Origin: Anaerolineae bacterium | Lineage (GTDB): Bacteria; Chloroflexota; Anaerolineae; Aggregatilineales; Phototrophicaceae | Direction: 5' to 3' | NCBI GenBank assembly: GCA_019912985.1 | Contig: JAIOHN010000079.1 | Location: 1 to 60,275, forward strand | DNA: 60,275 nucleotides | In this document: in pieces, positions 1 through 60,275 of the stretch | How the letters are laid out: the number at the start of each line of letters is the position of its first letter | Numbering within the stretch: position 1 is the first letter of the stretch | The notes under the pieces: model-generated | What the model saw: the letters and a program-made list of their open reading frames with translations, nothing else | Database searches by the model: none | What the model was told of the DNA's origin: nothing | Program-made: the position numbers and the translations under genes

Positions 1-1
1 C

Positions 2-595
2 TCGAAAGCCGCCATCGCGACGTTGCAGCACATGGGCCTCGAGGTGGTCATGATCACCGGTGATAACGAGCGTACCGCGAATGCCATTGCGCGCCAGGTC
101 GGCGTGGACCGTGTGCTGGCCGAGGTGCTGCCACAGGACAAGGCTTTCAACGTACAGAAGCTGCAGTTGGAAGGCAAGAAGGTGGCGATGGTCGGAGATG
201 GCATCAATGACGCCCCAGCATTAGCCCAGGCCGATGTGGGACTGGCGATTGGGACGGGCACCGATGTGGCGATTGAAGCCTCAGACATTACGCTGATTAA
301 GGGCAGTTTGACCGGCGTGGTCACTGCGATCCAGATCAGCCGGGCCACCATGCGTAATGTCTACCAGAATCTGGTCGGGGCGTTTATCTATAACTCCACC
401 GGTATCCCGATTGCGCTGGGTATTCTGTATCCCTTCTTCGGCATCCTGCTGTCGCCGCTGCTGGCCGGGCTGGCGATGGCGTTCAGCAGCGTGACCGTCA
501 TCAGCAACGCCAACCGGCTCAAACGCTGGAAACCCGCACAATCCCCTGCTGCAGTAACCAGGAACAGCAGTATTGTTCCGGTCTCGGCAGATTGA
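2..595 (+). CDS. heavy-metal-translocating P-type ATPase, C-terminal part (5' end outside the window)
   Basis: The frame is open from base 2 ([26 protein letters not shown]...). It has the P-type hinge motif [18 protein letters not shown] and two terminal TM helices. It is a clear paralogue of the ATPase at 58633-60275. Confidence 0.9.
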
Positions 596-661
596 ATAGG
601 CTAACAAGATGAACCACATATCTGTGATTGGGCAGGAAAGAACAGACAAAGGAGACATGAA

Positions 662-1297
662 ATGACCGCTGAACATCAGATATCAACACGGGAAGGTATT
701 CTCATCCAGGATCCGCCCATTGCGCAATTTCTGTTCACAGATACGCGCTTTGCCTGGTTCTGGCTGATTATCCGCGTGCTGCTGGGCTGGCAGTGGCTGG
801 ATTCCGGGTTAGGCAAGCTGCAGAATCCAGCCTGGATGCAGGGCGGCACTGCGCTCCAGGGATTTTGGGAGCGCGCTGTTCAAATCCCCGAAACTGGCCG
901 TCCACCCATCGCGTTCGATTGGTATCGCAGTTTCATCCAGGGCATGTTGGAGGCTGAAGCCTACAGCTGGTTTGGACCGTTGGTGGCAGTCGGCGAGACG
1001 TTGGTGGGCATCGCCTTGATTACCGGCCTATTTGTTGGCATTGCTGCCTTCTTGGGGGCATTCATGAACTGGAACTTTGTCATGGCTGGGTCAGCCAGCA
1101 GTAATGCACTGCTTGGACTGGCAGCCCTCGTCCTGGTTCTGGCATGGAAAACTGCCGGGTGGTACGGGGTTGATCGCTGGCTGCTGCCCAGATTGGGGAC
1201 TCCCTGGACAAAGCGCAAGAGTGGTCGAGTAATCGGCGAGCGACCCCTGCCATCAGTTGGTCCATCAACTGGGCACCAAGTGTCGAAACAATCGTAA
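662..1297 (+). CDS. DoxX/DoxD-like membrane protein
   Basis: AAAGGAG RBS 7 nt upstream of the ATG. Four predicted TM segments. The N-terminal IQDPPIAQFLFTDTRFAWFWL...GLGKLQNPAWMQGG resembles the DoxX family. Confidence 0.6.
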   Translation: MTAEHQISTREGILIQDPPIAQFLFTDTRFAWFWLIIRVLLGWQWLDSGLGKLQNPAWMQGGTALQGFWERAVQIPETGRPPIAFDWYRSFIQGMLEAEAYSWFGPLVAVGETLVGIALITGLFVGIAAFLGAFMNWNFVMAGSASSNALLGLAALVLVLAWKTAGWYGVDRWLLPRLGTPWTKRKSGRVIGERPLPSVGPSTGHQVSKQS

Positions 1298-1325
1298 GAC
1301 ACGTCATGCTGAAGGAGTAAGTACC

Positions 1326-1706
1326 ATGACCCCAGATCAAATTATCGTCACCATCATCGGACTAGCGGCCATCGCCTTCATCGTCTGGTTCTTCTGGCTG
1401 GTGAAGCGTCCCGGTGTCAAAGCGGCTATCAGCAGCAGCGGCTACCAGGAAGCGATGGTGCTGGTTAAGGGGGGCTATACTCCCGACATCATCGTTGTCG
1501 AGAAAGGCAAACCGGTGCGCCTCAACTTCCTGCGCACCGAGTCGGCAGCCTGCTCGGAGATGGTGCTGTTTCCAGACTTCAACAAGAGCGCGCATCTCCC
1601 CGAAGGCGAGACCGTCCCATTGGAGCTAATGCCTGCTCAACCGGGTGAATATGAGTTCCAATGCCAGATGGGGATGCTGCGCGGCAAGCTCATTGTCGAA
1701 GATTAG
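1326..1706 (+). CDS. cupredoxin-like domain protein (membrane anchored)
   Basis: GAAGGAG RBS before the internal ATG at 1326. N-terminal TM helix. VKGGYTPDIIVVEKGKPVRLNF...CSEMVLFPDF...EYEFQCQMGMLRGKLIVED matches the Cupredoxin_1 type often next to copA. Confidence 0.7.
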   Translation: MTPDQIIVTIIGLAAIAFIVWFFWLVKRPGVKAAISSSGYQEAMVLVKGGYTPDIIVVEKGKPVRLNFLRTESAACSEMVLFPDFNKSAHLPEGETVPLELMPAQPGEYEFQCQMGMLRGKLIVED

Positions 1707-1760
1707 CCGCAGAAGTGCCGCATGCGAGGTATACCAAATGGGAGAGAGGAACAAGCCACT

Positions 1761-4040
1761 ATGCAGTTGTGGCATCTCACCGCAGATGCGCCACGTCACC
1801 CTCATCGTGTAAGCCCCGGTGAGCGGGTCAGGCTGGTGATCGGCACCTGGCCCGTTGAACCGGGGCAAGCCATCTGGGTGAGCTATCGGGTTGAACGGGC
1901 CGATGGCGCCCAAACCGAGGCACAGGTGGCGGCTAGTTGGCAGCACAATGAGGGGATCAACAGCTACTGGGAAATCGAATTTGGCCCCTTTCATAAAAGT
2001 GATCGTGTGACGTACCTCGTGCAGGGTCAATCTACCCGTGGGGAAGTTGTCAGTCCGCAGACCTCTTTCCAGGTCGGCCCTAAACTCTACCTGGCGCTGC
2101 TGTGGCATCAGCATCAGCCCATGTACAAAAACACGGCAAACCCGGCCCAATCAGGCAGTTATGTGCATCCGTGGGTGCGGCTGCACGCCCTTCGCGATTA
2201 CTACTCAATGGCAGCACTCTCAGCCGAACATCCCGGTATCCACCTGACGATAAACCTCACCCCAGTCCTGCTCTGGCAGCTTGAGGATTACGTCGAGTAC
2301 GGCGCCACCGATCAGGCGCTTGAATTGAGCCTGAAACCCGCCGAGACGCTCATTGTTGAAGAACGCGAACAACTGCTTGCCAGCTTTTTCGATGCTGACT
2401 GGCATCACCAGATCTTTCCGCACCGGCGATATAAAGAACTGTTCATCCAGCGACGTGAGGGGCACCCGTTCACGGTCCAGGATCTGCGCGATTTGCAGAT
2501 GTGGTTCAATCTGGCCTGGTTCGGCAAAGAGTTCCGGGAGAGGGAGGTCAGGTTAGTGACTGGTGACACTGTTTCAGTGCGCCGCTTCGTCGAACAGGGG
2601 CAAGATTTCAGTACAAGTGACCTTAAGGCAATGGTGGTTGAGCAGTACAAAATCATGCGAGCGATCATCCCGATTCATCGTCACCTGCAAGCAAGTGGTC
2701 AGATCGAAGTTTCGACCACGCCGTTTTATCATCCCATTCTACCCCTGTTGATCGATACAGATCACGCCACCATCGACCGGCCTGGTGCGACCCACCCCGG
2801 TCGTTTCGCTCATCCCGAAGATGCCCACAACCAGGTGAAGCGTGCTGTGGAATACTACCAAAAGCGCTTTGGACAGCCTCCGAGCGGGATGTGGCCGGCG
2901 GAAGGCGCAGTCAGCCAGTCTGTGATACCGACTTTCGCCCAGCATGGCATCGGCTGGATCGCGACTGACCGGGGTGTGCTGGCGCGTTCCGGCCAGTGGG
3001 GCTACAACGCGGATGACCCGGATGTCCTGTGCCAGCCGTATCGCGCGGAAGAGAAGGGCAGTTCTGTGAGTGTGTTCTTCCGCGACACGCAGCTGTCGGA
3101 TGCGGTCGGCTTTCACTACCAGGGCTACAACGATGATGAGCGCGCCGCCAGGGATTTCCTTGAGGAGATCAAGGCGCGCTTTGTTCAGCGACTTTCCGGC
3201 GACGAAGATCGTGTCCTGACGGTTGTCCTGGATGGCGAAAATGCCTGGGGGGCTTATCGCGACGATGCGCGCCCGTTCCTGCACGCACTCTACCGACACC
3301 TCGAGGCGGATGCTGAAATTCAGACCGTCACGTTCAACGAATATTTGCAGGGCAATCCTGAGCGCGGCATTGCGCCACATCCGCTGGAGACACAGCGCAA
3401 AGTCTACGATCTGTTTACAGGTTCCTGGATTGACGAGAATGGCTCCGCGCCGGGCGTGGATCTTGGCACCTGGATCGGCGAAGACGAAGAAAATCGCGGC
3501 TGGGGACTGCTAGGCCAGGCGCGAGATTTTCTGGTGCGGTCAGGGGCGACGCCGACAGATGCCTCCGCTGTCTATGAATCACTGTACATGGCTGAGGGGA
3601 GCGACTGGTTCTGGTGGTTTGGTGCGGACCAGGATTCGGGCAACGACGACGAATTCGACGACCTCTTCCGCTTGCATCTGAAGAATATCTATCGCAGCCT
3701 GGGCGTGGAGCCGCCAGTTGAGCTGGATAGAAATATTGTGCCGCACGCCGTGATCTGGACGTTTGTCGGGCAGGTGGAACAGATTCAAGCAGGCGACCGC
3801 CTGACGATCCGGACGAACTGTCCGGGCACGCTCACGTGGCAGCGGGACGGGAGCGAAGAACTTACGTCTCCGCTGTCGCCGGCGGGCGGGGTCATGGCCG
3901 GTGTTCGCCGCTATCATCTCACGCTCGAACCCGCTCCGGCGCCATCCGCTGTGCGCTTCCGCTTTCACTGCACTCACCGCGACTGCGACGGCCAGGATAT
4001 CTGCTGTGAACCGCGAGATTATACCGTGCGAATCGTGTGA
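1761..4040 (+). CDS. glycoside hydrolase family 57 protein (alpha-glucan-active enzyme)
   Basis: GH57 hallmarks: LALLWHQHQPMY, HPWVRLHALRDYY, INLTPVLLWQLEDY, VVLDGENAWGAY, EGSDWFWWFG. The start is uncertain (1722 or 1761). Confidence 0.85.
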   Translation: MQLWHLTADAPRHPHRVSPGERVRLVIGTWPVEPGQAIWVSYRVERADGAQTEAQVAASWQHNEGINSYWEIEFGPFHKSDRVTYLVQGQSTRGEVVSPQTSFQVGPKLYLALLWHQHQPMYKNTANPAQSGSYVHPWVRLHALRDYYSMAALSAEHPGIHLTINLTPVLLWQLEDYVEYGATDQALELSLKPAETLIVEEREQLLASFFDADWHHQIFPHRRYKELFIQRREGHPFTVQDLRDLQMWFNLAWFGKEFREREVRLVTGDTVSVRRFVEQGQDFSTSDLKAMVVEQYKIMRAIIPIHRHLQASGQIEVSTTPFYHPILPLLIDTDHATIDRPGATHPGRFAHPEDAHNQVKRAVEYYQKRFGQPPSGMWPAEGAVSQSVIPTFAQHGIGWIATDRGVLARSGQWGYNADDPDVLCQPYRAEEKGSSVSVFFRDTQLSDAVGFHYQGYNDDERAARDFLEEIKARFVQRLSGDEDRVLTVVLDGENAWGAYRDDARPFLHALYRHLEADAEIQTVTFNEYLQGNPERGIAPHPLETQRKVYDLFTGSWIDENGSAPGVDLGTWIGEDEENRGWGLLGQARDFLVRSGATPTDASAVYESLYMAEGSDWFWWFGADQDSGNDDEFDDLFRLHLKNIYRSLGVEPPVELDRNIVPHAVIWTFVGQVEQIQAGDRLTIRTNCPGTLTWQRDGSEELTSPLSPAGGVMAGVRRYHLTLEPAPAPSAVRFRFHCTHRDCDGQDICCEPRDYTVRIV

Positions 4041-4053
4041 TGTTGTGCTTTAT

Positions 4054-4157
4054 ACGCCATTTTGCCTATAGGAAGCCGCGCGTTTCGGCGCTCATCATAT
4101 GCCGGACCGGGTACTATGCTGTAACTGATTGACATTCGAGTTAGCTCTAGGAAATCA
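4054..4157 (+). repeat. left copy of a ~90-100-nt imperfect direct repeat (partner 6391-6476)
   Basis: Shared blocks by eye: CGCCATT-TGCCTATAG, CGCG, GCGCTCA-CATAT-CC-GAC, GTACT, TTAGCT, AAATC. Both copies lie directly upstream of a start codon. Confidence 0.6.
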
Positions 4158-4159
4158 GG

Positions 4160-5116
4160 ATGAAGTTGACCAGAGAATTCGCAATCCTCCTCGAAGGAGG
4201 CAAAGCAATCGTGGCATTCAAGAAATTCGCCAGGCTGTCTCCCGAACAGAGAGCGACGAGCAAGATTCCATCCGAACTGCCCCGAAAATTGGAGAGTCTC
4301 GGCCCCACGTTCATCAAACTGGGGCAGATTCTCAGTACGAGACCGGACATGCTCCCCAGAGAGTACATACAATCACTGGCGGTCCTGCAGGAGAACGTGC
4401 CGCCGTTCTCTTTCGAGGAAGTCCGAACCATTTTCTCGCAGGAGTTCGGGAAGGATGTATCGGAATTGTATCGCTCATTCGATGAAGTTCCTGCGGCGGC
4501 AGCCTCCCTCGCTCAGGTCCATTTCGCAGTTCTGCCGGACGGAGAGGAAGTCGCGGTGAAGGTGCAGCGTCCGGATGTGCGCAAGAGGATCACCGATGAT
4601 CTTGATGCCCTGGATTCTCTGCTGAGATTTGCAGCGCGGATCGCGCCCGGCATGATGAAACGATCCAACCTGAGAGCGGCTTTTGACGAGTTCAAGCGCT
4701 ACACACTCCAGGAGTTGGACTTCGTAATGGAAGCGGGGACCATGGGGAAATTCACTGCAAACTTCGAGGGATGGAAGGACGTGGTCATTCCGAAGGTTTT
4801 CTGGGCGCACACGTCACCCAGAATTCTTACGATGCAGCGCGTCTCTGGAATGCGCCTAGGAGAAGCTGTGAAAGTTCTCCCGACAGACCAGAGGGAGAAG
4901 ATCGTGAAGAGATTGATGGAGATAGAGATGAAGATGTTCATCTCGGACGGCTTCTTCCATGCCGACCTCCATCCGGGCAACATCTTGTTCCGTAATGATG
5001 GGAGCATAGTTCTTCTCGACTTTGGCATGTTCGGCGAACTTTCAGACGAAGAGATTGACCATTTCACGCTGTACTGGCTTGCAGTGGTTCAGCAACAGGT
5101 GAAGCGCGCCTTTTAA
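4160..5116 (+). CDS. ABC1/UbiB-family atypical kinase, N-terminal part ending at an in-frame TAA
   Basis: LGPTFIKLGQILSTRPDMLPREYI, AAASLAQVH, VAVKVQRP, HADLHPGNILF and LLDFGMFG motifs. The domain is cut by TAA at 5114-5116, and the next ORF is in the same frame. Confidence 0.75.
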   Translation: MKLTREFAILLEGGKAIVAFKKFARLSPEQRATSKIPSELPRKLESLGPTFIKLGQILSTRPDMLPREYIQSLAVLQENVPPFSFEEVRTIFSQEFGKDVSELYRSFDEVPAAAASLAQVHFAVLPDGEEVAVKVQRPDVRKRITDDLDALDSLLRFAARIAPGMMKRSNLRAAFDEFKRYTLQELDFVMEAGTMGKFTANFEGWKDVVIPKVFWAHTSPRILTMQRVSGMRLGEAVKVLPTDQREKIVKRLMEIEMKMFISDGFFHADLHPGNILFRNDGSIVLLDFGMFGELSDEEIDHFTLYWLAVVQQQVKRAF

Positions 5117-5128
5117 CACTTTACTCAG

Positions 5129-6298
5129 ATGACAACACGTCTTCCGCATGCTGGTGAAAATGCCTTCTTTGAGAAGTTCAGGTCGCTGGCGCAGAGATTC
5201 TACGCATCTAAGCTCTCCGAAATGACCATAACCCAGGTCTACTTCGAGATGATTTCCGCTGGATTCAAGTACGGCTTCGTCTTTCCGAGTCACCTGATGC
5301 TTCACGCCAAGGCCATCACGACCGCCGAGGCGCTTGCCTTCACGCTGGCGCCCGAAATCAAAGCTGAGCAGCTGACCAAGGAAGCGGTGAGGAAGGAGTT
5401 CGCAAAACGCGCCAGCGACTTGCGGAGACTCGCTTTCAGAATCGGTCAGGTTGTCCCGGAACTGCTCTTAACCGGCGAAGTCCTGCCCAACTGGGCGAGG
5501 GATACCTATGAGTCAAGCGCCAATTCGGAATTCGCTGTACTGGCGCTCTCTGACTTTATGTCCGTAATCGCACGCAGTGAAGTTGTAAACGACCCGTCGG
5601 CACTGCCGAGGATGCTTCTCAGCCCGTATGCAAGGGAAGTTCTTGCGGAGTACCACGATGAAATCGGCGTGGAGGTGATTCTGGACGAGACCTGGAAACG
5701 ATACAAGGAAATCGAGCCAGACATCCCCATTCTCTCGCAGCTAGGCCCGACAATGAATCTCCGCCTGGCCGGGGCGACCCTGGCCATGTACGAAGCCATC
5801 TTATCGGCAGGGCACAGCAGCGATGAGGCCCTGTCGATGTTCAAGAGCATTTCATGGCGGGTGTATGACAAAATGGGAGACCTACCGATGATGGTTGCCC
5901 GTGCGCTCACCAGCGATCCGCATGGCAGAATGAAGCTGGCCACTCAAATATTCAGGAAGTTCCCATTCAGTTCCCCCGACTACCAGATGGTCGATGTTCC
6001 CTCAGAAAAGAACGTGGTTGGCTTCGACGTTCTAAAGTGTCCTGTGGCGGAGTTCTTCAAAAGCCATGGCAAGGAAGACCTGTGCTATGCAACTTGGTGC
6101 AAGCTTGACTTCCCCCTGGCCGAGAAGTGGGGAGGAAACCTCGAACGGACGACGACCATAGCACAAGGCGATGATCGCTGTAACTTCAGATGGAAAACTC
6201 CTCCACAAGGAAACGCCCTCGGCGAGTCTGATGAGGTGAACGAGACTCACATGAGCATGGGACAGGATGGCGCCCGACTATCGCGTCGACTGAGTTGA
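5129..6298 (+). CDS. continuation of the ABC1 kinase C-terminal region fused to an ATC-hydrolase-like domain
   Basis: Same frame as 4160-5116 (offset 969 nt). The N-terminus continues the UbiB-family tail (MLHAKAITTAEALAFTLAPE). The C-terminus CPVAEFFKSHGKEDLCYATWCKLDFPLAEKWGGNLERTTTIAQGDDRCNFRW resembles the L-2-amino-thiazoline-4-carboxylate hydrolase domain. Confidence 0.65.
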   Translation: MTTRLPHAGENAFFEKFRSLAQRFYASKLSEMTITQVYFEMISAGFKYGFVFPSHLMLHAKAITTAEALAFTLAPEIKAEQLTKEAVRKEFAKRASDLRRLAFRIGQVVPELLLTGEVLPNWARDTYESSANSEFAVLALSDFMSVIARSEVVNDPSALPRMLLSPYAREVLAEYHDEIGVEVILDETWKRYKEIEPDIPILSQLGPTMNLRLAGATLAMYEAILSAGHSSDEALSMFKSISWRVYDKMGDLPMMVARALTSDPHGRMKLATQIFRKFPFSSPDYQMVDVPSEKNVVGFDVLKCPVAEFFKSHGKEDLCYATWCKLDFPLAEKWGGNLERTTTIAQGDDRCNFRWKTPPQGNALGESDEVNETHMSMGQDGARLSRRLS

Positions 6299-6390
6299 AT
6301 GGGCCATGATGTCATGCGTTTCTGGGCAATCGCTGGATCGAGCGCCGATTGTTTACAGTGGTCTGTTTTCACTCACGCAGCAGCCGCTAT

Positions 6391-6476
6391 GCGCCATTCT
6401 GCCTATAGATACCTACGCGACTCAGCGCTCACCATATACCAGACAATGGAGTACTCTGGAATTAGCTGAAAATCCC
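6391..6476 (+). repeat. right copy of the imperfect direct repeat (partner 4054-4157)
   Basis: See 4054-4157. It lies in the leader of the CBM48 gene. Confidence 0.6.
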
Positions 6477-6496
6477 GCAAGCAAGGACAGGAGGCA

Positions 6497-6790
6497 GTGA
6501 TGGTGACCAAAAAGAAAATGAAAAGCAAGACGCGGGTGACATTCAAGATGCCTGATGTCGAGGGCTGTGACTGCCTTTATGTCGTCGGGGACTTCAACGA
6601 CTGGGACGAAGCCGCTCACCCAATGGCGCAAGCCAAAGACGGCAGCTGGTCGCTGAGTGTCGACCTTGAGGCAGGACAGTCCTATGAATACCGCTACCGC
6701 ACGGATGATGGACGCTGGCTCAACGACCCGGATGCGGATGGCTCGGCGCCGAATGCCTTTGGCGCCGACAATTCTGTCGTACAGACCTGA
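6497..6790 (+). CDS. stand-alone CBM48 / AMPK-type glycogen-binding (early set) domain protein
   Basis: GGAGG RBS. VTFKMPDVEGCDCLYVVGDFNDWDEAAHPM...DGSWSLSVDLEAGQSYEYRYRTDDGRWLNDPDA is typical of CBM48. Confidence 0.75.
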   Translation: MMVTKKKMKSKTRVTFKMPDVEGCDCLYVVGDFNDWDEAAHPMAQAKDGSWSLSVDLEAGQSYEYRYRTDDGRWLNDPDADGSAPNAFGADNSVVQT

Positions 6791-6832
6791 CTGATGTGAT
6801 TTCCGCTCGTAAGAAAGCAGGAGGTAATTGTC

Positions 6833-7144
6833 ATGAAGACGTTGCAATTCTGGCCCATCGCCTGGACCCTGGCGGTCTTTACCGCCGTGATCTTCAGCCT
6901 CGATATGCTGCTCGGTGTTCTGTTTCCCAACTGGTGGGTGATGCAGCATTTCTGGGAGCTGATCCTCCCTGGCTTTACGTTTGTGAGCTGGGGAACCTTC
7001 TTCCTGGGCCTGGTGGAGAGTTTCCTGGCCGGGTTCCTGACCGCTGTGCTGTTCGTACCCCTCTACAACATATTTGCCGGCAGCATGAGGCGTGAGACCG
7101 CCGTAATGGTGCGCAGCCAGGAACAGAGGAAGCAGCAAGGCTAG
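6833..7144 (+). CDS. small three-TM membrane protein, DUF5676-like
   Basis: AGGAGG RBS. Hydrophobic pattern and the C-terminal GFLTAVLFVPLYN resemble DUF5676 proteins seen in metal-resistance contexts (recalled from memory). Confidence 0.5.
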   Translation: MKTLQFWPIAWTLAVFTAVIFSLDMLLGVLFPNWWVMQHFWELILPGFTFVSWGTFFLGLVESFLAGFLTAVLFVPLYNIFAGSMRRETAVMVRSQEQRKQQG

Positions 7145-7346
7145 GCGGAGCAGCGGCTGTCGGCCTCGACGGCTTGCGCTTTATGCGGGGCATCGGAATC
7201 ACTGAGCCGGGATCGTTGCAGAAGCGAGCTGGTACCGGTAACAAACTACACACCCCCGTTCCGATGCCCCGTTCGTCATTTTGGTTTCCGCTGCTGCAGC
7301 CGCTCGATAATATGTGCAATGGATAAGTGATGGGTTGTAAGAGCAA

Positions 7347-7772
7347 ATGAACAATATCAACCAGGGAATTGATGTGATACCCACTTTAGCGTTAAGTCCT
7401 GTTTTACTTAAAGAAACGGAACCCAGGCCGCGCCCGATGCTGTCTGCAGGACAGCCCAAGTTCTCTCCCGGTCAAACAAAGACTGAAGCGCCAGACTGCC
7501 GACACTGGTGCCCTCAATCTCAGGCAATTGCGCCCGCCGACGTCCTGTTAGGCCACCTGCGCAGCGGGTGGCAGTTAAGCAATCGGGTGCTGGTGGAAGT
7601 CCACTGGTTTGGCAGGGATCGGCGTACCGAGCTCTTCTACTTCACGCTGACCGCCGGCAGCCATCGTGTTTGTATGCCGGTTCTGTCCAACCCGGTGGTA
7701 TTACGGCTGGTCGAAGCGCATGGCCTGGAGGCGGTTCGCGTGCAGACCACACCAGAAGATAAACCAGTGTAG
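7347..7772 (+). CDS. hypothetical protein
   Basis: ORF only. The C-terminal half looks protein-like, the N-terminal half is low complexity, and the start is uncertain. Confidence 0.3.
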   Translation: MNNINQGIDVIPTLALSPVLLKETEPRPRPMLSAGQPKFSPGQTKTEAPDCRHWCPQSQAIAPADVLLGHLRSGWQLSNRVLVEVHWFGRDRRTELFYFTLTAGSHRVCMPVLSNPVVLRLVEAHGLEAVRVQTTPEDKPV

Positions 7773-7863
7773 TCGCAAAGCCATCAATCTGGGAAGTAGG
7801 CGGGCAGGTTGGCTGCTCGTAAAAGACGTGTGGGGTCTGGTCATCGACTTGAAAGGAGTCACA

Positions 7864-8931
7864 ATGGCAGCGCAACCTGAAGGACAATCCAATACCGGCT
7901 TTTGGCGTGTGCTGGATGAACGCCTGGGACTGTCAGGGCTGGCCTATCCGGTCCCGGAACATGCGAATACGTTACCGTACTTCCTGGGCGGCATTACCCT
8001 CGCCGGTTTCGTGATCCTGGTGGCAACCGGGGTGCTGCTGGCGCAGTTTTACCATCCGCATCCCGCCAACGCCCACGACAGCGTGATTTATATTGTTACC
8101 GAAGCTCCCTTCGGCGATTTCATCCGCAGCCTGCATTTCTGGGCGGCCAACCTCGTCGTGATCACCGCCGTACTCCACTTAATACGGGTCTTTGTCAGCG
8201 GCAGCTTCAAACGTCCGCGCGAAGTGAACTGGCTGGTTGGGTTGAGCCTGCTGGGCCTCACCCTGGGCTTCGTCTTTACCGGCACGGTGTTGAAATGGGA
8301 TCAGGAGAGTGTCGAGGCGCTGGCGCATAACCGCGAAATTGGTGAGCTTCTCGGCTCATTCGGGACGTGGTTCACCAATGAATTCACGCGCAGTGTGCCG
8401 CTGCTCACACGACTCTACCTGGGCCACGTCAGCCTGTTACCCGTGCTGCTGATTCTGCTCGTTCTGTTCCACCTGTACCTGATCAAATTGCACGGCATCT
8501 CGCCGAAGGCGACGGTGGATGCGACCTCCGGGCCGCCGACAGCCGAAAAAGGCAGTTCTCGCTTCATCACACATTTACGACGGCTGATCGGGTATGGCTT
8601 TCTCCTGCTGTCCGTGGACGGCGCGCTGGCGCTCCTGCTGCCCGCGCCCCTGGGCCAGGCAGGTGTGCCTGGCGCCGAGGTGACGAAGCCGCCCTGGATG
8701 TTCCTGCCCCTTTATCCGCTGGAAGATGTATTGGGTATTCGCGGCTTGCTGCTAGGCAGTATTGTATTGTTCGGGCTGTTGGCGCTCGTGCCCTTCGTGG
8801 ATCGCAGCCGCTGGTTATCCCCGCGCAGGCGGCGTTGGATCATCATCGCTGGGGGCATTCTCTTAGTCCTGTTGATTATTTTAGCGGTATTCGCCTGGCT
8901 GAGCCGCCCGGCGGCGCATCTGATGGAGTAA
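7864..8931 (+). CDS. cytochrome b (bc-complex type, N- and C-terminal domains in one polypeptide)
   Basis: GAAAGGAG RBS before the ATG at 7864. YPVPEHANTLPYFLGGITLAGFVILVATGVLLAQFY, SLHFWAANLVVITAVLHLIRVF and KWDQESVEA are typical of cytochrome b/b6. Confidence 0.8.
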   Translation: MAAQPEGQSNTGFWRVLDERLGLSGLAYPVPEHANTLPYFLGGITLAGFVILVATGVLLAQFYHPHPANAHDSVIYIVTEAPFGDFIRSLHFWAANLVVITAVLHLIRVFVSGSFKRPREVNWLVGLSLLGLTLGFVFTGTVLKWDQESVEALAHNREIGELLGSFGTWFTNEFTRSVPLLTRLYLGHVSLLPVLLILLVLFHLYLIKLHGISPKATVDATSGPPTAEKGSSRFITHLRRLIGYGFLLLSVDGALALLLPAPLGQAGVPGAEVTKPPWMFLPLYPLEDVLGIRGLLLGSIVLFGLLALVPFVDRSRWLSPRRRRWIIIAGGILLVLLIILAVFAWLSRPAAHLME

Positions 8932-8937
8932 GCCGAC

Positions 8938-9171
8938 ATGAGACGAGTATCAACGACCTTTCTGATTTTGCTGCTCGCGGCCACCCTCGCGCTGGGGATC
9001 GCCTGGCGGCAGGTCGAAGGGCTACCGGTTGGCAGCGGGAACAGCGTCCTGCTCGTCGTGAGCGGAGGCGTGCTGCTGCTGACGCTGCTTGGCCTGGGGC
9101 GCATCCTGTATGTCACGACGAGAACCCAAACTGCACGCTCTGAATCGAAACAGGAGGCAGGACATGGATAA
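8938..9171 (+). CDS. small two-TM membrane protein
   Basis: Starts 7 nt after cytochrome b. Two hydrophobic helices. No recognisable family. Confidence 0.45.
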   Translation: MRRVSTTFLILLLAATLALGIAWRQVEGLPVGSGNSVLLVVSGGVLLLTLLGLGRILYVTTRTQTARSESKQEAGHG

Positions 9172-9685
9172 ACGGATCACGGTAATCCTCATCCTATTGT
9201 TTCTTGGCTTTGGTGGGAATGTACTCCCCGGGCTGGCGCATGGGGAAGCTGCCCTCACCGTGTCGCCGCCAGTCGCGGCGGCTGGCGAGACCATCACAGC
9301 CAGTCTCGACGGAGTCGAGAGCGGTGAAACCTTCACGGTTAAGCTGATTGGTCTAAACATCGAGGAGACACTCGGAACGATGCTGGTGGCTGATGGCGAA
9401 GACGCCGTCGACCAGGACTTTGCCTTGCCCGCTGATCTACCGCCAGATGTCTATCAAGTCGAGGCGATCACTGAGGAGGGCGAAACGCTCGTGGCGGAAC
9501 TGACGGTCGAGGCCAGTTCCATTGATAGCGGCTCCACGACAGCCGCTGTGCCTTCAGCAGAACCGATGCAGCTCGACCGCAGCAAGCCCCCGGCGGAACT
9601 GGCGGTCATCGGGGGTGGTATTGTCATCAGCATTGGACTTGGCCTGTGGTTGGTATTGGCCGGTGGAAGGAGACCGACACCATGA
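9164..9685 (+). CDS. secreted protein with C-terminal TM anchor and basic tail
   Basis: CAGGAGG RBS. Signal peptide ILILLFLGFGGNVLPGLAHG. C-terminal ...PPAELAVIGGGIVISIGLGLWLVLAGGRRPTP. Confidence 0.55.
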   Translation: MDKRITVILILLFLGFGGNVLPGLAHGEAALTVSPPVAAAGETITASLDGVESGETFTVKLIGLNIEETLGTMLVADGEDAVDQDFALPADLPPDVYQVEAITEEGETLVAELTVEASSIDSGSTTAAVPSAEPMQLDRSKPPAELAVIGGGIVISIGLGLWLVLAGGRRPTP

Positions 9686-10440
9686 AAAGGGAAACGATTC
9701 TCTGGATTGTCGGCGCAGCAGCGGTGGGGGCCGCCCTGTTTGCGCTGGGCAGCCTGTTTACACTCGGTTCAGCGGCGACACAGGGGCCACCCACTTACAG
9801 TCTGAGCGCAGGCAGTGCCGGGATGCTCGGTGGTGGCGGCTATTATTATGACTTCGTGACAACAGATTCCTGGCCCCCGGAAGAGGTCACGACCGATGTC
9901 CAGGCTTACCTGGATCGACAAAACAACCCAGACCTGGTTCTGGCCCGCCTCAGACAGTTTGACCTGGCTTATCAGGCCGACATCGTCGAACGGAGCACAG
10001 GACGTCATGCCTTCGGGTTGATGGTCAGCGCCGCCCAGATCTCGCCAGAAGCGGGTCCCAACGTCTTCTGGAACACGAAGTACGGCCCGCTGATCGCCGA
10101 GGTCGGTGGCGGTTACGGGATGCTGGGGCGCTTACTGCCCCAGGAGTCCGCGGACGAGATGCCGGTCACCGCCGCGGAAGCCCGAAGCATCGCAGCAGAA
10201 GCCATTCCAGCGGTGAATAACGATCTCAGCGGAAGTGCGGAGGCGACCACCCCGGCATCAAGCAGCGATCTCAGCCTGGGTGACGAAACGGCGACCTTCT
10301 ACGGTTTCTACGAGTTCAGTGTTCTGCAAGCAGGCGAGCCGGTGGGTGAGTTGGACGTCAACGGCTACAGTGGCCAGACCTGGTTCAAGGACTGGGGACG
10401 ACCGCCCCTGAGCACACAGGATGTAACGCCAGCCCAGTAA
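9682..10440 (+). CDS. membrane-anchored PepSY-like protein (paralogue of 47185-48042)
   Basis: N-terminal TM. C-terminal FYGFYEFSVLQAGEPVGELDVNGYSGQTWFKDW parallels FYGYYTLHVLQDGEIIGMLSVNGYNEQVWLHHW in 47185-48042. Confidence 0.6.
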   Translation: MKRETILWIVGAAAVGAALFALGSLFTLGSAATQGPPTYSLSAGSAGMLGGGGYYYDFVTTDSWPPEEVTTDVQAYLDRQNNPDLVLARLRQFDLAYQADIVERSTGRHAFGLMVSAAQISPEAGPNVFWNTKYGPLIAEVGGGYGMLGRLLPQESADEMPVTAAEARSIAAEAIPAVNNDLSGSAEATTPASSSDLSLGDETATFYGFYEFSVLQAGEPVGELDVNGYSGQTWFKDWGRPPLSTQDVTPAQ

Positions 10441-10527
10441 ACGTGAGCGTGGTATCGGGTCTGAGACACCCAGCGCTCCATTCTCACTCAGTTCTGGTTT
10501 TTGAAGCAGTGTATCGGGAGGCATCAC

Positions 10528-11628
10528 ATGTTGGGCGAGCAAGCGGTTAATGGAAGCGAAAAAAAGCGCTACGATGTGATTATCGTCGGCGCCAGCTTTG
10601 CCGGGCTGGCGGTGGCCGCGCAGCTGCGGAACAAACGCGTCCTGGTTCTGGATCGGAAGCCTATTGGCACCGGGCAGACCTCCGCCTGCGGCACACCGCT
10701 GCACACCCTTCAGGCTCTGGGGCTTGACGATGCTGTTCTTCAGGTCCACGAGCGGATTGTGGTGCATACACCGGGGCGCGATTTTGTGTATCCGCTGGCC
10801 GAACCCTTCTGCACCTTCGATTACTTCACGCTTTGTCAGCGGCTCTGGCAGCGCGCTGACGCTGATTTTGTCCAGGGTGCCGCGCTTGAGGTGCAATCCG
10901 GTAGTGTGCGCACCACACAGGGTGTTTTCCACAGCGCCATGACCGTGGACGCGTCAGGATGGCGAGCCGCCCTCGCGCGTCACCTCCAGCCGGACATGGT
11001 GCGCCGGGATCGGTTGAATTTTGGTCTCGAAACATCGGTTTCCCATCCCGATTATGATCTGCATTTCGGGTACGATCCCCGACTTTTCTCGAAGATGGAT
11101 GTGAGCTGGGCCTTTCCTGCTGGAGAATCGAACCGGGTCGGTCTGGCCAGCTACAGCGGCGACAGCCATCTGGCGGACAAGCTGGATGCGCTCCTGGCCG
11201 ACTTAGACCTTCAACCGAACGAGATGCATGGAGGCTTTCTCCCTCACTCGCTGCGGGAGCCCATCGTGGGCGATGTGTTTCTCGTGGGCGATGCGGCAGG
11301 ACAGTGCCTGGGGCTGACCGGTGAAGGCATCCGACCGGCGTTGTACTTTGGCACCTATCTCGGCGGCCTGCTGTGTCAGGTATTGGAGAGCGATCTTACC
11401 CTTGCGCAGGCGCGCGATTCTTACCGGAAACAGGTAGCTGAGCGGAAGGTGGGCTACGAATGGTTATGCCGTGCCCAGCGTGTGCTGCCTCGGCTGCCGC
11501 TGCCGCTGGTGCGGGCAGCGATGGCCGTTGTCAGCCAACCAATCGTGCTAAAGTATGTCCTGGCTCGCTACATGCAAGCTTTCCAGATGTCAGAAGCAGT
11601 GCAGGTCATTCCCTCCGGGCTGAAATGA
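10528..11628 (+). CDS. FAD-dependent oxidoreductase, geranylgeranyl-reductase-like
   Basis: GGGAGG RBS. Dinucleotide fold YDVIIVGASFAGLAVA and VGDAAGQCLGLTGEGIRPALYFG. Confidence 0.75.
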   Translation: MLGEQAVNGSEKKRYDVIIVGASFAGLAVAAQLRNKRVLVLDRKPIGTGQTSACGTPLHTLQALGLDDAVLQVHERIVVHTPGRDFVYPLAEPFCTFDYFTLCQRLWQRADADFVQGAALEVQSGSVRTTQGVFHSAMTVDASGWRAALARHLQPDMVRRDRLNFGLETSVSHPDYDLHFGYDPRLFSKMDVSWAFPAGESNRVGLASYSGDSHLADKLDALLADLDLQPNEMHGGFLPHSLREPIVGDVFLVGDAAGQCLGLTGEGIRPALYFGTYLGGLLCQVLESDLTLAQARDSYRKQVAERKVGYEWLCRAQRVLPRLPLPLVRAAMAVVSQPIVLKYVLARYMQAFQMSEAVQVIPSGLK

Positions 11629-11728
11629 TGCGGTAAACGGAGAAACAGAAGGTGTGGTTTATCTCACTCGGCGGATTCTCGCCGTTTCTTACGATTGACT
11701 TATTGAAGAGAATATTGGGAGGATTGAA

Positions 11729-12211
11729 ATGGGCATAAGTTCGAAACTAGGCAATCTGGGGGTGGTCACCACGACCCTCGATCAGGCGGTCAATTGGGCG
11801 CACACCGGCTCGATGTGGCCGCTGCTGTTCGGCCTGGCCTGCTGCGCAATTGAGTACATGAGTACCCAGTGTGGGCATTACGATCTGTCCCGCTTTGGTA
11901 TGGAACTGAATCGAGCTACGCCTCGTCAGGCCGACCTGCTCATTGTGTCCGGGCGCGTGACACGCAAGATGGCTCCGGTGGTGCGCCAGCTTTATGATCA
12001 GATGGCCGACCCGAAGTGGGTCATTTCGATGGGCGACTGCGCCTCGTGCGGCGGCGTGTACAACAACTATGCCGTCGTGCAGGGTGTGGACGAGATACTC
12101 CCGGTGGATGTCTACGTGGCAGGTTGCCCGCCGCGTCCGGAGCAGCTGCTGCATGGCATCCTGACCTTGCATCAAAAAGTCCAGGGAGAAACCATCACCG
12201 ATTGGGCGTGA
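11729..12211 (+). CDS. NuoB-family (20-kDa, N2 Fe-S cluster) subunit, solitary
   Basis: [27 protein letters not shown] and [12 protein letters not shown] cluster ligands are intact. No other nuo or hydrogenase subunit is in the window. Confidence 0.85.
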
Positions 12212-12294
12212 GGGAGCAGGGGAGGAGGTGTGCCAGGATGGAGTTGAGAATCGCCACGATGAGCGCGTGCAAGACACAAAATTGTGAGCAACAT

Positions 12295-12308
12295 GCGCCA
12301 TTTGGCGC
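12295..12308. promoter_or_regulatory. perfect 14-bp palindrome GCGCCATTTGGCGC (orphan copy of the recurrent motif)
   Basis: Read directly, 75 nt upstream of the DUF2933 gene. No TAnnnT hexamer at the 24-nt offset on either side. Confidence 0.4.
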
Positions 12309-12382
12309 TCCTTGCCCCACGCTGAATGACGCTTTTGCGCGCCGGGGTCTCATGATAGCTTAGGTGAAGTGATTCAGGAGAC

Positions 12383-12646
12383 ATGCATATGAACAAGTCC
12401 CAACCGTTCCAACTGGGTGCCTGGCTTCAGACGCGCACCGGTTTTGTGACCGTCATATTCCTGCTAATCGCCGCTTTTTACCTGATTACCGAGCATACGG
12501 CGCACGTCTTCGGTGTGCTGCCTTACGCGCTGCTGCTGCTGTGCCCCCTGCTGCACCTGTTCATGCATGGCGGCCATGCCGGTCATACATCGGAGGACAA
12601 GAGCAACGGAAGTCCGTCAGACGATGCGCCAAGACACGTCCACTAG
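12383..12646 (+). CDS. DUF2933-family small membrane protein
   Basis: Two TM helices followed by LCPLLHLFMHGGHAGH, typical of DUF2933. Confidence 0.7.
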   Translation: MHMNKSQPFQLGAWLQTRTGFVTVIFLLIAAFYLITEHTAHVFGVLPYALLLLCPLLHLFMHGGHAGHTSEDKSNGSPSDDAPRHVH

Positions 12647-12652
12647 AAGGGA

Positions 12653-13315
12653 ATGCTGATGGATACGGGAACGCCTGCTTATGGCTTATGGACGCTGGTC
12701 ATTCTGAATACGGCTGTGTTTGTCATGTTCGCATTCAGTTTTATCCGTCCGCGCAGCGTGCGGGACTGGCGTTCTCTGGGCGCCTTTTCGGCGTTCCTGT
12801 TGGCGCTCTTTACCGAAATGTATGGTTTCCCCCTCACGATATACCTCTTGTCCGGGTGGCTGAACAGCCGGTTTCCGGGTGTTGACCTGTTGTCGCACGA
12901 CAGCGGCCATCTCTGGTCAACGCTCCTGGGCTGGCAAGGCGATCCCCATTTCAGCCCGTTTCACCTTCTCAGCTATCTGCTGATTGGCGGCGGCTTTCTT
13001 CTGATCTCGGCAGCGTGGGATGTGCTTTACAAGGCCCAGCGTGAGCAGCAGCTGGCAACAGCAGGGCCCTATGCTCGCGTGCGCCACCCGCAGTATGTTG
13101 GCTTTGTCATCGTCATGCTGGGTTTTCTTTTCCAGTGGCCGACCCTCATTACACTGGTCATGTTCCCCATTCTCGTGGTCATGTACATGCGGCTGGCACG
13201 CCGCGAGGAGCGAGAGACAATTGCGCAATTTGGCGAGGAATACCTGGCTTATGCCCGATCCACCCCTGCGTTTTTCCCGCGCCTGTCCGACTTAAGCGCG
13301 TCGGTCCGCGAGTAG
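12653..13315 (+). CDS. isoprenylcysteine carboxyl methyltransferase (ICMT/PEMT) family protein
   Basis: GPYARVRHPQYVGFVIVMLGF...MRLARREERETIAQFGEEYLAYARSTPAFFP. Confidence 0.8.
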   Translation: MLMDTGTPAYGLWTLVILNTAVFVMFAFSFIRPRSVRDWRSLGAFSAFLLALFTEMYGFPLTIYLLSGWLNSRFPGVDLLSHDSGHLWSTLLGWQGDPHFSPFHLLSYLLIGGGFLLISAAWDVLYKAQREQQLATAGPYARVRHPQYVGFVIVMLGFLFQWPTLITLVMFPILVVMYMRLARREERETIAQFGEEYLAYARSTPAFFPRLSDLSASVRE

Positions 13316-13370
13316 TGGTGTCCGCTTTGCCACTTTGACCGGTAGAAATGGGGAAGTGAAGGAGAATGTC

Positions 13371-14705
13371 ATGGTGTCGCAAACGATCACGATTCGCCCG
13401 GTTTCGATTGAGCGGACAAGCAGGTTTCTCGATTTGCTTTTACCGCCGCCGCGTGATTTTGACATCCGTTTGTGGGACGGCACTTGCCTCAAAGGCACCG
13501 ACACCGTGCCCCGCTTCACCATGACACTCAATACGCCGGGAACATTGAGACGCATGTTCCGTCCGCCGATCGAGCTCGCGTTAGCGGAGGCGTTCATCCG
13601 AGGTGAACTGGACATTGAAGGTGATTTGACTGCCGCGATCTACGTTTTTTCCAGTCCGCCATCCAGGATGTCTCGGGATGGGTTCGCGCTGATTCGCCGG
13701 TGGTCTGTCCTGCCGGTAGGTCAACGATCTGCGCCGCCAGTTAACCGCAGGGCGGCTCACCTTTCCGGCGCACGGCACTCCAGAGAACGCGATCGGGCAG
13801 CGGTCCAATATCACTACGATGTGGGCAACGATTTCTACGCGCTGTGGCTTGACAAGTGTATGGTTTATTCCTGTGCTTACTTTCCAACCGGGACAGAGGA
13901 TCTTGATACCGCTCAGGAACAGAAGTTGGAGATGATCTGCCGTAAGTTGCAGCTCAGGCGAGGAGAAACTCTACTGGACATCGGCTGCGGTTGGGGTGGG
14001 CTGGTCGTCTATGCGGCGCAGAAGTACGGTGTCAACGCGATAGGCGTCACGCTTAGCAGGCAGCAGCACGAGTTAGCGAACCAGCGGATCGCAGCCGCAA
14101 GACTGAAAGGCTGTGCCGTCAAGCTGCTGGATTATCGTGACATACGCGGCGGGCCTTTTGACAAAGTGGTAAGTGTTGGCATGGTTGAGCATGTGGGCAG
14201 AAATCATCTCCCGGAATACTTTGCCTATGCATACCGCCTGCTCAAGCCCGGCGGTCTGTTTCTCAATCACGGCATCTCGATGCCGCCGTCCGCGCTCACG
14301 CCGATGTCGCCCAGGGAGCAATTTGTGAACCGCTTCCTATTGGGATCGGGGTCTTTTATCCAGCGGTATATCTTCCCCGACGGCGAGCTTCAACCGGTGA
14401 ATGAGGTTAACCTGATCGCCGAAAAGACCGGCTTTGAGCTGCGGCACGTTGAGAATTTCCGCGAGCACTACGTGCTCACGCTGCGTCGGTGGATTGAGCG
14501 GCTGGATGAATGCTATGACGAAGTAATCCGTTTAGCAAGCGAGGAGGTGTACCGCACGTGGAAGCTGTACCTGTCCGCTTCCGTGCAAGGATTTGAGATC
14601 GGCAGACTCAGCGTGAACCAGACGCTGCTCCACAAACCCATGTACAGCCGCCAACAGGTCACTCTGCCAGACGCGCGCCGCTGCTGCGGCTTAGGCTCGC
14701 CATAA
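13371..14705 (+). CDS. cfa: cyclopropane-fatty-acyl-phospholipid synthase family methyltransferase
   Basis: GAAGGAG RBS before the ATG at 13371. HYDVGNDFYALWLDKCMVYSCAYF, LLDIGCGWGGL and HVENFREHYVLTLRRW. Confidence 0.85.
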   Translation: MVSQTITIRPVSIERTSRFLDLLLPPPRDFDIRLWDGTCLKGTDTVPRFTMTLNTPGTLRRMFRPPIELALAEAFIRGELDIEGDLTAAIYVFSSPPSRMSRDGFALIRRWSVLPVGQRSAPPVNRRAAHLSGARHSRERDRAAVQYHYDVGNDFYALWLDKCMVYSCAYFPTGTEDLDTAQEQKLEMICRKLQLRRGETLLDIGCGWGGLVVYAAQKYGVNAIGVTLSRQQHELANQRIAAARLKGCAVKLLDYRDIRGGPFDKVVSVGMVEHVGRNHLPEYFAYAYRLLKPGGLFLNHGISMPPSALTPMSPREQFVNRFLLGSGSFIQRYIFPDGELQPVNEVNLIAEKTGFELRHVENFREHYVLTLRRWIERLDECYDEVIRLASEEVYRTWKLYLSASVQGFEIGRLSVNQTLLHKPMYSRQQVTLPDARRCCGLGSP

Positions 14706-15355
14706 CGCAGTGCTTGCGCCAAGTCCAGTACGAATGGTGCTTTGATTGCGTCCTGTGTGAGATTTACCAGTTAGACTTCATTGGGTTGATACAGTCAGCG
14801 CAATAGGATCTGGCTGCGTGCCTGTACCCAATGGTTACGAGCGTCATCCGCACGTTTTGGAGGTTGCTTTAGAAACAGGAAAATTGTGCATGTCGTCTGG
14901 TGTCAGGATTGGGCCGTTTCTGAACTGACAGTCAGCTATTGTCAACGTGGGGTATCTGCCAGCCTGAGCAACAGCGCCGCCGCAGGCTGCGGCGAAGTCG
15001 TGAAATCTGGAGCAATGTTTCGTCCGTAGATCAAGCAGCGTGGTGATCACAGCCGGGACGAAACGGTTCTCCGGCTGCTATTGTGGAACCGACCTTGGAG
15101 TGGAAAGTGATTCGGTCCTGAGCCACGGCGGCTGTGTGGCGAGCAATTGTCCTGAGCCGCAGGTCGTTCATTGATGAAGATATTGGTTCGCTGTAGGAGT
15201 AGAGACACTTGATAAACTTGAATGAGAAGTGCGGCTATCACTGCCGGGGCGAGGTCTATCCTCGTCACATGGTGTCAGTGAACGCGATAAACCGGTAAAC
15301 TCGAACAGAGAGGTATCTCTCATACGCGTAAGTCTGTTTTTGGAAGGAGAACCTT

Positions 15356-15754
15356 ATGACGGCTGAATTGGGATTCCAGGCACGATTGCATTTGTCATAC
15401 GATCAAGCGATGCAGAAAACCACTGAGGCACTCAAGGAAGAAGGGTTCGGGATACTCACGGAAATCGATGTCAAAGCAACTATGAAACAGAAACTCGATG
15501 CGGATTTCCGTCGCTACACCATTCTCGGTGCTTGTAATCCTCCGTTAGCGCATCGGGGCCTGTCTGCCAATCTCGACATCGGGCTGCTGCTGCCCTGTAA
15601 TGTCACCGTATATGAGGATGGCGAGGAGATCGTTGTGACGGCAGTGGACCCGGTGACAATGCTGGGCGCACTCAAAGATGATCAGGTGGTCTGTGATGTG
15701 GCTGAAGAAGCCAAATTGAGGCTAAAACGGGTGATTGAGAAGCTGAACAGCTAG
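15356..15754 (+). CDS. DUF302 domain protein
   Basis: GGAAGGAG RBS. GFGILTEIDVKATMKQKLDADFRRYTILGACNPPLA...LLPCNVTVYEDG. Confidence 0.85.
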   Translation: MTAELGFQARLHLSYDQAMQKTTEALKEEGFGILTEIDVKATMKQKLDADFRRYTILGACNPPLAHRGLSANLDIGLLLPCNVTVYEDGEEIVVTAVDPVTMLGALKDDQVVCDVAEEAKLRLKRVIEKLNS

Positions 15755-16105
15755 GAGACTATACTCTTCCGAAAGGTGACTGTAAAAGAGGGCAGCCACG
15801 AGGTAGCCGTAAACGGGCACACCCGATGATAGCCTGTTTTGGTCCATTCTCTTTGCGTGACCGTTCGATAAATGTGATTTTATGGCAGATAGTCGTTTCC
15901 CAAATTCCGAACGACCACCGATAAACGGGTTGCACACACGATATACGGTGGTGGTGCCGTGCCTGCTGACCATGTCGGTCGCGGCAAACACGAGACAGCT
16001 CACGCTGGACATATGATGCCCGCTGTACCAGCTTTAACGGAGTAGCACTAGCCGGAAGAATCTGTTCCGCCCATTCGTTTGTCCGCATTTGTGTAGAACG
16101 GTCTT

Positions 16106-17044
16106 ATGAGAAAACACTCTGAAGTCGGCGCCCGGCTGCCCGGTTCATCTGCAGACACAGCAAGCCAGAGGGAGCGCTTCTTGTCGGGCGATCTGGTACG
16201 CCTGATCCTGGTGATGTTCCTATGGGCGTTGTGCTTTCCCCTGATTGCCACCGGTCTCCCCCTGGTGCCGCCACTTTATTTCGCCGCCCTGCGATCATTC
16301 CTGGCCGGTATGGGTTTGCTGCTGCCTGCCTTTGCGTTGCGCCGTCCGCTGCCGCGCGAGAGGCGCGTGTGGTTGGGCCTCCTGGGCGTGGGGCTGAGTT
16401 CCACCAGCCTGGGCTTCGGGGGCATGTTCCTGGCGGGCGGTCTGGTCAGCCCTGGACTGGCAACCGTAATTGCCAACGCCCAACCGCTTATGGCTGCGGG
16501 GATCGGGTATTTTGTGCTGGGCGAAGGGCTGGGTCCCCGTCGGGGCACGGGATTACTGCTTGGCTTCGCCGGTATCGTCCTAACCGCGCTTCCCAGTCTG
16601 GGGACGCAGGGCGTAAACAGCGGTGGCGCCGGAGTTGGTTTCATCCTGTTGGGCGCTTTGGGGGTCGCGGTAGGGAACGTGCTGCTCAAGCGGCTGGCTG
16701 GTCGGGTTGATCCACTCATGGCGACGGGCTGGCAGTTTATCCTGGGTGGTGTGCCTTTGCTGCTCGCTGCTCAGGTTGTCGAATCTCCACTTCAGGTTGT
16801 CTGGAGTCCTGCGTTTGTCATCAATCTAATGGTACTCAGCCTGCTGGGTACGGCACTCGCGTTTGTCCTATGGTTTTCAGCCTTGCACCGGGGCGATCTA
16901 AATCGCTTGAACACCTTTACCTTTCTTACGCCCGTTTTTGCGCTGCTGATCGGCGCACTCTTCTTTAGCGAGCGTTTAGGGTTAACGGAAATTACAGGGA
17001 TCATCCTGAGTCTGAGCGGTATCTTCTGGGTCAATCGCAGCTAG
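16106..17044 (+). CDS. DMT-superfamily (EamA) transporter
   Basis: Ten hydrophobic segments in two EamA-like halves. The start codon is uncertain. Confidence 0.75.
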   Translation: MRKHSEVGARLPGSSADTASQRERFLSGDLVRLILVMFLWALCFPLIATGLPLVPPLYFAALRSFLAGMGLLLPAFALRRPLPRERRVWLGLLGVGLSSTSLGFGGMFLAGGLVSPGLATVIANAQPLMAAGIGYFVLGEGLGPRRGTGLLLGFAGIVLTALPSLGTQGVNSGGAGVGFILLGALGVAVGNVLLKRLAGRVDPLMATGWQFILGGVPLLLAAQVVESPLQVVWSPAFVINLMVLSLLGTALAFVLWFSALHRGDLNRLNTFTFLTPVFALLIGALFFSERLGLTEITGIILSLSGIFWVNRS

Positions 17045-17078
17045 GGCAGGGTCTCAGCCGCTCTTTCGCAGCAGGACA

Positions 17079-17090
17079 GGCCATTTGGCG
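17079..17090. promoter_or_regulatory. motif copy GGCCATTTGGCG, 24 bp centre-to-centre upstream of 17103-17114
   Basis: Read directly. No TAnnnT at the 24-nt offset, so it may be an auxiliary site. Confidence 0.35.
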
Positions 17091-17102
17091 TGTCATCCGG
17101 GG

Positions 17103-17144
17103 CGCTATATAGCGCTAGGGAACAACGCTTGATTTATTTACACT
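17103..17144 (+). promoter_or_regulatory. palindrome CGCTATATAGCG + 24 nt + TACACT (putative promoter of 17239-17805)
   Basis: Palindrome 17103-17114, 24-nt spacer, hexamer 17139-17144. Same geometry as the other motif copies. Confidence 0.5.
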
Positions 17145-17238
17145 GAGTTTGTGTTGCGTTTCAAGCACACCCAGACAGTTGGAAGGCATAAAAGATGGAG
17201 ACTTCCCTGCCGATAGATTAATCGAAGGAGCAGATGCG

Positions 17239-17805
17239 ATGGCGAGCAATTTGGAACGGGCGTGGCGTTATCTGGATACGGATGTTGAACGCCAGGAACT
17301 CATTGACGATATCGCACAAGTGCGGCAGGCCATCCTGCACATCGTACAGTCCATTCCGCCCAGCCAATGGTACGAACCACGCTATCGTGGTCAGTCTCCG
17401 GCTGGGATGTTGGGATATTTGCATATGACGGATAATCTCGGATTGTGTGCCATTCGCCTGGCACTGGTCGGGATGCGCTTTTCCGTGCCTATGGGTCTAG
17501 CGGACCGACTCCACAATATCACGAGGCGCATTTTCAACCGCCGTCTGGTTGAAACCACTTTTTGCGATGTGAGTTATGACCAGCATAGGATCAGCGAGCT
17601 AATTATGCGCGCACCGGTGAATAAATTCACTGCCGAGACATACCACCCCCCGTCGAATACCTACCTCACCGTTGAGAGGGCGCTGCAGGAATACTTCCTG
17701 TTCCGCTGGCAAGATCACCTGGATATGATGCGCGAAGAGGAAGGCCTATTCTACGACCCACCAAAGAACGACCCGCCGACGAACCACTATAACCCGGTAT
17801 GGTGA
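17239..17805 (+). CDS. hypothetical protein (possibly a DinB-like helical bundle)
   Basis: GAAGGAG RBS before the ATG at 17239. The family assignment is weak. Confidence 0.45.
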   Translation: MASNLERAWRYLDTDVERQELIDDIAQVRQAILHIVQSIPPSQWYEPRYRGQSPAGMLGYLHMTDNLGLCAIRLALVGMRFSVPMGLADRLHNITRRIFNRRLVETTFCDVSYDQHRISELIMRAPVNKFTAETYHPPSNTYLTVERALQEYFLFRWQDHLDMMREEEGLFYDPPKNDPPTNHYNPVW

Positions 17806-17860
17806 GGTTGTGCCTTCGCACAATCAGCTTGCCGTGTAATGGTGTGGAGGTGAAAGCGAA

Positions 17861-19285
17861 GTGACTACTTTGACCCGATCCCGATTGAGCTTTAGCCAGA
17901 GTGTCAACTACATGGTGAATCGGGCATTCGAACATCTTGATCTGCCTCCCGGCCTCAAGGAACAGATCATGGCTTGCAACAGCGTGCTGCAGGTGCAGTT
18001 CCCAGTTCGGCTGGACAATGGCGAGTACCGCACCTTCACCGCCTGGCGTGCTGTCCACAGCGATCACCGCGTCCCAGTGAAGGGTGGTATGCGCTTTGCA
18101 CCCCACGTCCGGCAGGATGAAGTCATGGCCTTGGCTGCCCTGATGACCTACAAGTGCGCAATCGTCAACGTGCCTTATGGTGGCGCTAAAGGCGGCTTGC
18201 TTATCAGCCCCCGCGATTACAGTGATGAAGAACTGGAGCGCATCACGCGCCGGTTTGCCCGTGAACTGATTAGCAAAGGCTATATCGGCCCAGCCGTGAA
18301 TGTTCCTGCGCCGGACATGGGAACCGGGCCACGCGAGATGGCCTGGATTGCCGATACCTATAAAGAGATGCATCCAGATGAATTGAACTATTTCGCTTCG
18401 GTCACGGGCAAGCCGGTCGCCAATGGCGGGATTCGCGGGCGGACGGAGGCTACCGGGCGCGGTATTCAATATGTCCTTCGCGAGTTCTTTCGGCATCCTG
18501 AGGACGTGAAGATGGCTGACCTAACGGGCGATCTCGACGGTAAACGGATCGTCATTCAAGGACTGGGCAATGTCGGGTATCATGCGGCCAAGTTCCTTTC
18601 GGAAGAGGACGGCGCGAAGATCGTTGCCATCATTGAGCGGGACGGGGTCATCATGAACGAAAAGGGGCTGCCGGTTGAGGCCGTCAAGGCCTATCTGACG
18701 GAGCACGACAGTGTGCAGGGTTTCCCCGGCGCGGCCTATGACACGGATGGGGCAAAAGGCCTGGAACTGGCCTGTGATTTGTTGATCCTGGCAGCGCTAG
18801 AAGCTCAGGTCACACTGGACAATGTGGACAACCTCAAGACCTCATTGGTCGTGGAAGCGGCGAATGGGCCGGTGACGTTTGATGCCGATACCCGGCTGCG
18901 GCAGCGAGGTGTAGTAATTCTGCCGGACGCTTTCGTGAATGCTGGCGGGGTCACTGTGTCGTACTTTGAGTGGATCAAGAACCTGTCCCACATCCGTTTC
19001 GGGCGCATGGCGCGACGGCTGGACGAGCAGCATGGGAAGCGCGTCATCGAGGCTCTCGAATTGATGACCGGAAAAAAAGTACCTGATGAGTTTCGCGCGG
19101 ATTTGATGCTCCAGACTGACGAGTTGGCGCTTGTGCGCTCTGGGCTGGATGATACCATGCGAGAGGCCTATCAGGAAATCAGCGAAGCTCGCCACCGCAC
19201 GAATGAAGTCCTGGACTTTCGCACGGCAGCCTATTACGTCGCGCTCAAGAAGATTACCCGAACGCATCTGGATATGGGAGTCTAG
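17861..19285 (+). CDS. gdh: Glu/Leu/Phe/Val-family dehydrogenase, most likely glutamate dehydrogenase
   Basis: GGAGG RBS and GTG start. VPYGGAKGGLLISP catalytic-Lys motif and GLGNVGYHAA Rossmann motif. Confidence 0.85.
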   Translation: MTTLTRSRLSFSQSVNYMVNRAFEHLDLPPGLKEQIMACNSVLQVQFPVRLDNGEYRTFTAWRAVHSDHRVPVKGGMRFAPHVRQDEVMALAALMTYKCAIVNVPYGGAKGGLLISPRDYSDEELERITRRFARELISKGYIGPAVNVPAPDMGTGPREMAWIADTYKEMHPDELNYFASVTGKPVANGGIRGRTEATGRGIQYVLREFFRHPEDVKMADLTGDLDGKRIVIQGLGNVGYHAAKFLSEEDGAKIVAIIERDGVIMNEKGLPVEAVKAYLTEHDSVQGFPGAAYDTDGAKGLELACDLLILAALEAQVTLDNVDNLKTSLVVEAANGPVTFDADTRLRQRGVVILPDAFVNAGGVTVSYFEWIKNLSHIRFGRMARRLDEQHGKRVIEALELMTGKKVPDEFRADLMLQTDELALVRSGLDDTMREAYQEISEARHRTNEVLDFRTAAYYVALKKITRTHLDMGV

Positions 19286-19545
19286 CGGCTGGTGGTTATC
19301 AGTCAGCGCACTCCAAACCGACACTTATCGGGCAGCAGAACAGAAAGCGTCTGTTTGGTCAACTGGTGGATTACCTGCCAGCCCGTGGCGAACAAACTGT
19401 GATCACCTTTCATCTAGAACGTTTCGGTTTAGAGGATGGGAGGGCTGCTGGTACGCAATAAAGAACGGGCGCAGGTCTGTGTCCTAGCCGCTTGAAAAGC
19501 CGATTCCGAAATAACTGGGTTCATGGGAAAGCGCCCGACCTACCC

Positions 19546-19587
19546 CGCAGAATGGCGGATGTGTCTCATTCGGGCGGAGACTACACT
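19546..19587 (+). promoter_or_regulatory. half-degenerate motif CGCAGAATGGCG + 24 nt + TACACT (putative promoter of 19673-20294)
   Basis: Right arm TGGCG intact, spacer exactly 24 nt, hexamer 19582-19587. Confidence 0.45.
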
Positions 19588-19672
19588 ACAGGTAACAAAT
19601 ATCGTAAAGATATGGGACTGGCTTAGACAAGTTGCTTCCATCGGTAGGCCAGATAGAGAAGGATTGAAGCCC

Positions 19673-19990
19673 ATGAAATTTCTGAAACGAGCGCAACTAC
19701 CCGGTTTGGACACGATGGGGATGGTGTTGTTGGTATGGATATGCGCCCTCCCATTCATCGGTTTGTTGATCGCGCCGGTATTTGGAACCGCTGCAGCGCT
19801 CGCCGCTGCCCTTGCTCTGCTAATCGTCCTACTATTGTTCTGTTGGGGAAGCTGTATTCCAGCAGCTATCCGTTTCTACAAGGCAGAGAAAAGAAAAACT
19901 GTTGTTTCAAGCGAAACATCTCATCATTCTTTGGGAGACACAAAACTAACCCAGGGATTTGGGAAAGGCAGCAAGCATCTTGAACGATAA
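19673..19990 (+). CDS. small membrane protein
   Basis: GAAGGA RBS. Two hydrophobic helices. The upstream part of ORF 19523 contains the putative promoter, so the later start is preferred. Confidence 0.5.
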   Translation: MKFLKRAQLPGLDTMGMVLLVWICALPFIGLLIAPVFGTAAALAAALALLIVLLLFCWGSCIPAAIRFYKAEKRKTVVSSETSHHSLGDTKLTQGFGKGSKHLER

Positions 19991-20294
19991 CATACAAGCG
20001 AAAGATACATTGGCAAGCGCCCTGGAGGAAGCAACGACGGTCTATTTGAGCGTCTGGAATATGGATTGTCCGGAATGTGCTCGTTTCCTGCACGAAGGCC
20101 TGTCGCAAATGCATGGGGTCGTGCTTCTGGAGGTGTTCTACAGGCAGGGAGTCGCTGTCGTGACTTATGATCCGGGGTTGATTGGTGTCCGCGACATCGT
20201 AGAGGCTGTAGCGCTGATCGGTAAGAATAGGTGCCACTATTATGGCGCAGAAATCATCGGCCAGAGTCCTGCCCGGCAAGCACTGCGGTTGTAG
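19959..20294 (+). CDS. HMA-fold heavy-metal-binding protein with MDCPEC motif
   Basis: YLSVWNMDCPECARFLHEGLSQMHGVVLLEVFYRQGVAVVTYDP fits the ferredoxin-like HMA pattern with a CxxC. The start is uncertain (TTG). Confidence 0.6.
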   Translation: MGKAASILNDNIQAKDTLASALEEATTVYLSVWNMDCPECARFLHEGLSQMHGVVLLEVFYRQGVAVVTYDPGLIGVRDIVEAVALIGKNRCHYYGAEIIGQSPARQALRL

Positions 20295-20931
20295 AAATGG
20301 AAACAATTTGCCGCCTTGTGGGTGCGCGAGGGTAGGGCGAACCATTTCTGTCATCCCTGCAAACCTCTTTTCGCGGCAGGGGGTCGCCCTTGGGAGGAGC
20401 CATGAAAATGTGGAGCGTTGCCCGATGAGACACCTGGGTATGGTGTGCCGATGATTTTCGACAACTCCCGTAGGCAAGGAGATGATGATCTGCTCAACCA
20501 CGCCGCTTTTGTCCTCATGTGTCTTGTCCAGCCGAACACTTGGTTTGTTGAAGAATGCACCCGGCGAGGCGTTCGCTGCTTCGACACCTCAGCCTGCTGC
20601 GAATTCCTCTCTCGGATTGAGAGGCTACACACAAAGGCCAGAGCGCCCGATCAACTGTCGTTTTGAGTAGTGTGAGGCTGGCACACTCAAGGCATGCATT
20701 CTCGCTATCGTCGGTGCGCGAATCGCCAGTCCAATACACTCGTCAAGGTAATTTTCAACACTGGTTGACAGGAGCAGACCAAAGTTAGCAGCAAAGCCGA
20801 ATAGTCCCGACTAACCTGGCCGCATGATGTGAGGCTTTGCAGGACACAAACACCACGCCGACTTGGCGCGAGTTTCTCTACGATTTGTCGATTCCTTTTT
20901 TATAACGTTACACCATTTCGGGGAGCTAAGT

Positions 20932-23772
20932 ATGAACGAACAGAAAGACATGATTTTGATCACCGGCACCAGCGGTCGAATTGGCTACCCGCTGGCGAAA
21001 CGTTTGTCGGAATCGTTTAATGTCGTCGGCTTTGACCGTCGTGCGCCGTCGCATCCCCCTCCAAGCGCCGAATGTCTGTATGTGGATCTAACGCTTGAAG
21101 AAAGTGTCCGTCGCGGACTGGAGTCTATCCGCGAGCTGCACGGCAACCGGATCGCATCCGTAATCCACCTTGCCGCTTATTATGACTTTTCGGGCGCGCC
21201 GAGTCCGCTCTATGAAGAGATCACGGTACGCGGCACCGAGCGCCTGCTGCGGATGCTCCAGGATTTCGAGGTTGAGCAGTTCATATTTTCCAGCACGGAC
21301 CTGGTGTACGCGCCCGCTGCACCTGGGCAACGCATCAACGAAGAGTCGCCGCTCGATCCCAGATGGCCCTATCCCAAGTCAAAGGTCGCAACCGAGAAGG
21401 TGATTCACGCCGAACGCGGGAACATTCCCGCGGTGATCCTACGCATCGCCGGCGTCTACGACGACCTGTGCGATTCGATCCCACTGGCACAGCAGATGCA
21501 GCGCATTTACGAACGCGACGTTACCGCATATCTCTTTCCAGGCGACATCTCCGCTGGCCGCCAGGCGTTCGTGCATAACGACGATGTGCTGGATGCCATT
21601 ATGCTGGCGGTGGCGCGCCGCCGCGAACTATCATCGGAAGTGACGCTGCTCATCGGCGAGTCTGAGTCGCCCAGTTATGACGAGTTGCAGCGTTCTTTTG
21701 GGCAGTTGATCCATGGCATGGAATGGAAGACGCGCTCCCTTCCCAAGCCAGTGGCTAAAGTAGGTGCGATTCTGCAGGAGACACTGCCGTTGGGCCGCCC
21801 ACCCTTTATTAAATCGTGGATGATTGACCTCGCCACTGACAATATCCAACTCGACATCACACGCGCGCGCGCCGTCCTGGGCTGGGAGCCTAAGCGCTCG
21901 CTGCTCGATACGCTGCCGAAAATGGCGTTGGCGCTCAAAGCCGATCCGCTCGCATGGTATCGCGAGAATGAGATCGAGCCGCCCCTGTGGCTGCGAGAGT
22001 TGGTGCCCATGGACGATCAGGCCGCCGAGATCGAGCCGCATGAATTGATGCAGTTGGGCGACCAGGTCCGGCAGATGATGGCCGCGCCCGCACCGATTCC
22101 GATGTCCGAGCTGCACCGGCACGAGATGATGGAGATGGGCGAGTCGAATGCTGGTGATATGGGCTCGATGAAGATGGATATGGGGCACTCGGAGGAGCAA
22201 GGCGAAGTCGCATCCAAAGCGCTGCAGCTCGAACAATTGCGGGGACAGCAGAGACGGTTGGAACGGGCGTATCAACGCGAAGTGGCGGCGCAAAAACAGG
22301 AGGATGCCAGGGCACGCGAGTTGATGGAGCGCGACCCGCACGCGCACGTCGAGATGATGAAGATGGCTCAACAGCATCGTCAGCTGGCGCTCGAACTCCC
22401 GCGTGTGCTGCTGCGGTATGAAACCCAGGTCTACCAGGCAATGCAAAATGCGCAGGAGAGGGCGCTCGCTCGGACACCCGATACCAGCCAGATGATGTGG
22501 CAGATGGTCGCCATGGCGCATTGGTCGCAAATTCCGCTGCTTGCGCTCGGCGCGTGGCTAATCGCCAGTCCATTTACGCTCGGCTATGACAGTGTGCCGC
22601 TGACCTGGAGCGACGTGATCAGCGGAATCTTGGTGATCGTGCTGGCGGTGATTGCTTTTCGCACGGGTCGTATCTGGGCCGCGGTAGCAAATACGTTCGT
22701 CGGCTTGTGGCTCCTGTTCGCCCCGCTTGCTTACTGGGCGCCGGACGCTGTCGCGTATGCAAATGATACGCTGGTCGGCACGCTGGTGATTGTGTTTGCC
22801 TTCATTGTTCCGATGTTGATGCAAATGCCTGGGCCCGAAGTGCCGCTCGGGTGGTCCTACAATCCCTCGACCTGGCCGCAGCGCGCCCCTATTCTTTTAT
22901 TCGCGCTGTTGAGCTTTCTCCTGGCGCGCTACATGGCGGCGTTCCAGTTGGGTCACATCGCCTGGGCGTGGGATCCGTTTTTCGGTGATGGCACAGTTCG
23001 GGTCCTTACTTCGAGCGTGTCGAAAGCCTTTCCCATCGCCGATGCCGGCTTGGGCGCGTTCACGTACCTGGTGGAACTCCTGTCGGGCTTCATGGGCGAC
23101 CCACGCCGCTGGCGCACAATGCCATGGATGGTGGCGCTCTTTGGCTTTATGGTCGTGCCGCTCGGCATCGTCAGCGTAATACTGATTATTTTACAGCCCG
23201 TAGCCGTCGGCGCGTGGTGTACGTTCTGTCTGCTATCCGCGCTCTTCATGCTGATTATGGTCGCGCTCTCACTCGACGAAGTGATCGCGATGCTCCAGTT
23301 TCTGCTGCAGACCCGCCGCGCGGGCAAATCTGTATGGCGCACTTTCTGGCTCGGCGGCAATGCCCTGGGCGATAGGCTGACACCGCGCCGCCCGGAGACA
23401 ACGCAGCCGTTCCAAATGTTCTGGGGCGCGACTGCGCCGTGGAATCTGCTTATCAGCGCAGCGCTCGGCGTCTGGTTAATGGCCGCGCCCTCAATTTTTC
23501 AGACCCAGGGACCGGCAGCCCACAGTGATCACATACTCGGCGCCCTGGTCGTAACGGTTTCCATTATCGCTTTTGCCGAAGTGGCGCGCGCGGCGCGGTT
23601 TATTAACATCCTGCTGGCCTTGGGCATAATCGCGCTACCCTGGCTGCTCGGCGGCGCAACGCCGACGTCGGGCATCAACGATCTGATCATTGGCGTGTTG
23701 ATCATCGCACTGAGCATCCCGCCAGGCAAAATTAAGAACACGTATGCCGGTTGGAATCCGTTTATTGTATGA
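20932..23772 (+). CDS. fusion protein: NAD-dependent epimerase/dehydratase (SDR) + Met/His-rich coiled region + SPW-repeat/VKOR-like membrane domain
   Basis: GGGAG RBS. N-terminus ILITGTSGRIGYPLAKRL...YPKSK (Rossmann plus YxxxK). Middle segment HRHEMMEMGESNAGDMGSMKMDMGHSEE and HAHVEMMKMAQQH. C-terminus has about 10 TM segments with SPW-like repeats (GAWLIASPFTLGY) and a VKOR-like CTFC in a TM helix. Confidence 0.75.
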   Translation: MNEQKDMILITGTSGRIGYPLAKRLSESFNVVGFDRRAPSHPPPSAECLYVDLTLEESVRRGLESIRELHGNRIASVIHLAAYYDFSGAPSPLYEEITVRGTERLLRMLQDFEVEQFIFSSTDLVYAPAAPGQRINEESPLDPRWPYPKSKVATEKVIHAERGNIPAVILRIAGVYDDLCDSIPLAQQMQRIYERDVTAYLFPGDISAGRQAFVHNDDVLDAIMLAVARRRELSSEVTLLIGESESPSYDELQRSFGQLIHGMEWKTRSLPKPVAKVGAILQETLPLGRPPFIKSWMIDLATDNIQLDITRARAVLGWEPKRSLLDTLPKMALALKADPLAWYRENEIEPPLWLRELVPMDDQAAEIEPHELMQLGDQVRQMMAAPAPIPMSELHRHEMMEMGESNAGDMGSMKMDMGHSEEQGEVASKALQLEQLRGQQRRLERAYQREVAAQKQEDARARELMERDPHAHVEMMKMAQQHRQLALELPRVLLRYETQVYQAMQNAQERALARTPDTSQMMWQMVAMAHWSQIPLLALGAWLIASPFTLGYDSVPLTWSDVISGILVIVLAVIAFRTGRIWAAVANTFVGLWLLFAPLAYWAPDAVAYANDTLVGTLVIVFAFIVPMLMQMPGPEVPLGWSYNPSTWPQRAPILLFALLSFLLARYMAAFQLGHIAWAWDPFFGDGTVRVLTSSVSKAFPIADAGLGAFTYLVELLSGFMGDPRRWRTMPWMVALFGFMVVPLGIVSVILIILQPVAVGAWCTFCLLSALFMLIMVALSLDEVIAMLQFLLQTRRAGKSVWRTFWLGGNALGDRLTPRRPETTQPFQMFWGATAPWNLLISAALGVWLMAAPSIFQTQGPAAHSDHILGALVVTVSIIAFAEVARAARFINILLALGIIALPWLLGGATPTSGINDLIIGVLIIALSIPPGKIKNTYAGWNPFIV

Positions 23773-24492
23773 TTGTTTGGTCAGGTTCCTGGTTTCAACC
23801 ACACAGAGGATGGTGGTTTGCAACACATCGGTTAGATTTCTCGCGATGCTCACTGGAAAGTAATTTCACCAGATGGCAGCGCACAAGTGCCGATGCTGAC
23901 GGGCCAACGCGGTGTTTACGAACTGGTCATTGGACATGCTCCGCTGCCGTTCATTGAGGCGCGAGAAAATTCGCCAGCGTCGGCGGTGCCATGGAGCAAC
24001 GCAGGGACATAGACGATTCGCAGGAAGCAAACATGAAGTGCATGGTTCGACCGGCACGGTCATGCCGCTGTATTGAGCACGTGCGAGTGTCTGACATTGG
24101 TGCACAGCCGCAAAGATGGGGGTGATTGCATCGAGCTAGTTTCTCAGCGTTTTGTCAAGGCTAGAACAGGCAGCAGGATTGACATGTGGACATTCGATCA
24201 TTAGCCATGGTGAGTTCAAAAGGGGAATGCTGTGCATTCCTATCGAGAGGTGGGCAAGGATTTATTCAAGTTCTTGTGGACGGGTGACAGCGAAGGGTAT
24301 AGAACCGTGTGGCGCGGGGTTCAGTTGCTGGTTTGGAGATTTGCTCCCACGGACCGGTTCCCGGTCGGCACCGGCATCGGGTTCACGTTTTTGTGGCGAG
24401 CGTGATGGGAAGTTCTTCTGATAACAATTGGTGAGTCAGCAGCGCCCCGAAATAGGGTGGAGTGAGGGTGTAAAGAACCATAGAACCCGTCA

Positions 24493-24534
24493 TGCCAAAT
24501 GCGACTCGGTTTTCCAGCTATTACTGTTCATACT
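24493..24534 (+). promoter_or_regulatory. weak motif copy TGCCAAATGCGA + 24 nt + CATACT upstream of gnd
   Basis: The geometry matches, but the hexamer starts with C and lies only 18 nt from the start codon. Confidence 0.2.
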
Positions 24535-24551
24535 GAAAAGGAGTCAAGCCA

Positions 24552-25454
24552 ATGCAGTGCGGAATGATCGGATTAGGACGGATGGGGGCTAACATGGCGC
24601 GCCGCTTGATTCGCGGCGGACACGCAGTCGTCGTCAGTAACAGAAGCCCCGGTCCGATTGAAGACCTAAAGGCCGAAGGAGCAGTAGGTGTACGCACGCT
24701 CGGCGAATTGGTCGAACGGCTGGCGACGCCGCGCGCCATCTGGGTTTCGCTGCCTGCGGGGGCAGTGACGGAAAATACCCTGAATCAACTCGTGCCGCTC
24801 CTCACGCGTGGCGATCTGATCGTGGATGCAGGCAACTCGTTTTACAAAGACACGATCAGGCGCGCTGAACGGTTCAAAGAGAGCGGCCTCGATTTTCTCG
24901 ATCAAGGGACGAGCAGCGGCATCTGGGGCCTGGAGAACGGATTCTGTCTGATGATTGGCGGCTCACGCGCAGGCTTCGAGCATCTTGAGCCGGCCTTCAA
25001 AACGCTCGCGCCGCCTGAGGGCTACCTGTATACAGGGCCGTGCGGGTCGGGGCACTTCGTCAAAATGGTGCATAACGGGATCGAGTACGGCATGCTCCAG
25101 GCCTATGGCGAGGGCTTTGAGGTTCTCAAGGCGTCAGACTTCGACGCGCTCGATCTGCATGCGATCTCACACCTGTGGAATCAGGGCAGTGTCGTTCGTT
25201 CGTGGCTGCTTGAGCTGGCCGAGCGCGCTTTCGCGAAAGAGCCTGATCTCGCTTCGATTCGCGGCTATGTAGAGGACTCGGGCGAGGGGCGGTGGACGGT
25301 GATCGAATCCATTGAAAAGAACGTGCCCGCGCCTGTCCTGGCGCTCTCGCTCCTGATGCGCTTTCGTTCGCGGCAAGAGGACAGCTTTAGTGCGAAGGTG
25401 ATTGCCGCACTGCGCAACGAATTTGGCGGTCATACCATTACGCCCGCCAACTGA
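24552..25454 (+). CDS. gnd: 6-phosphogluconate dehydrogenase, short (about 300 aa) decarboxylating type
   Basis: AAAGGAG RBS. MIGLGRMGANMARRL and GSGHFVKMVHNGIEYGMLQAYGEGFEVL. Confidence 0.85.
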   Translation: MQCGMIGLGRMGANMARRLIRGGHAVVVSNRSPGPIEDLKAEGAVGVRTLGELVERLATPRAIWVSLPAGAVTENTLNQLVPLLTRGDLIVDAGNSFYKDTIRRAERFKESGLDFLDQGTSSGIWGLENGFCLMIGGSRAGFEHLEPAFKTLAPPEGYLYTGPCGSGHFVKMVHNGIEYGMLQAYGEGFEVLKASDFDALDLHAISHLWNQGSVVRSWLLELAERAFAKEPDLASIRGYVEDSGEGRWTVIESIEKNVPAPVLALSLLMRFRSRQEDSFSAKVIAALRNEFGGHTITPAN

Positions 25455-25680
25455 AGAACCTCTCGACTTTCTAAGATTTCGAAACGGATGCACAATGACG
25501 ATCAATTGCTTACTGATGAGCGAGTGCAAGGTCTAGCAGCGGAAGCAGATCACGTTACTGAGCCTTTTACTTGGCCGGTAACCATGGTAATGACAGAAGC
25601 GACAAAATAGTGCCTGCACAAGTGGCAGAGGCCTGGAAACCCGTTGGCAGCGTCCCCGCTAAACAGCGCACGCCGGCATG

Positions 25681-25723
25681 AGCCAAATAGCGCTCGTGGT
25701 GTTCATCCCAAGTGGCATACAAT
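25681..25723 (+). promoter_or_regulatory. motif copy AGCCAAATAGCG + 25 nt + TACAAT (putative promoter of the 25761-28076 operon)
   Basis: Read directly. The spacer is one nt longer than in the other copies. The hexamer lies 38 nt upstream of the GTG start. Confidence 0.45.
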
Positions 25724-25760
25724 GGTCTTGAACCATAACGCTATATGAGGAGAAACCATC

Positions 25761-26054
25761 GTGGAACCCAATCATACCGATGCAAATCGGCGCTGGCATA
25801 ACCGACCTGTTGTCTGGAGTGCGGGTGTTGGTCTGCTCGTAGCGCTGCTGGCGATTGTCTATTTCAATGTGCCAGTCAGTACCGTCGTCTCCTGGGGCAT
25901 TTTCATCGCGCTCATGTTCGGCAGCCACCTCTTGCATGGTGGTCATGGCAGCCACGGACAACGAAGCAATTCCTGGTCAGGCACGGATAAGCGAATCCTT
26001 GCCGCTCAACCCGTCAAGGTCGATCAAACTGACCATTCGCGCGGCTGCCATTAG
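25761..26054 (+). CDS. DUF2933-like small membrane protein with His-rich tail
   Basis: GAGGAG RBS and GTG start. Two TM helices then SHLLHGGHGSHG. Confidence 0.55.
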   Translation: MEPNHTDANRRWHNRPVVWSAGVGLLVALLAIVYFNVPVSTVVSWGIFIALMFGSHLLHGGHGSHGQRSNSWSGTDKRILAAQPVKVDQTDHSRGCH

Positions 26055-26077
26055 GCCCACCTGGAGGAGAGCAGGAA

Positions 26078-26377
26078 ATGAACAAGGATTGCTACGTGGA
26101 TCCAATTCAAAAAACCGCTACCCGGGAAGAACGGGAATCGGTGAAGCAGATACTGCTCACCGTGCGGGGTATGGGATATTCCAACTGTGCCATACGTGTG
26201 CATAACAGTTTGGCTGCGCTCAAAGGTGTGATTAATGCCCATGTGGAATTTACCACGGAGACAGCCGAAGTGGAGTTCAATCCTCACATAGTCGCCATTC
26301 CAACGCTGATCGACGCGGTTGCTGAAGCAGGGCGCGATGGCCGACATGCATACAGCGCTGCCCTACTCATTGAGTGA
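26078..26377 (+). CDS. HMA-fold protein with degenerate metal motif (GMGYSNC)
   Basis: GGAGGAG RBS. ILLTVRGMGYSNCAIRVHNSLAALKGVINAHVEFTTETAEVEF keeps the HMA fold pattern, but the first Cys of GMTCxxC is replaced by Tyr. Confidence 0.6.
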   Translation: MNKDCYVDPIQKTATREERESVKQILLTVRGMGYSNCAIRVHNSLAALKGVINAHVEFTTETAEVEFNPHIVAIPTLIDAVAEAGRDGRHAYSAALLIE

Positions 26378-26410
26378 CCCAATGGCTGAAGTCAATGGAG
26401 ATTATTTCCG

Positions 26411-27472
26411 GTGAATGTTGCGACTACCGGTTCCGCCATGCCAACCCACACTGCTGAAAAACTGGATACGGAGCGCGACGCGATCACTCACTTTATTCAG
26501 ATGGTAGGGGAAACTGCGATTCCAGTTGATCCGGTTGCTTTTATCAACCTGTATGTGTCGCTTAAGTCCAAACCTCTGGCAATTCTGACGGGGACAGCAC
26601 GCAGTGGCAAGACTGAGGCAGTTGGGCGTTTAGCTCAATTCTTAACGGACGGTGATCCCATCCGCAGCCAGATGATGAACGGTCATGCGTGGTGGGCTCA
26701 GAATACCCATGATGTAGCGTTCTTCATCGAGGCTCAGGCCCGTTTCAATACCGCCAAAATGCTTGCCGTTATCGAAGAAGCATGGCAACCCAACAATACG
26801 AACCGGGTATTCGTGGCCTGTTTGACCCACATGAGTCCGACTGAAGTGATCAGCTTTTTCTCTGAACTAGCTTTCCAACTCCAGCATGGGCAGATCATGC
26901 GCTTACCCCGTGCTCACCTGACTGAGCCCATTCCTTACCCGCCGAATTTACTCCTGATCGGAACCATGGATACTTCGCACTTCGACTGGTCTGATGAGGC
27001 CCTGCTTTCGAAGACTACCCTCATTCAATGGCCGGGGGGCGAAATAAAACGATCCACACAACCAGATTGGGAGACCATCCCCCTCAGAGAAACCCACTTC
27101 CTGGATTCGCTGATTCGCACGGAGGCGGCGGCCCGCCTGAAGCTCTGCCATATCCTGGGGAGTGAACAACCGGTTCTGCTCCCGCTGCACTTAGTCGAGA
27201 GAGTATTGATTGGGCAGGAAATTCGATTGCCAGGCTCAGTTAAAGGTGAGACTTTGATTTATATTGCCAACGCCTGGTCGAAAACGGGGGTCGGCCTTTT
27301 TAGTCAGGGCACATCCAACAACTTCACCATAGCGCTTGACATGGCGATTGTGCAAATACTTTTTCCGCGCATCAGCGCAAAAATCCGCGATAATCCGACA
27401 CTGCGAAGGCGGTTGCAGGAAGCGCTGAGCGAGTTTCCAAAGGCTGTTGAGGTTCTGGAAAGTTTGAACTGA
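26411..27472 (+). CDS. McrB/AAA_5-like P-loop protein with degenerate Walker B
   Basis: Walker A GTARSGKT. FVACLTHMSPTEVISFFSELAFQLQ aligns by eye with the McrB block hhhhDEiNR-ski-FGEl-llE. PPNLLLIGTMDTSHFDWSDEALLSK aligns with iP-Nl-iiGTMNtaDrs-D-AlrRRF. Confidence 0.55.
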   Translation: MNVATTGSAMPTHTAEKLDTERDAITHFIQMVGETAIPVDPVAFINLYVSLKSKPLAILTGTARSGKTEAVGRLAQFLTDGDPIRSQMMNGHAWWAQNTHDVAFFIEAQARFNTAKMLAVIEEAWQPNNTNRVFVACLTHMSPTEVISFFSELAFQLQHGQIMRLPRAHLTEPIPYPPNLLLIGTMDTSHFDWSDEALLSKTTLIQWPGGEIKRSTQPDWETIPLRETHFLDSLIRTEAAARLKLCHILGSEQPVLLPLHLVERVLIGQEIRLPGSVKGETLIYIANAWSKTGVGLFSQGTSNNFTIALDMAIVQILFPRISAKIRDNPTLRRRLQEALSEFPKAVEVLESLN

Positions 27473-27504
27473 AATCTGTCTACAAGTACAAGGAGGTGAG
27501 AAAG

Positions 27505-27681
27505 ATGAATGTGAAAGACCCGGTCTGTGGTATGGAGATCGATCCCAAAGAGGCCGCTGGCAAATCGGAATACCAGGGGCACACGTACTACTTCTGTTCA
27601 TCCGATTGCAAGAAAGCTTTCGATAAAGAACCGGAGAAGTACGTCGGCAGACACGAGGAGCATGGCGGCCATCACCATTAG
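27505..27681 (+). CDS. YHS/TRASH-domain metal-binding protein with His-rich tail
   Basis: AAGGAGG RBS. DPVCGMEIDPKEAAGKSEYQGHTYYFCSSDCKKAFDKEPEKY, then HEEHGGHHH. Confidence 0.85.
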   Translation: MNVKDPVCGMEIDPKEAAGKSEYQGHTYYFCSSDCKKAFDKEPEKYVGRHEEHGGHHH

Positions 27682-27696
27682 TTTATCACTCGTGCC

Positions 27697-27733
27697 GGAG
27701 CGGTTCTGTTCCCATGAGCCGCTCCTTTTTATT
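27697..27733 (+). terminator. putative rho-independent terminator
   Basis: GGAGCGG (27697-27703) pairs with CCGCTCC (27719-27725), followed by TTTTTATTT. Confidence 0.55.
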
Positions 27734-27824
27734 TGACTTTTATTCAGACCACTAGATGTCCACGACTGTGATTGTATTCATGGTTATGTTAGGAACAGCG
27801 TAACTGAACAGCGCAGTCCAACCC

Positions 27825-28076
27825 ATGAAATCTAGCCCTCTTTACATTATGAACCGCGAGGAGTTGGACGAGTTTACTCGCCATCTCCAGCGAATGACAA
27901 ACCGTTTGGCACTCACCATCCTGCTTGCAGCGACTATTGTGGTGCTCGGACTGATGATGATCATCTATCATTCGCCTGGCTGGGAGCAGTATGGCGGCTG
28001 GATCTTTGGGTTAGGCTTTCTGTTTGCACTCGGGTTCGGTGCCTGGCTAATGTGGGAACTCTGGCGGTCTGGGTAA
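27825..28076 (+). CDS. small membrane protein
   Basis: ORF with two hydrophobic helices. No family recognised. Confidence 0.4.
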   Translation: MKSSPLYIMNREELDEFTRHLQRMTNRLALTILLAATIVVLGLMMIIYHSPGWEQYGGWIFGLGFLFALGFGAWLMWELWRSG

Positions 28077-28113
28077 CCATAGGCTTCCCCGCTGAAACAC
28101 GCGGTTCTGTCTA

Positions 28114-28155
28114 CGCCATTTGGCGCTTTTACAAGATACCGGAAACGAGTAAGGT
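28114..28155 (+). promoter_or_regulatory. palindrome CGCCATTTGGCG + 24 nt + TAAGGT (putative gap-pckA promoter)
   Basis: Palindrome 28114-28125, 24-nt spacer, hexamer 28150-28155, 46 nt upstream of the gap ATG. Confidence 0.5.
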
Positions 28156-28201
28156 GTGATTGTTGAAATTCCTCAATCCGATCACCTGTTGGGAGGTAAA
28201 C

Positions 28202-29263
28202 ATGTTTCACCAGAAGGTTCGAGTCGCCGTCAATGGCTACGGTATCATCGGTAAGCGAATCGCCGATGCAGTTGCGGTGCAAGACGATATGGAACTGGTC
28301 GGTGTCGCTGATGTTGTTACCGATTGGCGCATCAAGGTGGCCCTCGAAAAAGGACTTCCTGTTTTCGCATCGACATCAGAGGCTGCTGTGCAAATGCGGG
28401 CTGCTGGCATTCCGTTAACCGGCACGTTCAACGAGCTGCTTAACCAGGTTGACGTGATTGCCGATGCCACCCCAAAGAAAGTCGCGGCAGCTAACCTGGA
28501 AAAGTATCGCGCCGCGGGCGTGAAGTCGGTCTTTCAGGGTGGCGAGAAGCACAGTCTGACCGGTCACTCTTTTGTGGCCCAAGCCAACTACGCCACTGCG
28601 CTAGGCCGCGATACCACACGGGTGGTTTCATGCAATACCACCAGCATCGTTCGCACACTAGGTGCGCTGAGGCAAGCCGGGTTACTGAAGAAAGCGCGCG
28701 GAGTCCTTGTTCGCCGCGCGACCGATCCCTGGGAGTCAGATCACAGTGGGGTAATGAACACGGTTGTCCCTGAAACCACCATTCCCTCGCACCAAGGACC
28801 GGATGCTCAGACGGTCATCCCTGATCTGGACGTCGTTACCATCGCGGTTGTAGCAGCTCATACGACCAGTCATCTGCACGCCTGGAGCGTGGAACTTACC
28901 CGCGCTGCAACCAAAGACGAAGTGCTGGCTACCTTCCGCGCGGTTCCTCGTATCGCTTTTCTGCAAGCCGGGGACGGAATCGTTGCATTGAACAGTACCT
29001 TGGAGTTGATGGCTGATCTAGGCCGTCCTCGCGGCGACATGTGGGAGGTGGGACTGTGGGAAGACAGTCTGACCGTGAAGGGGAATGAGGTGTTCTACAA
29101 TTACCAGGTCTACAATCAGGCCATTGTGGTTCCCGAAACTATTGATGCTATTCGCGCGCTCAACGGCATCGAGCAAGACGGGATGAAGTCTATTGCCAGG
29201 ACGGATCAGGCGATGGGGCTGGTACGCGAGTTCGTTGGGCAGCGCGAGGCGGCTACCTACTGA
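28202..29263 (+). CDS. gap: type II (archaeal-type) glyceraldehyde-3-phosphate dehydrogenase
   Basis: GGGAGG RBS. VRVAVNGYGIIGKRIADAVAVQDDMELVGV, FQGGEKH and RVVSCNTTSIVRTL closely follow the archaeal class II GAPDH pattern. Confidence 0.85.
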   Translation: MFHQKVRVAVNGYGIIGKRIADAVAVQDDMELVGVADVVTDWRIKVALEKGLPVFASTSEAAVQMRAAGIPLTGTFNELLNQVDVIADATPKKVAAANLEKYRAAGVKSVFQGGEKHSLTGHSFVAQANYATALGRDTTRVVSCNTTSIVRTLGALRQAGLLKKARGVLVRRATDPWESDHSGVMNTVVPETTIPSHQGPDAQTVIPDLDVVTIAVVAAHTTSHLHAWSVELTRAATKDEVLATFRAVPRIAFLQAGDGIVALNSTLELMADLGRPRGDMWEVGLWEDSLTVKGNEVFYNYQVYNQAIVVPETIDAIRALNGIEQDGMKSIARTDQAMGLVREFVGQREAATY

Positions 29264-29297
29264 GGGTTTGACTTGATTTCATCCAGGAGGTTCTATT

Positions 29298-30899
29298 ATG
29301 CAAGTGCAAGGCGCAGTCCACAGTTCATACGGCCTTGAAAATCATGGTATCCAGAACGTCAATATGGTGTACTGGAATCTCTCGACGTCGCTGCTGTATG
29401 AGGAGGCCATTCGCCGCCGTGAGGGGCGGCTGGCCCATCTCGGGCCGCTCGTGGTGCGCACAGGTCACCACACGGGGCGCTCACCGAACGATAAATTCAT
29501 CGTGCGCGAGCCATCCAGCGAGAGCAAAATCTGGTGGGGCAAAATCAACCAACCCATGGAACCAGACAAGTTCGCAACGCTTCATCTGAGGCTGCTGGCC
29601 TACCTGCAAGGCAAAGATGTGTTCGTGCAAGATTGTTCTGCGGGAGCGGACCCGGCTTACCGCCTGCCTATTCGTATCATCACCCAAACCGCGTGGCACA
29701 ACCTGTTCGCGCGCAATATGTTCATCCAGGCGGAACCAGAAGAGTTGGCGGCGCATACGCCGCAGTTTACCGTCATTGATACGCCTGGCTTTCACGCCAT
29801 CCCCGAACTGGATGGCACACGTTCTGAAGTGTTCATTGTCATCAATTTTGAGCAAAAGCTTGTGCTTATCGGCGGCACGCAGTATGCAGGAGAAATCAAA
29901 AAGGCGATCTTCACGGTGATGAATTATCTGCTGCCGCAGCAGAACGTCATGTCTATGCACTGCTCAGCTAACATTGGCTCAGATGGCGACACAGCAGTCT
30001 TTTTTGGACTCTCCGGCACCGGCAAAACCACGTTGTCGGCGGAACCCACACGTACACTTGTTGGTGATGACGAGCATGGCTGGAGCGACCGGGGTGTCTT
30101 CAACTTCGAAGGCGGCTGCTATGCGAAGGTAATCCGTCTGTCGCCGCAGGCAGAACCGGAGATATATGAAACCACGCGCCGCTTTGGGACTATTCTCGAG
30201 AACGTGGCGTTTGACAGCGCCACAGGCCGTTTGAGCCTGGACGATGACACGCTGACTGAAAATACGCGGGCTGCTTACCCAATCAGCCATATTCCTAACG
30301 CGACCCGAGATGGTCTTGGCGGTCACCCGACCAACATCATCATGCTGACCGCCGACGCCTTTGGGGTACTTCCTCCGATTGCTAGACTTACCCCAGCGCA
30401 GGCGATGTATCATTTCCTTTCCGGCTACACCGCCAAAGTTGCCGGGACGGAGCAGGGCATCACTGAGCCGCAGGCCACCTTTAGCGCCTGCTTCGGCGCG
30501 CCCTTCATGGCACTCTCGCCGACTGTGTATGCTGATCTCCTAGGCGAGAAAATCACCAGGCATCAGGTTAATGTCTGGTTGATAAATACCGGTTGGAGCG
30601 GCGGGCCATACGGTGTGGGGGAGCGGATGAAAATCGCCTACACCCGAGCAATGGTTCATGCTGCGTTGAGCGGCGAACTCACAGAGGTTGCGACGATCCC
30701 CGATCCCATCTTTGGCGTTGCCGTGCCTGCAAGTGTCCCCGACGTACCATCAGAAGTTCTCAACCCGCGCAATACCTGGATGGATAAGGAAGCCTATGAC
30801 ACACAGGCCCACAAACTGGCGGTTATGTTTTCTGAGAACTTCAAGGCGTTTAACGATCAGGTTTCGTCTGAGGTGAAGGTTGCCGGACCCAAGTTGTAA
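29298..30899 (+). CDS. pckA: phosphoenolpyruvate carboxykinase (ATP)
   Basis: [38 protein letters not shown]-like LVGDDEHGW, and NTGWSGG. Confidence 0.9.
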
Positions 30900-30943
30900 T
30901 CGGGGTCACATAAGATCAGCTGAAGGCAGCGTTGGGGATAAAA

Positions 30944-32584
30944 ATGGTGATCCAGTTTCTCATTGACAATCCGCTATTCATGCTGTTTTTAATCGCAGCT
31001 ATTGGCTATCCGTTAGGGCGTATCAAGATTCGCGGAAGCAGCCTGGGCGTCGCAGCCGTACTGTTTGTGGGTCTCGCTATAGGCGCATTAGACCCAAACC
31101 TGAAGCTGCCTGACGTGCTTTACCAGCTTGGTTTGGTCGTGTTCGTCTACACCATTGGCTTGAGCAGTGGGCCGGGGTTTTTTGCCTCACTGCGACGCAA
31201 GGGGTTGCGTGACAACCTCTTCATAGCGGTGATGCTGATGCTGGCGACGGGCCTGACCATCGTCATATATGGTGCGCTTCGCCTGACACCGGCGCTGACA
31301 GCGGGCATGTATGCAGGTAGCCTTACCAATACACCGGCGTTGGCGAATGTGCTGGATTATATTGAAAACTATACGCCTCAAACCGAGATTGACCAGTTGC
31401 TTGTTGAGCCAGTGGTGGGCTATTCACTGACCTATCCCATGGGTGTGATCGGTATGATCCTTGGGATCTCCCTGATGCAGCGGCTCTGGAAGGTGGATTA
31501 CACTCGCGAAGCGCGGAGCCTGCCGGAATCCGAGGCAGGAAAACCGCTGCAAGGCCGTACTGTTCACATTACTGCCCCTGAAGCTGCTCAGGCCACCATC
31601 GAGGAACTGGTTCAGCAACAGGGATGGGATGTGATCTTTGGGCGCCTACAACATCGCGGCCACGTCTCGCTTTCCAATGGTCAGAGCCGTTTCGAGATGG
31701 GAGATTTGGTAAGTGTTATTGGCTCGCCTGAGGAACTTGACGTTGTAACCGCCTATCTGGGCAAAGTGAGCGATGAACAACTTGAATTCGACCGGAGCCT
31801 GCTCGACCACCGGCGTGTCTTCGTCTCCAATCCCAGGGTGGTGGGGCATCGCCTGCGTGACCTCAACCTGCCTCAGCATTTCGGTGCCCTGGTGACTCGC
31901 TTGCGACGTGGTGACGTGGATTTTCTACCCCATGAGGACACGGTGTTACAGCCTGGCGACCGGGTGCGAGTGGTCGCGCCACGCACACATATGGACGCAG
32001 TGAGCGCTTTTTTCGGCGATTCCTATCGTTCTCTAAGCGAAATTGATTTCATGACCTTTAGCCTTGGCCTGGCGCTGGGACTGCTGCTGGGGCTGATCCC
32101 GATCCCGCTGCCGAGCGGTATGACCCTCAGACTTGGATTGGCGGGCGGCCCACTGATCGTCGCCATGGTACTGGGGAGACTGGGACGCACCGGTCCGCTG
32201 GTGTGGAGCCTGCCCTACAGTGCTAACCTTACCTTGCGCCAGGTGGGTTTGATCCTTTTCTTAGCTGGGGTGGGCACGCGCTCCGGCTATGCCTTTGTGA
32301 CCACCCTCACTCAGGGCCAGGGGGCGGCGATTTTCCTGGCCGGCGCATCTATCACTTTTAGCGTCGCCCTGGCGACTCTCTGGGTGGGACATCAATTCCT
32401 CAAAATACCGATGGGCTTGCTGATCGGGATGCTGTCCGGCTTACAGACACAGCCTGCGGTGCTGGGTTTCGCATTGGAACAAGCCGACAATGAATTGCCC
32501 AACATCGGCTACGCCGCTGTCTATCCTACCGCCACGATCGCTAAAATTCTCGTAGCGCAATTACTGGTGGTTGTTTTATGGTGA
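30944..32584 (+). CDS. YidE/YbjL/AspT-family transporter with two internal RCK_C (TrkA-C) domains
   Basis: N- and C-terminal TM bundles flank two RCK_C-like segments (GDLVSVIGSPEELD and LQPGDRVRVVA). Confidence 0.75.
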   Translation: MVIQFLIDNPLFMLFLIAAIGYPLGRIKIRGSSLGVAAVLFVGLAIGALDPNLKLPDVLYQLGLVVFVYTIGLSSGPGFFASLRRKGLRDNLFIAVMLMLATGLTIVIYGALRLTPALTAGMYAGSLTNTPALANVLDYIENYTPQTEIDQLLVEPVVGYSLTYPMGVIGMILGISLMQRLWKVDYTREARSLPESEAGKPLQGRTVHITAPEAAQATIEELVQQQGWDVIFGRLQHRGHVSLSNGQSRFEMGDLVSVIGSPEELDVVTAYLGKVSDEQLEFDRSLLDHRRVFVSNPRVVGHRLRDLNLPQHFGALVTRLRRGDVDFLPHEDTVLQPGDRVRVVAPRTHMDAVSAFFGDSYRSLSEIDFMTFSLGLALGLLLGLIPIPLPSGMTLRLGLAGGPLIVAMVLGRLGRTGPLVWSLPYSANLTLRQVGLILFLAGVGTRSGYAFVTTLTQGQGAAIFLAGASITFSVALATLWVGHQFLKIPMGLLIGMLSGLQTQPAVLGFALEQADNELPNIGYAAVYPTATIAKILVAQLLVVVLW

Positions 32585-32888
32585 AAACGGCGCAATCTTA
32601 CCCGAATATTAGAAACAGTATTCTTTTAGTGGAAAGTGGTGGCAAGTATGAAACGAATTGTACATAAATTGCAGAAGAGTCGTATTTCTCATAATGATGG
32701 AGTTAGTCATATCAAGGCAGGATCACGGGGCTTTTGTTTGATGAAGACGAAACATTATAAGACGAGCAGATACATCAGCGAGGTCTTCCCATACAGATGG
32801 TCTTCCCTGGGCGTGTAATGGTGTTGATGTCTCTACAGTTGGTGTATACATCAGGGAAAAAAACACTAAGTAGAGTAGATATAACCAA

Positions 32889-33554
32889 ATGATGATTTTG
32901 AACTTGCTCGTTGTCGAAGATGAACCCGAATTTGCCGACTATCTGCGACGCGGACTGTCATATGACGGCTATCAGGTTCGGGTTGCCTCCTCCGCTGAAG
33001 CCGGACTGGAAGAGGTTCGTCGAAGTCCACCTGATTTGATTATTTTCGATGTGATGCTGCCTCTTATGGATGGCATTATGGCTTGTCGTTGTCTGCGTGA
33101 ATGGGGATACGCTGGCCCCGTATTGATGCTGACCGCCCGCGATGCGATTGATGATCGTGTGACCGGGTTAGATTCCGGCGCAGATGACTATCTGGCAAAA
33201 CCCTTTGATTTTGATGAACTTTTGGCGCGATTACGGGCGCTTCTGCGCCGCAGGGGTTATGGAACCTCAATTCTCTCCTTTGCTGACGTGGAACTAGATA
33301 CTCGTCTTCGCACAGCCGCACGTCGCGGTTCAACCATCACTCTGAGCCGCACTGAGTATGATTTACTGCTCTTTTTTCTATCTTACCCGGAACAAACGCT
33401 TACCCGTGAAGTCTTGCTTGAAAATATTTGGGGCACCGCGCCGGGATTGAATTCTAATGTGCTCGATATTTATATTTCTCGCCTTCGCCACAAACTCGGA
33501 GAACCGCCGCTTATCCACACCCTCTATGGCATTGGTTATGTGTTAAAAAAATGA
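32889..33554 (+). CDS. OmpR-family response regulator
   Basis: Receiver domain (LVVEDEPEF...DLIIFDVMLP...KPF) plus winged helix (LSRTEYDLLLFFL...IHTLYGIGYVLK). Confidence 0.9.
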   Translation: MMILNLLVVEDEPEFADYLRRGLSYDGYQVRVASSAEAGLEEVRRSPPDLIIFDVMLPLMDGIMACRCLREWGYAGPVLMLTARDAIDDRVTGLDSGADDYLAKPFDFDELLARLRALLRRRGYGTSILSFADVELDTRLRTAARRGSTITLSRTEYDLLLFFLSYPEQTLTREVLLENIWGTAPGLNSNVLDIYISRLRHKLGEPPLIHTLYGIGYVLKK

Positions 33555-34921
33555 TTTCACTGAAGTGGCGACTCACCTTATGGTACGTAGCCTTCACAGT
33601 TTTCGGGCTGTTAGGGTTGATGTCCATTTCTTATTATTTGTTTTCTATATCGCTTCAGAACGAGATTGACCGCACCCTCGCCGAGCGCGCCAATCATGTC
33701 GTTGACGCGCTCGCCATCACCCCGAATCGCCCGATACAGGGCGTCTCTTTGGGAACAACGGATGAGTTCAGCGCGCCAGGGGTCTTCCTGCAAATTCTAA
33801 ACGCCGATGGAGAAGTCGTCGCCCGTTCTTTCAATCTAGGCACACGGCGGCTGCCGCTGCCAACCCTAAGCGAGGTGAAAACGCTCGCCCCTTCGTACTA
33901 TACGCTGCGGATTGACGAACAGCCAGTTCGTCTCTCTTACAAACCGCTGACGCGCGAGGGCAGAATTGTGGGCGTAGTGCAGGTTGGTCAATCGCTCATT
34001 GGTTTGGAGACCACTCTGAGCCAGCTACGCTTGATTTACACCATCGGCGCAGCCGCCGTACTGCTCTTTGGTCTACTCACCGGTTGGGTGGTTGCACATT
34101 TCGGTCTAAAGCCGGTTGTACACCTCACAGCTACTGCACGGGACATCGTTCGCGCTGAAGACCTCGCACGCCGTGTGCCCGCTCCTAGAACAAAAGATGA
34201 AATTGCAGTTTTAGCAGCTACCTTCAACCAGATGTTAGACCGGCTTCAATCGTTGTTTGAGGGGCAGCACCAATTCCTGTCTGAAGTCGCCCACGAGCTG
34301 CGTACTCCGCTGAGTACCATGCTGGGTAATGTCGATCTGATTGTCCATTATGGGGAAGATGCAGAACGGCGTAGCGAGACGATCAGGGCGCTCCAGCGCA
34401 CCGGACGGCACGTCGCTCGACTGTTAGACGATTTGCTGCTTCTGGCCCAAGCCGAGGCTGGATGGCATCTCCAGATGCGCCCTTTTTCGATTGACGACAT
34501 TCTGATTGAAGTTTACGAAGCCTCATTCAACCCTAAGCTCCAACTCCAGACCTGCGAGCCTGCTTACGTGCAAGGCGATCCAGACCGTCTGCGCCAGGTC
34601 CTCATGAACCTGCTTGACAACGCGATGAAATATTCGCCTTCAGAAAGCATCATTGCGCTTGACTTATGGCGGGAGAATGATCGCGTATGGATGCAGGTCA
34701 GAAATGTTGGAGCCAACATTCCACAGGAGGCCCTTTCGCAAGTCTTTGCCCCCTTTTTCCGTCTACAGACACATTCGTGGCAGCCGGGCACCGGGTTAGG
34801 GTTAACGATCGTGCGCTGGATCGTCCAGGAACACGGCGGCGAAATCAGTGTCGAGAGTTCCCTTGAAAACGGGATGACTATCAAATTCTGGCTGCCAGCA
34901 TACGACTTACCCGTCACGTAA
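33551..34921 (+). CDS. sensor histidine kinase (2 TM, HAMP, HisKA, HATPase_c)
   Basis: 4-nt overlap with the regulator gene. H-box FLSEVAHELRTPLS, N-box LLDNAMKYS, G-box GTGLGLTIV. Confidence 0.9.
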   Translation: MISLKWRLTLWYVAFTVFGLLGLMSISYYLFSISLQNEIDRTLAERANHVVDALAITPNRPIQGVSLGTTDEFSAPGVFLQILNADGEVVARSFNLGTRRLPLPTLSEVKTLAPSYYTLRIDEQPVRLSYKPLTREGRIVGVVQVGQSLIGLETTLSQLRLIYTIGAAAVLLFGLLTGWVVAHFGLKPVVHLTATARDIVRAEDLARRVPAPRTKDEIAVLAATFNQMLDRLQSLFEGQHQFLSEVAHELRTPLSTMLGNVDLIVHYGEDAERRSETIRALQRTGRHVARLLDDLLLLAQAEAGWHLQMRPFSIDDILIEVYEASFNPKLQLQTCEPAYVQGDPDRLRQVLMNLLDNAMKYSPSESIIALDLWRENDRVWMQVRNVGANIPQEALSQVFAPFFRLQTHSWQPGTGLGLTIVRWIVQEHGGEISVESSLENGMTIKFWLPAYDLPVT

Positions 34922-34987
34922 TTGAAACTGAGACAGTTGTTCCTTTCTCTGTTCAGGGTAACTGAAATATAACCTTTTCTCATCAAA

Positions 34988-35017
34988 TTGACAGAATTTG
35001 GAGAGAACTTTTTAAAT
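34988..35017 (+). promoter_or_regulatory. sigma70-like promoter candidate (TTGACA, 18 nt, TTAAAT)
   Basis: TTGACA at 34988-34993 and TTAAAT at 35012-35017, about 100 nt upstream of the CDF::HflK gene. Confidence 0.35.
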
Positions 35018-35115
35018 CGGTTTGGTTAGTCTTTATGAGTTTATGGCTTGCATATATTCCGAGGATAACCCAGAACTTCTCACCTTGCTAATGGATTATC
35101 GTGAACAGTTGAATT

Positions 35116-36666
35116 ATGAACCGCAAAGAACGCACCATATTCGTAACGATTATCGTCAATATCCTGCTGATCCTCTTCAAATTCGGGTTAGCGGGCGCTT
35201 CTGGAAGTGAGGCGCTCCAAGCAAGCGCTGTTCATTCGGTCACGGATGCGGCGATTGGCGTATTTGTTCTGCTCGGCCTGTTCATTGGTCGATGGGATGC
35301 CTCGCGTCCAGCGGTCAAGCAGCGCTTTAGCCAGATTGAGAATTGGATCGCTCTGGTTGTGGCAGCAGCCATCTTCTACGTCGCCTACGACATCGTAATC
35401 GAAGTCTTGAGCGGTGAAACGCCCGAACTCCGAAATCTCGGTGTGATCACTATTGCTTCTCTGATCACAGTGGCCGCCGCCTATTTCATCGCACGTTATA
35501 AACAGTATGTCGGTAAGCAGACCAACTCGCCAGCGCTGCTCGCCAGCGGCGCACACTCGCAAATGGACATTTATGCGGCCATTGTGGTGGTGGTCGGACT
35601 GGCGGGGTCGGCGCTAGGGCTGCCCAATCTTGACCGAGCAGCAGCAGCGGTCGTGGTCGTATTCATCGTGTTTTCGGGTTACGAAATTGCTGTTTCTGCT
35701 ATCAGCGCCCTTCGCCGACATGAGGTGTTAGAAATTGATGGCGAACCCGGCCATCAACATGCACCGAGAAAATTGTGGCGATTATTTCTCCCGATTGCAG
35801 GCATATCTCTGGTCATTGTGTATTTGCTCTCCGGGTTATACGTCGTTCAGCCCGGAGAGATTGCCGTTGTCCGTCGTTTTGGGCAAGTCGTCACGCCTGA
35901 TGTTGGACCAGGGCTGCACTACCGATTACCCTGGCCCATAGATCGCGTTGATATCGTGGATGCCGCGTCTATCCGGCGCGCTGAACCCGGGGCGAGCCTG
36001 ATGCTGACTGGCGATCAAAATCTGATCTCAGTGCGCTTCAGCCTACACTATGTTGTGACTGATGCAGCGGCTTTTCTGCTGAATGTTGGCGATCCAGCCC
36101 GACTGGTCACGCAGGCTGGCGAGTCCGCCATGCGCCAGGTGGTTGCCCAGGAAAGTGTGGATTCGTTATTGACGGTAGACAAGGCAGAAATCGAAGAACG
36201 GGTGAACGCATTCGCGCAGTCCACGTTGGACGCTTACAACGCCGGACTACAAGTTGTTGGTATACAACTTCTTGAAAGCAATCCGCCGGCTGAAGTCGCA
36301 GATGCGTTCCGCGACATCGCCAGCGCCCGTGAGGATCAAAATACGTTTATTAACGAGGCTCAGGCTTATGCCAACGAGATCGTTCCGATAGCGCGTGGCG
36401 ATGCTGCGACTACCGTTCAAAACGCGAATGCCTACTACTCTGAAAAAATCGGTCAGGCCAATGGCGATGCGGTGGTGTTCGCCAATCAGCAGGCAGCCTA
36501 CGCCGAGTCGTCGGACATCACCCGTCTACGCATGTATCTCGTTGCGATGGAAAGCGTTCTACCGGGCGTGCGCAAATTTATCCTCGATCCAAGCATCCAG
36601 CTAGAGACAACTGATTTGTGGTTTCAGGGTGGCAGCAGCATTCAATCACTGCCACCGCTGCCGTAA
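35116..36666 (+). CDS. chimeric protein: cation-diffusion-facilitator TM core fused to an HflK-like SPFH domain
   Basis: N-terminal half has six TM segments with both HxxxD site motifs (AVHSVTD, AHSQMD). C-terminal half has a TM helix plus VQPGEIAVVRRFGQV...GLHYRLPWPIDRVDIV and an SPFH/coiled tail. Confidence 0.8.
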   Translation: MNRKERTIFVTIIVNILLILFKFGLAGASGSEALQASAVHSVTDAAIGVFVLLGLFIGRWDASRPAVKQRFSQIENWIALVVAAAIFYVAYDIVIEVLSGETPELRNLGVITIASLITVAAAYFIARYKQYVGKQTNSPALLASGAHSQMDIYAAIVVVVGLAGSALGLPNLDRAAAAVVVVFIVFSGYEIAVSAISALRRHEVLEIDGEPGHQHAPRKLWRLFLPIAGISLVIVYLLSGLYVVQPGEIAVVRRFGQVVTPDVGPGLHYRLPWPIDRVDIVDAASIRRAEPGASLMLTGDQNLISVRFSLHYVVTDAAAFLLNVGDPARLVTQAGESAMRQVVAQESVDSLLTVDKAEIEERVNAFAQSTLDAYNAGLQVVGIQLLESNPPAEVADAFRDIASAREDQNTFINEAQAYANEIVPIARGDAATTVQNANAYYSEKIGQANGDAVVFANQQAAYAESSDITRLRMYLVAMESVLPGVRKFILDPSIQLETTDLWFQGGSSIQSLPPLP

Positions 36667-36681
36667 AAATGGAGTTGCGAT

Positions 36682-37662
36682 ATGAAAATCCTGCGAAATG
36701 TCATCATCGCCGTGATTGCGCTCGGTTTTTTGGCGATCAATCTGGTCTTTTTCCAGGTTGACGCGACCGAGGCGGCGGTTGTGACCCAATTTGGTGAACC
36801 TGTACGCACGATCACCGACCCTGGCTTGTACACTAAGCTCCCAGACCCGCTTCAGAGTGTCGTTCGTATCAACACTCAGCTACAGGTATACAACCTGCCA
36901 CGGACTGAGTTCCTGACCAGCGACCGTAATAACATCGTGCTTGAGGCCTATGCAACCTGGCAGGTCACGGAATCGCTGCTGTTTTTGCGAACTGTACGTG
37001 ATACAGTAAACGCTCAGACTCGACTTGCAGACATCATCAACTCGGAGATCGGCAGCGCGCTCGGTCAGGTTGAGCTACAGCAGTTGGTTTCCACAGATAC
37101 AACCCAGGTCATGCTGTCCGAAACCCTCTCAACGATTACTGAGGAAGCTGCCGCACGTACATCTGATTTCGGTTTCACCGTAACGGATGTACGGCTCCGG
37201 GAACTAACCTTCCCACAGGCAAACCTGACCAGTGTGTTTCAACGCATGAGATCCGAGCGTGAAGCGATTGCTCGGCAGCTTCGTTCCGAAGGGACAGAGC
37301 AAGCAGCGGAAATACGCGCAAATGCAGATGCAGATGCCGCGCAGATTCTCGCCGATGCCAATCAACAGGCGGCAGAGATACGCGGTCAGGCAGACGCAGA
37401 TGCTATTGCGATTTATGCCGCCGCTTTTGGGTTAGACCCCGAATTTTACCAGTTCTCGCGCACATTACAGGCGTATGCAGCGTTTATCGATCAGAACACC
37501 ACCCTGATTTTGCCTTCCGACTCGCCGCTCCTGAATTATCTCAATGCGGCTGGGAGCAGCTTTTCACTGAATCCGGGCGTGGATGACAATCAAGTTGAGC
37601 TCTCGCCTACAGAAGTCGCTCCGGCTGAACCGATGCTGACACCAACACCCCAGGGAGGTTGA
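36682..37662 (+). CDS. HflC-like SPFH/band-7 protein
   Basis: GGAG RBS. N-terminal TM, SPFH core, and an Ala/Gln-rich coiled segment EQAAEIRANADADAAQILADANQQAAEIRGQADADA. Confidence 0.8.
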   Translation: MKILRNVIIAVIALGFLAINLVFFQVDATEAAVVTQFGEPVRTITDPGLYTKLPDPLQSVVRINTQLQVYNLPRTEFLTSDRNNIVLEAYATWQVTESLLFLRTVRDTVNAQTRLADIINSEIGSALGQVELQQLVSTDTTQVMLSETLSTITEEAAARTSDFGFTVTDVRLRELTFPQANLTSVFQRMRSEREAIARQLRSEGTEQAAEIRANADADAAQILADANQQAAEIRGQADADAIAIYAAAFGLDPEFYQFSRTLQAYAAFIDQNTTLILPSDSPLLNYLNAAGSSFSLNPGVDDNQVELSPTEVAPAEPMLTPTPQGG

Positions 37663-37667
37663 ATTCG

Positions 37668-38774
37668 ATGAGTGAGACTCCTCCAACACCACCTGAGCGC
37701 CCATCCCCCAATTGGGGCGATGTGCTGCACAGTGTTGTTCAAGCTCTTGGACGCCTTGCTCGTTTTGTAGCAGGCGATGATGAATCGCCCCTCGCAGACT
37801 TGCAGGCTGCATTTGGCAATCTCAAACCCCATCGTATCCTATTGATGTTGGCGATTTTAGCCGTTCTGGGATACCTGCTGACAGGTATATACGTGGTCGC
37901 GCCGGGGGAAGCGGCGGTAGTACGACGTTTTGGCGCGGTTGTTGAACCCAACGTCGCACCGGGGCTGCACTACCGATTGCCTTGGCCCATTGACCGTGTT
38001 GACATCGTGAACGTCAGTGAGGTGCGCCGTGAGGTGGTCGGTGTCCTCGCTCCTGAAGAAGATCATGTACATCCCGAACCACCTTCAAAATTGCAGGTCT
38101 TATCCGGCGATACCAACGTCATTGATGTCGAGATTATCGTCCAATACCAGGTAGGTGATCCGGCTGCCTATCTTGTCAATGTGGAGTTTGCCCCTTATCG
38201 CCTCGTGCGCGATATCGCGCGTCAGGCGGTAACAATCGTGATGAGTCAACTGCCGGTCGATGCCATTTTGACGACGGAACGCCAAACGCTTCAAAACACT
38301 ATTCGCGCCGAAACGCAGCGGCGCCTGGATGCTTATCAGAGCGGCTTGATTGTTGTAGGGATCAATTTGCAGAAGGCTTTCCCCCCGGACGAGGTAGCGA
38401 ATGCTTTTGTCGATGTGAGCAGCGCACGCGTGGATAGAGAACGCACCATCAACGATGCCAACGGTTACGCGAACAGTCTGCTTCCTCAGACGCGCGGTGA
38501 GGCCCAACAAATACTTGCCAATGCAGCAGCTTATCGTTCAGACATTATCGCACAGGCAAACGGCGAGGCGCAGGCATTCGAGACGATCCTGGCGGAGTAC
38601 CAGACGAATTCCGCAATTTACGGCAAAGACATTACCCACTACCGGCTGTTTTTGGAAACGCTGGAATCGATCCTACCGCGTGCGCAAATTTACGTGGTGA
38701 ATATTCAAAACGGCGAAACGGTGAACCTGCGCTTGCTCGGCAGCGTGTCTCCATCTGAAACACCCGTCCCATGA
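37668..38774 (+). CDS. HflK-like SPFH/band-7 protein
   Basis: GGGAGG RBS. VAPGEAAVVRRFGAVVEPNVAPGLHYRLPWPIDRVDIVNV is paralogous to the C-terminal half of 35116-36666. Confidence 0.8.
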   Translation: MSETPPTPPERPSPNWGDVLHSVVQALGRLARFVAGDDESPLADLQAAFGNLKPHRILLMLAILAVLGYLLTGIYVVAPGEAAVVRRFGAVVEPNVAPGLHYRLPWPIDRVDIVNVSEVRREVVGVLAPEEDHVHPEPPSKLQVLSGDTNVIDVEIIVQYQVGDPAAYLVNVEFAPYRLVRDIARQAVTIVMSQLPVDAILTTERQTLQNTIRAETQRRLDAYQSGLIVVGINLQKAFPPDEVANAFVDVSSARVDRERTINDANGYANSLLPQTRGEAQQILANAAAYRSDIIAQANGEAQAFETILAEYQTNSAIYGKDITHYRLFLETLESILPRAQIYVVNIQNGETVNLRLLGSVSPSETPVP

Positions 38775-38805
38775 AAAATTTCCAGCGGGAGCAAGGTTTT
38801 TAAGC

Positions 38806-40962
38806 ATGAGTGAGGTTTGGAAGCAGGCCTGGGAAGACATTCTCAACTCGATACGAGGTGAAGCAAAATCGGAAGTATCTGTCTTGTCCGCAGTTTCCGA
38901 AGTCGTGTCGGATGGGCAGAAACTGGAAGCGGATGCCGCTGAACACCCCATTGAAGATGCCCCGTTAACGACAGTAGTTGTTTCTCCACAGGAAGCGGAT
39001 TCTGTTGCAGAGACACAGCCGGCACCAGCGCAGTCTATCAGCACAGAGAGGGAACCCGAAGTTCCTCCTACGGAAATCGAGACTGCGCGTCTGTGGCGGC
39101 GAATTCGAGAGAATGCCGTATTGCTAATCGCCATAGTGATCGTGGTGGCAGTGGTATGGATTTCGAGCCGCAGCGGTTCGCTTTCAGGGCCACAACCGCC
39201 CGCGCCCGATGTGATAGCCACATTCAACGGCGGGCAGATCACCATTGCCGACCTTGAAGCACATCTGGCTTTGCTCGCACCGGATGAAATCCAGGAGGGC
39301 ATGAGTTCACCATTTATCTTACAACTGATGGTGCAGCATATGGTGGCCGATGAACTTGCCAGGCAGTGGGCTGACAATCGCCAGCCGGACAACAACGAAA
39401 TGTTCGCTCATACAATGGAGCATATCACAGAAGACATCAACCTAACCTCGTTCGAATCGCAACTGCACGAGAACGCCGTGATGGTTGCCGAGAGTGAAAT
39501 CCAAAACTACTACTATGAAAATAGAGAGCAGTTTGGCGATCAAGCGCTGGACACAGTTCGTGAGACTATTCGTCAAACGTTGGTCGCTGAGCGCGAGCAG
39601 GGATATATTGAGGAATATGTACAGCGGCTGAAAGACAACGCATCGATAGCCCGTAACTTCGAGCTTTTGGATGTGCCTGCCCCGACTGAGGACGATTTAC
39701 GCAGCTACTATGACGAGAACGTAGCCCAATTCACCCTTCCCAAACAGGCAACCGTAGATGAGCTGGAATTTCCAATCGGACAGGATGAAAGCGTCGCGCG
39801 TCGGCAAGCGGAGGATGCCCTGTTGAGCCTTCGTTCCGGCGCGACGTTCGAGCAGGTTGCTCAGGAGAATACAAGCGTCATTCTCACTACAACTCTAAGC
39901 GTTCCAAAGGGTTCAAGGGAACTATCGTGGGAAACCACCGTTTTCGGGCTTACCGAAGGAGAGATTAGCAGTGTTTTCCGCGCTGGAAATTCATTTTATA
40001 TCGTGCGTCTCATAGACTTCGAGGATGAGCGCACCCAGACACTTGAGGAAGCCCGTAACCTGATCATGCCTGTTGTCCAGCAGCAGCAAACCGACATCTG
40101 GTTTCAGGAAAATGCGGATAGAACCCTGCTAACGATTAATGGCCGCAGATACACTGTAGGGCAGTTCTATCGGGAGTATCAAGAACTAGCACCGACAATC
40201 CAGGCACAGTTTTCCGGATCAGAAGGAATGCGTAACCTGGCGGAGAAGTTAATCGAGCGCCTGCTGCTGGTCGAGGACACCTACGATCAGCTTTTAGACT
40301 CGCAGAACCAACCGTTGATTGAGGATGCGCGCCTGGAAGTGCTCAAGCAGATGATGGATCAGGAGGATGTAGACGATCAAATTGAAGTCACGGATGAGGA
40401 AATGCGGCAGTTTTATGACGAGAACCAGGACTTGATGGCTCAACCCCCGGAAGCGCGCATTCGCTACATTCGTATCGGCTTAGGTTCGAGCGAGGACGAA
40501 GCACAGCGGGCGCGAGAACGGGCCGATGAAGCCTACAATCGGCTCGTTCCTGGGGCGCTGCAAAGTGGTGAAGACTTCGCTGCTATCGCCCGGGAATACT
40601 CAGAAGACCCGGAAACGGCAGCCAACGGCGGGGAATTTCCCGGTTGGATTGGGGAAAGCAATGATCTGCTGGCAGAAATCGAACTCCATCCATTTCACGA
40701 ACGGGTTTTGACATTACGGCCTGGTGAAATCAGCCCGATCTTCGAGTTTGGTGATAGTCTGTATATCGTTCAGGTGATTGAGCGCACTGAGCCGGAATCG
40801 TTGACATTCGAGCAAGCACGGCCCTACATTCAGGAAATTCTTTATCAGCAGGAACACGAAGCACTGACAGCTCAGCTAGAGAACACCCTACTCGAACAAG
40901 CCGGTCTCACGATCTATCCAGGTGTCCTAGAGTCCTATTTCAACCAGCGTCCCTCACCCTAA
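38806..40962 (+). CDS. membrane-anchored PpiD/SurA-like peptidyl-prolyl isomerase (parvulin domains)
   Basis: Acidic N-terminal region, one TM (AVLLIAIVIVVAVVWI), SurA-N-like region and PpiC-type segments (..GGEFPGWIGES...GEISPIFEFGDSLYIVQVIER). Confidence 0.75.
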   Translation: MSEVWKQAWEDILNSIRGEAKSEVSVLSAVSEVVSDGQKLEADAAEHPIEDAPLTTVVVSPQEADSVAETQPAPAQSISTEREPEVPPTEIETARLWRRIRENAVLLIAIVIVVAVVWISSRSGSLSGPQPPAPDVIATFNGGQITIADLEAHLALLAPDEIQEGMSSPFILQLMVQHMVADELARQWADNRQPDNNEMFAHTMEHITEDINLTSFESQLHENAVMVAESEIQNYYYENREQFGDQALDTVRETIRQTLVAEREQGYIEEYVQRLKDNASIARNFELLDVPAPTEDDLRSYYDENVAQFTLPKQATVDELEFPIGQDESVARRQAEDALLSLRSGATFEQVAQENTSVILTTTLSVPKGSRELSWETTVFGLTEGEISSVFRAGNSFYIVRLIDFEDERTQTLEEARNLIMPVVQQQQTDIWFQENADRTLLTINGRRYTVGQFYREYQELAPTIQAQFSGSEGMRNLAEKLIERLLLVEDTYDQLLDSQNQPLIEDARLEVLKQMMDQEDVDDQIEVTDEEMRQFYDENQDLMAQPPEARIRYIRIGLGSSEDEAQRARERADEAYNRLVPGALQSGEDFAAIAREYSEDPETAANGGEFPGWIGESNDLLAEIELHPFHERVLTLRPGEISPIFEFGDSLYIVQVIERTEPESLTFEQARPYIQEILYQQEHEALTAQLENTLLEQAGLTIYPGVLESYFNQRPSP

Positions 40963-41256
40963 ACATGGCTAGGATTCACCATCGGGCGCGGATGCAATCC
41001 ACAGATTATTAGGCTCACGACGCTCGTCGAGATCACCGAGCAGATGGCGATGCTTTGCTCGAAGCGGTTTGGACTATTCAGCGGGGATTATCATGAACAG
41101 GCAAGTATCCAAACACTGGTCGTCAAACGCTTCCTCCCTCATCAGCAAACTCAACCTTGTAACATGCATCACGAAACGGATTCATAGCAAAGCCGGCGTC
41201 CCTGAAAGTCAGTAAGCGGAGCCACGCCTGTGTTTGTCACATCGGACTTAGCACAG

Positions 41257-41484
41257 CTAATTACCCATATCAGGCATGTTTGATGGCATAGGTGTTAATG
41301 TTATCTGCATGTCGCTGGGGCGCTCCATGCCTGGCATGTTCATCGATCCATTATCAACGTCAACAACTTGCGTTTGATCGGCGGTATAAATCACCCAGAT
41401 CATATATAGAATGAGTCCCAACGCGAAAATCCAGCCGATTTTGAGACTCTTCTTTCCCCTTGGTCCATAGGTTGGTTGCCCCAT
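41257..41484 (-). CDS. small membrane protein with Met-rich C-terminal tail
   Basis: GAAGGAG RBS. One TM, then NGSMNMPGMERPSDMQITLTPMPSNMPDMGN. Confidence 0.5.
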   Translation of the reverse strand: MGQPTYGPRGKKSLKIGWIFALGLILYMIWVIYTADQTQVVDVDNGSMNMPGMERPSDMQITLTPMPSNMPDMGN

Positions 41485-41756
41485 ATCATTCTCGCTCCTT
41501 CAGCCTTTTAGAACGTTTTGATCTGCTTGGTAAAGCGTTCACACCTTCTGTTTAGCCTTCCTAATCTGCACAGGTTGCCGGTAATTAAGTTCAGATTTGG
41601 GATAAGTGGTGCAAAGTTGAGTAAAGCCGCCGGTGAGCAACGCGCGCTCCCATATTGGGTGGTACACCTTTATGCCGCCAACAAGCCAAGCAAGCTCACC
41701 TTGGATTGGCTTAAGATGTGATCAATTGGATTTAGTGTTCATACCTCAAGCCGTCA

Positions 41757-43511
41757 TCAATCTGGTTTGTCGCGCTCCACAGACACGAACTCAGCGCCAC
41801 TGATCACGTAAATTTCCCCCGCGTTTATCTGATCATTGTTTAAGCCATCTCCCCCCATTCCATTGGGAATGATATCTGGTACCTCGTCTCCATCCACATC
41901 GTAGACTGCCAGGCCATAAGCCATCATATCTTCTGCATCAGCGCCAATAACATAGGATATACGTAGATCTTCCAGATTGGATGGTAAAAGGATGTAACCG
42001 CCAGTATTTGGCAAATCGCCGAATTGACCGAAAATTACTGCGAGCATCCCTGCGTTCTGCCGAACCAGCAAATCGTACCCCACCGGATCATAATTGGGTG
42101 CCCCGTAGAACAAATCATCGATGCCATCACCGTCAATGTCTGCCAGTCGGAGAATGTCACCACCTTTGCTGTCGGGTTGGTCTGGATAGATTACCAATGC
42201 CTGATCCTGCGGTGGATTGGCAAGATCAATCATCCGTCCGGGAAACGGCTGTTTTCCATATATCACCCAGGCTTCACCGGCTGCTTCCATCCAATTGTTG
42301 AGACCAGCAGCAACTAAGGTACCCAGAACAAGGTCGTTCTTACCATCACCGTTCAGATCACCGATAGCGATTTCTTCACCCAGAAGATCGTTGGCATCAG
42401 CCCCGTAGACGACGGCCATTTGCTCGTTAATGGGCACGCCCGAATTGTCCAGCAACGAAGCGAGGTCAATGACTTCGCCTCTCAAACTTGAACGTCCAAA
42501 AATGATAAAAGTGTCTCCGCTGTTGAAACGAGCATTCCCTGGTCCATCGCCACCACCGAAATCCAGACCGCCTAGACCAGCAGAGCCACGCCAGAGCGCT
42601 GCACTGACAATCGCATCGTCATAGCCGTCATTATTGAGATCACCGCCAAGTGTGGTTGAACCCAGAAGATCGTCAGGATCGGCACCAATGATCCGTGTTG
42701 CAGTCGATGGGGGGTAGGCCATGTCAATTGGCGAGACGTAGTCATCCGTTAGATTACTGGAGCCATAAATAATCCATGCTTCGCCAGCGTTGATGCGGGC
42801 ACCAACTTCTCCATCGGCTTGATTCGCGCCAATGAGCAAATCGGCATAGCCATCCCCATCGAAATCCCCGCCATCCACCCAAATTCCAAAGCGATCTTCC
42901 CTGGCAGCACCGTAGAATGTAATGACATTAGCTGATGATGCGAGTAAATCCAGCGTGCTCTGATCAGCGAAATCTGAACTTCCCAAGACCAGGTAAGCGG
43001 CTCCCGCATTGGGCCGGACGCCACTGTGGCCGGCGCTGTTCTGCGCACCGAATAGCAAATCATCGTAGCCATCGTTGTTGAAGTCATCAACATACACTTG
43101 AGTACCAGCCATATCGTCTGCCCGCGCGCCATTTATGGTCAACACGATATGGGAAAGGCTGGTATTTTCCTCTAAAGCGATGCGTCCTCCTATTTGACAC
43201 AGGTTCATAATAATACGTAGATGGCCCGCGTTTGTCCGCAAGCCTTCACTCCCGAACACACTGGCATTTTGTCCGGCAACCGCGATATCACCGCAGCCAT
43301 TCCCATCAAAGTCACCGACAGCTAGGGGTTGTCCGGTTGTTGAGGATTGCGCGGGTGTATCGTAGAAGGTAAACATTCCAGTCTGTTCGGTGTCCTTAAG
43401 GTCCCAGGGCCGTCCACCAGATGGCTCATCCTCTGTCTGAGCACTGGTCCCGAATGTCCCGAAGAGGGCGCCGCAAAGTAACACAAGAATCAATGAATAT
43501 GTCTGCATCAT
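41757..43511 (-). CDS. secreted FG-GAP (integrin-alpha-like) repeat protein
   Basis: Signal peptide. Repeated FG..GD.(N/D)GDG.DD(L/I) units such as GDFDGNGCGDIAV, DFNNDGYDDLLFGA, GDFDGDGYADLLIGA and DLNGDGKNDLVLG. Confidence 0.85.
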   Translation of the reverse strand: MMQTYSLILVLLCGALFGTFGTSAQTEDEPSGGRPWDLKDTEQTGMFTFYDTPAQSSTTGQPLAVGDFDGNGCGDIAVAGQNASVFGSEGLRTNAGHLRIIMNLCQIGGRIALEENTSLSHIVLTINGARADDMAGTQVYVDDFNNDGYDDLLFGAQNSAGHSGVRPNAGAAYLVLGSSDFADQSTLDLLASSANVITFYGAAREDRFGIWVDGGDFDGDGYADLLIGANQADGEVGARINAGEAWIIYGSSNLTDDYVSPIDMAYPPSTATRIIGADPDDLLGSTTLGGDLNNDGYDDAIVSAALWRGSAGLGGLDFGGGDGPGNARFNSGDTFIIFGRSSLRGEVIDLASLLDNSGVPINEQMAVVYGADANDLLGEEIAIGDLNGDGKNDLVLGTLVAAGLNNWMEAAGEAWVIYGKQPFPGRMIDLANPPQDQALVIYPDQPDSKGGDILRLADIDGDGIDDLFYGAPNYDPVGYDLLVRQNAGMLAVIFGQFGDLPNTGGYILLPSNLEDLRISYVIGADAEDMMAYGLAVYDVDGDEVPDIIPNGMGGDGLNNDQINAGEIYVISGAEFVSVERDKPD

Positions 43512-43538
43512 AATGATAGACCTTGCTGTAAATGTGGA

Positions 43539-44546
43539 TTAAATGTTGATTCGATTGGCGAAGACAGCAATACGCTGTGTATTCACGCGATAGGGATAGC
43601 ATGAGATTAGGGTTGCAGTGGGACCATCACGAGTCTCCATGACGTACACATCACTGGGTTCGACTATTTGCCATCCCTGAATATCATAAGTGAAGGCTTG
43701 GGTCTGAGACTGTATCTGGAATTGATCGCCTGCCTCCAATTGATCCAGGTATCGGAATAGCTCACCATAGATATCATTGTGGGCCGCTAACACAACATTG
43801 CCCACGGGATCTGCAGGCGAAATGCCATTGGGGACTTGTCCAACGCCAAGTTTCAATGACTCCCAGTCAATGCCTTGTACGATAGTGCTATCAATGTTGA
43901 GTTTAGGAACCACCAACCGCAGGGCTGTTTCGTTGGTCACGGGCGGAGGCTGAATGGGCGGTGCGAAAATCTGATCTTGAACCAGGGGTATCAAATTATC
44001 GGGGATTTCGGCGAAGTTAAACTGGCTGCGGTTCTGATCATCCGGTGGTGTATGACCGCCGGGCAAAACGATTTGCTCAATTCGCAGTTGCGGTGTAGGG
44101 GCAATGGTTGGAAGGGCCGCTCGCTGCCAGGCATCTGCGGTGGATTGAGCAGCCGCTGTCTGATCTTCGACACGCTCAACGGAAATTGTAAGTAGAACAC
44201 CCAGGATGACAACCGCCATCACAGCGATAATTTCAACTGGCAGCAAGATGCGATGCAGAATCTCAAGCCACTGATTCTTTGTTCGTATAGTATTGGCAAA
44301 ATGATCTCGGCCTTCAATGAAAAAGTCTGACATATCCGGGTTCCCGTTGGTAACCTTCCCTGACGCATCGTCGAGCGCATGGCTGCCAAAAGGCGTATTG
44401 ATGGATGATAAAGCAACCTTCTCAACCATCGAATTATTGTGTTTATCCCCATAGAGCTGGCCTAAGCGGGCTTCACGACGCTTGATTGCCAGAACACGTT
44501 CTATTTCTTTTATTGATAACTCATCGATGGCGTGTTGGTCAGGCAT
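43539..44546 (-). CDS. sortase-family transpeptidase (membrane anchored, long N-terminal region)
   Basis: VVLAAHNDIYGELF (His), ATLISCYPY (TLxTC-type Cys) and a downstream Arg (NTQRIAVFA). Confidence 0.8.
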   Translation of the reverse strand: MPDQHAIDELSIKEIERVLAIKRREARLGQLYGDKHNNSMVEKVALSSINTPFGSHALDDASGKVTNGNPDMSDFFIEGRDHFANTIRTKNQWLEILHRILLPVEIIAVMAVVILGVLLTISVERVEDQTAAAQSTADAWQRAALPTIAPTPQLRIEQIVLPGGHTPPDDQNRSQFNFAEIPDNLIPLVQDQIFAPPIQPPPVTNETALRLVVPKLNIDSTIVQGIDWESLKLGVGQVPNGISPADPVGNVVLAAHNDIYGELFRYLDQLEAGDQFQIQSQTQAFTYDIQGWQIVEPSDVYVMETRDGPTATLISCYPYRVNTQRIAVFANRINI

Positions 44547-44567
44547 CCGGCTTCCTCTACAATCAAG

Positions 44568-44870
44568 TTATGGAACTTGCGTAACAATTGGCGTTTCTGT
44601 AGCTGGTATCACCGTCGGGAAGGATTGGGGAGATGCCAACAGCAGAGGATCGGTCAATAGGTCCTCCGGCGAAATACCGCCGGGAGTACGCGGCAGGGCA
44701 GTGGGTAATATGTCACCCGGCGCGCGCCGGCGAATAAGAAACGCCTCCATAAACGGCAGTACCGCCATGACCCGCTGCTGTTGTCCTGGAAGCAACACAC
44801 TCTGAAAAATGACGATAGCCACGACACTGCCAACGAAGATGAGCAGCACAAACAATATGATAAACTTCAA
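44568..44870 (-). CDS. small membrane-anchored Pro-rich protein
   Basis: N-terminal TM. Located between the Ldt and sortase genes. No family recognised. Confidence 0.45.
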   Translation of the reverse strand: MKFIILFVLLIFVGSVVAIVIFQSVLLPGQQQRVMAVLPFMEAFLIRRRAPGDILPTALPRTPGGISPEDLLTDPLLLASPQSFPTVIPATETPIVTQVP

Positions 44871-44962
44871 CCAACGGGGAGGCCGCTGCGTTCGTCTTCT
44901 GATATCGCCAGATTTGGTTTGCCTTGTCTTCAGATGCTCCGTAATTTCCTCACCCTAACCGG

Positions 44963-46678
44963 CTAAACCTGGCCGCCAAGAGTCTGACGCCCCAGATCAC
45001 TTTCAGGGCTGAATTCATCCGATATGATCTCGACGATGGTGCCTTCATCGGCCCAGTCATATAGCACCTTTGCCTCATCATCGCGTGACATCACACAACC
45101 CAGCGTATAGGGTGTGCCGACGCTGTTGCCGCCCAAGTAAGTGCCATCCGGCAGTAAAACCGCTCCATGAAAACCATTCACGAGGCCGGGCACAACTTCG
45201 TAAATGCCCATAAACCAGTTCATTTCCCACTGTCCGCAACCCGTCTCGCCACAAAGCGTGTAACTGCTGCCATAGGCAACCGGCTCATGGCTGAAAATCT
45301 GGTAAATACCGGGGGATGTAGGCGCAGAGGTGATGCCGGACGAGATGCGCCAGTTGAAGACTTCGACACCGTTTTCGTAGGCGACCATCGACTGTGTATC
45401 CAGATTAACGATGATCCGTTTACTGGCGACCGGATCAAGTGGAACGGTCGCGTCACGCGAGGGGATGCTCAAGGTGTCGCCGGGTGACAACTGGCTCAAG
45501 TCCCGCCCGGGATTGTTTTCTTCGATCAGAAAAAAAGGAAGGCCAGTCTTGCGCGCGATTCCATAGGCCGTATCGCCAGCAGCCACCGTATAGACTGTAG
45601 GGCGATGTCGGATACGAAACTGAACATTACTGCGTCTGCTTCTGAACGCCTCCTGGATTTCTTGCATAACTTTTGCTCTATCGAGGTACAGTTCCTTTTC
45701 TTGCTGATCCCTGGACTCATTTAGTGCGGTATTCAGGGCTTCAAGAAACGGTGCGAAAGTTTCTTCTCGCAAGGTCAGACCATCATGACGCACCTCTAGC
45801 CAGGATGTAAACGTATCACGGTCTGTGCGCCAATCGATGAATTCGTTTGTGAAGGGATCGTAACCCCGCATGGCGAACGGCTGGTTGGCAAGTTGGCGAG
45901 CATCTTCCAGATAGGGGATCGGATCGACCATATCGGGTTCCACCCTGTTGGTTACCAACTGTAGCCTGAGCCGCTGGGCTATTTCAACAGGTCCTTGTGT
46001 CAGAAGCTCCAGTGTCGCACCAACATCCAGCATCCGGCCATCACGTCCCGGTACGCCCACCAGTGCGTCGCCCTCCCATTTATATCCTGCATTGACTGGC
46101 GCGAAGCTCACTTCTTCCGAAATGGTCAGCAAGTACTCCTGAGCAGTCAAGTAATCGACCTCTACAACAGGTGGAACACCATTGCCGAAAGGGATGCCAG
46201 ACAGGCCAATGCCGAGCGCGGATTGGGCGGTTTGGCGCGCATCGAGCGACAGTCCCAATTGACTCGGACTGGCGGTCCATGTGCGATCCTCATCGACCAG
46301 TTGGATGCGCAAATCGTCATACCAGGCGTCGCGCAGAGCGGTTGCCGCTTCATCTACGGTCATGTCACCGATGTAAATGCCCACCACCCAGATATTAGGG
46401 AAAATACGGCCCGCCAGGAGATGGGCGGCGATATACAAGAATAGAGCGGTTACAGGAACAGCCAGTAGGGCTTTAGCGATCGTCGGATTGCGCTGAATAT
46501 ACCACAATCGATCCTGTACAAACCATATGGTTCGCTCAAATTTCGTTATATCCGGCACAGGCCGTCGCTTGACCATCGCTTCACGTTTACGCTCGCGGGC
46601 TATCTGCCGCTGACGGGCGCTACTGACATGATGCCGCCGAGTGACTTGCTCATTCATCTCTTGCTGCCTCCGGTTCAA
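44963..46678 (-). CDS. L,D-transpeptidase (YkuD) with LysM and N-terminal peptidoglycan-binding-like region
   Basis: LysM YTVAAGDTAYGIARKTGLPFFLIEENNPG...LSPGDTLSIP. YkuD IIVNLDTQSMVAYENG...GFHGAV...TLGCVMS. Confidence 0.85.
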   Translation of the reverse strand: MNRRQQEMNEQVTRRHHVSSARQRQIARERKREAMVKRRPVPDITKFERTIWFVQDRLWYIQRNPTIAKALLAVPVTALFLYIAAHLLAGRIFPNIWVVGIYIGDMTVDEAATALRDAWYDDLRIQLVDEDRTWTASPSQLGLSLDARQTAQSALGIGLSGIPFGNGVPPVVEVDYLTAQEYLLTISEEVSFAPVNAGYKWEGDALVGVPGRDGRMLDVGATLELLTQGPVEIAQRLRLQLVTNRVEPDMVDPIPYLEDARQLANQPFAMRGYDPFTNEFIDWRTDRDTFTSWLEVRHDGLTLREETFAPFLEALNTALNESRDQQEKELYLDRAKVMQEIQEAFRSRRSNVQFRIRHRPTVYTVAAGDTAYGIARKTGLPFFLIEENNPGRDLSQLSPGDTLSIPSRDATVPLDPVASKRIIVNLDTQSMVAYENGVEVFNWRISSGITSAPTSPGIYQIFSHEPVAYGSSYTLCGETGCGQWEMNWFMGIYEVVPGLVNGFHGAVLLPDGTYLGGNSVGTPYTLGCVMSRDDEAKVLYDWADEGTIVEIISDEFSPESDLGRQTLGGQV

Positions 46679-46793
46679 TAATCAGATTAGGCATGATGGG
46701 AGATTTGCACGCAGTGAAATCAAGATCAGTCGTGTACGTGAACAAAGGCATTAAACACTTCCACTACGAAATGACAGAGATATTTCTACTATG

Positions 46794-46835
46794 AAATTAG
46801 CCTATTCTAATCGTGATGCCATGCGCCATTTGGCG
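46794..46835 (-). promoter_or_regulatory. palindrome CGCCATTTGGCG + 24 nt + TAATTT on the minus strand (putative promoter of the Ldt-sortase-FG-GAP operon)
   Basis: Palindrome 46824-46835. The minus-strand hexamer TAATTT corresponds to plus coordinates 46794-46799, about 115 nt upstream of the start at 46678. Confidence 0.5.
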
Positions 46836-46871
46836 GGTTACGGTGGGAACCGACACTATGGGGTAGGGCTA

Positions 46872-46927
46872 ACTGGCAGGTGTAATGACATCGGGTTGGT
46901 TCAAATATGCATCGAGCACCTGCCAGT
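46872..46927. other. perfect 11-bp inverted repeat (ACTGGCAGGTG / CACCTGCCAGT) with a 34-nt loop
   Basis: Read directly. It lies in the 506-nt intergenic region between the two motif copies and has no flanking U-tract. Confidence 0.5.
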
Positions 46928-47073
46928 AGAGAATGACAACAGCTTCTTCAAGGGGACGGGTTTACGGCTGCCTGGTCAGTTCGGGGTGTTTCTGGTCAGA
47001 CAGGAATCTTTCTATATGAGACAAGCTTCTTCAAAAGCTGGAATTAAGCAGATAGCAGCGTGACACCCGGTCT

Positions 47074-47115
47074 GCAATATGGACACATCCCATATTCGTT
47101 ACATGCCAAATGGCA
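47074..47115 (-). promoter_or_regulatory. motif variant TGCCATTTGGCA + 24 nt + TATTGC on the minus strand
   Basis: Palindrome 47104-47115. The hexamer lacks the final T, so this is a weak candidate. Confidence 0.25.
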
Positions 47116-47184
47116 TATTTCTTGAAAAAATGGAAAAGCTGGCTGGCGCTCTGCCGAACCAGCCTTTCCAGTTCGATACTCTCG

Positions 47185-48042
47185 TTATGCTTCGTGCGCA
47201 GTCACATCAACGAAATCGCCGTGCCAGTGATGAAGCCAGACCTGTTCATTGTAGCCGTTTACGCTCAGCATTCCAATGATTTCGCCATCTTGCAGGACGT
47301 GAAGGGTGTAGTAGCCGTAAAAGGCATCCGCTTCGTCACTGGCCTGAGTTCCTGGAAGAACCTCATCCAGATAAAGTTGGGCTAGTTCGGTCGCCTGTTC
47401 GGACGATACCGGCATGTCATCACCACTGTCCGTTGGCCGGAACAAACCCATGCCGCGTGTCATCATACCATAACGCAGATTCCACATCATGTTAGGACCC
47501 GGTTCGCCGACAACGACGCCGGTCTGGGGATCGATGAGGAACTCGAACGCACCTTGCCCGGTCTCAGCCTCACGTGCCTGAGCATAGAAATGGTTGCTGA
47601 ACTGCATGACCTCTGCCAGTTCCAGGGGTTGCTCGCTCTCCCAGGTGCCGATATACGCCTGAGCCACCCCAACAGCTTCTTCCAGTGTCAGGGCATCACC
47701 TGCCGGTGCCAGGTCCGAGGGCGGAGTCCAGGCACCCATCATGCCGGTTCCAGGCCCAAAGCGCATAGTCGATTGATCGAAGCCCATCATGTTGTGCATC
47801 ATCATGCCATTCATGCGGCCCATCATCCCGCCCATCATGCCCATACCAAACATCCCCTGTTGAGCACAGGCTTCTGACAAATTAAGATCGCGCGTGCCTC
47901 GGCCCATCATGCCACCGAACATCTCATCGAAGCCACAGGGTGGGTTATCCGGTCCCTGAGCAGAGGCTGCCAGGACCCCCGATATCAGCACAGTGGCTAA
48001 GATCACGATGACCACAAGCGTGCTTTTGGACAGTTGCTTCAT
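47185..48042 (-). CDS. secreted Met/Gly-rich protein with PepSY-like domains
   Basis: Signal peptide. MFGGMMGRG...GMFGMGMMGGMMGRMNGMMMHNMMGF...GTGMMG tract. PepSY-like LTLEEAVGVAQAYIG... and FYGYYTLHVLQDGEIIGMLSVNGY. Confidence 0.75.
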   Translation of the reverse strand: MKQLSKSTLVVIVILATVLISGVLAASAQGPDNPPCGFDEMFGGMMGRGTRDLNLSEACAQQGMFGMGMMGGMMGRMNGMMMHNMMGFDQSTMRFGPGTGMMGAWTPPSDLAPAGDALTLEEAVGVAQAYIGTWESEQPLELAEVMQFSNHFYAQAREAETGQGAFEFLIDPQTGVVVGEPGPNMMWNLRYGMMTRGMGLFRPTDSGDDMPVSSEQATELAQLYLDEVLPGTQASDEADAFYGYYTLHVLQDGEIIGMLSVNGYNEQVWLHHWHGDFVDVTAHEA

Positions 48043-48269
48043 TGGTTTTTCTCCTTCAAGTTATCCAGGATCTTGTAATACTCATCGCTCGAGATTTCAC
48101 CACTTGCGTAGCGAGCTTTAGCGATGTCCTTCGGCGAACGCGGTTCGGAACTGATTTGCTGGTTCTGAGCGAACAGGGTTCGCAGGAACCAGACAGCCAG
48201 CACGATAATGGCAATCCAGAACACGATCATCCAGAAACCACCTCCCCACATATCAAATCCGTACATCAT
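48039..48269 (-). CDS. SHOCT-domain membrane protein
   Basis: TM helix plus C-terminal AKARYASGEISSDEYYKILDNLK. 4-nt overlap with the downstream gene. Confidence 0.75.
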   Translation of the reverse strand: MMYGFDMWGGGFWMIVFWIAIIVLAVWFLRTLFAQNQQISSEPRSPKDIAKARYASGEISSDEYYKILDNLKEKNQ

Positions 48270-48575
48270 GTGCCTGCTTCTCCTCTGTGTTTTACGTTGA
48301 TGTTTCGATTATGCGGAGTAGATTTAACGCTTCTGTGACGCAGATGTGACAATTAGATGAAGTTCGAGTATGAGGTTTTGAGCGCTGTGGCCTCGGTCAA
48401 TCATTAGCGAGAGTTTGCAGCATTACTGAGCACAACATTGTGATGGTGGATACGTGGAAGCAAGTGATACGACAGTCATTGAGGCTGATGCTCAGATAAT
48501 GCAGGACGTGATCTTCCATCAAGGAGGCTATACAGAGGCTGTGTATAACCCTATCTCCACGAGAAATCTGGCAGG

Positions 48576-48986
48576 CTACAGTGTGGTGATTACCTGCTGT
48601 AACCGAAGGTGAATGTCATCTGCAATAGCCTTGATTTTGGGTTTTTCTGTTATTTGCATTGTTACGCCCGGATCAAGAATTGTAATGCCCGTCGTGCCTA
48701 TGTGGCGATTTTCATAGACAATGACATTGCATAGCAACGGCAGACCAATCTCCGGCTCAGACTGAAGGGTCAGATAGGCCAGTACCGGGTTGCAGGCCCC
48801 GAGAATCGTGTATTTCTCAGTGTCAAGACCCAGATACTGGCTGAACATCGTCTGTACGTCAACCTGTGTGATGTAGCTCAAACCTTGTTCTCTTAGCGCT
48901 GCCTTGACCTTCGTAAGCGCCTCATCGTAGGGCAGATCCACACTCGTCCTTAGAAAGGAAGTACACTGTTGATCTGTCATCTGCAT
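48576..48986 (-). CDS. DUF302 domain protein (second copy)
   Basis: GLSYITQVDVQTMFSQYLGLDTEKYTILGACNPVLA...LLCNVIVYEN. Confidence 0.85.
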   Translation of the reverse strand: MQMTDQQCTSFLRTSVDLPYDEALTKVKAALREQGLSYITQVDVQTMFSQYLGLDTEKYTILGACNPVLAYLTLQSEPEIGLPLLCNVIVYENRHIGTTGITILDPGVTMQITEKPKIKAIADDIHLRLQQVITTL

Positions 48987-49001
48987 TTCCTTTTGAATTG
49001 T

Positions 49002-50111
49002 TCATACAGCAAGAGGTAACGTGAACAGAAAAGTACTGCCCTGTCCTGGCCCGGCACTTTCAGCCCAGAGTCTCCCATTGTGGGCACGGATTATCGCCTG
49101 CGAGATCGTCAGACCAATGCCGCTGCCACCGCTCGCACGAGCACGCGATTTGTCAACCCGATAGAACCGCAGAAAGATATGTTCCAGATCTTCAGCGGCC
49201 AAACCAATCCCTGTGTCGCGCACAAAGAATCGGACAGCCCCGCCGCGCAGTTCCCAACCAACCATGACCTGTCCCCCTGTAGGGGTATATTGCAGCGCAT
49301 TGCCAAGTAAATTGAGCAGGACCTGTCGAATGCGGTCATGATCCGCCAGAACGGTGACGGATTTATCTGGTAGATCGAGGCGCAGTTCAATGCCGCTATC
49401 TTCAAACTGAGGGTGTATCCACTGGCTGGTCGCTTTTACAAGTTCCGTCGCCTCACAAGGTACGATACTCAATTTGATCTGATCTGATTCTGCCCGCGAG
49501 AGTTCCTGTAAATCATGCACCAAACGCTGCAAACGCCCTGCCTCGCGCTGCACCTGCTCAAATGTCTCAGGTGTCGGCTCCATGACTCTATCCAGCAAGC
49601 CCTCCATGTAAGCTTGAATTCCTGCTAAAGGTGTTTTGAGTTCGTGACTGATGTCGGCGATGAGTTGTTGGCGAACGGCTTCAGTTTCAGCCAACGCAGC
49701 CGCCATCCGGTTGAAACTTCGCGTTAGATCACCCAGTTCATCTTCACTGTAAACCGGCAGACGCTCCTCGTAGTGACCGTTGGCGATACGCTCGCTGGCC
49801 CGTACAGCCTGCTGAATGGGCATGGCGATCCGTCGGGTAACGTAAGCGCTGACGATACCGGCGGCCACGGTTGCTGCTGCGGTAGCGATGAGCAATGTGC
49901 TGTTTATGGCCTGGCGGAAATTGTTGTTCAGCTCCAATTCAAGCTGCTCCATACCGGTACTCATCATCATAGAGGTCATCGTATCGCGCATACTCTCGAC
50001 ATGCTGGGCAAATGTCACAGGTGCAATTGAGAGCGTCGAAACCCCCATGACCAGCGCGCCAACCAGGATGACAACGAGATAAGATATGAACAATTTCCGG
50101 CCCAGACTCAT
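49002..50111 (-). CDS. sensor histidine kinase (HAMP, HisKA, HATPase_c)
   Basis: H-box LIADISHELKTPLA, N-box LLGNALQYT, G-box GSGIGLTIS. 4-nt overlap with the regulator gene. Confidence 0.9.
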   Translation of the reverse strand: MSLGRKLFISYLVVILVGALVMGVSTLSIAPVTFAQHVESMRDTMTSMMMSTGMEQLELELNNNFRQAINSTLLIATAAATVAAGIVSAYVTRRIAMPIQQAVRASERIANGHYEERLPVYSEDELGDLTRSFNRMAAALAETEAVRQQLIADISHELKTPLAGIQAYMEGLLDRVMEPTPETFEQVQREAGRLQRLVHDLQELSRAESDQIKLSIVPCEATELVKATSQWIHPQFEDSGIELRLDLPDKSVTVLADHDRIRQVLLNLLGNALQYTPTGGQVMVGWELRGGAVRFFVRDTGIGLAAEDLEHIFLRFYRVDKSRARASGGSGIGLTISQAIIRAHNGRLWAESAGPGQGSTFLFTLPLAV

Positions 50112-50800
50112 AACAACTCATCCTCGAACCTATAACCTACACCGCGCACTGTCTGGACAAACTGCGGCTCGGCGGGGTTTGTTTCCAGCTTTTGTCGAAT
50201 GCGCCCAATATGCACATCAACTACGCGCTCGTCACCGTAGAAGTCATAGCCCCACACTTTTTCGAGAAGCTGCGCCCGGCTGAGCACCATCCCCGGATAG
50301 GTCGCCAGTGTCTTGAGCAGTTCAAATTCCAGGGCAGTCAGGTCGATATCCTCATCGTCGCGCCAGACTTGATGGCGCTGGCTGTCGATACGAATGTGGG
50401 CAAAATTCAAGTTGCTTGACTCGGCGGCTGCGTTGCGGTCGCGGCGAAGAATGGCTTTGACACGCGCCACCAACTCACGCGGGCTGAACGGTTTGGTCAC
50501 GTAATCATCTGCACCGATCGTCAGGCCCACAATGCGATCGGTCTCTTCCGATTTCGCCGTCAACATCAGGACATAGGCATCGGATTCTCGACGGATATGT
50601 TGCAGCACTTCGAAGCCATCCATGCCAGGCAGCATGACATCCAGAATCACGAGTTGAGGTTTATAGCGCTGGAATACCCGCAGTGCCTGTTGACCATCCG
50701 TCGCTGTGCGAACGGTATAGCCCTCAGCTTCTAAGTAAGCGATGACGGGTTTACGGATACTCTCTTCGTCATCGACAACCAGAATTGTTGTCATCGTCAC
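50108..50800 (-). CDS. OmpR-family response regulator
   Basis: ILVVDDEESIR...LVILDVMLPGMDG...KPF plus winged helix LTALEFELLKTL...VQTVRGVGYRF. Confidence 0.9.
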   Translation of the reverse strand: MTMTTILVVDDEESIRKPVIAYLEAEGYTVRTATDGQQALRVFQRYKPQLVILDVMLPGMDGFEVLQHIRRESDAYVLMLTAKSEETDRIVGLTIGADDYVTKPFSPRELVARVKAILRRDRNAAAESSNLNFAHIRIDSQRHQVWRDDEDIDLTALEFELLKTLATYPGMVLSRAQLLEKVWGYDFYGDERVVDVHIGRIRQKLETNPAEPQFVQTVRGVGYRFEDELL

Positions 50801-50821
50801 CTTACCCGAATTTGTCCAAAG

Positions 50822-51922
50822 TCAACGATAGTCGCCGGAACTATGTACGTAGACGTAATTGACCTTCTCAACCTCTGGATCAGGCCCTGCAGAACCCATC
50901 CACTCGAAAATGAAGCGCGCATCGCTGATGCTCATATTGACACAGCCCCGGCTCTGGCGATAACCAAACAAATCATGCCAGTACGTCCCATGCAGGCTGA
51001 TAGCCTCATCGAAATACTGTACCCAGGGCACACTTTGCAGCGCATAAGCGTTGGGTGCGCCAGTTGCGCCCGACATGCCGTCACGCTCCAATCGCGCCCA
51101 GATTGTGAAAAGGTCCTGATTCGTATCTGTACCGGGTAGACCGCTGGAAATCAACGTGGCAAAGATGGGTTTATCCTCCTCGTAGGCAACGAGATTCTGC
51201 TCAAAAAGATCCACAGCAGCCCAGCGGCCAGCAACATTACGCGGGCGTGTGATCTGTTGAGCGATAGACAGATAGCGCTGGTTCACCCACTGATCTGGGC
51301 CAATCATATACCAGATCCAACCGTCATCACCTGGCGCTTCGGCAAAGATGTTGACCCGCTCATAGCGTAGGGGCACGCGACCGGTGGCAGGTGATGGTGG
51401 GCCACCAGGATACTCAGATGTGTAGATACCGGTTTTGTCTAGAACCCAGGCAAACGGGTGGTCCAGACCATAGGGTAACCGGACTCCTCGAAAGTAGGAG
51501 GGTTCAGTGAACTCAGCGACGGTCCGGGCTAGCCAGTGTCCCCCCTCGATTTGGAGCCAGTCTTCGATGCTGGTGTCGAGCGCTCGGACGAAGTTAAAAC
51601 CGGCAGGGTACTGTCCAACGACGTTGCCACCGGGGGCATCAAACAGATTCGTTGCCTCTGGGCCGATTCGCCAAAAACTGTAGGTGCTAAGAGTGGACAG
51701 ATCAGGAGCGATTTCCTCGACAGGCGGTTCAGGGAAGGCGTTGATCATTGCCACGCATTCCTGACTGAGCGCACCATCCCCGACCCGACCAGAGCATACC
51801 GTCGGATCATACACGAGTTTTGCAGGCTCAAGTGAGCCGACTTCAAGAAGAAACAGCATAACAGCGCCTGTCCCCATGTCTCGAAGGAATTCGCGCCGAG
51901 AGCGTATATTTATATCTGTCAT
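50822..51922 (-). CDS. L,D-transpeptidase (YkuD) with Tat-type signal
   Basis: SRREFLRDMGTGAVMLF twin-arginine signal. ISLHGTYWHDLFGYRQSRGCVNMS active-site block. Confidence 0.85.
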   Translation of the reverse strand: MTDINIRSRREFLRDMGTGAVMLFLLEVGSLEPAKLVYDPTVCSGRVGDGALSQECVAMINAFPEPPVEEIAPDLSTLSTYSFWRIGPEATNLFDAPGGNVVGQYPAGFNFVRALDTSIEDWLQIEGGHWLARTVAEFTEPSYFRGVRLPYGLDHPFAWVLDKTGIYTSEYPGGPPSPATGRVPLRYERVNIFAEAPGDDGWIWYMIGPDQWVNQRYLSIAQQITRPRNVAGRWAAVDLFEQNLVAYEEDKPIFATLISSGLPGTDTNQDLFTIWARLERDGMSGATGAPNAYALQSVPWVQYFDEAISLHGTYWHDLFGYRQSRGCVNMSISDARFIFEWMGSAGPDPEVEKVNYVYVHSSGDYR

Positions 51923-51969
51923 TTACAACCTGTACCATTCAATTTACTGACAACAGATGCCGGGAAAGC

Positions 51970-52545
51970 TTACCTCTCTGTCACCAACAGATCATCAATG
52001 ATCGCATCGAGCTGTCCTTCCTGGACCGGTGCAATGATAAGGTCGACGATGTTGCCAGCCTGGTCAATGACGAACGTTTCGGGTACACCAGTGATCCGGT
52101 AGTCCTCGGAAATGCGGGTTCCAACATCCGGGCCGTTGGGATAGGTGATGCCAAATTCGTCAATGAATGCCAGCGAATTGCTCTCGGTATCCGCATAAGC
52201 GATCCCCACCAGCACGACCCCGCGATCACGATACCGTTCCCACATGCTTTGCAGGATGGGCGCTTCATCCCGGCAGGGTACGCACCAGCTTGCCCAGAAG
52301 TTGACCACCACGACTTTGCCCCGCTGCGCTCCAAACCGGAAGATTTCGCCATTGAAGGTGGTCAGTGTAAATTCAGGGGCTGGCCCGGTTTCGGGTTGCG
52401 TTTGAAGCTGCCGCGCCAGGGCGATACCTATGATCAATACAATCACGACAAGCGCACCGATCAGGAGAACTGATCCCGGACTAAAACCACTTTGAGTGGA
52501 TCTTGGTTCTTCAAGTAAATCCTGGGCAACGAGGTCTTGCGACAT
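51970..52545 (-). CDS. TlpA/ResA-like thiol-disulfide oxidoreductase
   Basis: AGGAGG RBS before the internal ATG. TM anchor. FWASWCVPC thioredoxin motif. Confidence 0.85.
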   Translation of the reverse strand: MSQDLVAQDLLEEPRSTQSGFSPGSVLLIGALVVIVLIIGIALARQLQTQPETGPAPEFTLTTFNGEIFRFGAQRGKVVVVNFWASWCVPCRDEAPILQSMWERYRDRGVVLVGIAYADTESNSLAFIDEFGITYPNGPDVGTRISEDYRITGVPETFVIDQAGNIVDLIIAPVQEGQLDAIIDDLLVTER

Positions 52546-52559
52546 ATAAACCTCCTGGG

Positions 52560-53351
52560 TTATACGTGTGTCAACGCGCGCCCGCTTAGGTACCCAATAT
52601 AGGCCGGAACCAGGGGCAATACACACGGCGACAGGAAGGACAACAGACCCGCAAGAAAAGCGACCAGATAGGTCGGTGTACCGGCTGCACCCATAGGCAG
52701 GTCAAGATAGAGGCCGTTCTGCTGCGCCCAGATGGCAATCAACGTCATCTGATTCGTGAGTAACATAACCCCGATCACGATGAGTAACAGCCCACTGGCA
52801 AGCTGGAACTTTCGCAGATGGCGGCGAAATCGTTCGATAAAGCGTAGCGCCCGCTCCAGTCCAAAGCCAATCAGAAGAAACGGAGATCCCAGGCCTAACG
52901 CATAACCACTGGTTAAGAGCATGGCCTGCCCTGCGCTGCCCTCACTGAAGCCTAATGTCAGGATTGCCCCTAGTGTTGTCCCGATACAGGGTGTCCAACC
53001 AGCGGCAAAGAACACACCCATCAGCATTGACGATGCCAAATTCGTAGTCTGCTCTCCCCGCCACTGAGGGCGCGTGTCGTAGTAGAGCCAGGGGATTCGC
53101 AGCAGGCCCAGATTCACCAGTCCAAACACAATGATGACGATGCCGCCAGCACGGGCAATCTCAGCCTTGTACTCGCGGAATAACTGACCCAGTACGGTTG
53201 CTGCACCGCCCCAGCCCACGATAAAGATGAGTGAAAACCCAAGGACAAAGCATACGGCGTGAGCCATCATGATCCAGCGGCTTGTCACTATTTTCGACCT
53301 TGTAGCTGATGCAACCTCGCGTGTCATTGACCTGATCTCCCCATCGATCAT
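52560..53351 (-). CDS. ccdA: cytochrome c biogenesis / disulfide-reductant transporter CcdA (DsbD TM-domain family)
   Basis: Conserved Cys-containing helices FLSPCVLPLVPAY and WTPCIGTTLG. 4-nt overlap with the upstream gene. Confidence 0.85.
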   Translation of the reverse strand: MIDGEIRSMTREVASATRSKIVTSRWIMMAHAVCFVLGFSLIFIVGWGGAATVLGQLFREYKAEIARAGGIVIIVFGLVNLGLLRIPWLYYDTRPQWRGEQTTNLASSMLMGVFFAAGWTPCIGTTLGAILTLGFSEGSAGQAMLLTSGYALGLGSPFLLIGFGLERALRFIERFRRHLRKFQLASGLLLIVIGVMLLTNQMTLIAIWAQQNGLYLDLPMGAAGTPTYLVAFLAGLLSFLSPCVLPLVPAYIGYLSGRALTHV

Positions 53352-53944
53352 CCTGGTACATTCTCTGGCGCACGATTGCCGTGCCGGAGCACAAAGTTGA
53401 TTAACTCGTCGGCATTCAACTCCTCAATCGTTAAGAGGCGAGTCCAGGCTGCTGCTGCGACCCGGCTGTCGTTCTGAGGTCGATTGGTAACGACAACCCT
53501 GCCTGGAAAGCGCTGCTGTACCTGAGTGAGGACGTTTATCGCCTCCTGATCTCCGGAATCTCGATAAGAAAGCCAGACGTGCCCGTGCTCCAGATTGTGG
53601 ATCAGACTCATGTCGGGAACGATTTCAGTGTAAACACCTGTTCGGATCGACTGGGTGTGTGGTCCTGATGTCGGGGGATTAGAATTATATAGGAGTGGTT
53701 GTTGACCAGGCTCGAGATGTTCCGTCCCCTGACTAGGGAAGGCAATGCTATTGTCCGGTATCTCCGTGCTCAGTTCAGGCGGGCGATTCAGAGCACTGTT
53801 CAATGCAATCACGCCCACAATCAAAACTGATGCCAGGATCGAACCACCGATGACCACACGATCCATCGTCAGATACTGACCCAGTCGAGCGTTAATACCA
53901 CTGGAAGTTCGCTTACGCCGCTTCAATGTTGATCCTCTGCTCAT
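53348..53944 (-). CDS. DUF3105 domain protein (membrane anchored)
   Basis: YNSNPPTSGPH...LIHNLEHGHVWLSY...AAAWTRLL. Confidence 0.75.
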   Translation of the reverse strand: MSRGSTLKRRKRTSSGINARLGQYLTMDRVVIGGSILASVLIVGVIALNSALNRPPELSTEIPDNSIAFPSQGTEHLEPGQQPLLYNSNPPTSGPHTQSIRTGVYTEIVPDMSLIHNLEHGHVWLSYRDSGDQEAINVLTQVQQRFPGRVVVTNRPQNDSRVAAAAWTRLLTIEELNADELINFVLRHGNRAPENVPG

Positions 53945-53958
53945 CTTGTCCTTTCCTT

Positions 53959-54612
53959 CTATGCCAAGATTTTATGAACATATTCCGCGATTTGTTCGCC
54001 CCGCATCGCACCGATGTGTTTGTCACTGATCTTGCCGTCCGGGGTAACAAAAATGCTCGTCGGCACACCCATCACTCGATACAAGCCATCTGTCACGCCG
54101 TTGTCCGTATCTAGAAGAACGGGAAAAGGTAGATTGTATTCCTCCACGAAGGCTTGCACATCCTCAATCGTATCCTGGGCCGTCATGTTGACCGCCAGTA
54201 CCATGAAACCCTCCGCCTTGTAAGTCTCATAGGTCAGGCGAAGCAATGGCATTTCTTCGCGGCAGGGGCCGCACCATGTTGCCCAGAAATTAATCAGCAG
54301 AGGCTGACCACGAAAATCAGACAGTGTCAGATCGCCTCCCCCAAGACTTGGTAGCACAAAATCAGGAGCAATTTCTCCAACCTGTGGACCAAAGCTTGCG
54401 CTATCTGCAATCGTTGTCGTCGCCAGTTCATTGCCTTGTAAGTAGTTTGTCGGTCTTGTGGGCTTCGCCAATTCTGTGCCTGGCATCAGGAGGATTATTA
54501 TCAACAACGCTGCCGTAAATCCCAATGTGGTGCCCAAAAACATCAATTTCAGCCGAAGGCGAGTTCTATTCGATATGTTCATATGAGGTCCGAATAACTT
54601 AGCATCATCCAT
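53959..54612 (-). CDS. TlpA-like thiol-disulfide oxidoreductase (second copy)
   Basis: TM anchor. FWATWCGPC motif. VLAVNM...GVPTSIFV. Confidence 0.85.
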   Translation of the reverse strand: MDDAKLFGPHMNISNRTRLRLKLMFLGTTLGFTAALLIIILLMPGTELAKPTRPTNYLQGNELATTTIADSASFGPQVGEIAPDFVLPSLGGGDLTLSDFRGQPLLINFWATWCGPCREEMPLLRLTYETYKAEGFMVLAVNMTAQDTIEDVQAFVEEYNLPFPVLLDTDNGVTDGLYRVMGVPTSIFVTPDGKISDKHIGAMRGEQIAEYVHKILA

Positions 54613-54645
54613 CCCTACAGCCTGATATGCTATGTACCTTGTCGG

Positions 54646-55599
54646 TCAGCCGATTTGCTGCCATGTCAGTCCATCATCCCTCGTAACGTAGATACGTCTC
54701 CTCGATGTCGCGAGAGCAATTTCGTCACGAACCGGATTGACCGCGATATAAGAGAAGAATTCACCCTCACTCAGGTCAGGACCTGGCAATGGCTCAGTCT
54801 GGCGGCTCTCAAGCCCATAGCGGTAAAGCTGTTGAAAACCAAAGTAAAGCTCATCGCCCATCTCCGGGTCAAATGCAACCATAGTTGCTCGTCCACCTTC
54901 ATCAAGAGGGCTAAAATCGTCGCCGTAGTTTGAGGACATAAAAACACCCGCATCGGTCGCCGCAGCCAAACGAGATATCTCGTAAGGATGAACAGCAAGT
55001 TGGACTGGGGCAGCGGCCAGGCCTCTGGTTCCACTTTGCTGCCAGGTAAGTCCCTCGTCCAAGCTGTAATGCAGCCCTCTGGATAGAGAACTGGTTTCAT
55101 CGGGAATGAATGCGAAAAGCATAAAACTTCGATAGCCAGCTGCCAGTATTTCAATGACGAGATCATCTGTATATTTCACGGGTGTAAGTGTGGCCCCATC
55201 ATCGGTACTGCGGGAGATTCCAAGCAGTCCCTCAGAACTGATGTCGGGATCACGATAACCACTCGTGAAAAAACCATTGTTGATTCCGGCAAATCCGCGA
55301 TAATCGTGATTGGCCCCATCAGGGATACGCCACTGATTATCTGCATAAACCCGCAGACCCTCGGAAGTGGCAACATACAGACTGCGTCCATCACTGGTGT
55401 AACTCAAGCCATGAATAGACGAAAACCTGAGTGGTGTTTCACCAATTCTGCGGCTGGCAAGCCACTGCGCGGAAACAGCGACCATCACAACAATTCCAAG
55501 GGTAAAAACGACTACGTATATAAAATGCCTTAACGATTTTCGTCGAAACTGCGCCTCACGCTTTCGGACAGCACATTTCATTATGACCAAGAGCCTCAC
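54646..55599 (-). CDS. membrane-anchored beta-propeller protein (BNR/Ycf48-like, F510_1955-like)
   Basis: N-terminal TM. Repeated S.DGG.TW-like units (STDDGATL, SLDEGLTWQQ, TRDDGLTWQQ). Confidence 0.6.
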   Translation of the reverse strand: MRLLVIMKCAVRKREAQFRRKSLRHFIYVVVFTLGIVVMVAVSAQWLASRRIGETPLRFSSIHGLSYTSDGRSLYVATSEGLRVYADNQWRIPDGANHDYRGFAGINNGFFTSGYRDPDISSEGLLGISRSTDDGATLTPVKYTDDLVIEILAAGYRSFMLFAFIPDETSSLSRGLHYSLDEGLTWQQSGTRGLAAAPVQLAVHPYEISRLAAATDAGVFMSSNYGDDFSPLDEGGRATMVAFDPEMGDELYFGFQQLYRYGLESRQTEPLPGPDLSEGEFFSYIAVNPVRDEIALATSRRRIYVTRDDGLTWQQIG

Positions 55600-55736
55600 T
55601 ATCGAGGAAACACTGGCCCATCAACATTTCTTCTTCGGAATATTGAGCATCGCTATGGCATTGCGGATTGTCACTCAATGAGCAAGCTCGTTGACTCGGT
55701 AACAGCAGGGCCGCGCATCCCGTTGCGTTGGTTCCA

Positions 55737-55808
55737 ATGATAGATGGGAGAAGAGGGTACAGAATGCGCTATTTGGCGGGTTTCAGATTAGAACCTGGTA
55801 AATAGATT
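55737..55808. promoter_or_regulatory. palindrome CGCTATTTGGCG flanked at 24 nt on both sides by TAnnnT hexamers (TATCAT minus strand, TAGATT plus strand)
   Basis: Palindrome 55767-55778. Minus-strand hexamer at plus coordinates 55737-55742. Plus-strand hexamer at 55803-55808. Confidence 0.5.
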
Positions 55809-55822
55809 AGACGTCCGTCTAA
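55807..55822. other. perfect 7-2-7 palindrome TTAGACG-TC-CGTCTAA abutting the stop codon of the kinase gene
   Basis: Read directly. The 2-nt centre excludes a full hairpin. It could be a weak stem-loop or a protein-binding site. Confidence 0.4.
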
Positions 55823-55823
55823 C

Positions 55824-56882
55824 TTATGTAGCGCTTGCTTCCAGTTGAAGATACGTCTCTGGATCGCTTTGAAAAGCGCCCTGACACACTGGACAGCAGA
55901 AGTAGTAAGTCTGATTCAGGTAGAGCGCACTGGCATAGGCTTGATGTGGTTCAATTATTGTGCTGCACACCGGATCACGAACCGAATTGGGCGGTTGATG
56001 GCGGTCATCTTCGGGTAGAAAAATGGTGATAGTGGTCCCGGAATCTTTCTGGCTCCTGACGTTGACAGTGCCATCGAGGTGCTGAACTCGTTCATGAATA
56101 CCCAGTAATCCATAATGACCATCAGTTGCCAGTGCGCCCACATGTTTGGGTGGGACAAAGCCCTCACCGTTGTCGCTGACGATCAGGCGAACACCATTCG
56201 GCTCGTAGACAACTTTGATGTCCACCCGTGTCGCATGGCCGTGACGACAGGCGTTGATGAGTGCTTCCTGGGCACTGCGGAACAACGCCAGTTCATGGGA
56301 TTCATCCAATCGTCGTTCCGTCCCTTCGACCGCAATCGACACCGGGAAGCTAGCGTGTTTATCCGCCTGAAGCCGTAACGCTGCCACCAGCCCTAATTCA
56401 TTCAGGGCTGGTGGTCGCAAGTCGCCGATCAGATCCCGCAGTTCAGCGATGGTGTCCAGTGACTGTTTGCGCGCCTCTACCAGGGTTGTGATGGCGTGTT
56501 CAGGATCGCTTTTGACCCACTTCTGTGCCATATCCATGCTCCAGGCAATCGCCACCAATGACTGGATGGTCTGGTCATGCAGTTCGCGTGCGATGCGGGC
56601 GCGTTCGGCCTCCTGTCCATTGGCTAGCTCCTCAGCGTACACAAAGCTGTGTTCCTGGGAACGGCGAACATGCCGTACCATGCCAGCCATTGAGCGGCGG
56701 AGCGCATCAATCTCGGCAATACCTCCACAGGGCTTATCCAATGCTCCAAAATCGCCTTGTGTGATCTGACTGGCTTGCGAACACAGTCGGCGCAGGGGAT
56801 TCACAATCCGGTGGAAAACCCAGATATGGCTTGCCAACAGCGCAACCAGGACAACCCCACACAACTCGAGCAAATCACTCAC
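55824..56882 (-). CDS. NarL-partner (HisKA_3) sensor histidine kinase with C-terminal YHS/TRASH domain
   Basis: One TM, HAMP-like linker, ERARIARELHDQTIQSL H-box, HATPase_c (DNGEGF, GLLGIHERV). C-terminal DPVCSTIIEPHQAYASALYLNQTYYFCCPVCQGAFQSDPETY. Confidence 0.8.
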   Translation of the reverse strand: MSDLLELCGVVLVALLASHIWVFHRIVNPLRRLCSQASQITQGDFGALDKPCGGIAEIDALRRSMAGMVRHVRRSQEHSFVYAEELANGQEAERARIARELHDQTIQSLVAIAWSMDMAQKWVKSDPEHAITTLVEARKQSLDTIAELRDLIGDLRPPALNELGLVAALRLQADKHASFPVSIAVEGTERRLDESHELALFRSAQEALINACRHGHATRVDIKVVYEPNGVRLIVSDNGEGFVPPKHVGALATDGHYGLLGIHERVQHLDGTVNVRSQKDSGTTITIFLPEDDRHQPPNSVRDPVCSTIIEPHQAYASALYLNQTYYFCCPVCQGAFQSDPETYLQLEASAT

Positions 56883-57523
56883 ACCGCCTCTCCTTCATCC
56901 AGGGTGATCAGGCTGTATTTGAGCGCTAGAGCAACGGCTTCGGTACGAGTGGTTACGCCCAGTTTCTGGTAAATATTTTTCAGGTGACCTTGTACGGTGC
57001 GGTCCGAAATGAATAAGATATTGCCGATTTCCTTGTTCGTCAGGCCATAGCCGGCCTGTTTTAATACCTGAATCTCGCGATCAGTCAAGCCCTCAACCAG
57101 GATCTGCATGTCCTGTTGATGGTGGGCGGCCCTTTCGAGCGTCTGAGCGTCAAACGCTTTCCGGCCAACCGCGACTTCCTGAAGCGCCTTCAAGAGTTCG
57201 GCAAGCTCCGCCGTTTTGAGCACAAACCCATCGGCCCCGGCATCGAGCAAAGCGTGGATATACGATGGCTCATCATAGGCCGTGAGGACGAGCACCCGGA
57301 TATCGTCGTTTTCGTGGCGAATACGCCGGGTGGCCTCTACACCGGTGAGTTCGGGCAGGTGAATATCCATAATGACCACATCCGGCTGGAGTTCACGGGA
57401 CAGAGAGACTCCCTCGCGCCCGTTGGTGGCTTCGCCGATCACCTCAATGCCCTCGCTTTCGAGGTAGAGCCGTGTACCCTGACGCACCACCTTGTGATCT
57501 TCGACCAGCAGCACCCTGATCAT
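56879..57523 (-). CDS. NarL/LuxR-family response regulator
   Basis: Start at MIRVLLVEDH. Receiver domain plus LTDREIQVLKQAGYGLTNKEIGNILFISDRTVQGHLKNIYQKLGV. 4-nt overlap with the kinase gene. Confidence 0.9.
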   Translation of the reverse strand: MIRVLLVEDHKVVRQGTRLYLESEGIEVIGEATNGREGVSLSRELQPDVVIMDIHLPELTGVEATRRIRHENDDIRVLVLTAYDEPSYIHALLDAGADGFVLKTAELAELLKALQEVAVGRKAFDAQTLERAAHHQQDMQILVEGLTDREIQVLKQAGYGLTNKEIGNILFISDRTVQGHLKNIYQKLGVTTRTEAVALALKYSLITLDEGEAV

Positions 57524-57556
57524 GCCGGCGTCCCTTTCGCTATGTTCCTTACATAT

Positions 57557-57628
57557 AACATAGCAGAAGAAGTTGACTTCAGAACCCGCCAAATGGCGCA
57601 TATGCGCGTAACTCATTCCTTATATACT
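57557..57628. promoter_or_regulatory. palindrome CGCCAAATGGCG flanked symmetrically at 24 nt by TATGTT (minus strand) and TATACT (plus strand): divergent promoter pair
   Basis: Palindrome 57587-57598. Minus-strand hexamer at plus coordinates 57557-57562, 34 nt upstream of the regulator ATG. Plus-strand hexamer at 57623-57628, facing copZ. Confidence 0.55.
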
Positions 57629-57806
57629 AGGCAAGCTTATACGATACCCGATGCAATAGGGATAGCGGATGCCTTCTGAGCGCAAGTTGAGTGGGATGTT
57701 GTGTACAATTGCTATGCTGACTGTAGCAACTGTACACCCCAAATTTCGGCGTGCGATTTGGTCTCTGTTGAAGGATCAAGGGCATTGGATGCACATCAGC
57801 CTGATC

Positions 57807-57826
57807 TGAATTCGAGTGAATTCGAG
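57807..57826 (+). repeat. tandem duplication of the 10-mer TGAATTCGAG
   Basis: Read directly in the copZ leader. Confidence 0.7.
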
Positions 57827-57913
57827 AAACAGTCCGTTATCAAGATCCGCTCAAAGAACAAGCTATCCTACGGCATCACTTCAAATCTGTAATCCTTAAA
57901 AGGAGATGATACA

Positions 57914-58123
57914 ATGGATAAGAAGTCATTCCAGGTTCCGAACATCGGCTGTGACGGCTGTGTCAAGACAATCAAGAATGAACTGAGCGCGCTGCCGGGC
58001 GTGAAACGCGTCGATGGCGAGGTGGACAGCAAGGTTGTAACCGTTGAATGGGACGATCCGGCCAACTGGGACAAGATTGTTGAGACGCTCAGGGAAATTG
58101 ACTACGCACCCGCCGGGGTATGA
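57914..58123 (+). CDS. copZ: CopZ-like HMA-domain metallochaperone
   Basis: AAGGAG RBS. FQVPNIGCDGCVKTIKNELSALPGVKRVDGEVDSKVVTVEW. Confidence 0.8.
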   Translation: MDKKSFQVPNIGCDGCVKTIKNELSALPGVKRVDGEVDSKVVTVEWDDPANWDKIVETLREIDYAPAGV

Positions 58124-58138
58124 TTACACGACGGTGAA

Positions 58139-58167
58139 CTGGGGTGGTTTCACGAGAACTGCCCCAG
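58139..58167. terminator. possible bidirectional terminator hairpin between copZ and the cytochrome c gene
   Basis: CTGGGG pairs with CCCCAG across a 17-nt loop, followed by CTTTATTT. The stem is short. Confidence 0.3.
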
Positions 58168-58169
58168 CT

Positions 58170-58632
58170 TTATTTCTGAGCACTAACTGCCTCAGTTGCC
58201 TGCCGCTGGCGTGTCCGCTGCTCTTCAGTCCACAGCGTTTGGATGTACGCGATCACCGCTGTGATGTCCTCATCAGACAATTTGTCACCAAACGCGGGCA
58301 TTGGGTAGAAGTCTGAAGGACTGCCCATTCCCCCCTCTCTTACAATCTGGATCAGCAAGTCGTCGTCATGGTGCCAGGTGTGACCGGTCGAGTCGTGCGG
58401 TGGAGCCAGGAAGCGCCCGGTGGCATCTTTGGAAAGCGGGGCCGCCGGATTCTGACCTTCGCCATTCGGACCGTGACAGGAAGCGCAGTTTTTCAGATAC
58501 ACCACCTGTCCCAGTGGAATGGTTTCTTGCTGGGACACAGAACTATTCCCCGACAAAGAAGAGCAGGCACCCATAATGATGCCTGCTACGATCACGCTCC
58601 AAACTCGTAGGCCACTCAATGGCAATACGCCC

Positions 58633-58646
<14 letters not shown>
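58170..58646 (-). CDS. class I c-type cytochrome, probable lipoprotein
   Basis: Lipobox-like IIMGAC. Haem motif CASCHG with a distal Met region (YPMPAF). 14-nt overlap with the ATPase gene. Confidence 0.8.

Positions 58647-60275
<1,629 letters not shown>

Follow-up and report, generated by a model that had tools for sequence, protein, structure and literature searches.

A conserved palindromic operator in Anaerolineae, probably read by a NarL/FixJ-family two-component system and associated mainly with copper genes

CusRS, CopRS and PcoRS are autoregulated two-component systems that control genes for copper export, chaperones and oxidases; the kinases respond to Cu/Ag in the periplasm and the regulators belong to the OmpR/PhoB family. 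Among NarL-family regulators, DevR/DosR of M. tuberculosis is autoregulated and recognises a palindrome whose centre is 2 bp of A/T (GGGACTTTAGTCCC) near the -35 region, often as tandem boxes. The dimeric activators CRP, FNR and NtcA also occupy a palindrome that stands in for the -35 element and keeps a constant distance to the -10 hexamer, and their sites consist of 5-bp half-sites 6-8 bp apart within a 22-bp site. NarL, which is paired with a kinase (NarX) that detects nitrate in the periplasm, binds a 7-2-7 site at -43.5 of yeaR and sites at -44.5 and -77.5 of ogt (PMC10853779). Here, we describe a recurrent palindrome whose layout most resembles that of the NarL sites, and a regulator-kinase locus that probably serves it.

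The window is the whole 60,275-nt contig JAIOHN010000079.1 (GCA_019912985.1, Anaerolineae bacterium). An initial annotation had proposed that a palindrome recurs there 24 nt upstream of TAnnnT hexamers, with copies at 17103, 19546, 25681, 28114, 46824, 55767 and 57587 and a shared 19-mer, ATGCGC(C/T)ATTTGGCGGGTT, at 46821, at 55764 and on the reverse strand of 57583-57601; all of these sequences are in the window at those positions. The palindrome is real, with a conserved motif, geometry and set of gene associations. CGCCA-WW-TGGCG is the core of a ~22-bp palindrome, A-n-A-Y-R-CGCCA-WW-TGGCG-Y-R-T-n-T, and the TAnnnT -10 hexamer lies 24 or 25 nt downstream of it. The fixed offset was borne out: TAnnnT stands at exactly 24 nt in 8 of 22 window site-orientations (at 25 nt for 25681), where an intergenic background of 1.0% per position leads one to expect ~0.23 (binomial P = 3e-11, ascertainment ignored). 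Intergenic DNA accounts for all four exact copies and two of the three one-mismatch ones, though ~86% of the window is coding, and a PWM trained on other genomes only, with the window left out, yields 6 window matches at 15 bits or more vs 0.07 expected.

The architecture was replicated in 485 kb from ~30 other Anaerolineae genomes, a sample with 51 exact sites and hence 102 orientations, in which TAnnnT occurs 51 times at offset 24, 20 times at offset 25 and about twice at each other offset. The hexamer is found on at least one side of 46 of these 51 sites and on both sides of 26. One-mismatch sites share the offset peak, and the variant met most often among those that look functional is C-to-T at position 4. 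The first ORF mostly starts 25-40 nt past the hexamer. Only 9 of 53 exact sites fall inside any ORF of at least 120 aa, as against 86% of bases (P = 1e-29). The system is clade-wide in Anaerolineae, often with several paralogous copies per genome, so that the regulon part of the proposed island-wide regulon stands and its confinement to the island does not. The motif is absent from Chloroflexales homologues, in which the regulator is 48-54% identical.

With all promoter positions counted from predicted -10 hexamers, an information profile of 67 independent promoters revealed no -35 element in the spacer, whose information content is close to zero, just as the initial annotation had suggested. 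Conserved flank bases in these promoters are limited to mirror positions of the palindrome, whose inverted half-sites (A-Y-R-CGCCA / WW / TGGCG-Y-R-T) lie 2 bp apart and are mirrored about the centre; G is found at -14 in 39 of the 67 (58%). In 71 of the 102 orientations, the palindrome centre precedes the predicted hexamer's first base by 30 or 31 bp, which implies a centre near -42.5 or -43.5, and divergent promoters that share one site have their -10 hexamers 60-62 bp apart. The palindrome therefore has the NarL-type 7-2-7 layout of two ~7-bp inverted half-sites with a 2-bp gap. It further resembles NarL sites in its A/T-rich centre, in the predicted centring of single sites, one to two bp off NarL's -43.5, in the second upstream site present at some promoters, as at ogt, and in a weak or absent -35 element. 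The initial comparison with class II activators of the CRP/FNR/NtcA type fits the predicted position and fails for the analogy: NarL at its -43.5 7-2-7 site appears to be the better analogue because CRP/FNR/NtcA half-site spacing differs. A CRP/FNR regulon was rejected, as the half-sites here are 2 rather than 6-8 bp apart, and a scan of ~70 ORF translations from the window gave no hit to a CRP-family or cNMP-binding domain. The departures from NarL are in sequence (CGCCA-WW-TGGCG vs TACYYMT-NN-AKRRGTA), in the distance between tandem sites (24-26 vs 33 bp) and in the symmetric two-way use of one site, which is common here.

The strongest operator of the window, gaaccCGCCAAATGGCGcatat (57587-57598, PWM 28.1 bits), is used in both directions, with TAnnnT 24 nt off each side. 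On the minus strand, TATGTT (57557-57562) faces the regulator-kinase operon, with the regulator ATG (57523) 33 nt on; on the plus strand, TATACT (57623-57628) faces copZ (57914-58123), which encodes a 69-aa HMA copper chaperone (Pfam HMA 3.3e-14; NCBIfam copper ion binding and CopZ models). In this lineage copZ starts 285 nt past the hexamer, outside the 30-130 nt that had been claimed for every case; in other genera it starts 37-39 nt past it. Seventeen genome loci and 26 metagenome contigs share this arrangement of two divergent promoters.

The regulator (56879-57523, minus strand) is a NarL/FixJ-family response regulator, with Pfam Response_reg (3e-30) and GerE (9.5e-19) matches both above cut-off. 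Its closest solved structures by sequence are VraR (E = 5e-40), LiaR, DevR (3e-31) and NarL, and it aligns over its full length with VraR, DevR and NarL. It differs from these relatives in several respects. Against named equivalogs (NarL, NarP, MctR, MadR and others), its best NCBIfam scores are 134-151 bits vs cut-offs of 250-343, far under those of NarL and NarP, and it is thus assigned to an unnamed subfamily; from DevR/DosR and the VraR/LiaR regulators of Firmicutes it also differs in its proposed operator sequence, signal and regulon. The recognition helix is TVQGHLK in Anaerolineae vs TVQNHLA in the motif-less Chloroflexales homologues; its Gln and Gly align with the base-contacting Lys188 and Val189 of NarL, and Lys192 is kept.

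The kinase gene (55824-56882, minus strand) overlaps the regulator stop codon by 4 nt (56879-56882) and encodes HAMP, HisKA_3 (1.8e-18) and HATPase_c (1.9e-13) domains and a C-terminal, TRASH-like YHS domain (all by Pfam; YHS 33.1 bits vs a cut-off of 30.3). Having receiver and GerE domains and an adjacent HisKA_3 kinase, the pair is of the NarL/FixJ type, and its combination of a GerE/LuxR-type helix-turn-helix regulator with such a kinase recalls NarX/NarL. The signal is expected to differ: in place of NarX's periplasmic nitrate, this kinase would probably detect copper through its cytoplasmic YHS domain, and its N-terminus, with one hydrophobic stretch that by eye is likely a TM helix, has no room for the periplasmic domain of classical copper kinases. 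Cys306, Cys329, Cys330 and Cys333 of the YHS domain (DPVC...YFCCPVCQ) are invariant in a 14-sequence alignment at 52-94% identity, and metal binding is assumed from these cysteines together with the family annotation. No YHS domain is known in DosS/DosT, which sense through GAF-haem, or in VraS/LiaS, which rely on intramembrane sensing. Membership in the CusRS/CopRS family was rejected, as the regulator carries GerE instead of Trans_reg_C and the kinase scores 15.8 bits (E = 0.005) vs the cut-off of 292.55 for TIGR01386, the heavy-metal kinase model (cztS/silS/copS subfamily). The kinase has 818 homologues at E below 1e-20. A literature search found no published description of such a regulon or sensor type.

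Several lines of evidence tie the palindrome to this regulator, which had been named as a candidate at the outset. The orthologous regulator gene has an exact site ~70-100 nt before it in nearly all Anaerolineae loci, and every one of these loci that carries the motif encodes an orthologue 62-86% identical. An orphan paralogue of the kinase that lacks a regulator also lacks a site, and the Chloroflexales homologues, with their different recognition helix, lack the motif. The regulator is also the commonest first gene after sites (17 times), with 3 more copies behind a PMT_2 membrane gene. The genome loci were retrieved via the kinase gene, which partly builds in their association with the two-component system. 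A metagenome scan for the bidirectional architecture, in contrast, was DNA-first and independent of any protein search, with the caveat that the bidirectional pattern favours the regulator-copZ pair; in 26 of its 74 matches, a regulator orthologue (69-82% identical) and/or copZ flanks the site and faces away from it. We consider it likely that the NarL/FixJ-family regulator at 56879-57523 uses the palindrome as its operator, within an autoregulated, probably copper-responsive activation system. From sequence we infer each element of this reading in its own right, namely the regulator as binder, activation, the transcription starts and the copper signal.

In 20 of 30 loci an OmpR-family regulator is encoded no more than 10 kb away, so co-occurrence alone leaves room for a different factor, either this protein or one encoded elsewhere, to bind the same promoter architecture, with the NarL-type regulator as a regulon member; some OmpR-family copper regulators, e.g. 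CusR, are reported to recognise inverted repeats. We regard this as unlikely. The OmpR-type gene lacks its own site and is embedded in operons that lie downstream of the NarL-type system, its product scores as MtrA/RpaB/WalR-like and under the heavy-metal subfamily cut-off, and the full-length loci L016 and L030 have sites and lack the gene. Additionally, 5-bp half-sites with a 2-bp gap suit GerE-type dimers, as in the NarL 7-2-7 site. As for other factors, CsoR and BlaI/CopY-type genes each occur in just 2 of the 30 motif-bearing loci, for which reason a CsoR- or CopY-controlled copper operon was rejected; where present, csoR is itself downstream of a site.

If the NarL-type regulator is the binder, it might still mainly repress, or act as a dual switch, since sequence does not tell the direction of regulation. 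The G at -14 in over half of the promoters could allow some activator-independent activity, and a bidirectional site would set two polymerases in competition for one region. This reading seems quite improbable in light of the geometry: the palindrome lies wholly upstream of any -35 position, overlaps neither the -10 hexamer nor the start and has no -35 element to occlude, and its rigid 24/25-nt phasing is what protein-polymerase contact would demand and simple occlusion would not, and NarL activates from the equivalent position. The idea that an alternative sigma factor reads the TGGCG half as an unusual -35-like element, 24 nt from the -10 hexamer, finds some appeal in the two-block motif with fixed spacing and in the agreement of TTGGCG with TTGACA at 4 of 6 positions, and is nonetheless hardly credible given a spacer that to our knowledge is far outside the range of sigma-70 family factors, a full two-fold palindrome with mirrored flanks, its use in both directions at half of sites, which a sigma element would not need, and the lack of sigma factor genes among first genes after sites (full gene content being read for a few loci).

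Activation by the NarL-type regulator is the reading under which we describe the window sites. Counting the one at 57587, four of them are strong; three are weak, and one of these is conserved in Phototrophicus methaneseepsis. The operator CGCTATTTGGCG, with one tolerated mismatch (55767-55778, PWM 26.1 bits), lies directly 3' of the kinase gene and is conserved in locus L003. Its minus-strand hexamer, TATCAT (55737-55742), precedes an operon (48576-55599, minus strand) for BNR/Sortilin-like, TlpA, DUF3105, CcdA, TlpA, L,D-transpeptidase, OmpR-type regulator, kinase and DUF302 proteins (Pfam, NCBIfam), which has tight gene spacing and is syntenic in L002-L004; L010 and L166 likewise have a BNR homologue as the first gene past a site. 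On the plus strand, the hexamer TAGATT at 55803 leads into the kinase gene from its 3' end, contrary to the claim that the hexamer points at a correctly oriented gene in every case, and is probably fortuitous because it reads TAGATC in a 90%-identical relative. An exact operator at 46824-46835 (PWM 25.2 bits), conserved in L003 at 20044, is followed on the minus strand by TAATTT (46794-46799) and an L,D-transpeptidase/sortase/FG-GAP operon running from 46678 down to 41757. A further exact operator, at 28114-28125 (PWM 23.7 bits), lies upstream of TAAGGT (28150-28155, plus strand) and the genes for type II GAPDH (gapII, 28202-29263) and PEPCK (pckA, 29298-30899); its Phototrophicus methaneseepsis orthologue keeps the flanks, spacing and TAAGGT around a core with 2 mismatches.

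Weak matches in the window lie at 19546, 17103, 12320 and 25657, and most belong to tandem pairs. A degenerate distal copy, CGCTAAACAGCG (25657-25668), accompanies the proximal AGCCAAATAGCG (25681-25692, PWM 11.1 bits), which is followed on the plus strand by TACAAT (25718-25723) and genes for a 97-aa protein, an HMA protein (26078-26377), a 353-aa protein and a small YHS protein (27505-27681). Conservation in P. methaneseepsis covers the stretch from the distal copy through TACAAT as one block, with diverged DNA on either side, a footprint that supports the site; this species has 7-8 sites within one 21-kb locus, and the proximal variant with its 25-nt spacer is identical at L166 7587. Two copies initially listed as orphans, 12296 and 17079, are distal members of such pairs, each with a degenerate proximal site 24 bp downstream and TAnnnT 24 nt later. 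The strong distal GGCCATTTGGCG (17079-17090, 17.7 bits) and weak proximal CGCTATATAGCG (17103-17114, -1.5 bits) precede TACACT (17139-17144) and a gene with its ATG at 17239, and the exact distal site at 12296-12307 (20.0 bits) and degenerate proximal CGCTGAATGACG (12320-12331, 6.4 bits) precede TAGCTT (12356-12361) and a DUF2933 gene with its ATG at 12383. The candidate operator CGCAGAATGGCG (19546-19557, PWM 9.3 bits) is plausible, lying 24 nt before TACACT (19582-19587) and genes for a small membrane protein and, at 19959-20294, an HMA protein; its mismatches are not among the commonly tolerated ones, and no locus orthologous to it turned up. No supporting hexamer accompanies 47104 or 24493.

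The regulon is dominated by copper genes, with copZ and copA each standing first after a site 13 times and multicopper oxidase, csoR, DUF305 and HMA genes also in that place. By gene annotation, it would comprise copper export and chaperoning (copA, copZ, HMA, multicopper oxidase, DUF305, csoR) and thiol-disulfide and envelope functions (TlpA, CcdA, DUF3105, L,D-transpeptidases, sortase, M23 peptidase), to which this lineage appears to have added type II GAPDH and PEPCK. The link first drawn between copper, thiol-disulfide, envelope and gluconeogenic genes stands up, with its gapII part supported by two genomes only, the site being absent at gapII homologues in three others.

We propose that the kinase detects metal, most likely cytoplasmic Cu(I) on the YHS cysteines, and phosphorylates the regulator, a dimer of which would bind the 7-2-7-like inverted repeat A-Y-R-CGCCA-WW-TGGCG-Y-R-T centred near -42.5/-43.5, 30 bp upstream of the first TAnnnT base. 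The bound dimer would recruit RNA polymerase in a class-II-like manner, as NarL does from -43.5 at yeaR, and promoters without a -35 element would depend on it for that recruitment. Since the site is symmetric, one dimer may often serve two divergent promoters, and some promoters would use a strong distal site 24-26 bp upstream of a weak proximal one. With an operator preceding the regulator gene, the regulon would be autoregulated. The regulon and the kinase type, for neither of which a published description was found, most likely serve copper defence and the cell envelope in Anaerolineae (Chloroflexota).

The palindrome CGCCA-WW-TGGCG, which the initial annotation had read from the window as the mark of an island-wide regulon, is reproducible with its promoter geometry throughout a bacterial class, and that interpretation proves largely correct. 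The YHS-domain histidine kinase encoded at 55824-56882 on the minus strand, which combines HAMP, HisKA_3, HATPase and C-terminal YHS domains, has 818 homologues at E below 1e-20, nearly all of which carry a Chloroflexota or Anaerolineae annotation, and at almost every Anaerolineae locus the exact 12-mer lies ~720-780 nt upstream of the kinase start, just upstream of the gene for a NarL/FixJ-type response regulator (in the window, 56879-57523, minus strand). At 51 exact sites outside the window (102 orientations), TAnnnT hexamers stand 24 nt away in 51 orientations and 25 nt away in 20, as against 0 to 6 at any other offset from 0 to 49; 46 of the 51 sites are flanked by at least one hexamer, and 26 of them by one to each side. 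Sites with one mismatch peak at the same offset (17 matches from 24 sites), the tolerated changes being C-to-T at position 4, G-to-A at position 9, and changes at positions 1 or 12 or at the centre. Nor is the palindrome equally common inside genes, the outcome that the initial annotation had set against its own proposal: within the collected loci, only 9 of the 53 exact copies are contained in an ORF of at least 120 aa, compared with 86% of bases (P = 1e-29). Beyond the hexamer, it is usually 25-40 nt to the start of the first ORF.

From gene arrangement, a DNA-first scan, operator geometry and the sequence of the recognition helix, we infer that the NarL-type regulator binds this operator. 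Its gene is the one most often found directly after a site (17 times), which points to an autoregulated binder, and at three more loci it lies behind a site-bearing PMT_2 membrane gene. A DNA-first metagenome scan for the bidirectional architecture alone returned 74 matches, 26 of which are flanked by a regulator orthologue (69-82% identical) and/or copZ pointing away from the site; the remaining 48, a number close to a rough advance estimate of ~60 by chance, lie mostly on low-GC contigs with unrelated extended palindromes. The recognition helix TVQGHLK is common to the Anaerolineae orthologues and reads TVQNHLA in Chloroflexales homologues, which lack the motif; the residues that differ presumably correspond to the base-contacting Val189 and Lys192 of NarL. 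Additionally, an orphan kinase paralogue (10001-11056 in the homologous loci L006/L007; 52% identical), surrounded by unrelated metabolic genes and lacking a neighbouring response regulator, has no operator nearby, and several genomes carry two paralogous systems that employ one operator type (paired loci L009+L003, L013+L016, L015+L056 and L029+L030). The Chloroflexales loci L034-L047 carry pairs of YHS-domain kinase and regulator (the latter 48-54% identical) without the CGCCA-WW-TGGCG architecture. Among these loci, GCCR-N2/3/4-YGGC cores gave no TAnnnT peak at any offset and the regulator upstream regions yielded no clear common palindrome, a few of them containing GGCCA-N2/3-TGGCC-like palindromes at inconsistent spacing.

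Of the other proteins that might occupy the operator, an OmpR-type regulator is encoded within 10 kb in 20 of 30 loci, but the gene, which lies farther down the same operons, is not itself preceded by a site, and its product is MtrA/WalR-like. CsoR and the BlaI/CopY-type repressors, each present at 2 of 30 loci, are too rare to account for the pattern. The anatomy of the promoters bears on how the NarL-type regulator would act. An alignment of 67 promoters, all from genomes other than that of the window, defines the operator as a ~22-bp palindrome, A-n-A-Y-R-CGCCA-WW-TGGCG-Y-R-T-n-T, whose centre precedes the first base of the hexamer by 30 bp, or in some cases by 31 bp. The remainder of the 24-nt spacer holds essentially zero information, which indicates that there is no -35 element, and 39 of the 67 promoters have G at -14, a partial extended -10. 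If the hexamer spans the usual -12 to -7 or -13 to -8, the operator centre would fall near -42.5/-43.5. The regulator could instead be a repressor, but this is unlikely given the upstream operator position, the absent -35 element and the strict phasing, while recognition by an alternative sigma factor with a 24-nt spacer would leave unexplained why the full palindrome is used in both directions. Chance occurrence is excluded by the replication in other loci. Taken as a whole, we regard the full mechanistic reading, in which the NarL-type regulator activates from this operator, as likely.

The geometry has a precedent in NarL itself, which recognizes a 7-2-7 layout: yeaR is activated through one NarL site, at -43.5, and ogt through two, at -44.5 and -77.5, and in the complex of NarL with polymerase the alpha C-terminal domain occupies the minor groove in the middle of the site (PMC10853779). 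The likeness lies in the inverted half-sites 2 bp apart and the A/T-rich centre, and a looser mechanistic likeness extends to DosR boxes. Although a member of the NarL/FixJ family, the regulator fits no named equivalog in NCBIfam.

Several promoters have tandem sites 24-26 bp apart (window 12296/12320, 17079/17103 and 25657/25681; L005 2818/2844; L089 3482/3507). This layout explains the copies at 12296 and 17079 that had been listed as weak or orphan: both are strong distal members of tandem pairs, each with a degenerate proximal site and a hexamer on its 3' side, the proximal site standing 24 nt before TAGCTT at 12356 in the first pair and 24 nt before TACACT at 17139 in the second. At the 25657/25681 promoter the block from distal site to hexamer is kept in Phototrophicus methaneseepsis and the flanks have diverged. 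Degenerate sites at 25650-25668, 28083-28101 and 12313-12331 pair with full operators at 24-bp spacing, the degenerate partner being distal at two promoters and proximal at 12320. They have in common a CCCCGCT(A/G)AA-like stretch, of which the 25650 copy is kept in P. methaneseepsis and a looser form, CCCCACGCTGAA, occurs at 12313; such sites may be a half-site variant for cooperative binding.

In the window itself, about 86% of which is coding, all of the coordinates and sequences quoted earlier were found, including the three 19-mers ATGCGC(C/T)ATTTGGCGGGTT. Exact copies lie at 12296, 28114, 46824 and 57587, and one-mismatch copies at 17079 and 55767 (intergenic) and 13224 (coding). The fixed 24-nt spacing also stands: across the 22 orientations of the 11 sites originally listed, TAnnnT occurs exactly there in 8, with a 25-nt spacing once, at 25681; at an intergenic rate of 1.0% per position 0.23 matches are expected (P = 3e-11 before allowing for ascertainment). 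With a position weight matrix (PWM) trained on other genomes, the sites at 57587, 55767, 46824, 28114 and 12296 score as strong (20-28 bits), as does the distal site at 17079 (17.7 bits), and the window holds six matches of at least 15 bits, 17079 included, where 0.07 are expected. The 25681 site is weak (11.1 bits) but conserved, its variant, 25-nt spacer and TACAAT hexamer being identical in P. methaneseepsis ahead of the orthologous operon. Weak candidates at 19546 (9.3 bits) and 17103 (-1.5 bits alone) have the right geometry and copper-related or unknown genes downstream, and a search for their orthologous loci found none. Other proposals fell away. The PWM matches at 4055, 13224, 35249 and 47104 were rejected as promoter operators, and 24493, which like 47104 had been listed earlier, is likewise unsupported; each has no hexamer at 24 or 25 nt or is coding. 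The TAGATT at 55803, previously taken for a plus-strand promoter, is probably fortuitous, since it runs into the kinase gene and, in a 90%-identical relative, reads TAGATC.

Footprinting of the 17-25 kb sites relied on orthologues of a ~950-aa fusion of an NAD-dependent epimerase, SPW repeats and VKOR (window 20863-23772; L088 10001-12883; L089 6586-9516; L090 10001-12835). The L088 and L090 loci are without sites, and L089 has them only ahead of BNR and multicopper oxidase genes. No protein homologue recovered is a close counterpart of the 17-28 kb part of the window: the nearest fusion homologue shares only 80% identity, and those recovered do not include the 90%-identical relative. L001, a same-strain contig 99.98% identical to the window, has no footprinting power. 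The fusion itself, with more than 1200 homologues, occurs also in Gemmatimonadota and lies among copper, HMA or DUF302 genes in 4 of 4 loci examined, with no operator ahead of it.

The genes that follow the sites point to copper as the probable signal. After the regulator, the commonest first genes downstream of exact sites are copZ and copA (13 each), followed by L,D-transpeptidases and PMT_2 membrane glycosyltransferases (3 each), csoR, multicopper oxidase, M23 peptidase, BlaI/CopY-type repressor, cytochrome c and FIMAH protein genes (2 each), and singletons that include BNR-like, DUF2085, DUF1573, DUF305 and FG-GAP proteins; a 21-kb locus of P. methaneseepsis has sites before an HMA/YHS operon, gapII, and BNR-like, multicopper oxidase, DUF305 and MacB-type transporter genes. 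In alignment A1, inspected by eye, the N-terminal sequence of the kinase has no space to accommodate a periplasmic domain, and four cysteines are invariant in the YHS domain. Together with the copper genes, these features make cytoplasmic Cu(I) sensing by the kinase, as predicted from sequence, the simplest reading.

An identical 19-kb contig, classified under Aggregatilineales, genus GCA-2702065, assigns the window to the Anaerolineae (Chloroflexota). Pfam and NCBIfam scans of the window place copZ at 57914-58123 (plus), copA from 58633 to the window end (minus) and two minus-strand operons, one running from 55599 down to 48576 (BNR-like, TlpA, DUF3105, CcdA, TlpA, L,D-transpeptidase, MtrA/WalR-like OmpR-type two-component system, DUF302) and the other from 46678 down to 41757 (L,D-transpeptidase, sortase, FG-GAP protein). 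On the plus strand are a DUF2933 protein (12383-12646), two HMA proteins (19959-20294, 26078-26377), a small YHS protein (27505-27681), a type II (archaeal-type) GAPDH (28202-29263) and an ATP-dependent PEPCK (29298-30899). In this lineage copZ begins 285 nt after the -10 hexamer of the shared promoter, compared with 37-39 nt in other genera, and the insert (57629-57913) contains an unannotated 63-aa ORF (57701-57892) with no Pfam match and an internal TACAAT. An RNA explanation was rejected: no Rfam family reaches the gathering threshold in the window, copZ leader included, and the predicted fold of the 285-nt leader is just slightly more stable than those of its shuffled versions (z = -2.0). 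A second OmpR-type two-component system at 32889-36666, whose top NCBIfam match is a heavy-metal subfamily below cut-off, adjoins a cation-diffusion-facilitator/SPFH fusion and SPFH proteins, is without the operator and is probably a separate metal circuit.

Type II GAPDH, 82-91% conserved across Anaerolineae, lies inside copper islands in four genomes (window 28202-30899, with pckA; L089 11264-12331; L165 10001-11068; L166 10001-11638). The pckA gene adjoins gapII in the window and persists as a fragment in P. methaneseepsis. A site precedes gapII only in the window and, degenerate, in P. methaneseepsis; the upstream regions in L165, L167 and L089 are without it and are not alignable with the window; the link is lineage-restricted. 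That the enzyme backs up a copper-sensitive cysteine enzyme is speculation. At L003 (5333-5626 and 5673) and L005 (5575-5922 and 5908), csoR and copA diverge from a single operator that has a hexamer to each side; should the predicted -10 elements prove right, a two-component activator and the CsoR repressor would jointly control copA. The MtrA/WalR-like OmpR-type system lies downstream of, and is co-transcribed with, the NarL-type system or a target operon (window 49002-50800; L005 11072-12861), a possible sign that copper sensing leads on to envelope control through a regulatory cascade. A phage-type integrase, several transposases and a resolvase border copper islands (L003 57-1124, 4933-5229; L166 1-2174, 5885-7231; L165 15705-17453), which suggests that the islands are mobile together with their operators.

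Well-known copper systems employ OmpR-type regulators with periplasmic sensing. The system described here is not of the CusRS/CopRS type, as the defining features tested are absent from it. Searches of the open-access literature found no paper with the motif (either 12-mer), no YHS-domain histidine kinase in a copper context, only unrelated work on TRASH domains with histidine kinases, and nothing relevant on copper two-component systems in Chloroflexota/Chloroflexi. The system is new but conforms to an already established mechanistic pattern. Its sensor, the YHS kinase, and the frequent use of one site for two divergent promoters might turn out to be a variant not seen before. More tentatively, and with the balance somewhat against it, the YHS-domain kinase could represent a hitherto unrecognised class of histidine kinase, one that senses Cu(I) in the cytoplasm and that runs, with its NarL-type partner, an Anaerolineae-wide copper-stress programme, coupling copper export to the reinforcement or replacement of copper-vulnerable cysteine enzymes (L,D-transpeptidases, sortase, thiol-disulfide oxidoreductases, copper-island type II GAPDH), commonly from symmetric bidirectional promoters fired by one regulator dimer.

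For the Anaerolineae, an abundant and mostly uncultured class of Chloroflexota for which we know of hardly any defined promoters or regulons, these results supply an operator defined by sequence, together with a promoter architecture and a predicted regulon, all recurring over dozens of genomes. They point to an unreported copper-sensing route, a NarL-family regulator with a kinase bearing a cytoplasmic YHS sensor. The regulon joins copper defence to L,D-transpeptidases, sortase and thiol-disulfide enzymes, and because copper inhibits L,D-transpeptidases this copper-envelope link can be explored directly. Finally, the operators occur also in the cultured P. methaneseepsis, which makes the system experimentally approachable.

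Follow-up and report, generated by a model that had tools for sequence, protein, structure and literature searches.

The results of this work identify, in a 60,275-nucleotide stretch of DNA from an Anaerolineae bacterium (GCA_019912985.1 JAIOHN010000079.1, hereafter the window), a single protein joining a complete cation diffusion facilitator (CDF) membrane domain to an HflK-type SPFH/coiled-coil region. Its gene opens a conserved four-gene module (35116-40962) which, on balance, probably builds an SPFH membrane assembly with a built-in metal exporter. An exporter covalently tethered in such an assembly, beside a folding factor, was what the initial annotation had proposed, and the proposal fits our results because several phyla share the module, its three SPFH genes have diverged in step and its transport site is under purifying selection; from these we infer both the cage and the transport. 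All six open reading frames were confirmed at the positions first given for them. The fusion gene has the following parts:

35116-36666, + strand, CDF::HflK fusion protein, 516 aa
35116-35718, + strand, six-TM CDF transport domain without a C-terminal domain (CTD), aa 1-201
35719-35772, + strand, cytoplasmic His-rich linker, aa 202-219, with G-H213-Q-H215
35764-35829, + strand, seventh TM helix, the counterpart of HflK's single TM, aa 217-238
35836-36558, + strand, extracytoplasmic HflK-type SPFH domain and coiled-coil helices, aa 241-481

The complete six-TM core claimed for this protein is borne out by Pfam, where Cation_efflux (PF01545) covers aa 8-199 at model positions 1-197/198 (E 5.6e-25), and by the NCBIfam CDF model TIGR01297, matched at 82.7 bits, just over its cutoff of 82.35. 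The second half carries Band_7 at aa 243-418 (E 1.4e-20) and scores 215 bits with hflK TIGR01933 (cutoff 159). The usual CTD had been described as replaced by an extra helix and an SPFH/HflK-like domain, and indeed no ZT_dimer/CTD domain was found in the fusion by the Pfam scan, and AlphaFold2 (AF2) models a seventh helix. Normally CDFs work as dimers held together by the CTD, a domain that the fusion lacks. The AF2 model runs from six helices through a disordered linker (aa 202-216; pLDDT <50 at aa 205-217) into TM7, the SPFH domain and a long coiled coil, its full-length pTM of 0.46 being too low to position the domains against one another. Basic residues lie on both sides of the linker, and its HxH motif recurs in 42/50 close homologues. 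TM7 aligns to E. coli HflK residues ~79 to 100 and the SPFH half to residues 75-345, with the HflK structures 9cz2, 7vhq and 7wi3 as the best Foldseek matches of this half.

Modelled alone, the CDF half reaches a pTM of 0.70 and a Foldseek TM-score of 0.75 to YiiP, and its best 41 PDB matches are all CDF/ZnT transporters. Both HxxxD motifs are intact, as first reported: transport site A consists of H40 and D44 (HSVTD, TM2) together with H147 and D151 (HSQMD, TM5), which in a profile alignment fall in register on YiiP D47/D51/H155/D159 (E 1.5e-11). Among 50 close homologues H40 is kept in 49, D44 in 50, H147 in 50 and D151 in 48, and the HDHD quartet is found in 60/72 diverse representatives at 50% identity. 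Orthologues differ less in the CDF half than in the SPFH half (93 vs 84%, 87 vs 76% and 65 vs 54% identity), and the pattern as a whole indicates a transport site under purifying selection. HD-HD is the site-A quartet of the Zn-transporting ZnTs, although site A by itself does not fix selectivity, and CDFs without a CTD are known as a class (PMC8341793). There is a mismatch between the Zn-type ions indicated by this site and the mostly copper-oriented character of the neighbouring islands.

A search for the same fusion in other genomes had been suggested, and the uninterrupted ~516-aa architecture is found at full length in >120 independent protein clusters (90% identity) drawn from NCBI, JGI, ENA and Logan assemblies, isolate genomes and one finished plasmid; both halves are present in 80 of the best 150 representatives at 50% identity. 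The hosts include Chloroflexota, Alphaproteobacteria, Negativicutes, Hydrogenedentota, Desulfobacterota and Lentisphaerae, among them the isolates Rhizobium metallidurans DSM 26575, Aminobacter aganoensis DSM 7051 and Anaerospora hongkongensis DSM 15969, and one alphaproteobacterial copy lies on a conjugative plasmid, within a Cu/Zn/Cd island. That two genes were merged here by a frameshift or a chimeric contig has practically no chance of being the explanation, since a collinear reading frame recurring in so many independent clusters, isolates and a finished plasmid among them, excludes it; the fusion is old and not an assembly artefact. Neither the initial annotation nor our literature search came upon a description of a CDF-SPFH fusion, which databases name only "HflK", and the CDF::HflK cassette appears never to have been studied before.

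The conserved unit is larger than the fusion, being a four-gene cassette with a core of three SPFH genes, of which the other members are:

36682-37662, + strand, HflC paralogue, 326 aa
37659-38774, + strand, HflK2, a stand-alone HflK paralogue, 371 aa from TTG 37659
38031-38090, + strand, HflK2 insertion loop E-VVGVLA-PEEDHVHPEPP-SK, aa 125-144, with an acidic H-x-H
38806-40962, + strand, membrane-anchored double-parvulin chaperone-like protein, 718 aa

The fusion-HflC-HflK2 core is present in every locus of sufficient length, and the trees of the three SPFH lineages are congruent, as expected from co-divergence. The parvulin gene, a companion of the core in the window's subfamily, adjoins it in 32/36 loci by BLAST, and Pfam adds two of the remaining four (L046 and L057). 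Remote family members (L055 and L056) have neither the parvulin gene nor any metal context. An HflC-like gene between two HflKs had been noted, and its product scores 184 bits with TIGR01932 (cutoff 134), aligning to E. coli HflC residues 2-329. The second HflK, recognised from the start as a paralogue two genes downstream, is 44% identical to the SPFH half of the fusion (E 2e-75), scores 219 bits with TIGR01933 (cutoff 159) and aligns to E. coli HflK residues 79-353; the alignments of all three SPFH proteins to E. coli HflK/HflC include the coiled-coil regions. In the public annotation, where it is P0290, HflK2 of the window is called from ATG 37668, with a length of 368 aa.

A chance event could have joined a CTD-less CDF gene to the leading gene of an hflK-hflC-hflK operon, with the CDF exporting metal on its own, the SPFH part carrying out HflK/C housekeeping and the tether having no mechanistic meaning. 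CDFs of this kind exist (PMC8341793), fusions of adjacent genes are common and the linker is disordered in AF2. We nonetheless hold such a functionally uncoupled fusion to be quite unlikely, because at least six phyla and no fewer than 80 clusters (50% identity) have kept the fusion, with no split CDF / HflK version seen among these homologue clusters, and HflC and the second HflK are always alongside it and co-diverge with it. In addition, the linker and HflK2 each have conserved His motifs of their own, and HflK2 is without the canonical HflK N-tail motif GPPDL-D/E-E.

The 16-17-residue insertion that carries the His motif of HflK2 directly follows the positions matching R141/E142 of E. coli HflK, which touch FtsH inside the cage (PMC13220708). 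The HxH of this PEE-H-x-H-PEPP loop is kept in 118/120 homologues, and sequence comparison finds the loop neither in the fusion's SPFH domain nor in canonical HflK. There is a different reading, in which an HflK/C cage surrounds FtsH and the CDF serves as a metal-sensing or metal-coupled element that alters cage opening and membrane-protein proteolysis under metal stress, export being secondary or absent. All three SPFH proteins score over the HflK or HflC equivalog cutoffs, both HflK paralogues retain the R141 equivalent and HflK2 that of R185, and conformational plasticity of HflK/C governs stress adaptation in E. coli (PMC13220708). No ftsH was found in the window, where the initial annotation had already seen none adjacent, nor in related loci totalling about 0.9 Mb, but this is uninformative and no counter-argument, because ftsH is likewise unlinked to hflKC in E. 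coli. What makes us regard metal-gated modulation of FtsH as unlikely, if worth keeping in mind, is that the complete six-helix fold and strongly conserved full transport site exceed the needs of a sensor, whilst in HflK2 the insertion reshapes the FtsH-contact loop and the E142 equivalent is replaced, and in the fusion the R185 equivalent is a Thr. Twelve six-TM domains per ring would also be expected to crowd the space of FtsH. Moreover, Alphaproteobacteria have the cassette as an accessory extra set borne on a plasmid, canonical hflKC presumably residing elsewhere in those genomes.

The last gene of the cassette had been described as encoding a membrane-anchored PpiD/SurA-like parvulin with an acidic cytoplasmic N-terminus, and this holds, with two parvulin domains. 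Its 718 aa comprise a conserved N-terminal motif (aa 1-18), an acidic linker, a TM helix (~104-121), a PPAPD motif, parvulin domain 1 (aa 293-418) and a PrsA/HP0175-like module with parvulin domain 2 (aa ~440-700), the N-tail holding 21 D+E against 9 K+R. Pfam matches Rotamase_2, Rotamase_3 and Rotamase, so that the three families first proposed for a profile scan (Cation_efflux, Band_7 and Rotamase) are all found in the module, and sequence matches in the PDB are HP0175, PrsA, Cbf2 and SurA. The catalytic His positions, however, are taken by Y554 (23/25) and Y653 (24/25); given the loss of this His pair, a chaperone role is more likely than isomerase activity.

Upstream of the cassette lie a two-component system and a conserved intergenic block:

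32889-33554, + strand, OmpR-family response regulator (Pfam Response_reg and Trans_reg_C)
33551-34921, + strand, sensor histidine kinase with two TM, an extracytoplasmic sensor domain, HAMP, HisKA and HATPase_c (Pfam)
34977-35017, + strand, promoter/operator-like block TTCTCATCAAATTGACAGAA..., conserved across loci and containing the -35 TTGACA (34988-34993)

The two genes overlap by 4 nt, and their best NCBIfam matches are the heavy-metal cztR/silR/copR subfamily for the regulator (198 bits, below the cutoff of 279) and cztS/silS/copS for the kinase, whose 197 bits (cutoff 293) do not place it in that subfamily with confidence; the sensor domain of the kinase has no obvious metal-binding motif. 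CpxAR orthology was considered for the cassette-linked kinases and regulators and rejected, all scores being below cutoff. Most Anaerolineae loci have an orthologue of the regulator (55-82% identity) upstream of the cassette, and in Anaerolineae the kinase too is conserved alongside the cassette. Across 36 loci a response-regulator gene is near the cassette in 25 and a histidine-kinase gene in 24, but several loci (Kouleothrix, L005, L040, L043) lack the window's system and an unrelated EnvZ/CpxA-like pair takes its place in Alphaproteobacteria, which makes the two-component system a frequent, not universal, neighbour.

The pair does precede the module, as initially noted, yet a single six-gene operon is not established, because the 194-nt spacer between them carries its own promoter/operator-like block. 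Of the sigma70-like promoter suggested at 34988-35017, the perfect -35 hexamer and the conservation of the surrounding block stand, whereas the -10 is weak and a consensus promoter scan made no call at the site. Within the block, which is unique in the window, TCTCAT is invariant across 6 Anaerolineae loci whilst the flanking spacer has diverged, and several loci have a second TTTCTCA-like copy ~32 nt further downstream.

Besides the OmpR-type system, genes for copper, heavy metals or envelope quality control are the usual neighbours of the cassette. At least one metal-homeostasis family (counting SCO, PCuAC, CopD, P1B-ATPase, MerR, Nramp, DUF305 and DUF3105) lies within ~7 kb in 27/36 loci, compared with 0/4 control loci with canonical hflKC, a comparison resting on four controls and on cassette loci of which several are phylogenetically close to each other. 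HtrA, DsbA/Trx, CcdA, YkuD or M23 is nearby in 15/36 loci. In the window itself, a CopA-type ATPase, a YHS-domain kinase, ResA-like oxidoreductases, CcdA, DUF3105 and YkuD are encoded 6-20 kb downstream.

If the module does build an SPFH assembly with an exporter in it, the fusion would start in the cytoplasm, form a six-helix, CTD-less CDF domain in the membrane with a Zn-type H-D/H-D site, return to the cytoplasm at the His-rich linker, which probably aids metal recruitment, and continue through the HflK anchor helix to place its SPFH domain and coiled coil on the outer face of the membrane. Fusion, HflC and HflK2 would co-assemble into a ring or cage resembling that of E. coli HflK/C, the CDF domains moving a divalent metal (probably Zn2+-like, and probably in exchange for protons) from the cytoplasm for release at the membrane patch delimited by the scaffold, with the acidic H-x-H loop of HflK2 directed into the enclosed space. 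The anchored, catalytically degenerate double-parvulin chaperone may work there on exported proteins or on those of the membrane. The OmpR-type system probably activates the module through the conserved operator overlapping the -35, and the whole could belong to a stress response covering copper/heavy metals and envelope proteostasis.

Among known systems, the CDF antiporters (YiiP/FieF, CzcD/ZitB, ZnT/SLC30) share with the fusion the six-helix TM fold and the four-residue site A on TM2 and TM5, HD-HD in ZnTs as here. They differ in having a cytoplasmic C-terminal metallochaperone-like domain, instead of which TM6 of the fusion leads to the His-rich linker, a seventh helix and the extracytoplasmic SPFH domain. 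The nearest CDF models in NCBIfam are MamB, Cdf31 and MamM, but every CDF equivalog score is far under its cutoff, and the fusion is therefore not an orthologue of any named CDF.

The 718-aa protein resembles PpiD (with YfgM at SecYEG), SurA, PrsA, PEB4 and HP0175 in combining an N-terminal anchor with an extracytoplasmic chaperone/parvulin module; the parvulin domain of PpiD is catalytically inactive as well. Its two parvulin modules, ~100-residue cytoplasmic tail and conserved N-terminal motif set it apart, as does the linkage of its gene to SPFH rather than sec genes, and with 72 bits for the PpiD equivalog against a cutoff of 493 it is therefore not a PpiD orthologue. Cassette loci also resemble the Cpx system of E. 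coli and CssRS of Bacillus, in gene content only, by having an OmpR-type pair, HtrA/DegP protease, DsbA-like oxidoreductases, a parvulin chaperone, L,D-transpeptidases and a link to copper, the same kinds of genes that the Cpx and CssRS regulons unite.

The closest parallel to the core, E. coli HflK/HflC-FtsH (PDB 7WI3, 7VHP, 9CZ2, 9PAW), has adjacent hflK-type and hflC-type genes and the same order of an N-in single anchor helix, extracytoplasmic SPFH domain and long coiled coil. The cassette, however, has three SPFH genes instead of two, a whole CDF transporter in place of the cytoplasmic N-tail of HflK, an HflK2 in which GPPDL-D/E-E is gone and the FtsH-contact loop has gained its acidic H-x-H insertion, and an attached gene for a dedicated parvulin chaperone. 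SPFH oligomers accompanied by a polytopic membrane protein or a neighbour-encoded partner are known from stomatin with its channels and transporters (aquaporin-1-stomatin, 9ZD2) and from the SPFH-NfeD pair QmcA-YbbJ (8Z5G), both structures being among the Foldseek fold matches. Whilst those partners are non-covalent, the predicted scaffold of the cassette is of HflK/C type, heteromeric and made of three paralogues, and its polytopic client is covalently fused to one of the scaffold subunits.

The six genes of the region lie at exactly the positions given for them in the initial annotation, all on the same strand:

32889-33554, plus strand, response regulator (ORF)
33551-34921, plus strand, histidine kinase (ORF)
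35116-36666, plus strand, the fusion, a 516-aa protein (ORF, Pfam, NCBIfam)
36682-37662, plus strand, HflC-like (ORF)
37659-38774, plus strand, HflK2, a stand-alone HflK-like gene (ORF)
38806-40962, plus strand, parvulin protein, 718 aa (ORF)

We lean, with moderate confidence, towards reading these genes as a stress-regulated heteromeric assembly of the HflK/HflC type, with a built-in active Zn-type exporter from the family of cation diffusion facilitators (CDFs), a lumen-facing His/acidic loop on HflK2, and a tethered chaperone. One type of subunit in the assembly would carry the exporter, HflK2 would contribute its loop to the lumen, and the chaperone would work at the same membrane patch. 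Cage formation, transport, the identity of the ion and regulation are all things we infer in proposing this.

HMM scans matched both Cation_efflux and Band_7 in the 516-aa protein, and Rotamase families in the 718-aa protein (Pfam). The same architecture recurs in other genomes, where a word-indexed protein search found more than 120 clusters of relatives with 54-92% identity, both Pfam domains in all of them, and query coverage of 97-100% throughout (99-100% in 118 of 120). Two-domain proteins account for 80 of the best 150 matches in an exhaustive search of 1.84 billion representatives at 50% identity. A species-level genome scan located the fusion in isolate genomes and in MAGs, with uncultured Anaerolineaceae closest to the window (88% identity); it is also present on a finished conjugative plasmid. 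Taken together, these occurrences rule out the assembly artefact against which the initial annotation had cautioned. A variant of the fusion occurs in L058, a homologous locus of another genome (8001-10400; P0283/P0137, 799 aa), with about 275 extra N-terminal residues ahead of the CDF domain.

CDF proteins are homodimeric metal/proton antiporters, with a cytoplasmic C-terminal domain (CTD; ZT_dimer) serving dimerisation and regulation. The complete six-TM core proposed for the first half of the fusion is borne out by a nearly full-length match to Cation_efflux (PF01545, residues 8-199, model positions 1-197 of 198, E 5.6e-25), by a score narrowly over the cutoff of the CDF superfamily model TIGR01297 (82.7 against 82.35 bits) and by its fold: an AlphaFold2 model of residues 1-212 (pTM 0.70) superposes on YiiP with a TM-score of up to 0.75, and its top 41 PDB matches are all CDF/ZnT transporters. 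In a profile alignment H40, D44, H147 and D151 fall exactly on D47, D51, H155 and D159 of Shewanella YiiP, that is, on site A, the four-residue transport site of TM2 and TM5. This register indicates that the two HxxxD motifs described as intact are a real metal site. Site-A residues are conserved in 48-50 of 50 close homologues, read HDHD in 60 of 72 diverse representatives and are invariant in a set of 24 sequences extending down to 36% identity; across orthologues, conservation is higher in the CDF half than in the SPFH half. HD-HD is the quartet of zinc-transporting ZnTs, YiiP having DD-HD, and replacement of the first His by Asn moves the selectivity to Mn (PMC8341793). No ZT_dimer/CTD domain was matched in the fusion by Pfam, TM6 and TM7 being joined by an 18-residue linker only; TM7 and the Band_7 domain follow, so the CTD has indeed been replaced by an extra TM helix and an SPFH/HflK domain. 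Such a loss is compatible with membership of the family, since a class of CDFs lacking the CTD is known (PMC8341793). Among 50 close homologues, 42 have an H-x-H motif in the linker that follows TM6, a feature recalling the His-rich cytoplasmic loops of other CDFs. All this evidence is indirect, and is consistent with the CDF half still being a transporter.

The second half of the fusion is just as recognisably HflK. It contains a Band_7/SPFH domain at residues 243-418 (Pfam, E 1.4e-20), scores 215 bits against the cutoff of 159 of the HflK equivalog model TIGR01933, and over residues 219-492 is collinear with residues 75-345 of E. coli HflK. Its paralogy with the stand-alone HflK, noticed earlier from a shared block, is evident from the 44% identity (E 2e-75) between this half and HflK2. 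The full-length AlphaFold2 model (mean pLDDT 75, pTM 0.46) begins with six long helices; a disordered linker (202-216) leads on to a seventh (217-238), and beyond it lie an alpha/beta SPFH domain and a coiled-coil helix of 70 residues. The best PDB matches of this model by Foldseek are the E. coli HflK chains of the HflK/C-FtsH structures 9cz2, 7vhq and 7wi3, and the 50 fold matches listed for it are all SPFH or vault proteins, with no CDF among them; the CDF match comes from the separate model of the CDF half. Aligned with E. coli HflK, TM7 corresponds to its single anchor helix; the N-terminus is basic and the linker is flanked by Arg and Lys. A basic N-terminus, six helices leading back to the cytoplasm and a TM7 equivalent to the HflK anchor make up a self-consistent topology that places the SPFH domain outside the cytoplasm, as in HflK. 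The canonical N-tail of HflK (GPPDL-D/E-E...RK) is absent from the fusion, and the CDF domain stands in its place.

The hallmark of HflK and HflC is a 12+12 cage that binds and modulates FtsH. The gene following the fusion encodes an HflC (TIGR01932, 184 bits against a cutoff of 134), collinear with residues 2-329 of the 334 of E. coli HflC, and its position between two HflK paralogues is repeated in all loci with the cassette. HflK2 scores 219 bits on TIGR01933 (cutoff 159) and aligns over residues 59-357 with residues 79-353 of E. coli HflK. The canonical N-tail motif GPPDL-D/E-E is not found in HflK2, which has a cytoplasmic juxtamembrane motif of its own, GDGESPLxDLRAAFGHLxPRR (residues 39-59; 37773-37835). 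It also has an insertion of 16-17 residues with the consensus P-E-E-G/D-H-x-H-P-E-P-P. Of 120 homologues, 118 have its H-x-H, and neither the SPFH domain of the fusion nor canonical HflKs contain the insertion. As a mechanical ORF, HflK2 begins with TTG at 37659, giving a 4-nt overlap with the HflC stop codon; the public gene call for the same sequence (P0290, 368 aa) has its start at ATG 37668.

No ftsH is adjacent, as stated initially: a scan of 59 sequences (about 0.9 Mb) for Walker A and HExGH motifs returned none. This is uninformative, because E. coli ftsH is likewise unlinked to hflKC. In E. coli HflK, R141, E142 and R185 mediate contact with the periplasmic domain of the FtsH enclosed by the cage (PMC13220708), and we based the comparison on these, which are better documented than Arg191; the latter, taken from one paper as an FtsH-binding marker, was discarded as its number is out of register with the alignment. 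The equivalents are R287, R288 and T332 in the fusion, and R123, R124 and the R of 'lvRdiar' in HflK2. The contact residues are thus only partly retained, and the HflK2 insertion begins right after those equivalent to R141/E142. From this proximity the loop is predicted to face the lumen at the membrane-proximal SPFH1 ring, where it could be a metal-binding site or a remodelled docking site. In the main rival interpretation FtsH would still be enclosed by the assembly, and the CDF would regulate proteolysis in a metal-dependent manner. The scores above the HflK and HflC cutoffs and the retained arginines speak for it; we regard it as rather unlikely, and prefer the exporter-bearing assembly.

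The 718-aa protein was described as a membrane-anchored parvulin with an acidic N-terminus, and both traits are there. It begins with the motif M-[AS]-E-G-W-K-Q-[IV]-W-x-D-I-x-N-x-[IL]-R-G (residues 1-18; 38806-38859), conserved between the copies of Chloroflexota and Alphaproteobacteria; a variable acidic linker then leads to a TM helix, just after which a PPAPD motif (residues 131-135) is conserved. Copies from Desulfobacterota and from L058 are without the N-terminal tail. By its appearance the N-terminal motif could serve as a docking peptide in the cytoplasm or form an amphipathic helix; its resemblance to the canonical HflK N-tail is too weak to be claimed. The remainder matches parvulin-fold families (Rotamase_2 in two stretches, E 3.7e-36; Rotamase_3; Rotamase), and its C-terminal module is like those of the foldases HP0175, PrsA and PEB4. 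Even so, the alignment reveals no catalytic histidine pair in either domain. The His residues of RHILV and YHII in active HP0175 correspond to Y554 (Tyr in 23 of 25 orthologues) and Y653 (Tyr in 24 of 25), and in domain 1 the catalytic His positions are occupied by D318 and Y398. With this pair lost, a role as a holdase-type chaperone, as for PpiD, is more probable for the protein than isomerase activity. Orthology with PpiD itself was rejected, at 72 bits against a cutoff of 493 (NF008054).

These genes have stayed together. Fusion, HflC and second HflK follow one another in every sufficiently long locus, and in the subfamily of the window the double-parvulin gene is attached to them, downstream in Chloroflexota and Alphaproteobacteria and upstream in Negativicutes, Desulforhopalus and L058. 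Two remote members (L055, L056) have the three SPFH genes only, so the core is the triple-SPFH set. Trees built by neighbour joining for fusion, HflC and HflK2 are congruent in their internal topology, so the three have co-diverged as a set. A fusion devoid of any functional meaning would fit poorly with its breadth and age, with the co-diverging paralogues and with the extra His motifs, and we consider it highly improbable. The diversity of Chloroflexota encloses the alphaproteobacterial copies in each of the three SPFH trees, and the cassette sits on a MOBP/MPF_T conjugative plasmid of Aquibium oceanicum (NZ_CP018172.1, 16552-22382; L054), both of which argue for horizontal spread. These and related loci (L054; L027-L045) suggest inter-phylum transfer of the cassette as part of metal-resistance islands.

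What might regulate the cassette is hinted at by the sequences upstream. For the two-component system of the window, the heavy-metal subfamily (CusRS/CopRS/CzcRS; TIGR01386, TIGR01387) provides the best-scoring models, yet the scores are below the cutoffs for both the response regulator (198 against 279 bits) and the histidine kinase (197 against 293); the alphaproteobacterial system is EnvZ/CpxA-like. In the 194-nt spacer upstream of the fusion gene lies, at 34977-35017, the block TTCTCATCAAATTGACAGAA. Across six Anaerolineae loci its TCTCAT core does not vary, in contrast to the diverging remainder of the spacer, and several loci have a second copy of TTTCTCA about 32 nt downstream of the block. 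Of the promoter candidate proposed here, what stands is this conserved block with its perfect -35 hexamer; the consensus scan calls no promoter, because the -10 is weak, and the promoter and terminator sites it does find are no commoner than in shuffled sequence. A putative promoter is thus suggested by conservation. There is no terminator-like site between the kinase gene and the fusion gene, which makes read-through possible, and Rfam gave no RNA element in 32000-42000. Many Anaerolineae loci (L010-L014, L017-L023) have, between the two-component system and the cassette, a gene for an HtrA/DegP-type protease (Trypsin_2 and PDZ), often accompanied by one for an M23-LysM peptidase or a double zinc-ribbon protein, which suggests a shared regulon.

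The wider neighbourhood points towards metals and the cell envelope. Within about 7 kb of the cassette in 36 loci, by BLAST against annotated representatives, a response-regulator gene was found in 25 and a histidine-kinase gene in 24. At least one metal-homeostasis family (SCO1/SenC, PCu(A)C, CopD, P1B-ATPase, MerR-type, Nramp, DUF305 or DUF3105) is present in 27, at least one family of envelope quality control or wall remodelling (HtrA, DsbA/thioredoxin, CcdA, YkuD or M23) in 15, and one or the other in 30. Near canonical hflKC, in a crude control, the metal families were found in none of four loci. On the Aquibium plasmid the cassette stands between a two-component system and a ZntA-like P-type ATPase, surrounded by genes for PCu(A)C, SCO, DsbB, thioredoxin, CopC/CopD, Nramp and MerR; L058 has two CsoR-type repressor genes, a CopA-type ATPase, a YHS protein and Ccm genes as neighbours, and Desulforhopalus has HtrA, FKBP, DsbA, ResB and M23. 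In the window, a set of metal/thiol and wall genes lies 6-20 kb downstream of the cassette on the opposite strand, including a copper and thiol-redox island (47185-60273, minus strand) composed of the same families that flank the cassette in other genomes; the list opens with the three genes directly downstream of the cassette:

41757-43511, minus strand, FG-GAP repeat protein, directly downstream of the cassette
43539-44546, minus strand, sortase, downstream of the cassette
44963-46678, minus strand, YkuD L,D-transpeptidase with PG_binding_4 and LysM, downstream of the cassette
49002-50800, minus strand, second OmpR-type two-component system
50822-51922, minus strand, YkuD transpeptidase
51970-52626, minus strand, ResA/TlpA-like oxidoreductase
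52560-53351, minus strand, CcdA/DsbD_TM
53348-53944, minus strand, DUF3105
53959-54612, minus strand, ResA/TlpA-like oxidoreductase
55824-56882, minus strand, HisKA_3-type histidine kinase with C-terminal YHS domain, paired with the next gene
56879-57616, minus strand, LuxR-type regulator
58633-60273, minus strand, CopA-type P1B-ATPase, cut by the window end (domain annotation)

YHS is a small metal-binding domain, and the kinase bearing it may be a cytoplasmic copper-sensing one. Two further ORFs of the window deserve mention. One of 75 aa (41257-41484, minus strand), convergent with the end of the cassette, has one TM helix and a Met-rich tail, MNMPGM...MPSNMPDM, that resembles the Met motifs known to bind Cu(I); the ORF has no counterpart in related loci and may not be a gene. 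In the other, of 969 aa (20863-23772), an NAD-dependent epimerase/dehydratase domain is found together with SPW repeats and with a domain of the VKOR type (vitamin K epoxide reductase, DsbB-like).

Given such company, it is tempting to go a step further and imagine an FtsH-independent SPFH dome working as a chamber for metalation and folding, which would shield exported metalloproteins from copper. The three SPFH paralogues would form the dome on the outer face of the membrane, the CDF domains would pump a Zn-type ion into the enclosed lumen, and the lumen-facing PEE-H-x-H-PEPP loops of HflK2 would hold or relay it; the tethered, catalytically inactive double-parvulin chaperone would hold newly exported proteins in the lumen, and these would acquire the right metal away from copper, which would otherwise out-compete it. 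Quite improbable as we judge it to be, this would explain why the cassette travels with copper/heavy-metal islands and envelope-quality-control genes, and would give a bacterial SPFH cage its first assigned cargo and purpose besides FtsH.

The initial annotation knew of no characterised CDF-SPFH fusion, and a full-text literature search found no description of the architecture either; public annotation names the protein just 'FtsH protease activity modulator HflK'. Recent work has shown that SPFH proteins (HflK/C, stomatin, prohibitin, flotillin, erlin) assemble into large membrane cages. Here, evolution has attached a defined client, a metal transporter with an intact predicted transport site, covalently to a cage-type subunit; several phyla and a conjugative plasmid have retained the arrangement, along with two more SPFH paralogues and, in most cases, a chaperone. 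This makes it a 'Rosetta-stone' case of SPFH-client coupling, and the availability of such a natural covalent scaffold-client pair in cultured bacteria (Aminobacter, Rhizobium metallidurans, Chelativorans, Nitratireductor, Aquibium, Anaerospora) should interest the fields of both SPFH proteins and metal homeostasis. The species name of one of these hosts, R. metallidurans, presumably refers to metal tolerance. With the fusion, nature also offers a case of a CDF that may function, or be controlled, in the absence of the C-terminal domain, and the cassette is a candidate for a new part of the bacterial islands conferring resistance to metals and envelope stress, hidden by the current HflK annotation.

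Compared with known systems, the module would work like HflK/C and a CDF exporter combined, and its parts, by the tests applied, belong to the families of HflK, HflC, CDF and parvulin. In defining respects, however, it differs from every one of these: from the CDF family in lacking the CTD; from HflK/C in that neither HflK paralogue has the canonical N-tail, a third SPFH paralogue is present and the FtsH-contact loop is remodelled; and from the parvulins in having domains without the catalytic histidines.

Follow-up and report, generated by a model that had tools for sequence, protein, structure and literature searches.

A histidine kinase with a C-terminal YHS domain as a candidate cytoplasmic copper sensor in Chloroflexota

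Can a two-component system read the copper content of the cytoplasm? The question is raised by a kinase-regulator gene pair in a 60,275-nucleotide stretch of DNA from an Anaerolineae bacterium (contig JAIOHN010000079.1), referred to below as the window. In every well-studied copper two-component system known to us the metal is sensed outside the cytoplasm, and cytoplasmic copper is thought to be read by the one-component regulators CueR, CsoR, CopY and archaeal CopR. A first-pass annotation of the window singled out the kinase, which carries a metal-binding module behind its ATP-binding domain, as a candidate direct metal sensor. The features on which our analysis rests are collected in Table 1.

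Table 1. Coordinates of the kinase-regulator pair, its domains, neighbouring genes, palindromes and promoter boxes in the window
Feature	Position	Strand	Details
Sensor histidine kinase	55824..56882	-	352 aa, GTG start; TM helix, HAMP-like linker, HisKA_3, HATPase_c, YHS
N-terminal membrane anchor, residues 4-24	56811..56873	-	Read from sequence
HAMP-like linker, residues 21-73	56664..56822	-	Pfam HAMP 24.2 bits, just below cut-off 25
HisKA_3 dimerisation/phosphoacceptor domain, residues 93-160	56403..56606	-	Pfam PF07730 67.3 bits
HATPase_c catalytic domain, residues 197-292	56007..56294	-	Pfam PF02518 51.3 bits
C-terminal YHS/TRASH domain, residues 301-347	55842..55982	-	Pfam PF04945 33.1 bits (cut-off 30.3), E 5.6e-8
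NarL/GerE-type response regulator	56879..57523	-	214 aa; Pfam Response_reg 105.6 bits, GerE 67.5 bits
copZ-type HMA copper chaperone	57914..58123	+	GCDGC motif; Pfam HMA 53.5 bits; NCBIfam copper-chaperone models
Cu(I)-type P1B ATPase CopA	58633..60273	-	Cut by window end; NCBIfam TIGR01511 546 bits
Stand-alone YHS protein	27505..27681	+	58 aa, His-rich tail; Pfam YHS 69.9 bits
Operator palindrome CGCCA-TT-TGGCG	57587..57598	.	CGCCATTTGGCG; copZ/regulator intergenic, 63 nt upstream of regulator ATG
-10-like box TATGTT	57557..57562	-	24 nt after palindrome, toward regulator-kinase operon
-10-like box TATACT	57623..57628	+	24 nt after palindrome, toward copZ
One-mismatch palindrome	55767..55778	.	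CGCTATTTGGCG; upstream of F510_1955/TlpA/DUF3105/CcdA operon; PWM 23.0
Exact palindrome	46824..46835	.	Upstream of YkuD L,D-transpeptidase gene (44963-46678, -); TAATTT box at 24 nt
Exact palindrome	28114..28125	.	Upstream of type II GAPDH / PEPCK genes; TAAGGT box at 24 nt
Exact palindrome	12296..12307	.	Upstream of DUF2933 / ICMT-like methyltransferase / CMAS genes

The layout initially read from the kinase, a single transmembrane helix without a periplasmic domain followed by a HAMP-like linker, HisKA_3 and HATPase_c, agrees with both the Pfam matches and our own reading, with the HAMP match just below threshold. The sole hydrophobic stretch, LLELCGVVLVALLASHIWVFH, is preceded by only about three residues, and the periplasmic domain between two transmembrane helices that characterizes CusRS and CopRS is absent. 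In an alignment of 121 sequences C8 of the anchor is kept in 86 and W21 in 117, while H71 of the linker is invariant in both kinase subfamilies (see below) and C52 is mostly conserved in the Anaerolineae type. The phosphoacceptor H102, within an ELHD box, is also invariant in both subfamilies, and the N, G1 and G2 boxes of the catalytic domain are intact, with N210, D237/G239/G241 and G258/G261 invariant in the homologue alignment. An AF2 model of the kinase (pLDDT 83.5) has DesK and VraS as its best PDB matches (Foldseek, E about 1e-11 to 1e-12); the NCBIfam model cztS_silS_copS scores only 15.8 bits.

The YHS/TRASH module claimed to follow the catalytic domain is supported by an HMM score above the Pfam cut-off and by an AF2 model of the domain with a pLDDT of 91.2; its closest PDB folds are known YHS/TRASH structures. 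The top Foldseek matches, namely the YHS regions of the ToMO, T4MO and phenol hydroxylase alpha subunits and ribosomal L24e, are weak (E 0.25-1, TM 0.5) because the domain is so small. Its motif, DPVCST...YYFCCPVCQGAF, is present as originally described, CST included, the family consensus being DPVCSA...FCCPVC. The arrangement D303-P-V-C306, 22 residues, then C329-C-P-V-C333 fits the YHS/TRASH pattern (D/C)-x2-C ... C-x3-C, and the four candidate ligands D303, C306, C329 and C333 are the same in every one of the 121 sequences and throughout a Chloroflexia subfamily. An extra thiol, C330, forms a CC pair with C329 in the Anaerolineae-type subfamily only and is absent from the Chloroflexia type. 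The linker from HATPase_c, which ends near residue 292, to the YHS domain is short and contains an invariant Q296-P297, and outside the catalytic motifs no part of the kinase is as well conserved as the YHS region. The stand-alone YHS protein reported elsewhere in the window (MNVKDPVCGMEIDPKEAAGKSEYQGHTYYFCSSDCKKAFDKEPEKYVGRHEEHGGHHH) is recovered by Pfam with a still higher score and is 43% identical to the kinase domain (tblastn).

Kinase and YHS parts are encoded in one intact open reading frame, and we find neither a stop nor a frameshift that would split off a small YHS gene. All 120 of the best-matching Anaerolineae homologue clusters listed are 332-372 aa long (48-94% identity), and 118 of these 120 carry a precomputed PF04945 match; with length and architecture so conserved, we reject the view that the fusion arose by frameshift or mis-assembly. 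A second, soluble subfamily of at least 120 clusters occurs in Chloroflexia, lacking the transmembrane helix and C52 and keeping the YHS ligands, which shows the helix to be dispensable; since this form is soluble, sensing must be cytoplasmic. The architecture was described at the outset as unusual, which holds for the literature but not for nature, where there are hundreds of such clusters, auto-annotated in databases as 'histidine kinase/YHS domain-containing protein'. Literature searches pairing YHS/TRASH with histidine kinase, two-component or Chloroflexi returned nothing relevant and no paper on this architecture, and the kinase-regulator pair is widespread in Chloroflexota and apparently undescribed. 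A profile search with the C-terminal alignment against 1.84 billion representatives gave 9153 YHS-like matches, dominated by multi-YHS repeat proteins, with the kinase family collapsed to a handful of 50%-identity clusters and no usable family count.

Is the YHS domain then the sensor? In phenol hydroxylase (2INP structure) a related cysteine module holds a structural zinc, and by analogy the kinase domain could be structural as well. The system might in that case control a copper regulon through its operator with the YHS domain as a structural zinc module that offers a surface for dimerisation or for the docking of CopZ, a GDCCVxC protein or the small YHS protein; perception of the signal would then fall to the transmembrane helix (C8, N19, W21), the HAMP-like linker (C52, H71) or a partner protein. 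The YHS modules of diiron hydroxylases have no sensing role, and it is these enzymes and L24e that the domain matches in the PDB; some of the loci contain or adjoin genes for small Cys-rich proteins (GDCCVxC, stand-alone YHS); the Anaerolineae type conserves both C52 and C8; and part of the sensing could happen at the linker, given the otherwise unexplained invariance of H71 in both subfamilies. We nevertheless consider such an arrangement unlikely, as the soluble subfamily dispenses with both helix and C52 but keeps the YHS ligands, as no region outside the catalytic motifs is better conserved, and as tested precedents use YHS/TRASH modules as copper-sensing elements.

The closest of these precedents is the class IIIc adenylyl cyclase of Mycobacterium phlei, which 1-10 uM Cu2+ activates about 6-fold by virtue of a C-terminal YHS domain (Linder 2015, PMC4626032). 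The YHS ligands proposed there, D178, C181, C204 and C208 (PMC4626032), correspond to D303, C306, C329 and C333 of the kinase. As in the kinase, the domain is cytosolic, lies C-terminal to the catalytic domain behind a short linker and has D-x2-C...C-x3-C ligands, and copper activates the output only when YHS is present. The cyclase differs in that its output is cAMP rather than His-Asp phosphotransfer, in its unrelated catalytic fold and its origin in Actinomycetota, and in that no regulon or operator is known for it. In Pyrococcus furiosus CopR a TRASH domain confers copper sensitivity (PMC7830388). According to that account (PMC7830388; Ettema 2003 as cited there), archaeal CopR/CopT share the TRASH/YHS-type cysteine module as an intracellular copper sensor and control divergent copA and chaperone genes through a semi-palindromic site, but they are one-component, Lrp-like octamers in which the metal domain is fused to the DNA-binding domain, with no phosphorelay.

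Open reading frames and Pfam matches confirm the placement of the pair between copZ/copA and an envelope operon: it is flanked by copZ, a cytochrome c gene and copA and, at its opposite end, by the F510_1955/TlpA/DUF3105/CcdA operon. CopA has the CPC, YN(x4)P and MxxSS motifs, as read from the sequence, and the Cu-type model TIGR01511 is its best-scoring one. The divergent orientation of copZ and the regulator gene is conserved in relatives, and the order P1B ATPase, divergent copZ, then regulator and kinase recurs in three related loci (L085, L086 and L087) and in most of L088-L131. Loci of the Chloroflexia type adjoin multicopper oxidase, CopA, CopZ and Csp genes, and a copper context is conserved in both Chloroflexota classes. 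The operon downstream of the kinase in the window encodes two TlpA-like thioredoxins, CcdA/DsbD_TM and DUF3105, which together with the vicinal CC pair of the Anaerolineae type would suit a different role, in which C306, C329, C330 and C333 sense thiol or oxidative (disulfide) stress and the regulon is an envelope and thiol-redox response that includes copper genes incidentally. We regard this as very unlikely: what different lineages keep beside the system is copZ, P1B ATPases, multicopper oxidases and Csp rather than thioredoxins, the Chloroflexia type lacks the additional Cys, and the invariant Asp of D-x2-C fits metal coordination, not a disulfide switch (PMC4626032).

The response regulator gene overlaps that of the kinase by 4 nt (GTGA) and is translationally coupled to it, and the pairing is kept in every locus that extends far enough. 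The receiver residues D9, D53, T81 and K103 are present, as read from the sequence, and Pfam places the protein in the GerE rather than the OmpR/winged-helix type. Among 27 distinct orthologues the recognition helix, FISDRTVQGHL, is invariant.

A recurrent palindrome links these genes. It consists of a 5-2-5 core, CGCCA-WW-TGGCG, extending in the PWM to roughly 8-2-8, ATGCGCCA-WW-TGGCGCAT, and the candidate operator sequence for the phosphorylated regulator is ATGCGCCATTTGGCGCAT. Four exact copies occur in the window against 0.03 expected, the one at 57587 having the highest PWM score (29.4). In family loci we count 32 copies of CGCCA-WW-TGGCG in 312 kb versus none in 1.05 Mb of control loci, a contrast that overstates the specificity somewhat, as the controls span many phyla with unmatched base composition; they lie around unrelated HisKA_3 kinases, taken from a contig scan with the full-length alignment that picked generic HisKA_3 peptide patterns and yielded kinases that were for the most part unrelated, for use as a negative control only. 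All 22 non-identical related loci have the palindrome in the copZ/regulator spacer, at a distance of 62-76 nt from the ATG of copZ or 56-63 nt from that of the regulator gene. The suggestion that it lies in the pair's own promoter holds for the window, where it adjoins the regulator gene and is 315 nt from copZ, but the window is atypical, and in most relatives the site is at the copZ promoter and the regulator operon is served only where the spacer is short. Genes for copA or other ATPases are also preceded by the palindrome (L001 at 5672, L086 at 392, L090 at 577, L105 at 1352), the first of these, in a CsoR/copA spacer beyond the window end, being the copA promoter site of the window, and so is a multicopper oxidase gene (L085 at 9088). 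The one-mismatch copy at 55767 has a TATCAT box 24 nt away (55737-55742), and exact palindromes occupy the same position ahead of F510_1955 in L091 and L126. Some palindromes precede genes without an obvious copper link, type II GAPDH/PEPCK for example. Scanned in full against Rfam, the window gave no RNA family, and the palindrome and a second repeat are therefore not known RNA motifs.

Which protein binds the palindrome? CsoR, CopY-like, MerR and Fur genes are present in some loci, and the operator might belong to one such regulator (CsoR, CopY/BlaI-like, MerR-like) or to an unlinked factor, the GerE-type regulator having other targets and the co-location merely reflecting shared copper islands. 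None of these genes is common to all loci, however, and this explanation is in our judgement highly improbable. A CsoR operator can be set aside, the palindrome being of the form CGCCA-WW-TGGCG and not a GC-rich pseudo-palindrome of the TACCC...GGGTA type; in L090 a canonical CsoR box, ATACCCCAGTGGGGTAT, adjoins the palindrome as a distinct element. L086 has a CopY/BlaI-like neighbour in place of CsoR, and in L087 no other regulator of the CsoR, CopY, MerR or Fur kind occurs within 8 kb. Since the CsoR box is separate in L090 and CsoR is missing from L086, the only transcription factor common to all palindrome-bearing loci is the GerE-type regulator. A MerR-type operator is also rejected, as MerR-family sites lie between the -35 and -10 elements and the palindrome lies upstream of the -35 region. 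The invariant recognition helix matches an invariant operator, and a palindrome with a 2-bp centre is of the NarL 7-2-7 or DosR type, OmpR-family sites being direct repeats. The regulator thus stands, as first suggested, as the likeliest palindrome-binding factor, and we infer that it binds the palindrome. At copA in L090 and L001 a CsoR gene and a CsoR-type box coexist with the two-component system, which suggests layered control rather than identity of the two.

Promoter geometry, derived from conservation across loci, gives an indication of how the site may be used. A TAnnnT element starts exactly 24 or 25 nt past the palindrome in 54 of 68 flanks (34 sites), all other offsets reaching at most 6, and the only conserved blocks in the aligned spacers are the palindrome, the copZ ribosome-binding site and the flanking TAnnAT-like boxes. 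At the 12296 site we found no correctly spaced -10 box, and a scan of 55600-58000 with the sigma-70 consensus found nothing. A sigma-54 reading of TGGCG...TTGC was discarded, the spacing being off by one and the match confined to three loci. A position near -42 would be activator-like, and a conserved -10 box without a recognisable -35 box behind a site fixed at about -42 is typical of activation. A palindrome overlapping the -35 region is also compatible with repression, so that the regulator might repress, with copper turning the kinase off, or the system might operate as proposed on another thiophilic metal (Ag, Hg, Cd, Zn). The GDCCVxC proteins and HMA chaperones occur in mercury contexts too, as seen in matches to MerP/MerT models, and the paralogous locus L085 carries Fur and CDF genes. 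We assign little probability to either variant: the linked ATPase scores best with the Cu-type model and has the corresponding signatures, multicopper oxidase and Csp are copper-specific, and the promoter layout is the one expected for an activator.

The kinase has a YHS tail and the pair adjoins copper-export genes with one conserved palindrome in common, and it therefore most likely senses intracellular copper. Considered as a whole, the architecture, ligand invariance and synteny, together with an operator that is conserved, enriched and set in a fixed promoter geometry, are best explained, and we think probably so, by a two-component system that responds to copper and detects it in the cytoplasm. 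The YHS domain, as the only candidate input module of a kinase with no external sensor domain, would bind Cu(I) through D303, C306, C329 and C333, the metal possibly being handed over by the neighbouring CopZ chaperone. Occupancy would shift the position of the domain against the catalytic and DHp domains and so lead to autophosphorylation of H102, from which the phosphoryl group would pass to D53 of the regulator. A regulator dimer would then bind the 12-18-bp palindrome (AT)GCGCCA-WW-TGGCGC(AT), centred about 42 bp upstream of transcription starts, and activate promoters with a -10 box and a poor -35 box, in many cases serving both directions simultaneously. The predicted regulon comprises copZ, the pair's own operon and copA, in relatives also the multicopper oxidase and the GDCCVxC metal-binding protein, as well as the envelope and thiol-redox genes F510_1955/TlpA/DUF3105/CcdA, YkuD and DUF2933-ICMT. 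That Cu(I) is the ligand, that metal gates the kinase and switches it on, that the regulator activates rather than represses and that CopZ is the donor is all inferred from the features above. A wider proposal, to which we give about an even chance, is that these proteins form a new class of cytoplasmic metal-sensing histidine kinase in Chloroflexota, its post-catalytic YHS domain loaded by Cu(I) directly or by CopZ, that acts as master switch of the copper regulon in place of a one-component CsoR, CueR or CopY and whose regulon, by way of a single bidirectional class-II-type operator, extends to central metabolism, L,D-transpeptidases and the thiol-redox enzymes of the envelope.

Comparison with established systems brings out what would be new. 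In CusS/CusR, CopS/CopR and PcoS/PcoR a kinase and regulator likewise switch on genes for copper export and detoxification, with autoregulation, but those kinases have two transmembrane helices around a periplasmic metal-binding domain and a HisKA DHp, and their OmpR-type regulators act on direct repeats; here we find HisKA_3, no external domain, a cytoplasmic C-terminal candidate sensor, a GerE-type regulator and a candidate palindromic operator. DesK/DesR, LiaS/LiaR and VraS/VraR are HisKA_3/NarL-family systems without an external sensor domain, their DHp and CA folds match those of the kinase, and their regulators, like the one here, are of the GerE type; the 7-2-7 NarL operator of NarX/NarL with its 2-bp centre resembles the palindrome, to which binding is here a prediction. 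DesK, LiaS, VraS and NarX sense membrane or envelope signals or nitrate through their N-terminal parts, and none has a sensor after the ATP-binding domain. CsoR, CopY and CueR sense cytoplasmic Cu(I) through thiolates and control copZ/copA, as proposed here, with a chaperone as possible copper donor (copper passes from CopZ to CopY in Enterococcus hirae), but they are one-component proteins with other folds and operators. If the proposal is correct, this would be the first two-component system shown to sense intracellular copper and the first with a C-terminal, post-catalytic sensor domain, which would give two-component signalling a new input logic and provide the YHS domain, itself poorly understood, with a second tested output. 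It also provides a testable regulon model (operator, promoter geometry and targets) for copper homeostasis in Anaerolineae and Chloroflexia, abundant and barely characterised bacteria of marine, mat and wastewater habitats, and the soluble Chloroflexia kinase with its compact operator would make convenient copper-biosensor parts. The genes with such a site ahead of them (L,D-transpeptidase, thioredoxin-like, type II GAPDH) indicate cellular processes that need copper protection.

Two smaller observations concern the genes near the palindromes. In marine copper-resistance loci a DUF2933-ICMT cassette is again found next to copA (PMC8478169). An open reading frame at 57701-57892, in the interval from the palindrome to copZ, was considered as a Cys-rich gene and rejected: in a relative with a 94%-identical kinase one Cys is lost and the substitutions are not biased to synonymous ones, no homologue is found in the other loci, and the segment is probably a leader.

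The first-pass annotation had placed a histidine kinase and a NarL-type response regulator next to each other in this Aggregatilineales-like member of the Anaerolineae, and both open reading frames are present as described, overlapping by 4 nt (GTGA). Pfam recognizes each of the catalytic and YHS domains that had been proposed for the kinase, and the small YHS protein encoded separately in the window is a clear match as well. At the place expected for the HAMP-like linker there is a segment whose score falls slightly short of the cut-off. The single transmembrane helix was correctly read, since the sole hydrophobic segment of the kinase spans residues 4-24, leaving no room for a periplasmic or other external sensor domain. 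The regulator contains Response_reg and GerE domains, and its receiver residues are complete.

Features of the kinase-regulator pair and the stand-alone YHS protein (window positions, or residues of the kinase)
Feature	Position	Strand	Length or type	Pfam score
Kinase	55824-56882	-	352-aa ORF	
Response regulator	56879-57523	-	214-aa ORF	
HAMP-like segment	kinase residues 21-73			24.2 bits, slightly under cut-off (25)
HisKA_3	kinase residues 93-160			67.3 bits
HATPase_c	kinase residues 197-292			51.3 bits
YHS domain	kinase residues 301-347			33.1 bits (cut-off 30.3)
Stand-alone YHS protein	27505-27681		small ORF	69.9 bits, clear match

The fusion of kinase and YHS domain is genuine. Among the best 120 clusters from a homologue search covering 5.8 billion proteins, identities range from 48 to 94%, every member is 332-372 aa long and 118 carry a precomputed YHS match, the named sources being Anaerolineae, Aggregatilineales and Phototrophicaceae. 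In an alignment of 121 sequences no region outside the catalytic boxes is as strongly conserved as the YHS part, with D303, P304, C306, F328, C329, C330, P331, C333, G335, F337 and P341 invariant. A second subfamily of at least 120 clusters, found in Chloroflexia (Roseiflexaceae, Chloroflexales, Oscillochloris), consists of ∼322-aa kinases that lack the transmembrane helix, and this rules out an obligatory membrane signal. Residues invariant across both subfamilies in a joint alignment include the phosphoacceptor H102 and the four canonical YHS ligands D303, C306, C329 and C333, and also the linker residue H71, for which we have no explanation. A rival explanation is that the cysteines form a thiol-redox switch; position C330 is a serine in the soluble subfamily.

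An AlphaFold model of the kinase's final 70 residues is confident (pLDDT 91.2), and its best PDB matches are solved YHS/TRASH folds, namely toluene/phenol hydroxylase alpha subunits and ribosomal L24e, with the weak E-values expected for a domain of ∼45 residues; a match to structures of this type is also found at the sequence level. The full-length model matches DesK and VraS. The YHS domain is bona fide, and by its catalytic core and partner regulator the kinase belongs to the HisKA_3/NarL class, in contrast to the CusS/CopS class, from which it is set apart by the lack of a periplasmic domain and of an OmpR-type partner; the NCBIfam heavy-metal kinase model gives it only 15.8 bits. Functionally it resembles the M. 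phlei adenylyl cyclase, in which a YHS domain C-terminal to the catalytic domain, with the same D/C/C/C ligands, makes the enzyme copper-activated (PMC4626032), and archaeal CopR, a regulator in which deletion of TRASH lowers copper sensitivity (PMC7830388), the output here being a phosphorelay in place of theirs. These two experimental precedents argue for the YHS domain as the sensing element, the rival being that the domain binds zinc structurally or serves in docking and that sensing takes place elsewhere. The fusion is auto-annotated in databases (JGI: 'signal transduction histidine kinase/YHS domain-containing protein'), and we found no description of it in the literature on YHS/TRASH with histidine kinases, two-component systems or Chloroflexi.

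The neighboring genes agree with the first-pass description of copZ/copA on one side and an envelope operon on the other. One flank holds copZ, a cytochrome c and a P1B ATPase of the Cu type, which reaches 546 bits with the Cu-type model and shows the CPC, YN(x4)P and MxxSS signatures; an F510_1955/TlpA/DUF3105/CcdA operon occupies the other. The same order of P-type ATPase, divergent 69-aa HMA chaperone (copZ), regulator and YHS kinase occurs in four independently annotated loci and, with 44 further loci from a targeted metagenome scan using the pattern FCCPVCQG, is repeated wherever the contig is long enough (tblastn with the window proteins, the scanned loci). A multicopper oxidase and DUF305 are linked in related locus L085 and F510_1955 in L091 and L126, while loci of the soluble subfamily adjoin multicopper oxidases, CopA, CopZ and the copper storage protein Csp.

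The palindrome CGCCA-WW-TGGCG accompanies these genes. CGCCAWWTGGCG is present in 4 copies in the window versus 0.03 expected; the family loci contain 32 copies in 312 kb, and there are none in 1.05 Mb of control loci, which surround unrelated HisKA_3 kinases retrieved by a mis-aimed scan. A copy lies between the copZ and regulator starts in all 22 non-identical loci containing both, at 62-76 nt from the copZ ATG in 20 of them and at 56-63 nt from the regulator ATG where the spacer is ∼140 nt; the window copy is 315 nt from copZ, unlike those of its relatives. Conservation in aligned spacers is limited to the palindrome (extended consensus aAaATgCGCCAWWTGGCGcATtTt), the ribosome-binding site of copZ and flanking TAnnAT-like boxes, one per side. 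Counted over 34 unique sites in both directions, the distance from the palindrome to the start of a TAnnnT hexamer is exactly 24 nt in 42 cases and exactly 25 nt in 12, and no other offset is seen more than 6 times; the center of the palindrome thus falls near -42 in promoters without a good -35 box, often in both directions. A class-II-type activator site has this geometry; the regulator would activate rather than repress, the opposite sign of regulation, or another metal, being a rival.

Two small reading frames were noted in this spacer. In relatives where it measures ∼335 nt (L094, 4314-4520; L102, 4324-4518; L107; L110; L117) a gene between operator and regulator encodes a Cys-rich GDCCVxC protein of 64-72 aa with about 10 cysteines (NCBIfam NF041374, 101 bits), probably co-transcribed with the kinase operon. 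The window itself has a 63-aa ORF with four N-terminal cysteines (57701-57892, +) in the long leader between palindrome and copZ; it is probably non-coding and was rejected as a gene because one Cys is lost in the relative with the 94%-identical kinase and there is no homologue elsewhere.

The first-pass annotation had named the NarL-type regulator as the candidate palindrome-binding factor, the rival being that a different regulator binds. The L090 palindrome has as its immediate neighbors, each a separate element, a CsoR gene in divergent orientation and a canonical CsoR box, ATACCCCAGTGGGGTAT; L086 has a CopY/BlaI-like neighbor in place of CsoR, and L087 lacks any further regulator within 8 kb, so that among transcription factors only the GerE-type regulator is shared by all loci. 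The recognition helix of this protein reads FISDRTVQGHL without exception in 27 distinct orthologues; regulators outside the family have a different one. NarL-family dimers use palindromic operators with a 2-bp center. Sites related to the palindrome, such as GGCCATCTGGCC and CGCCATTTGGCC, occur among the four Chloroflexia loci examined. We infer that the GerE-type regulator binds the palindrome, e.g. ATGCGCCATTTGGCGCAT. In the L090 copA promoter (540-600) the box ATACCCCAGTGGGGTAT and the palindrome CGCCATATGGCG are 7 nt apart, implying that copA answers both to a one-component sensor and to a two-component one.

Further sites lie upstream of copA/ATPase genes (L001 5672, the site being ∼940 nt past the window end; L086 392; L090 577; L105 1352), of a multicopper oxidase (L085 9088) and of F510_1955 (L091, L126 and, with one mismatch, window 55767). 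That the kinase-regulator pair and the palindrome belong to one copper regulon is very probable. A cytoplasmic Cu(I)-sensing two-component system is the best-supported reading, its whole chain being moderately probable; copper would be the metal and CopZ its donor, and the direction of the kinase switch is likewise one that we infer.

Window sites above shuffle noise are 57587, 28114, 12296, 55767 and 46824, with 17079 marginal. Behind 12296, which has no -10 box at 24-25 nt, stands a DUF2933/ICMT pair, a cassette of marine copper-resistance loci (PMC8478169). Site 28114 is a full-strength palindrome with a correctly spaced -10 box. The genes downstream of it (28114-32584) encode a type II (archaeal-type) GAPDH (NF003251, 447 bits) and then PEPCK and an Asp-Al_Ex/TrkA_C permease, an arrangement that unexpectedly ties a copper operator to central carbon metabolism. 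A ∼60-nt element present in two intergenic copies (4040-4120 and 6377-6460; common CGCCATTyTGCCTATAG...GCGCTCAyCATATrCCrGAC) resembles one palindrome half but is a different repeat, with no Rfam match.

A related kinase in L006 (Anaerolineae bacterium CG2_30_64_16), with 40% identity over residues 23-290, has no YHS domain; after copA the same locus encodes a separate YHS protein of 58 aa that is 70% identical to the window's stand-alone one, and it contains no palindrome. The system may exist there in split form. A second YHS-kinase/regulator pair, 53% identical (L085, Tara Oceans; P0043), is present in GCA_002702065, the MAG to which the 94%-identical kinase belongs; this pair has the same palindrome and adjoins an HMA-less P-type ATPase, a multicopper oxidase, DUF305, Fur and a CDF transporter, so that two paralogous systems would share one operator in one genome.

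Elsewhere in the window, between OmpR-type two-component system/DUF302 genes and a YkuD gene, a secreted 285-aa protein (47185-48042, -) with an extreme methionine-rich stretch, MFGMGMMGGMMGRMNGMMMHNMMGF, and no Pfam or NCBIfam match appears to be an extracytoplasmic protein that binds Cu(I). A second metal-type module (32889-36666) comprises an OmpR-type regulator and kinase, whose best NCBIfam matches, both under cut-off, are the heavy-metal cztR/cztS_silS_copS subfamily, and, after them, a fusion of a cation-efflux (CDF) protein with an SPFH/Band 7 domain.
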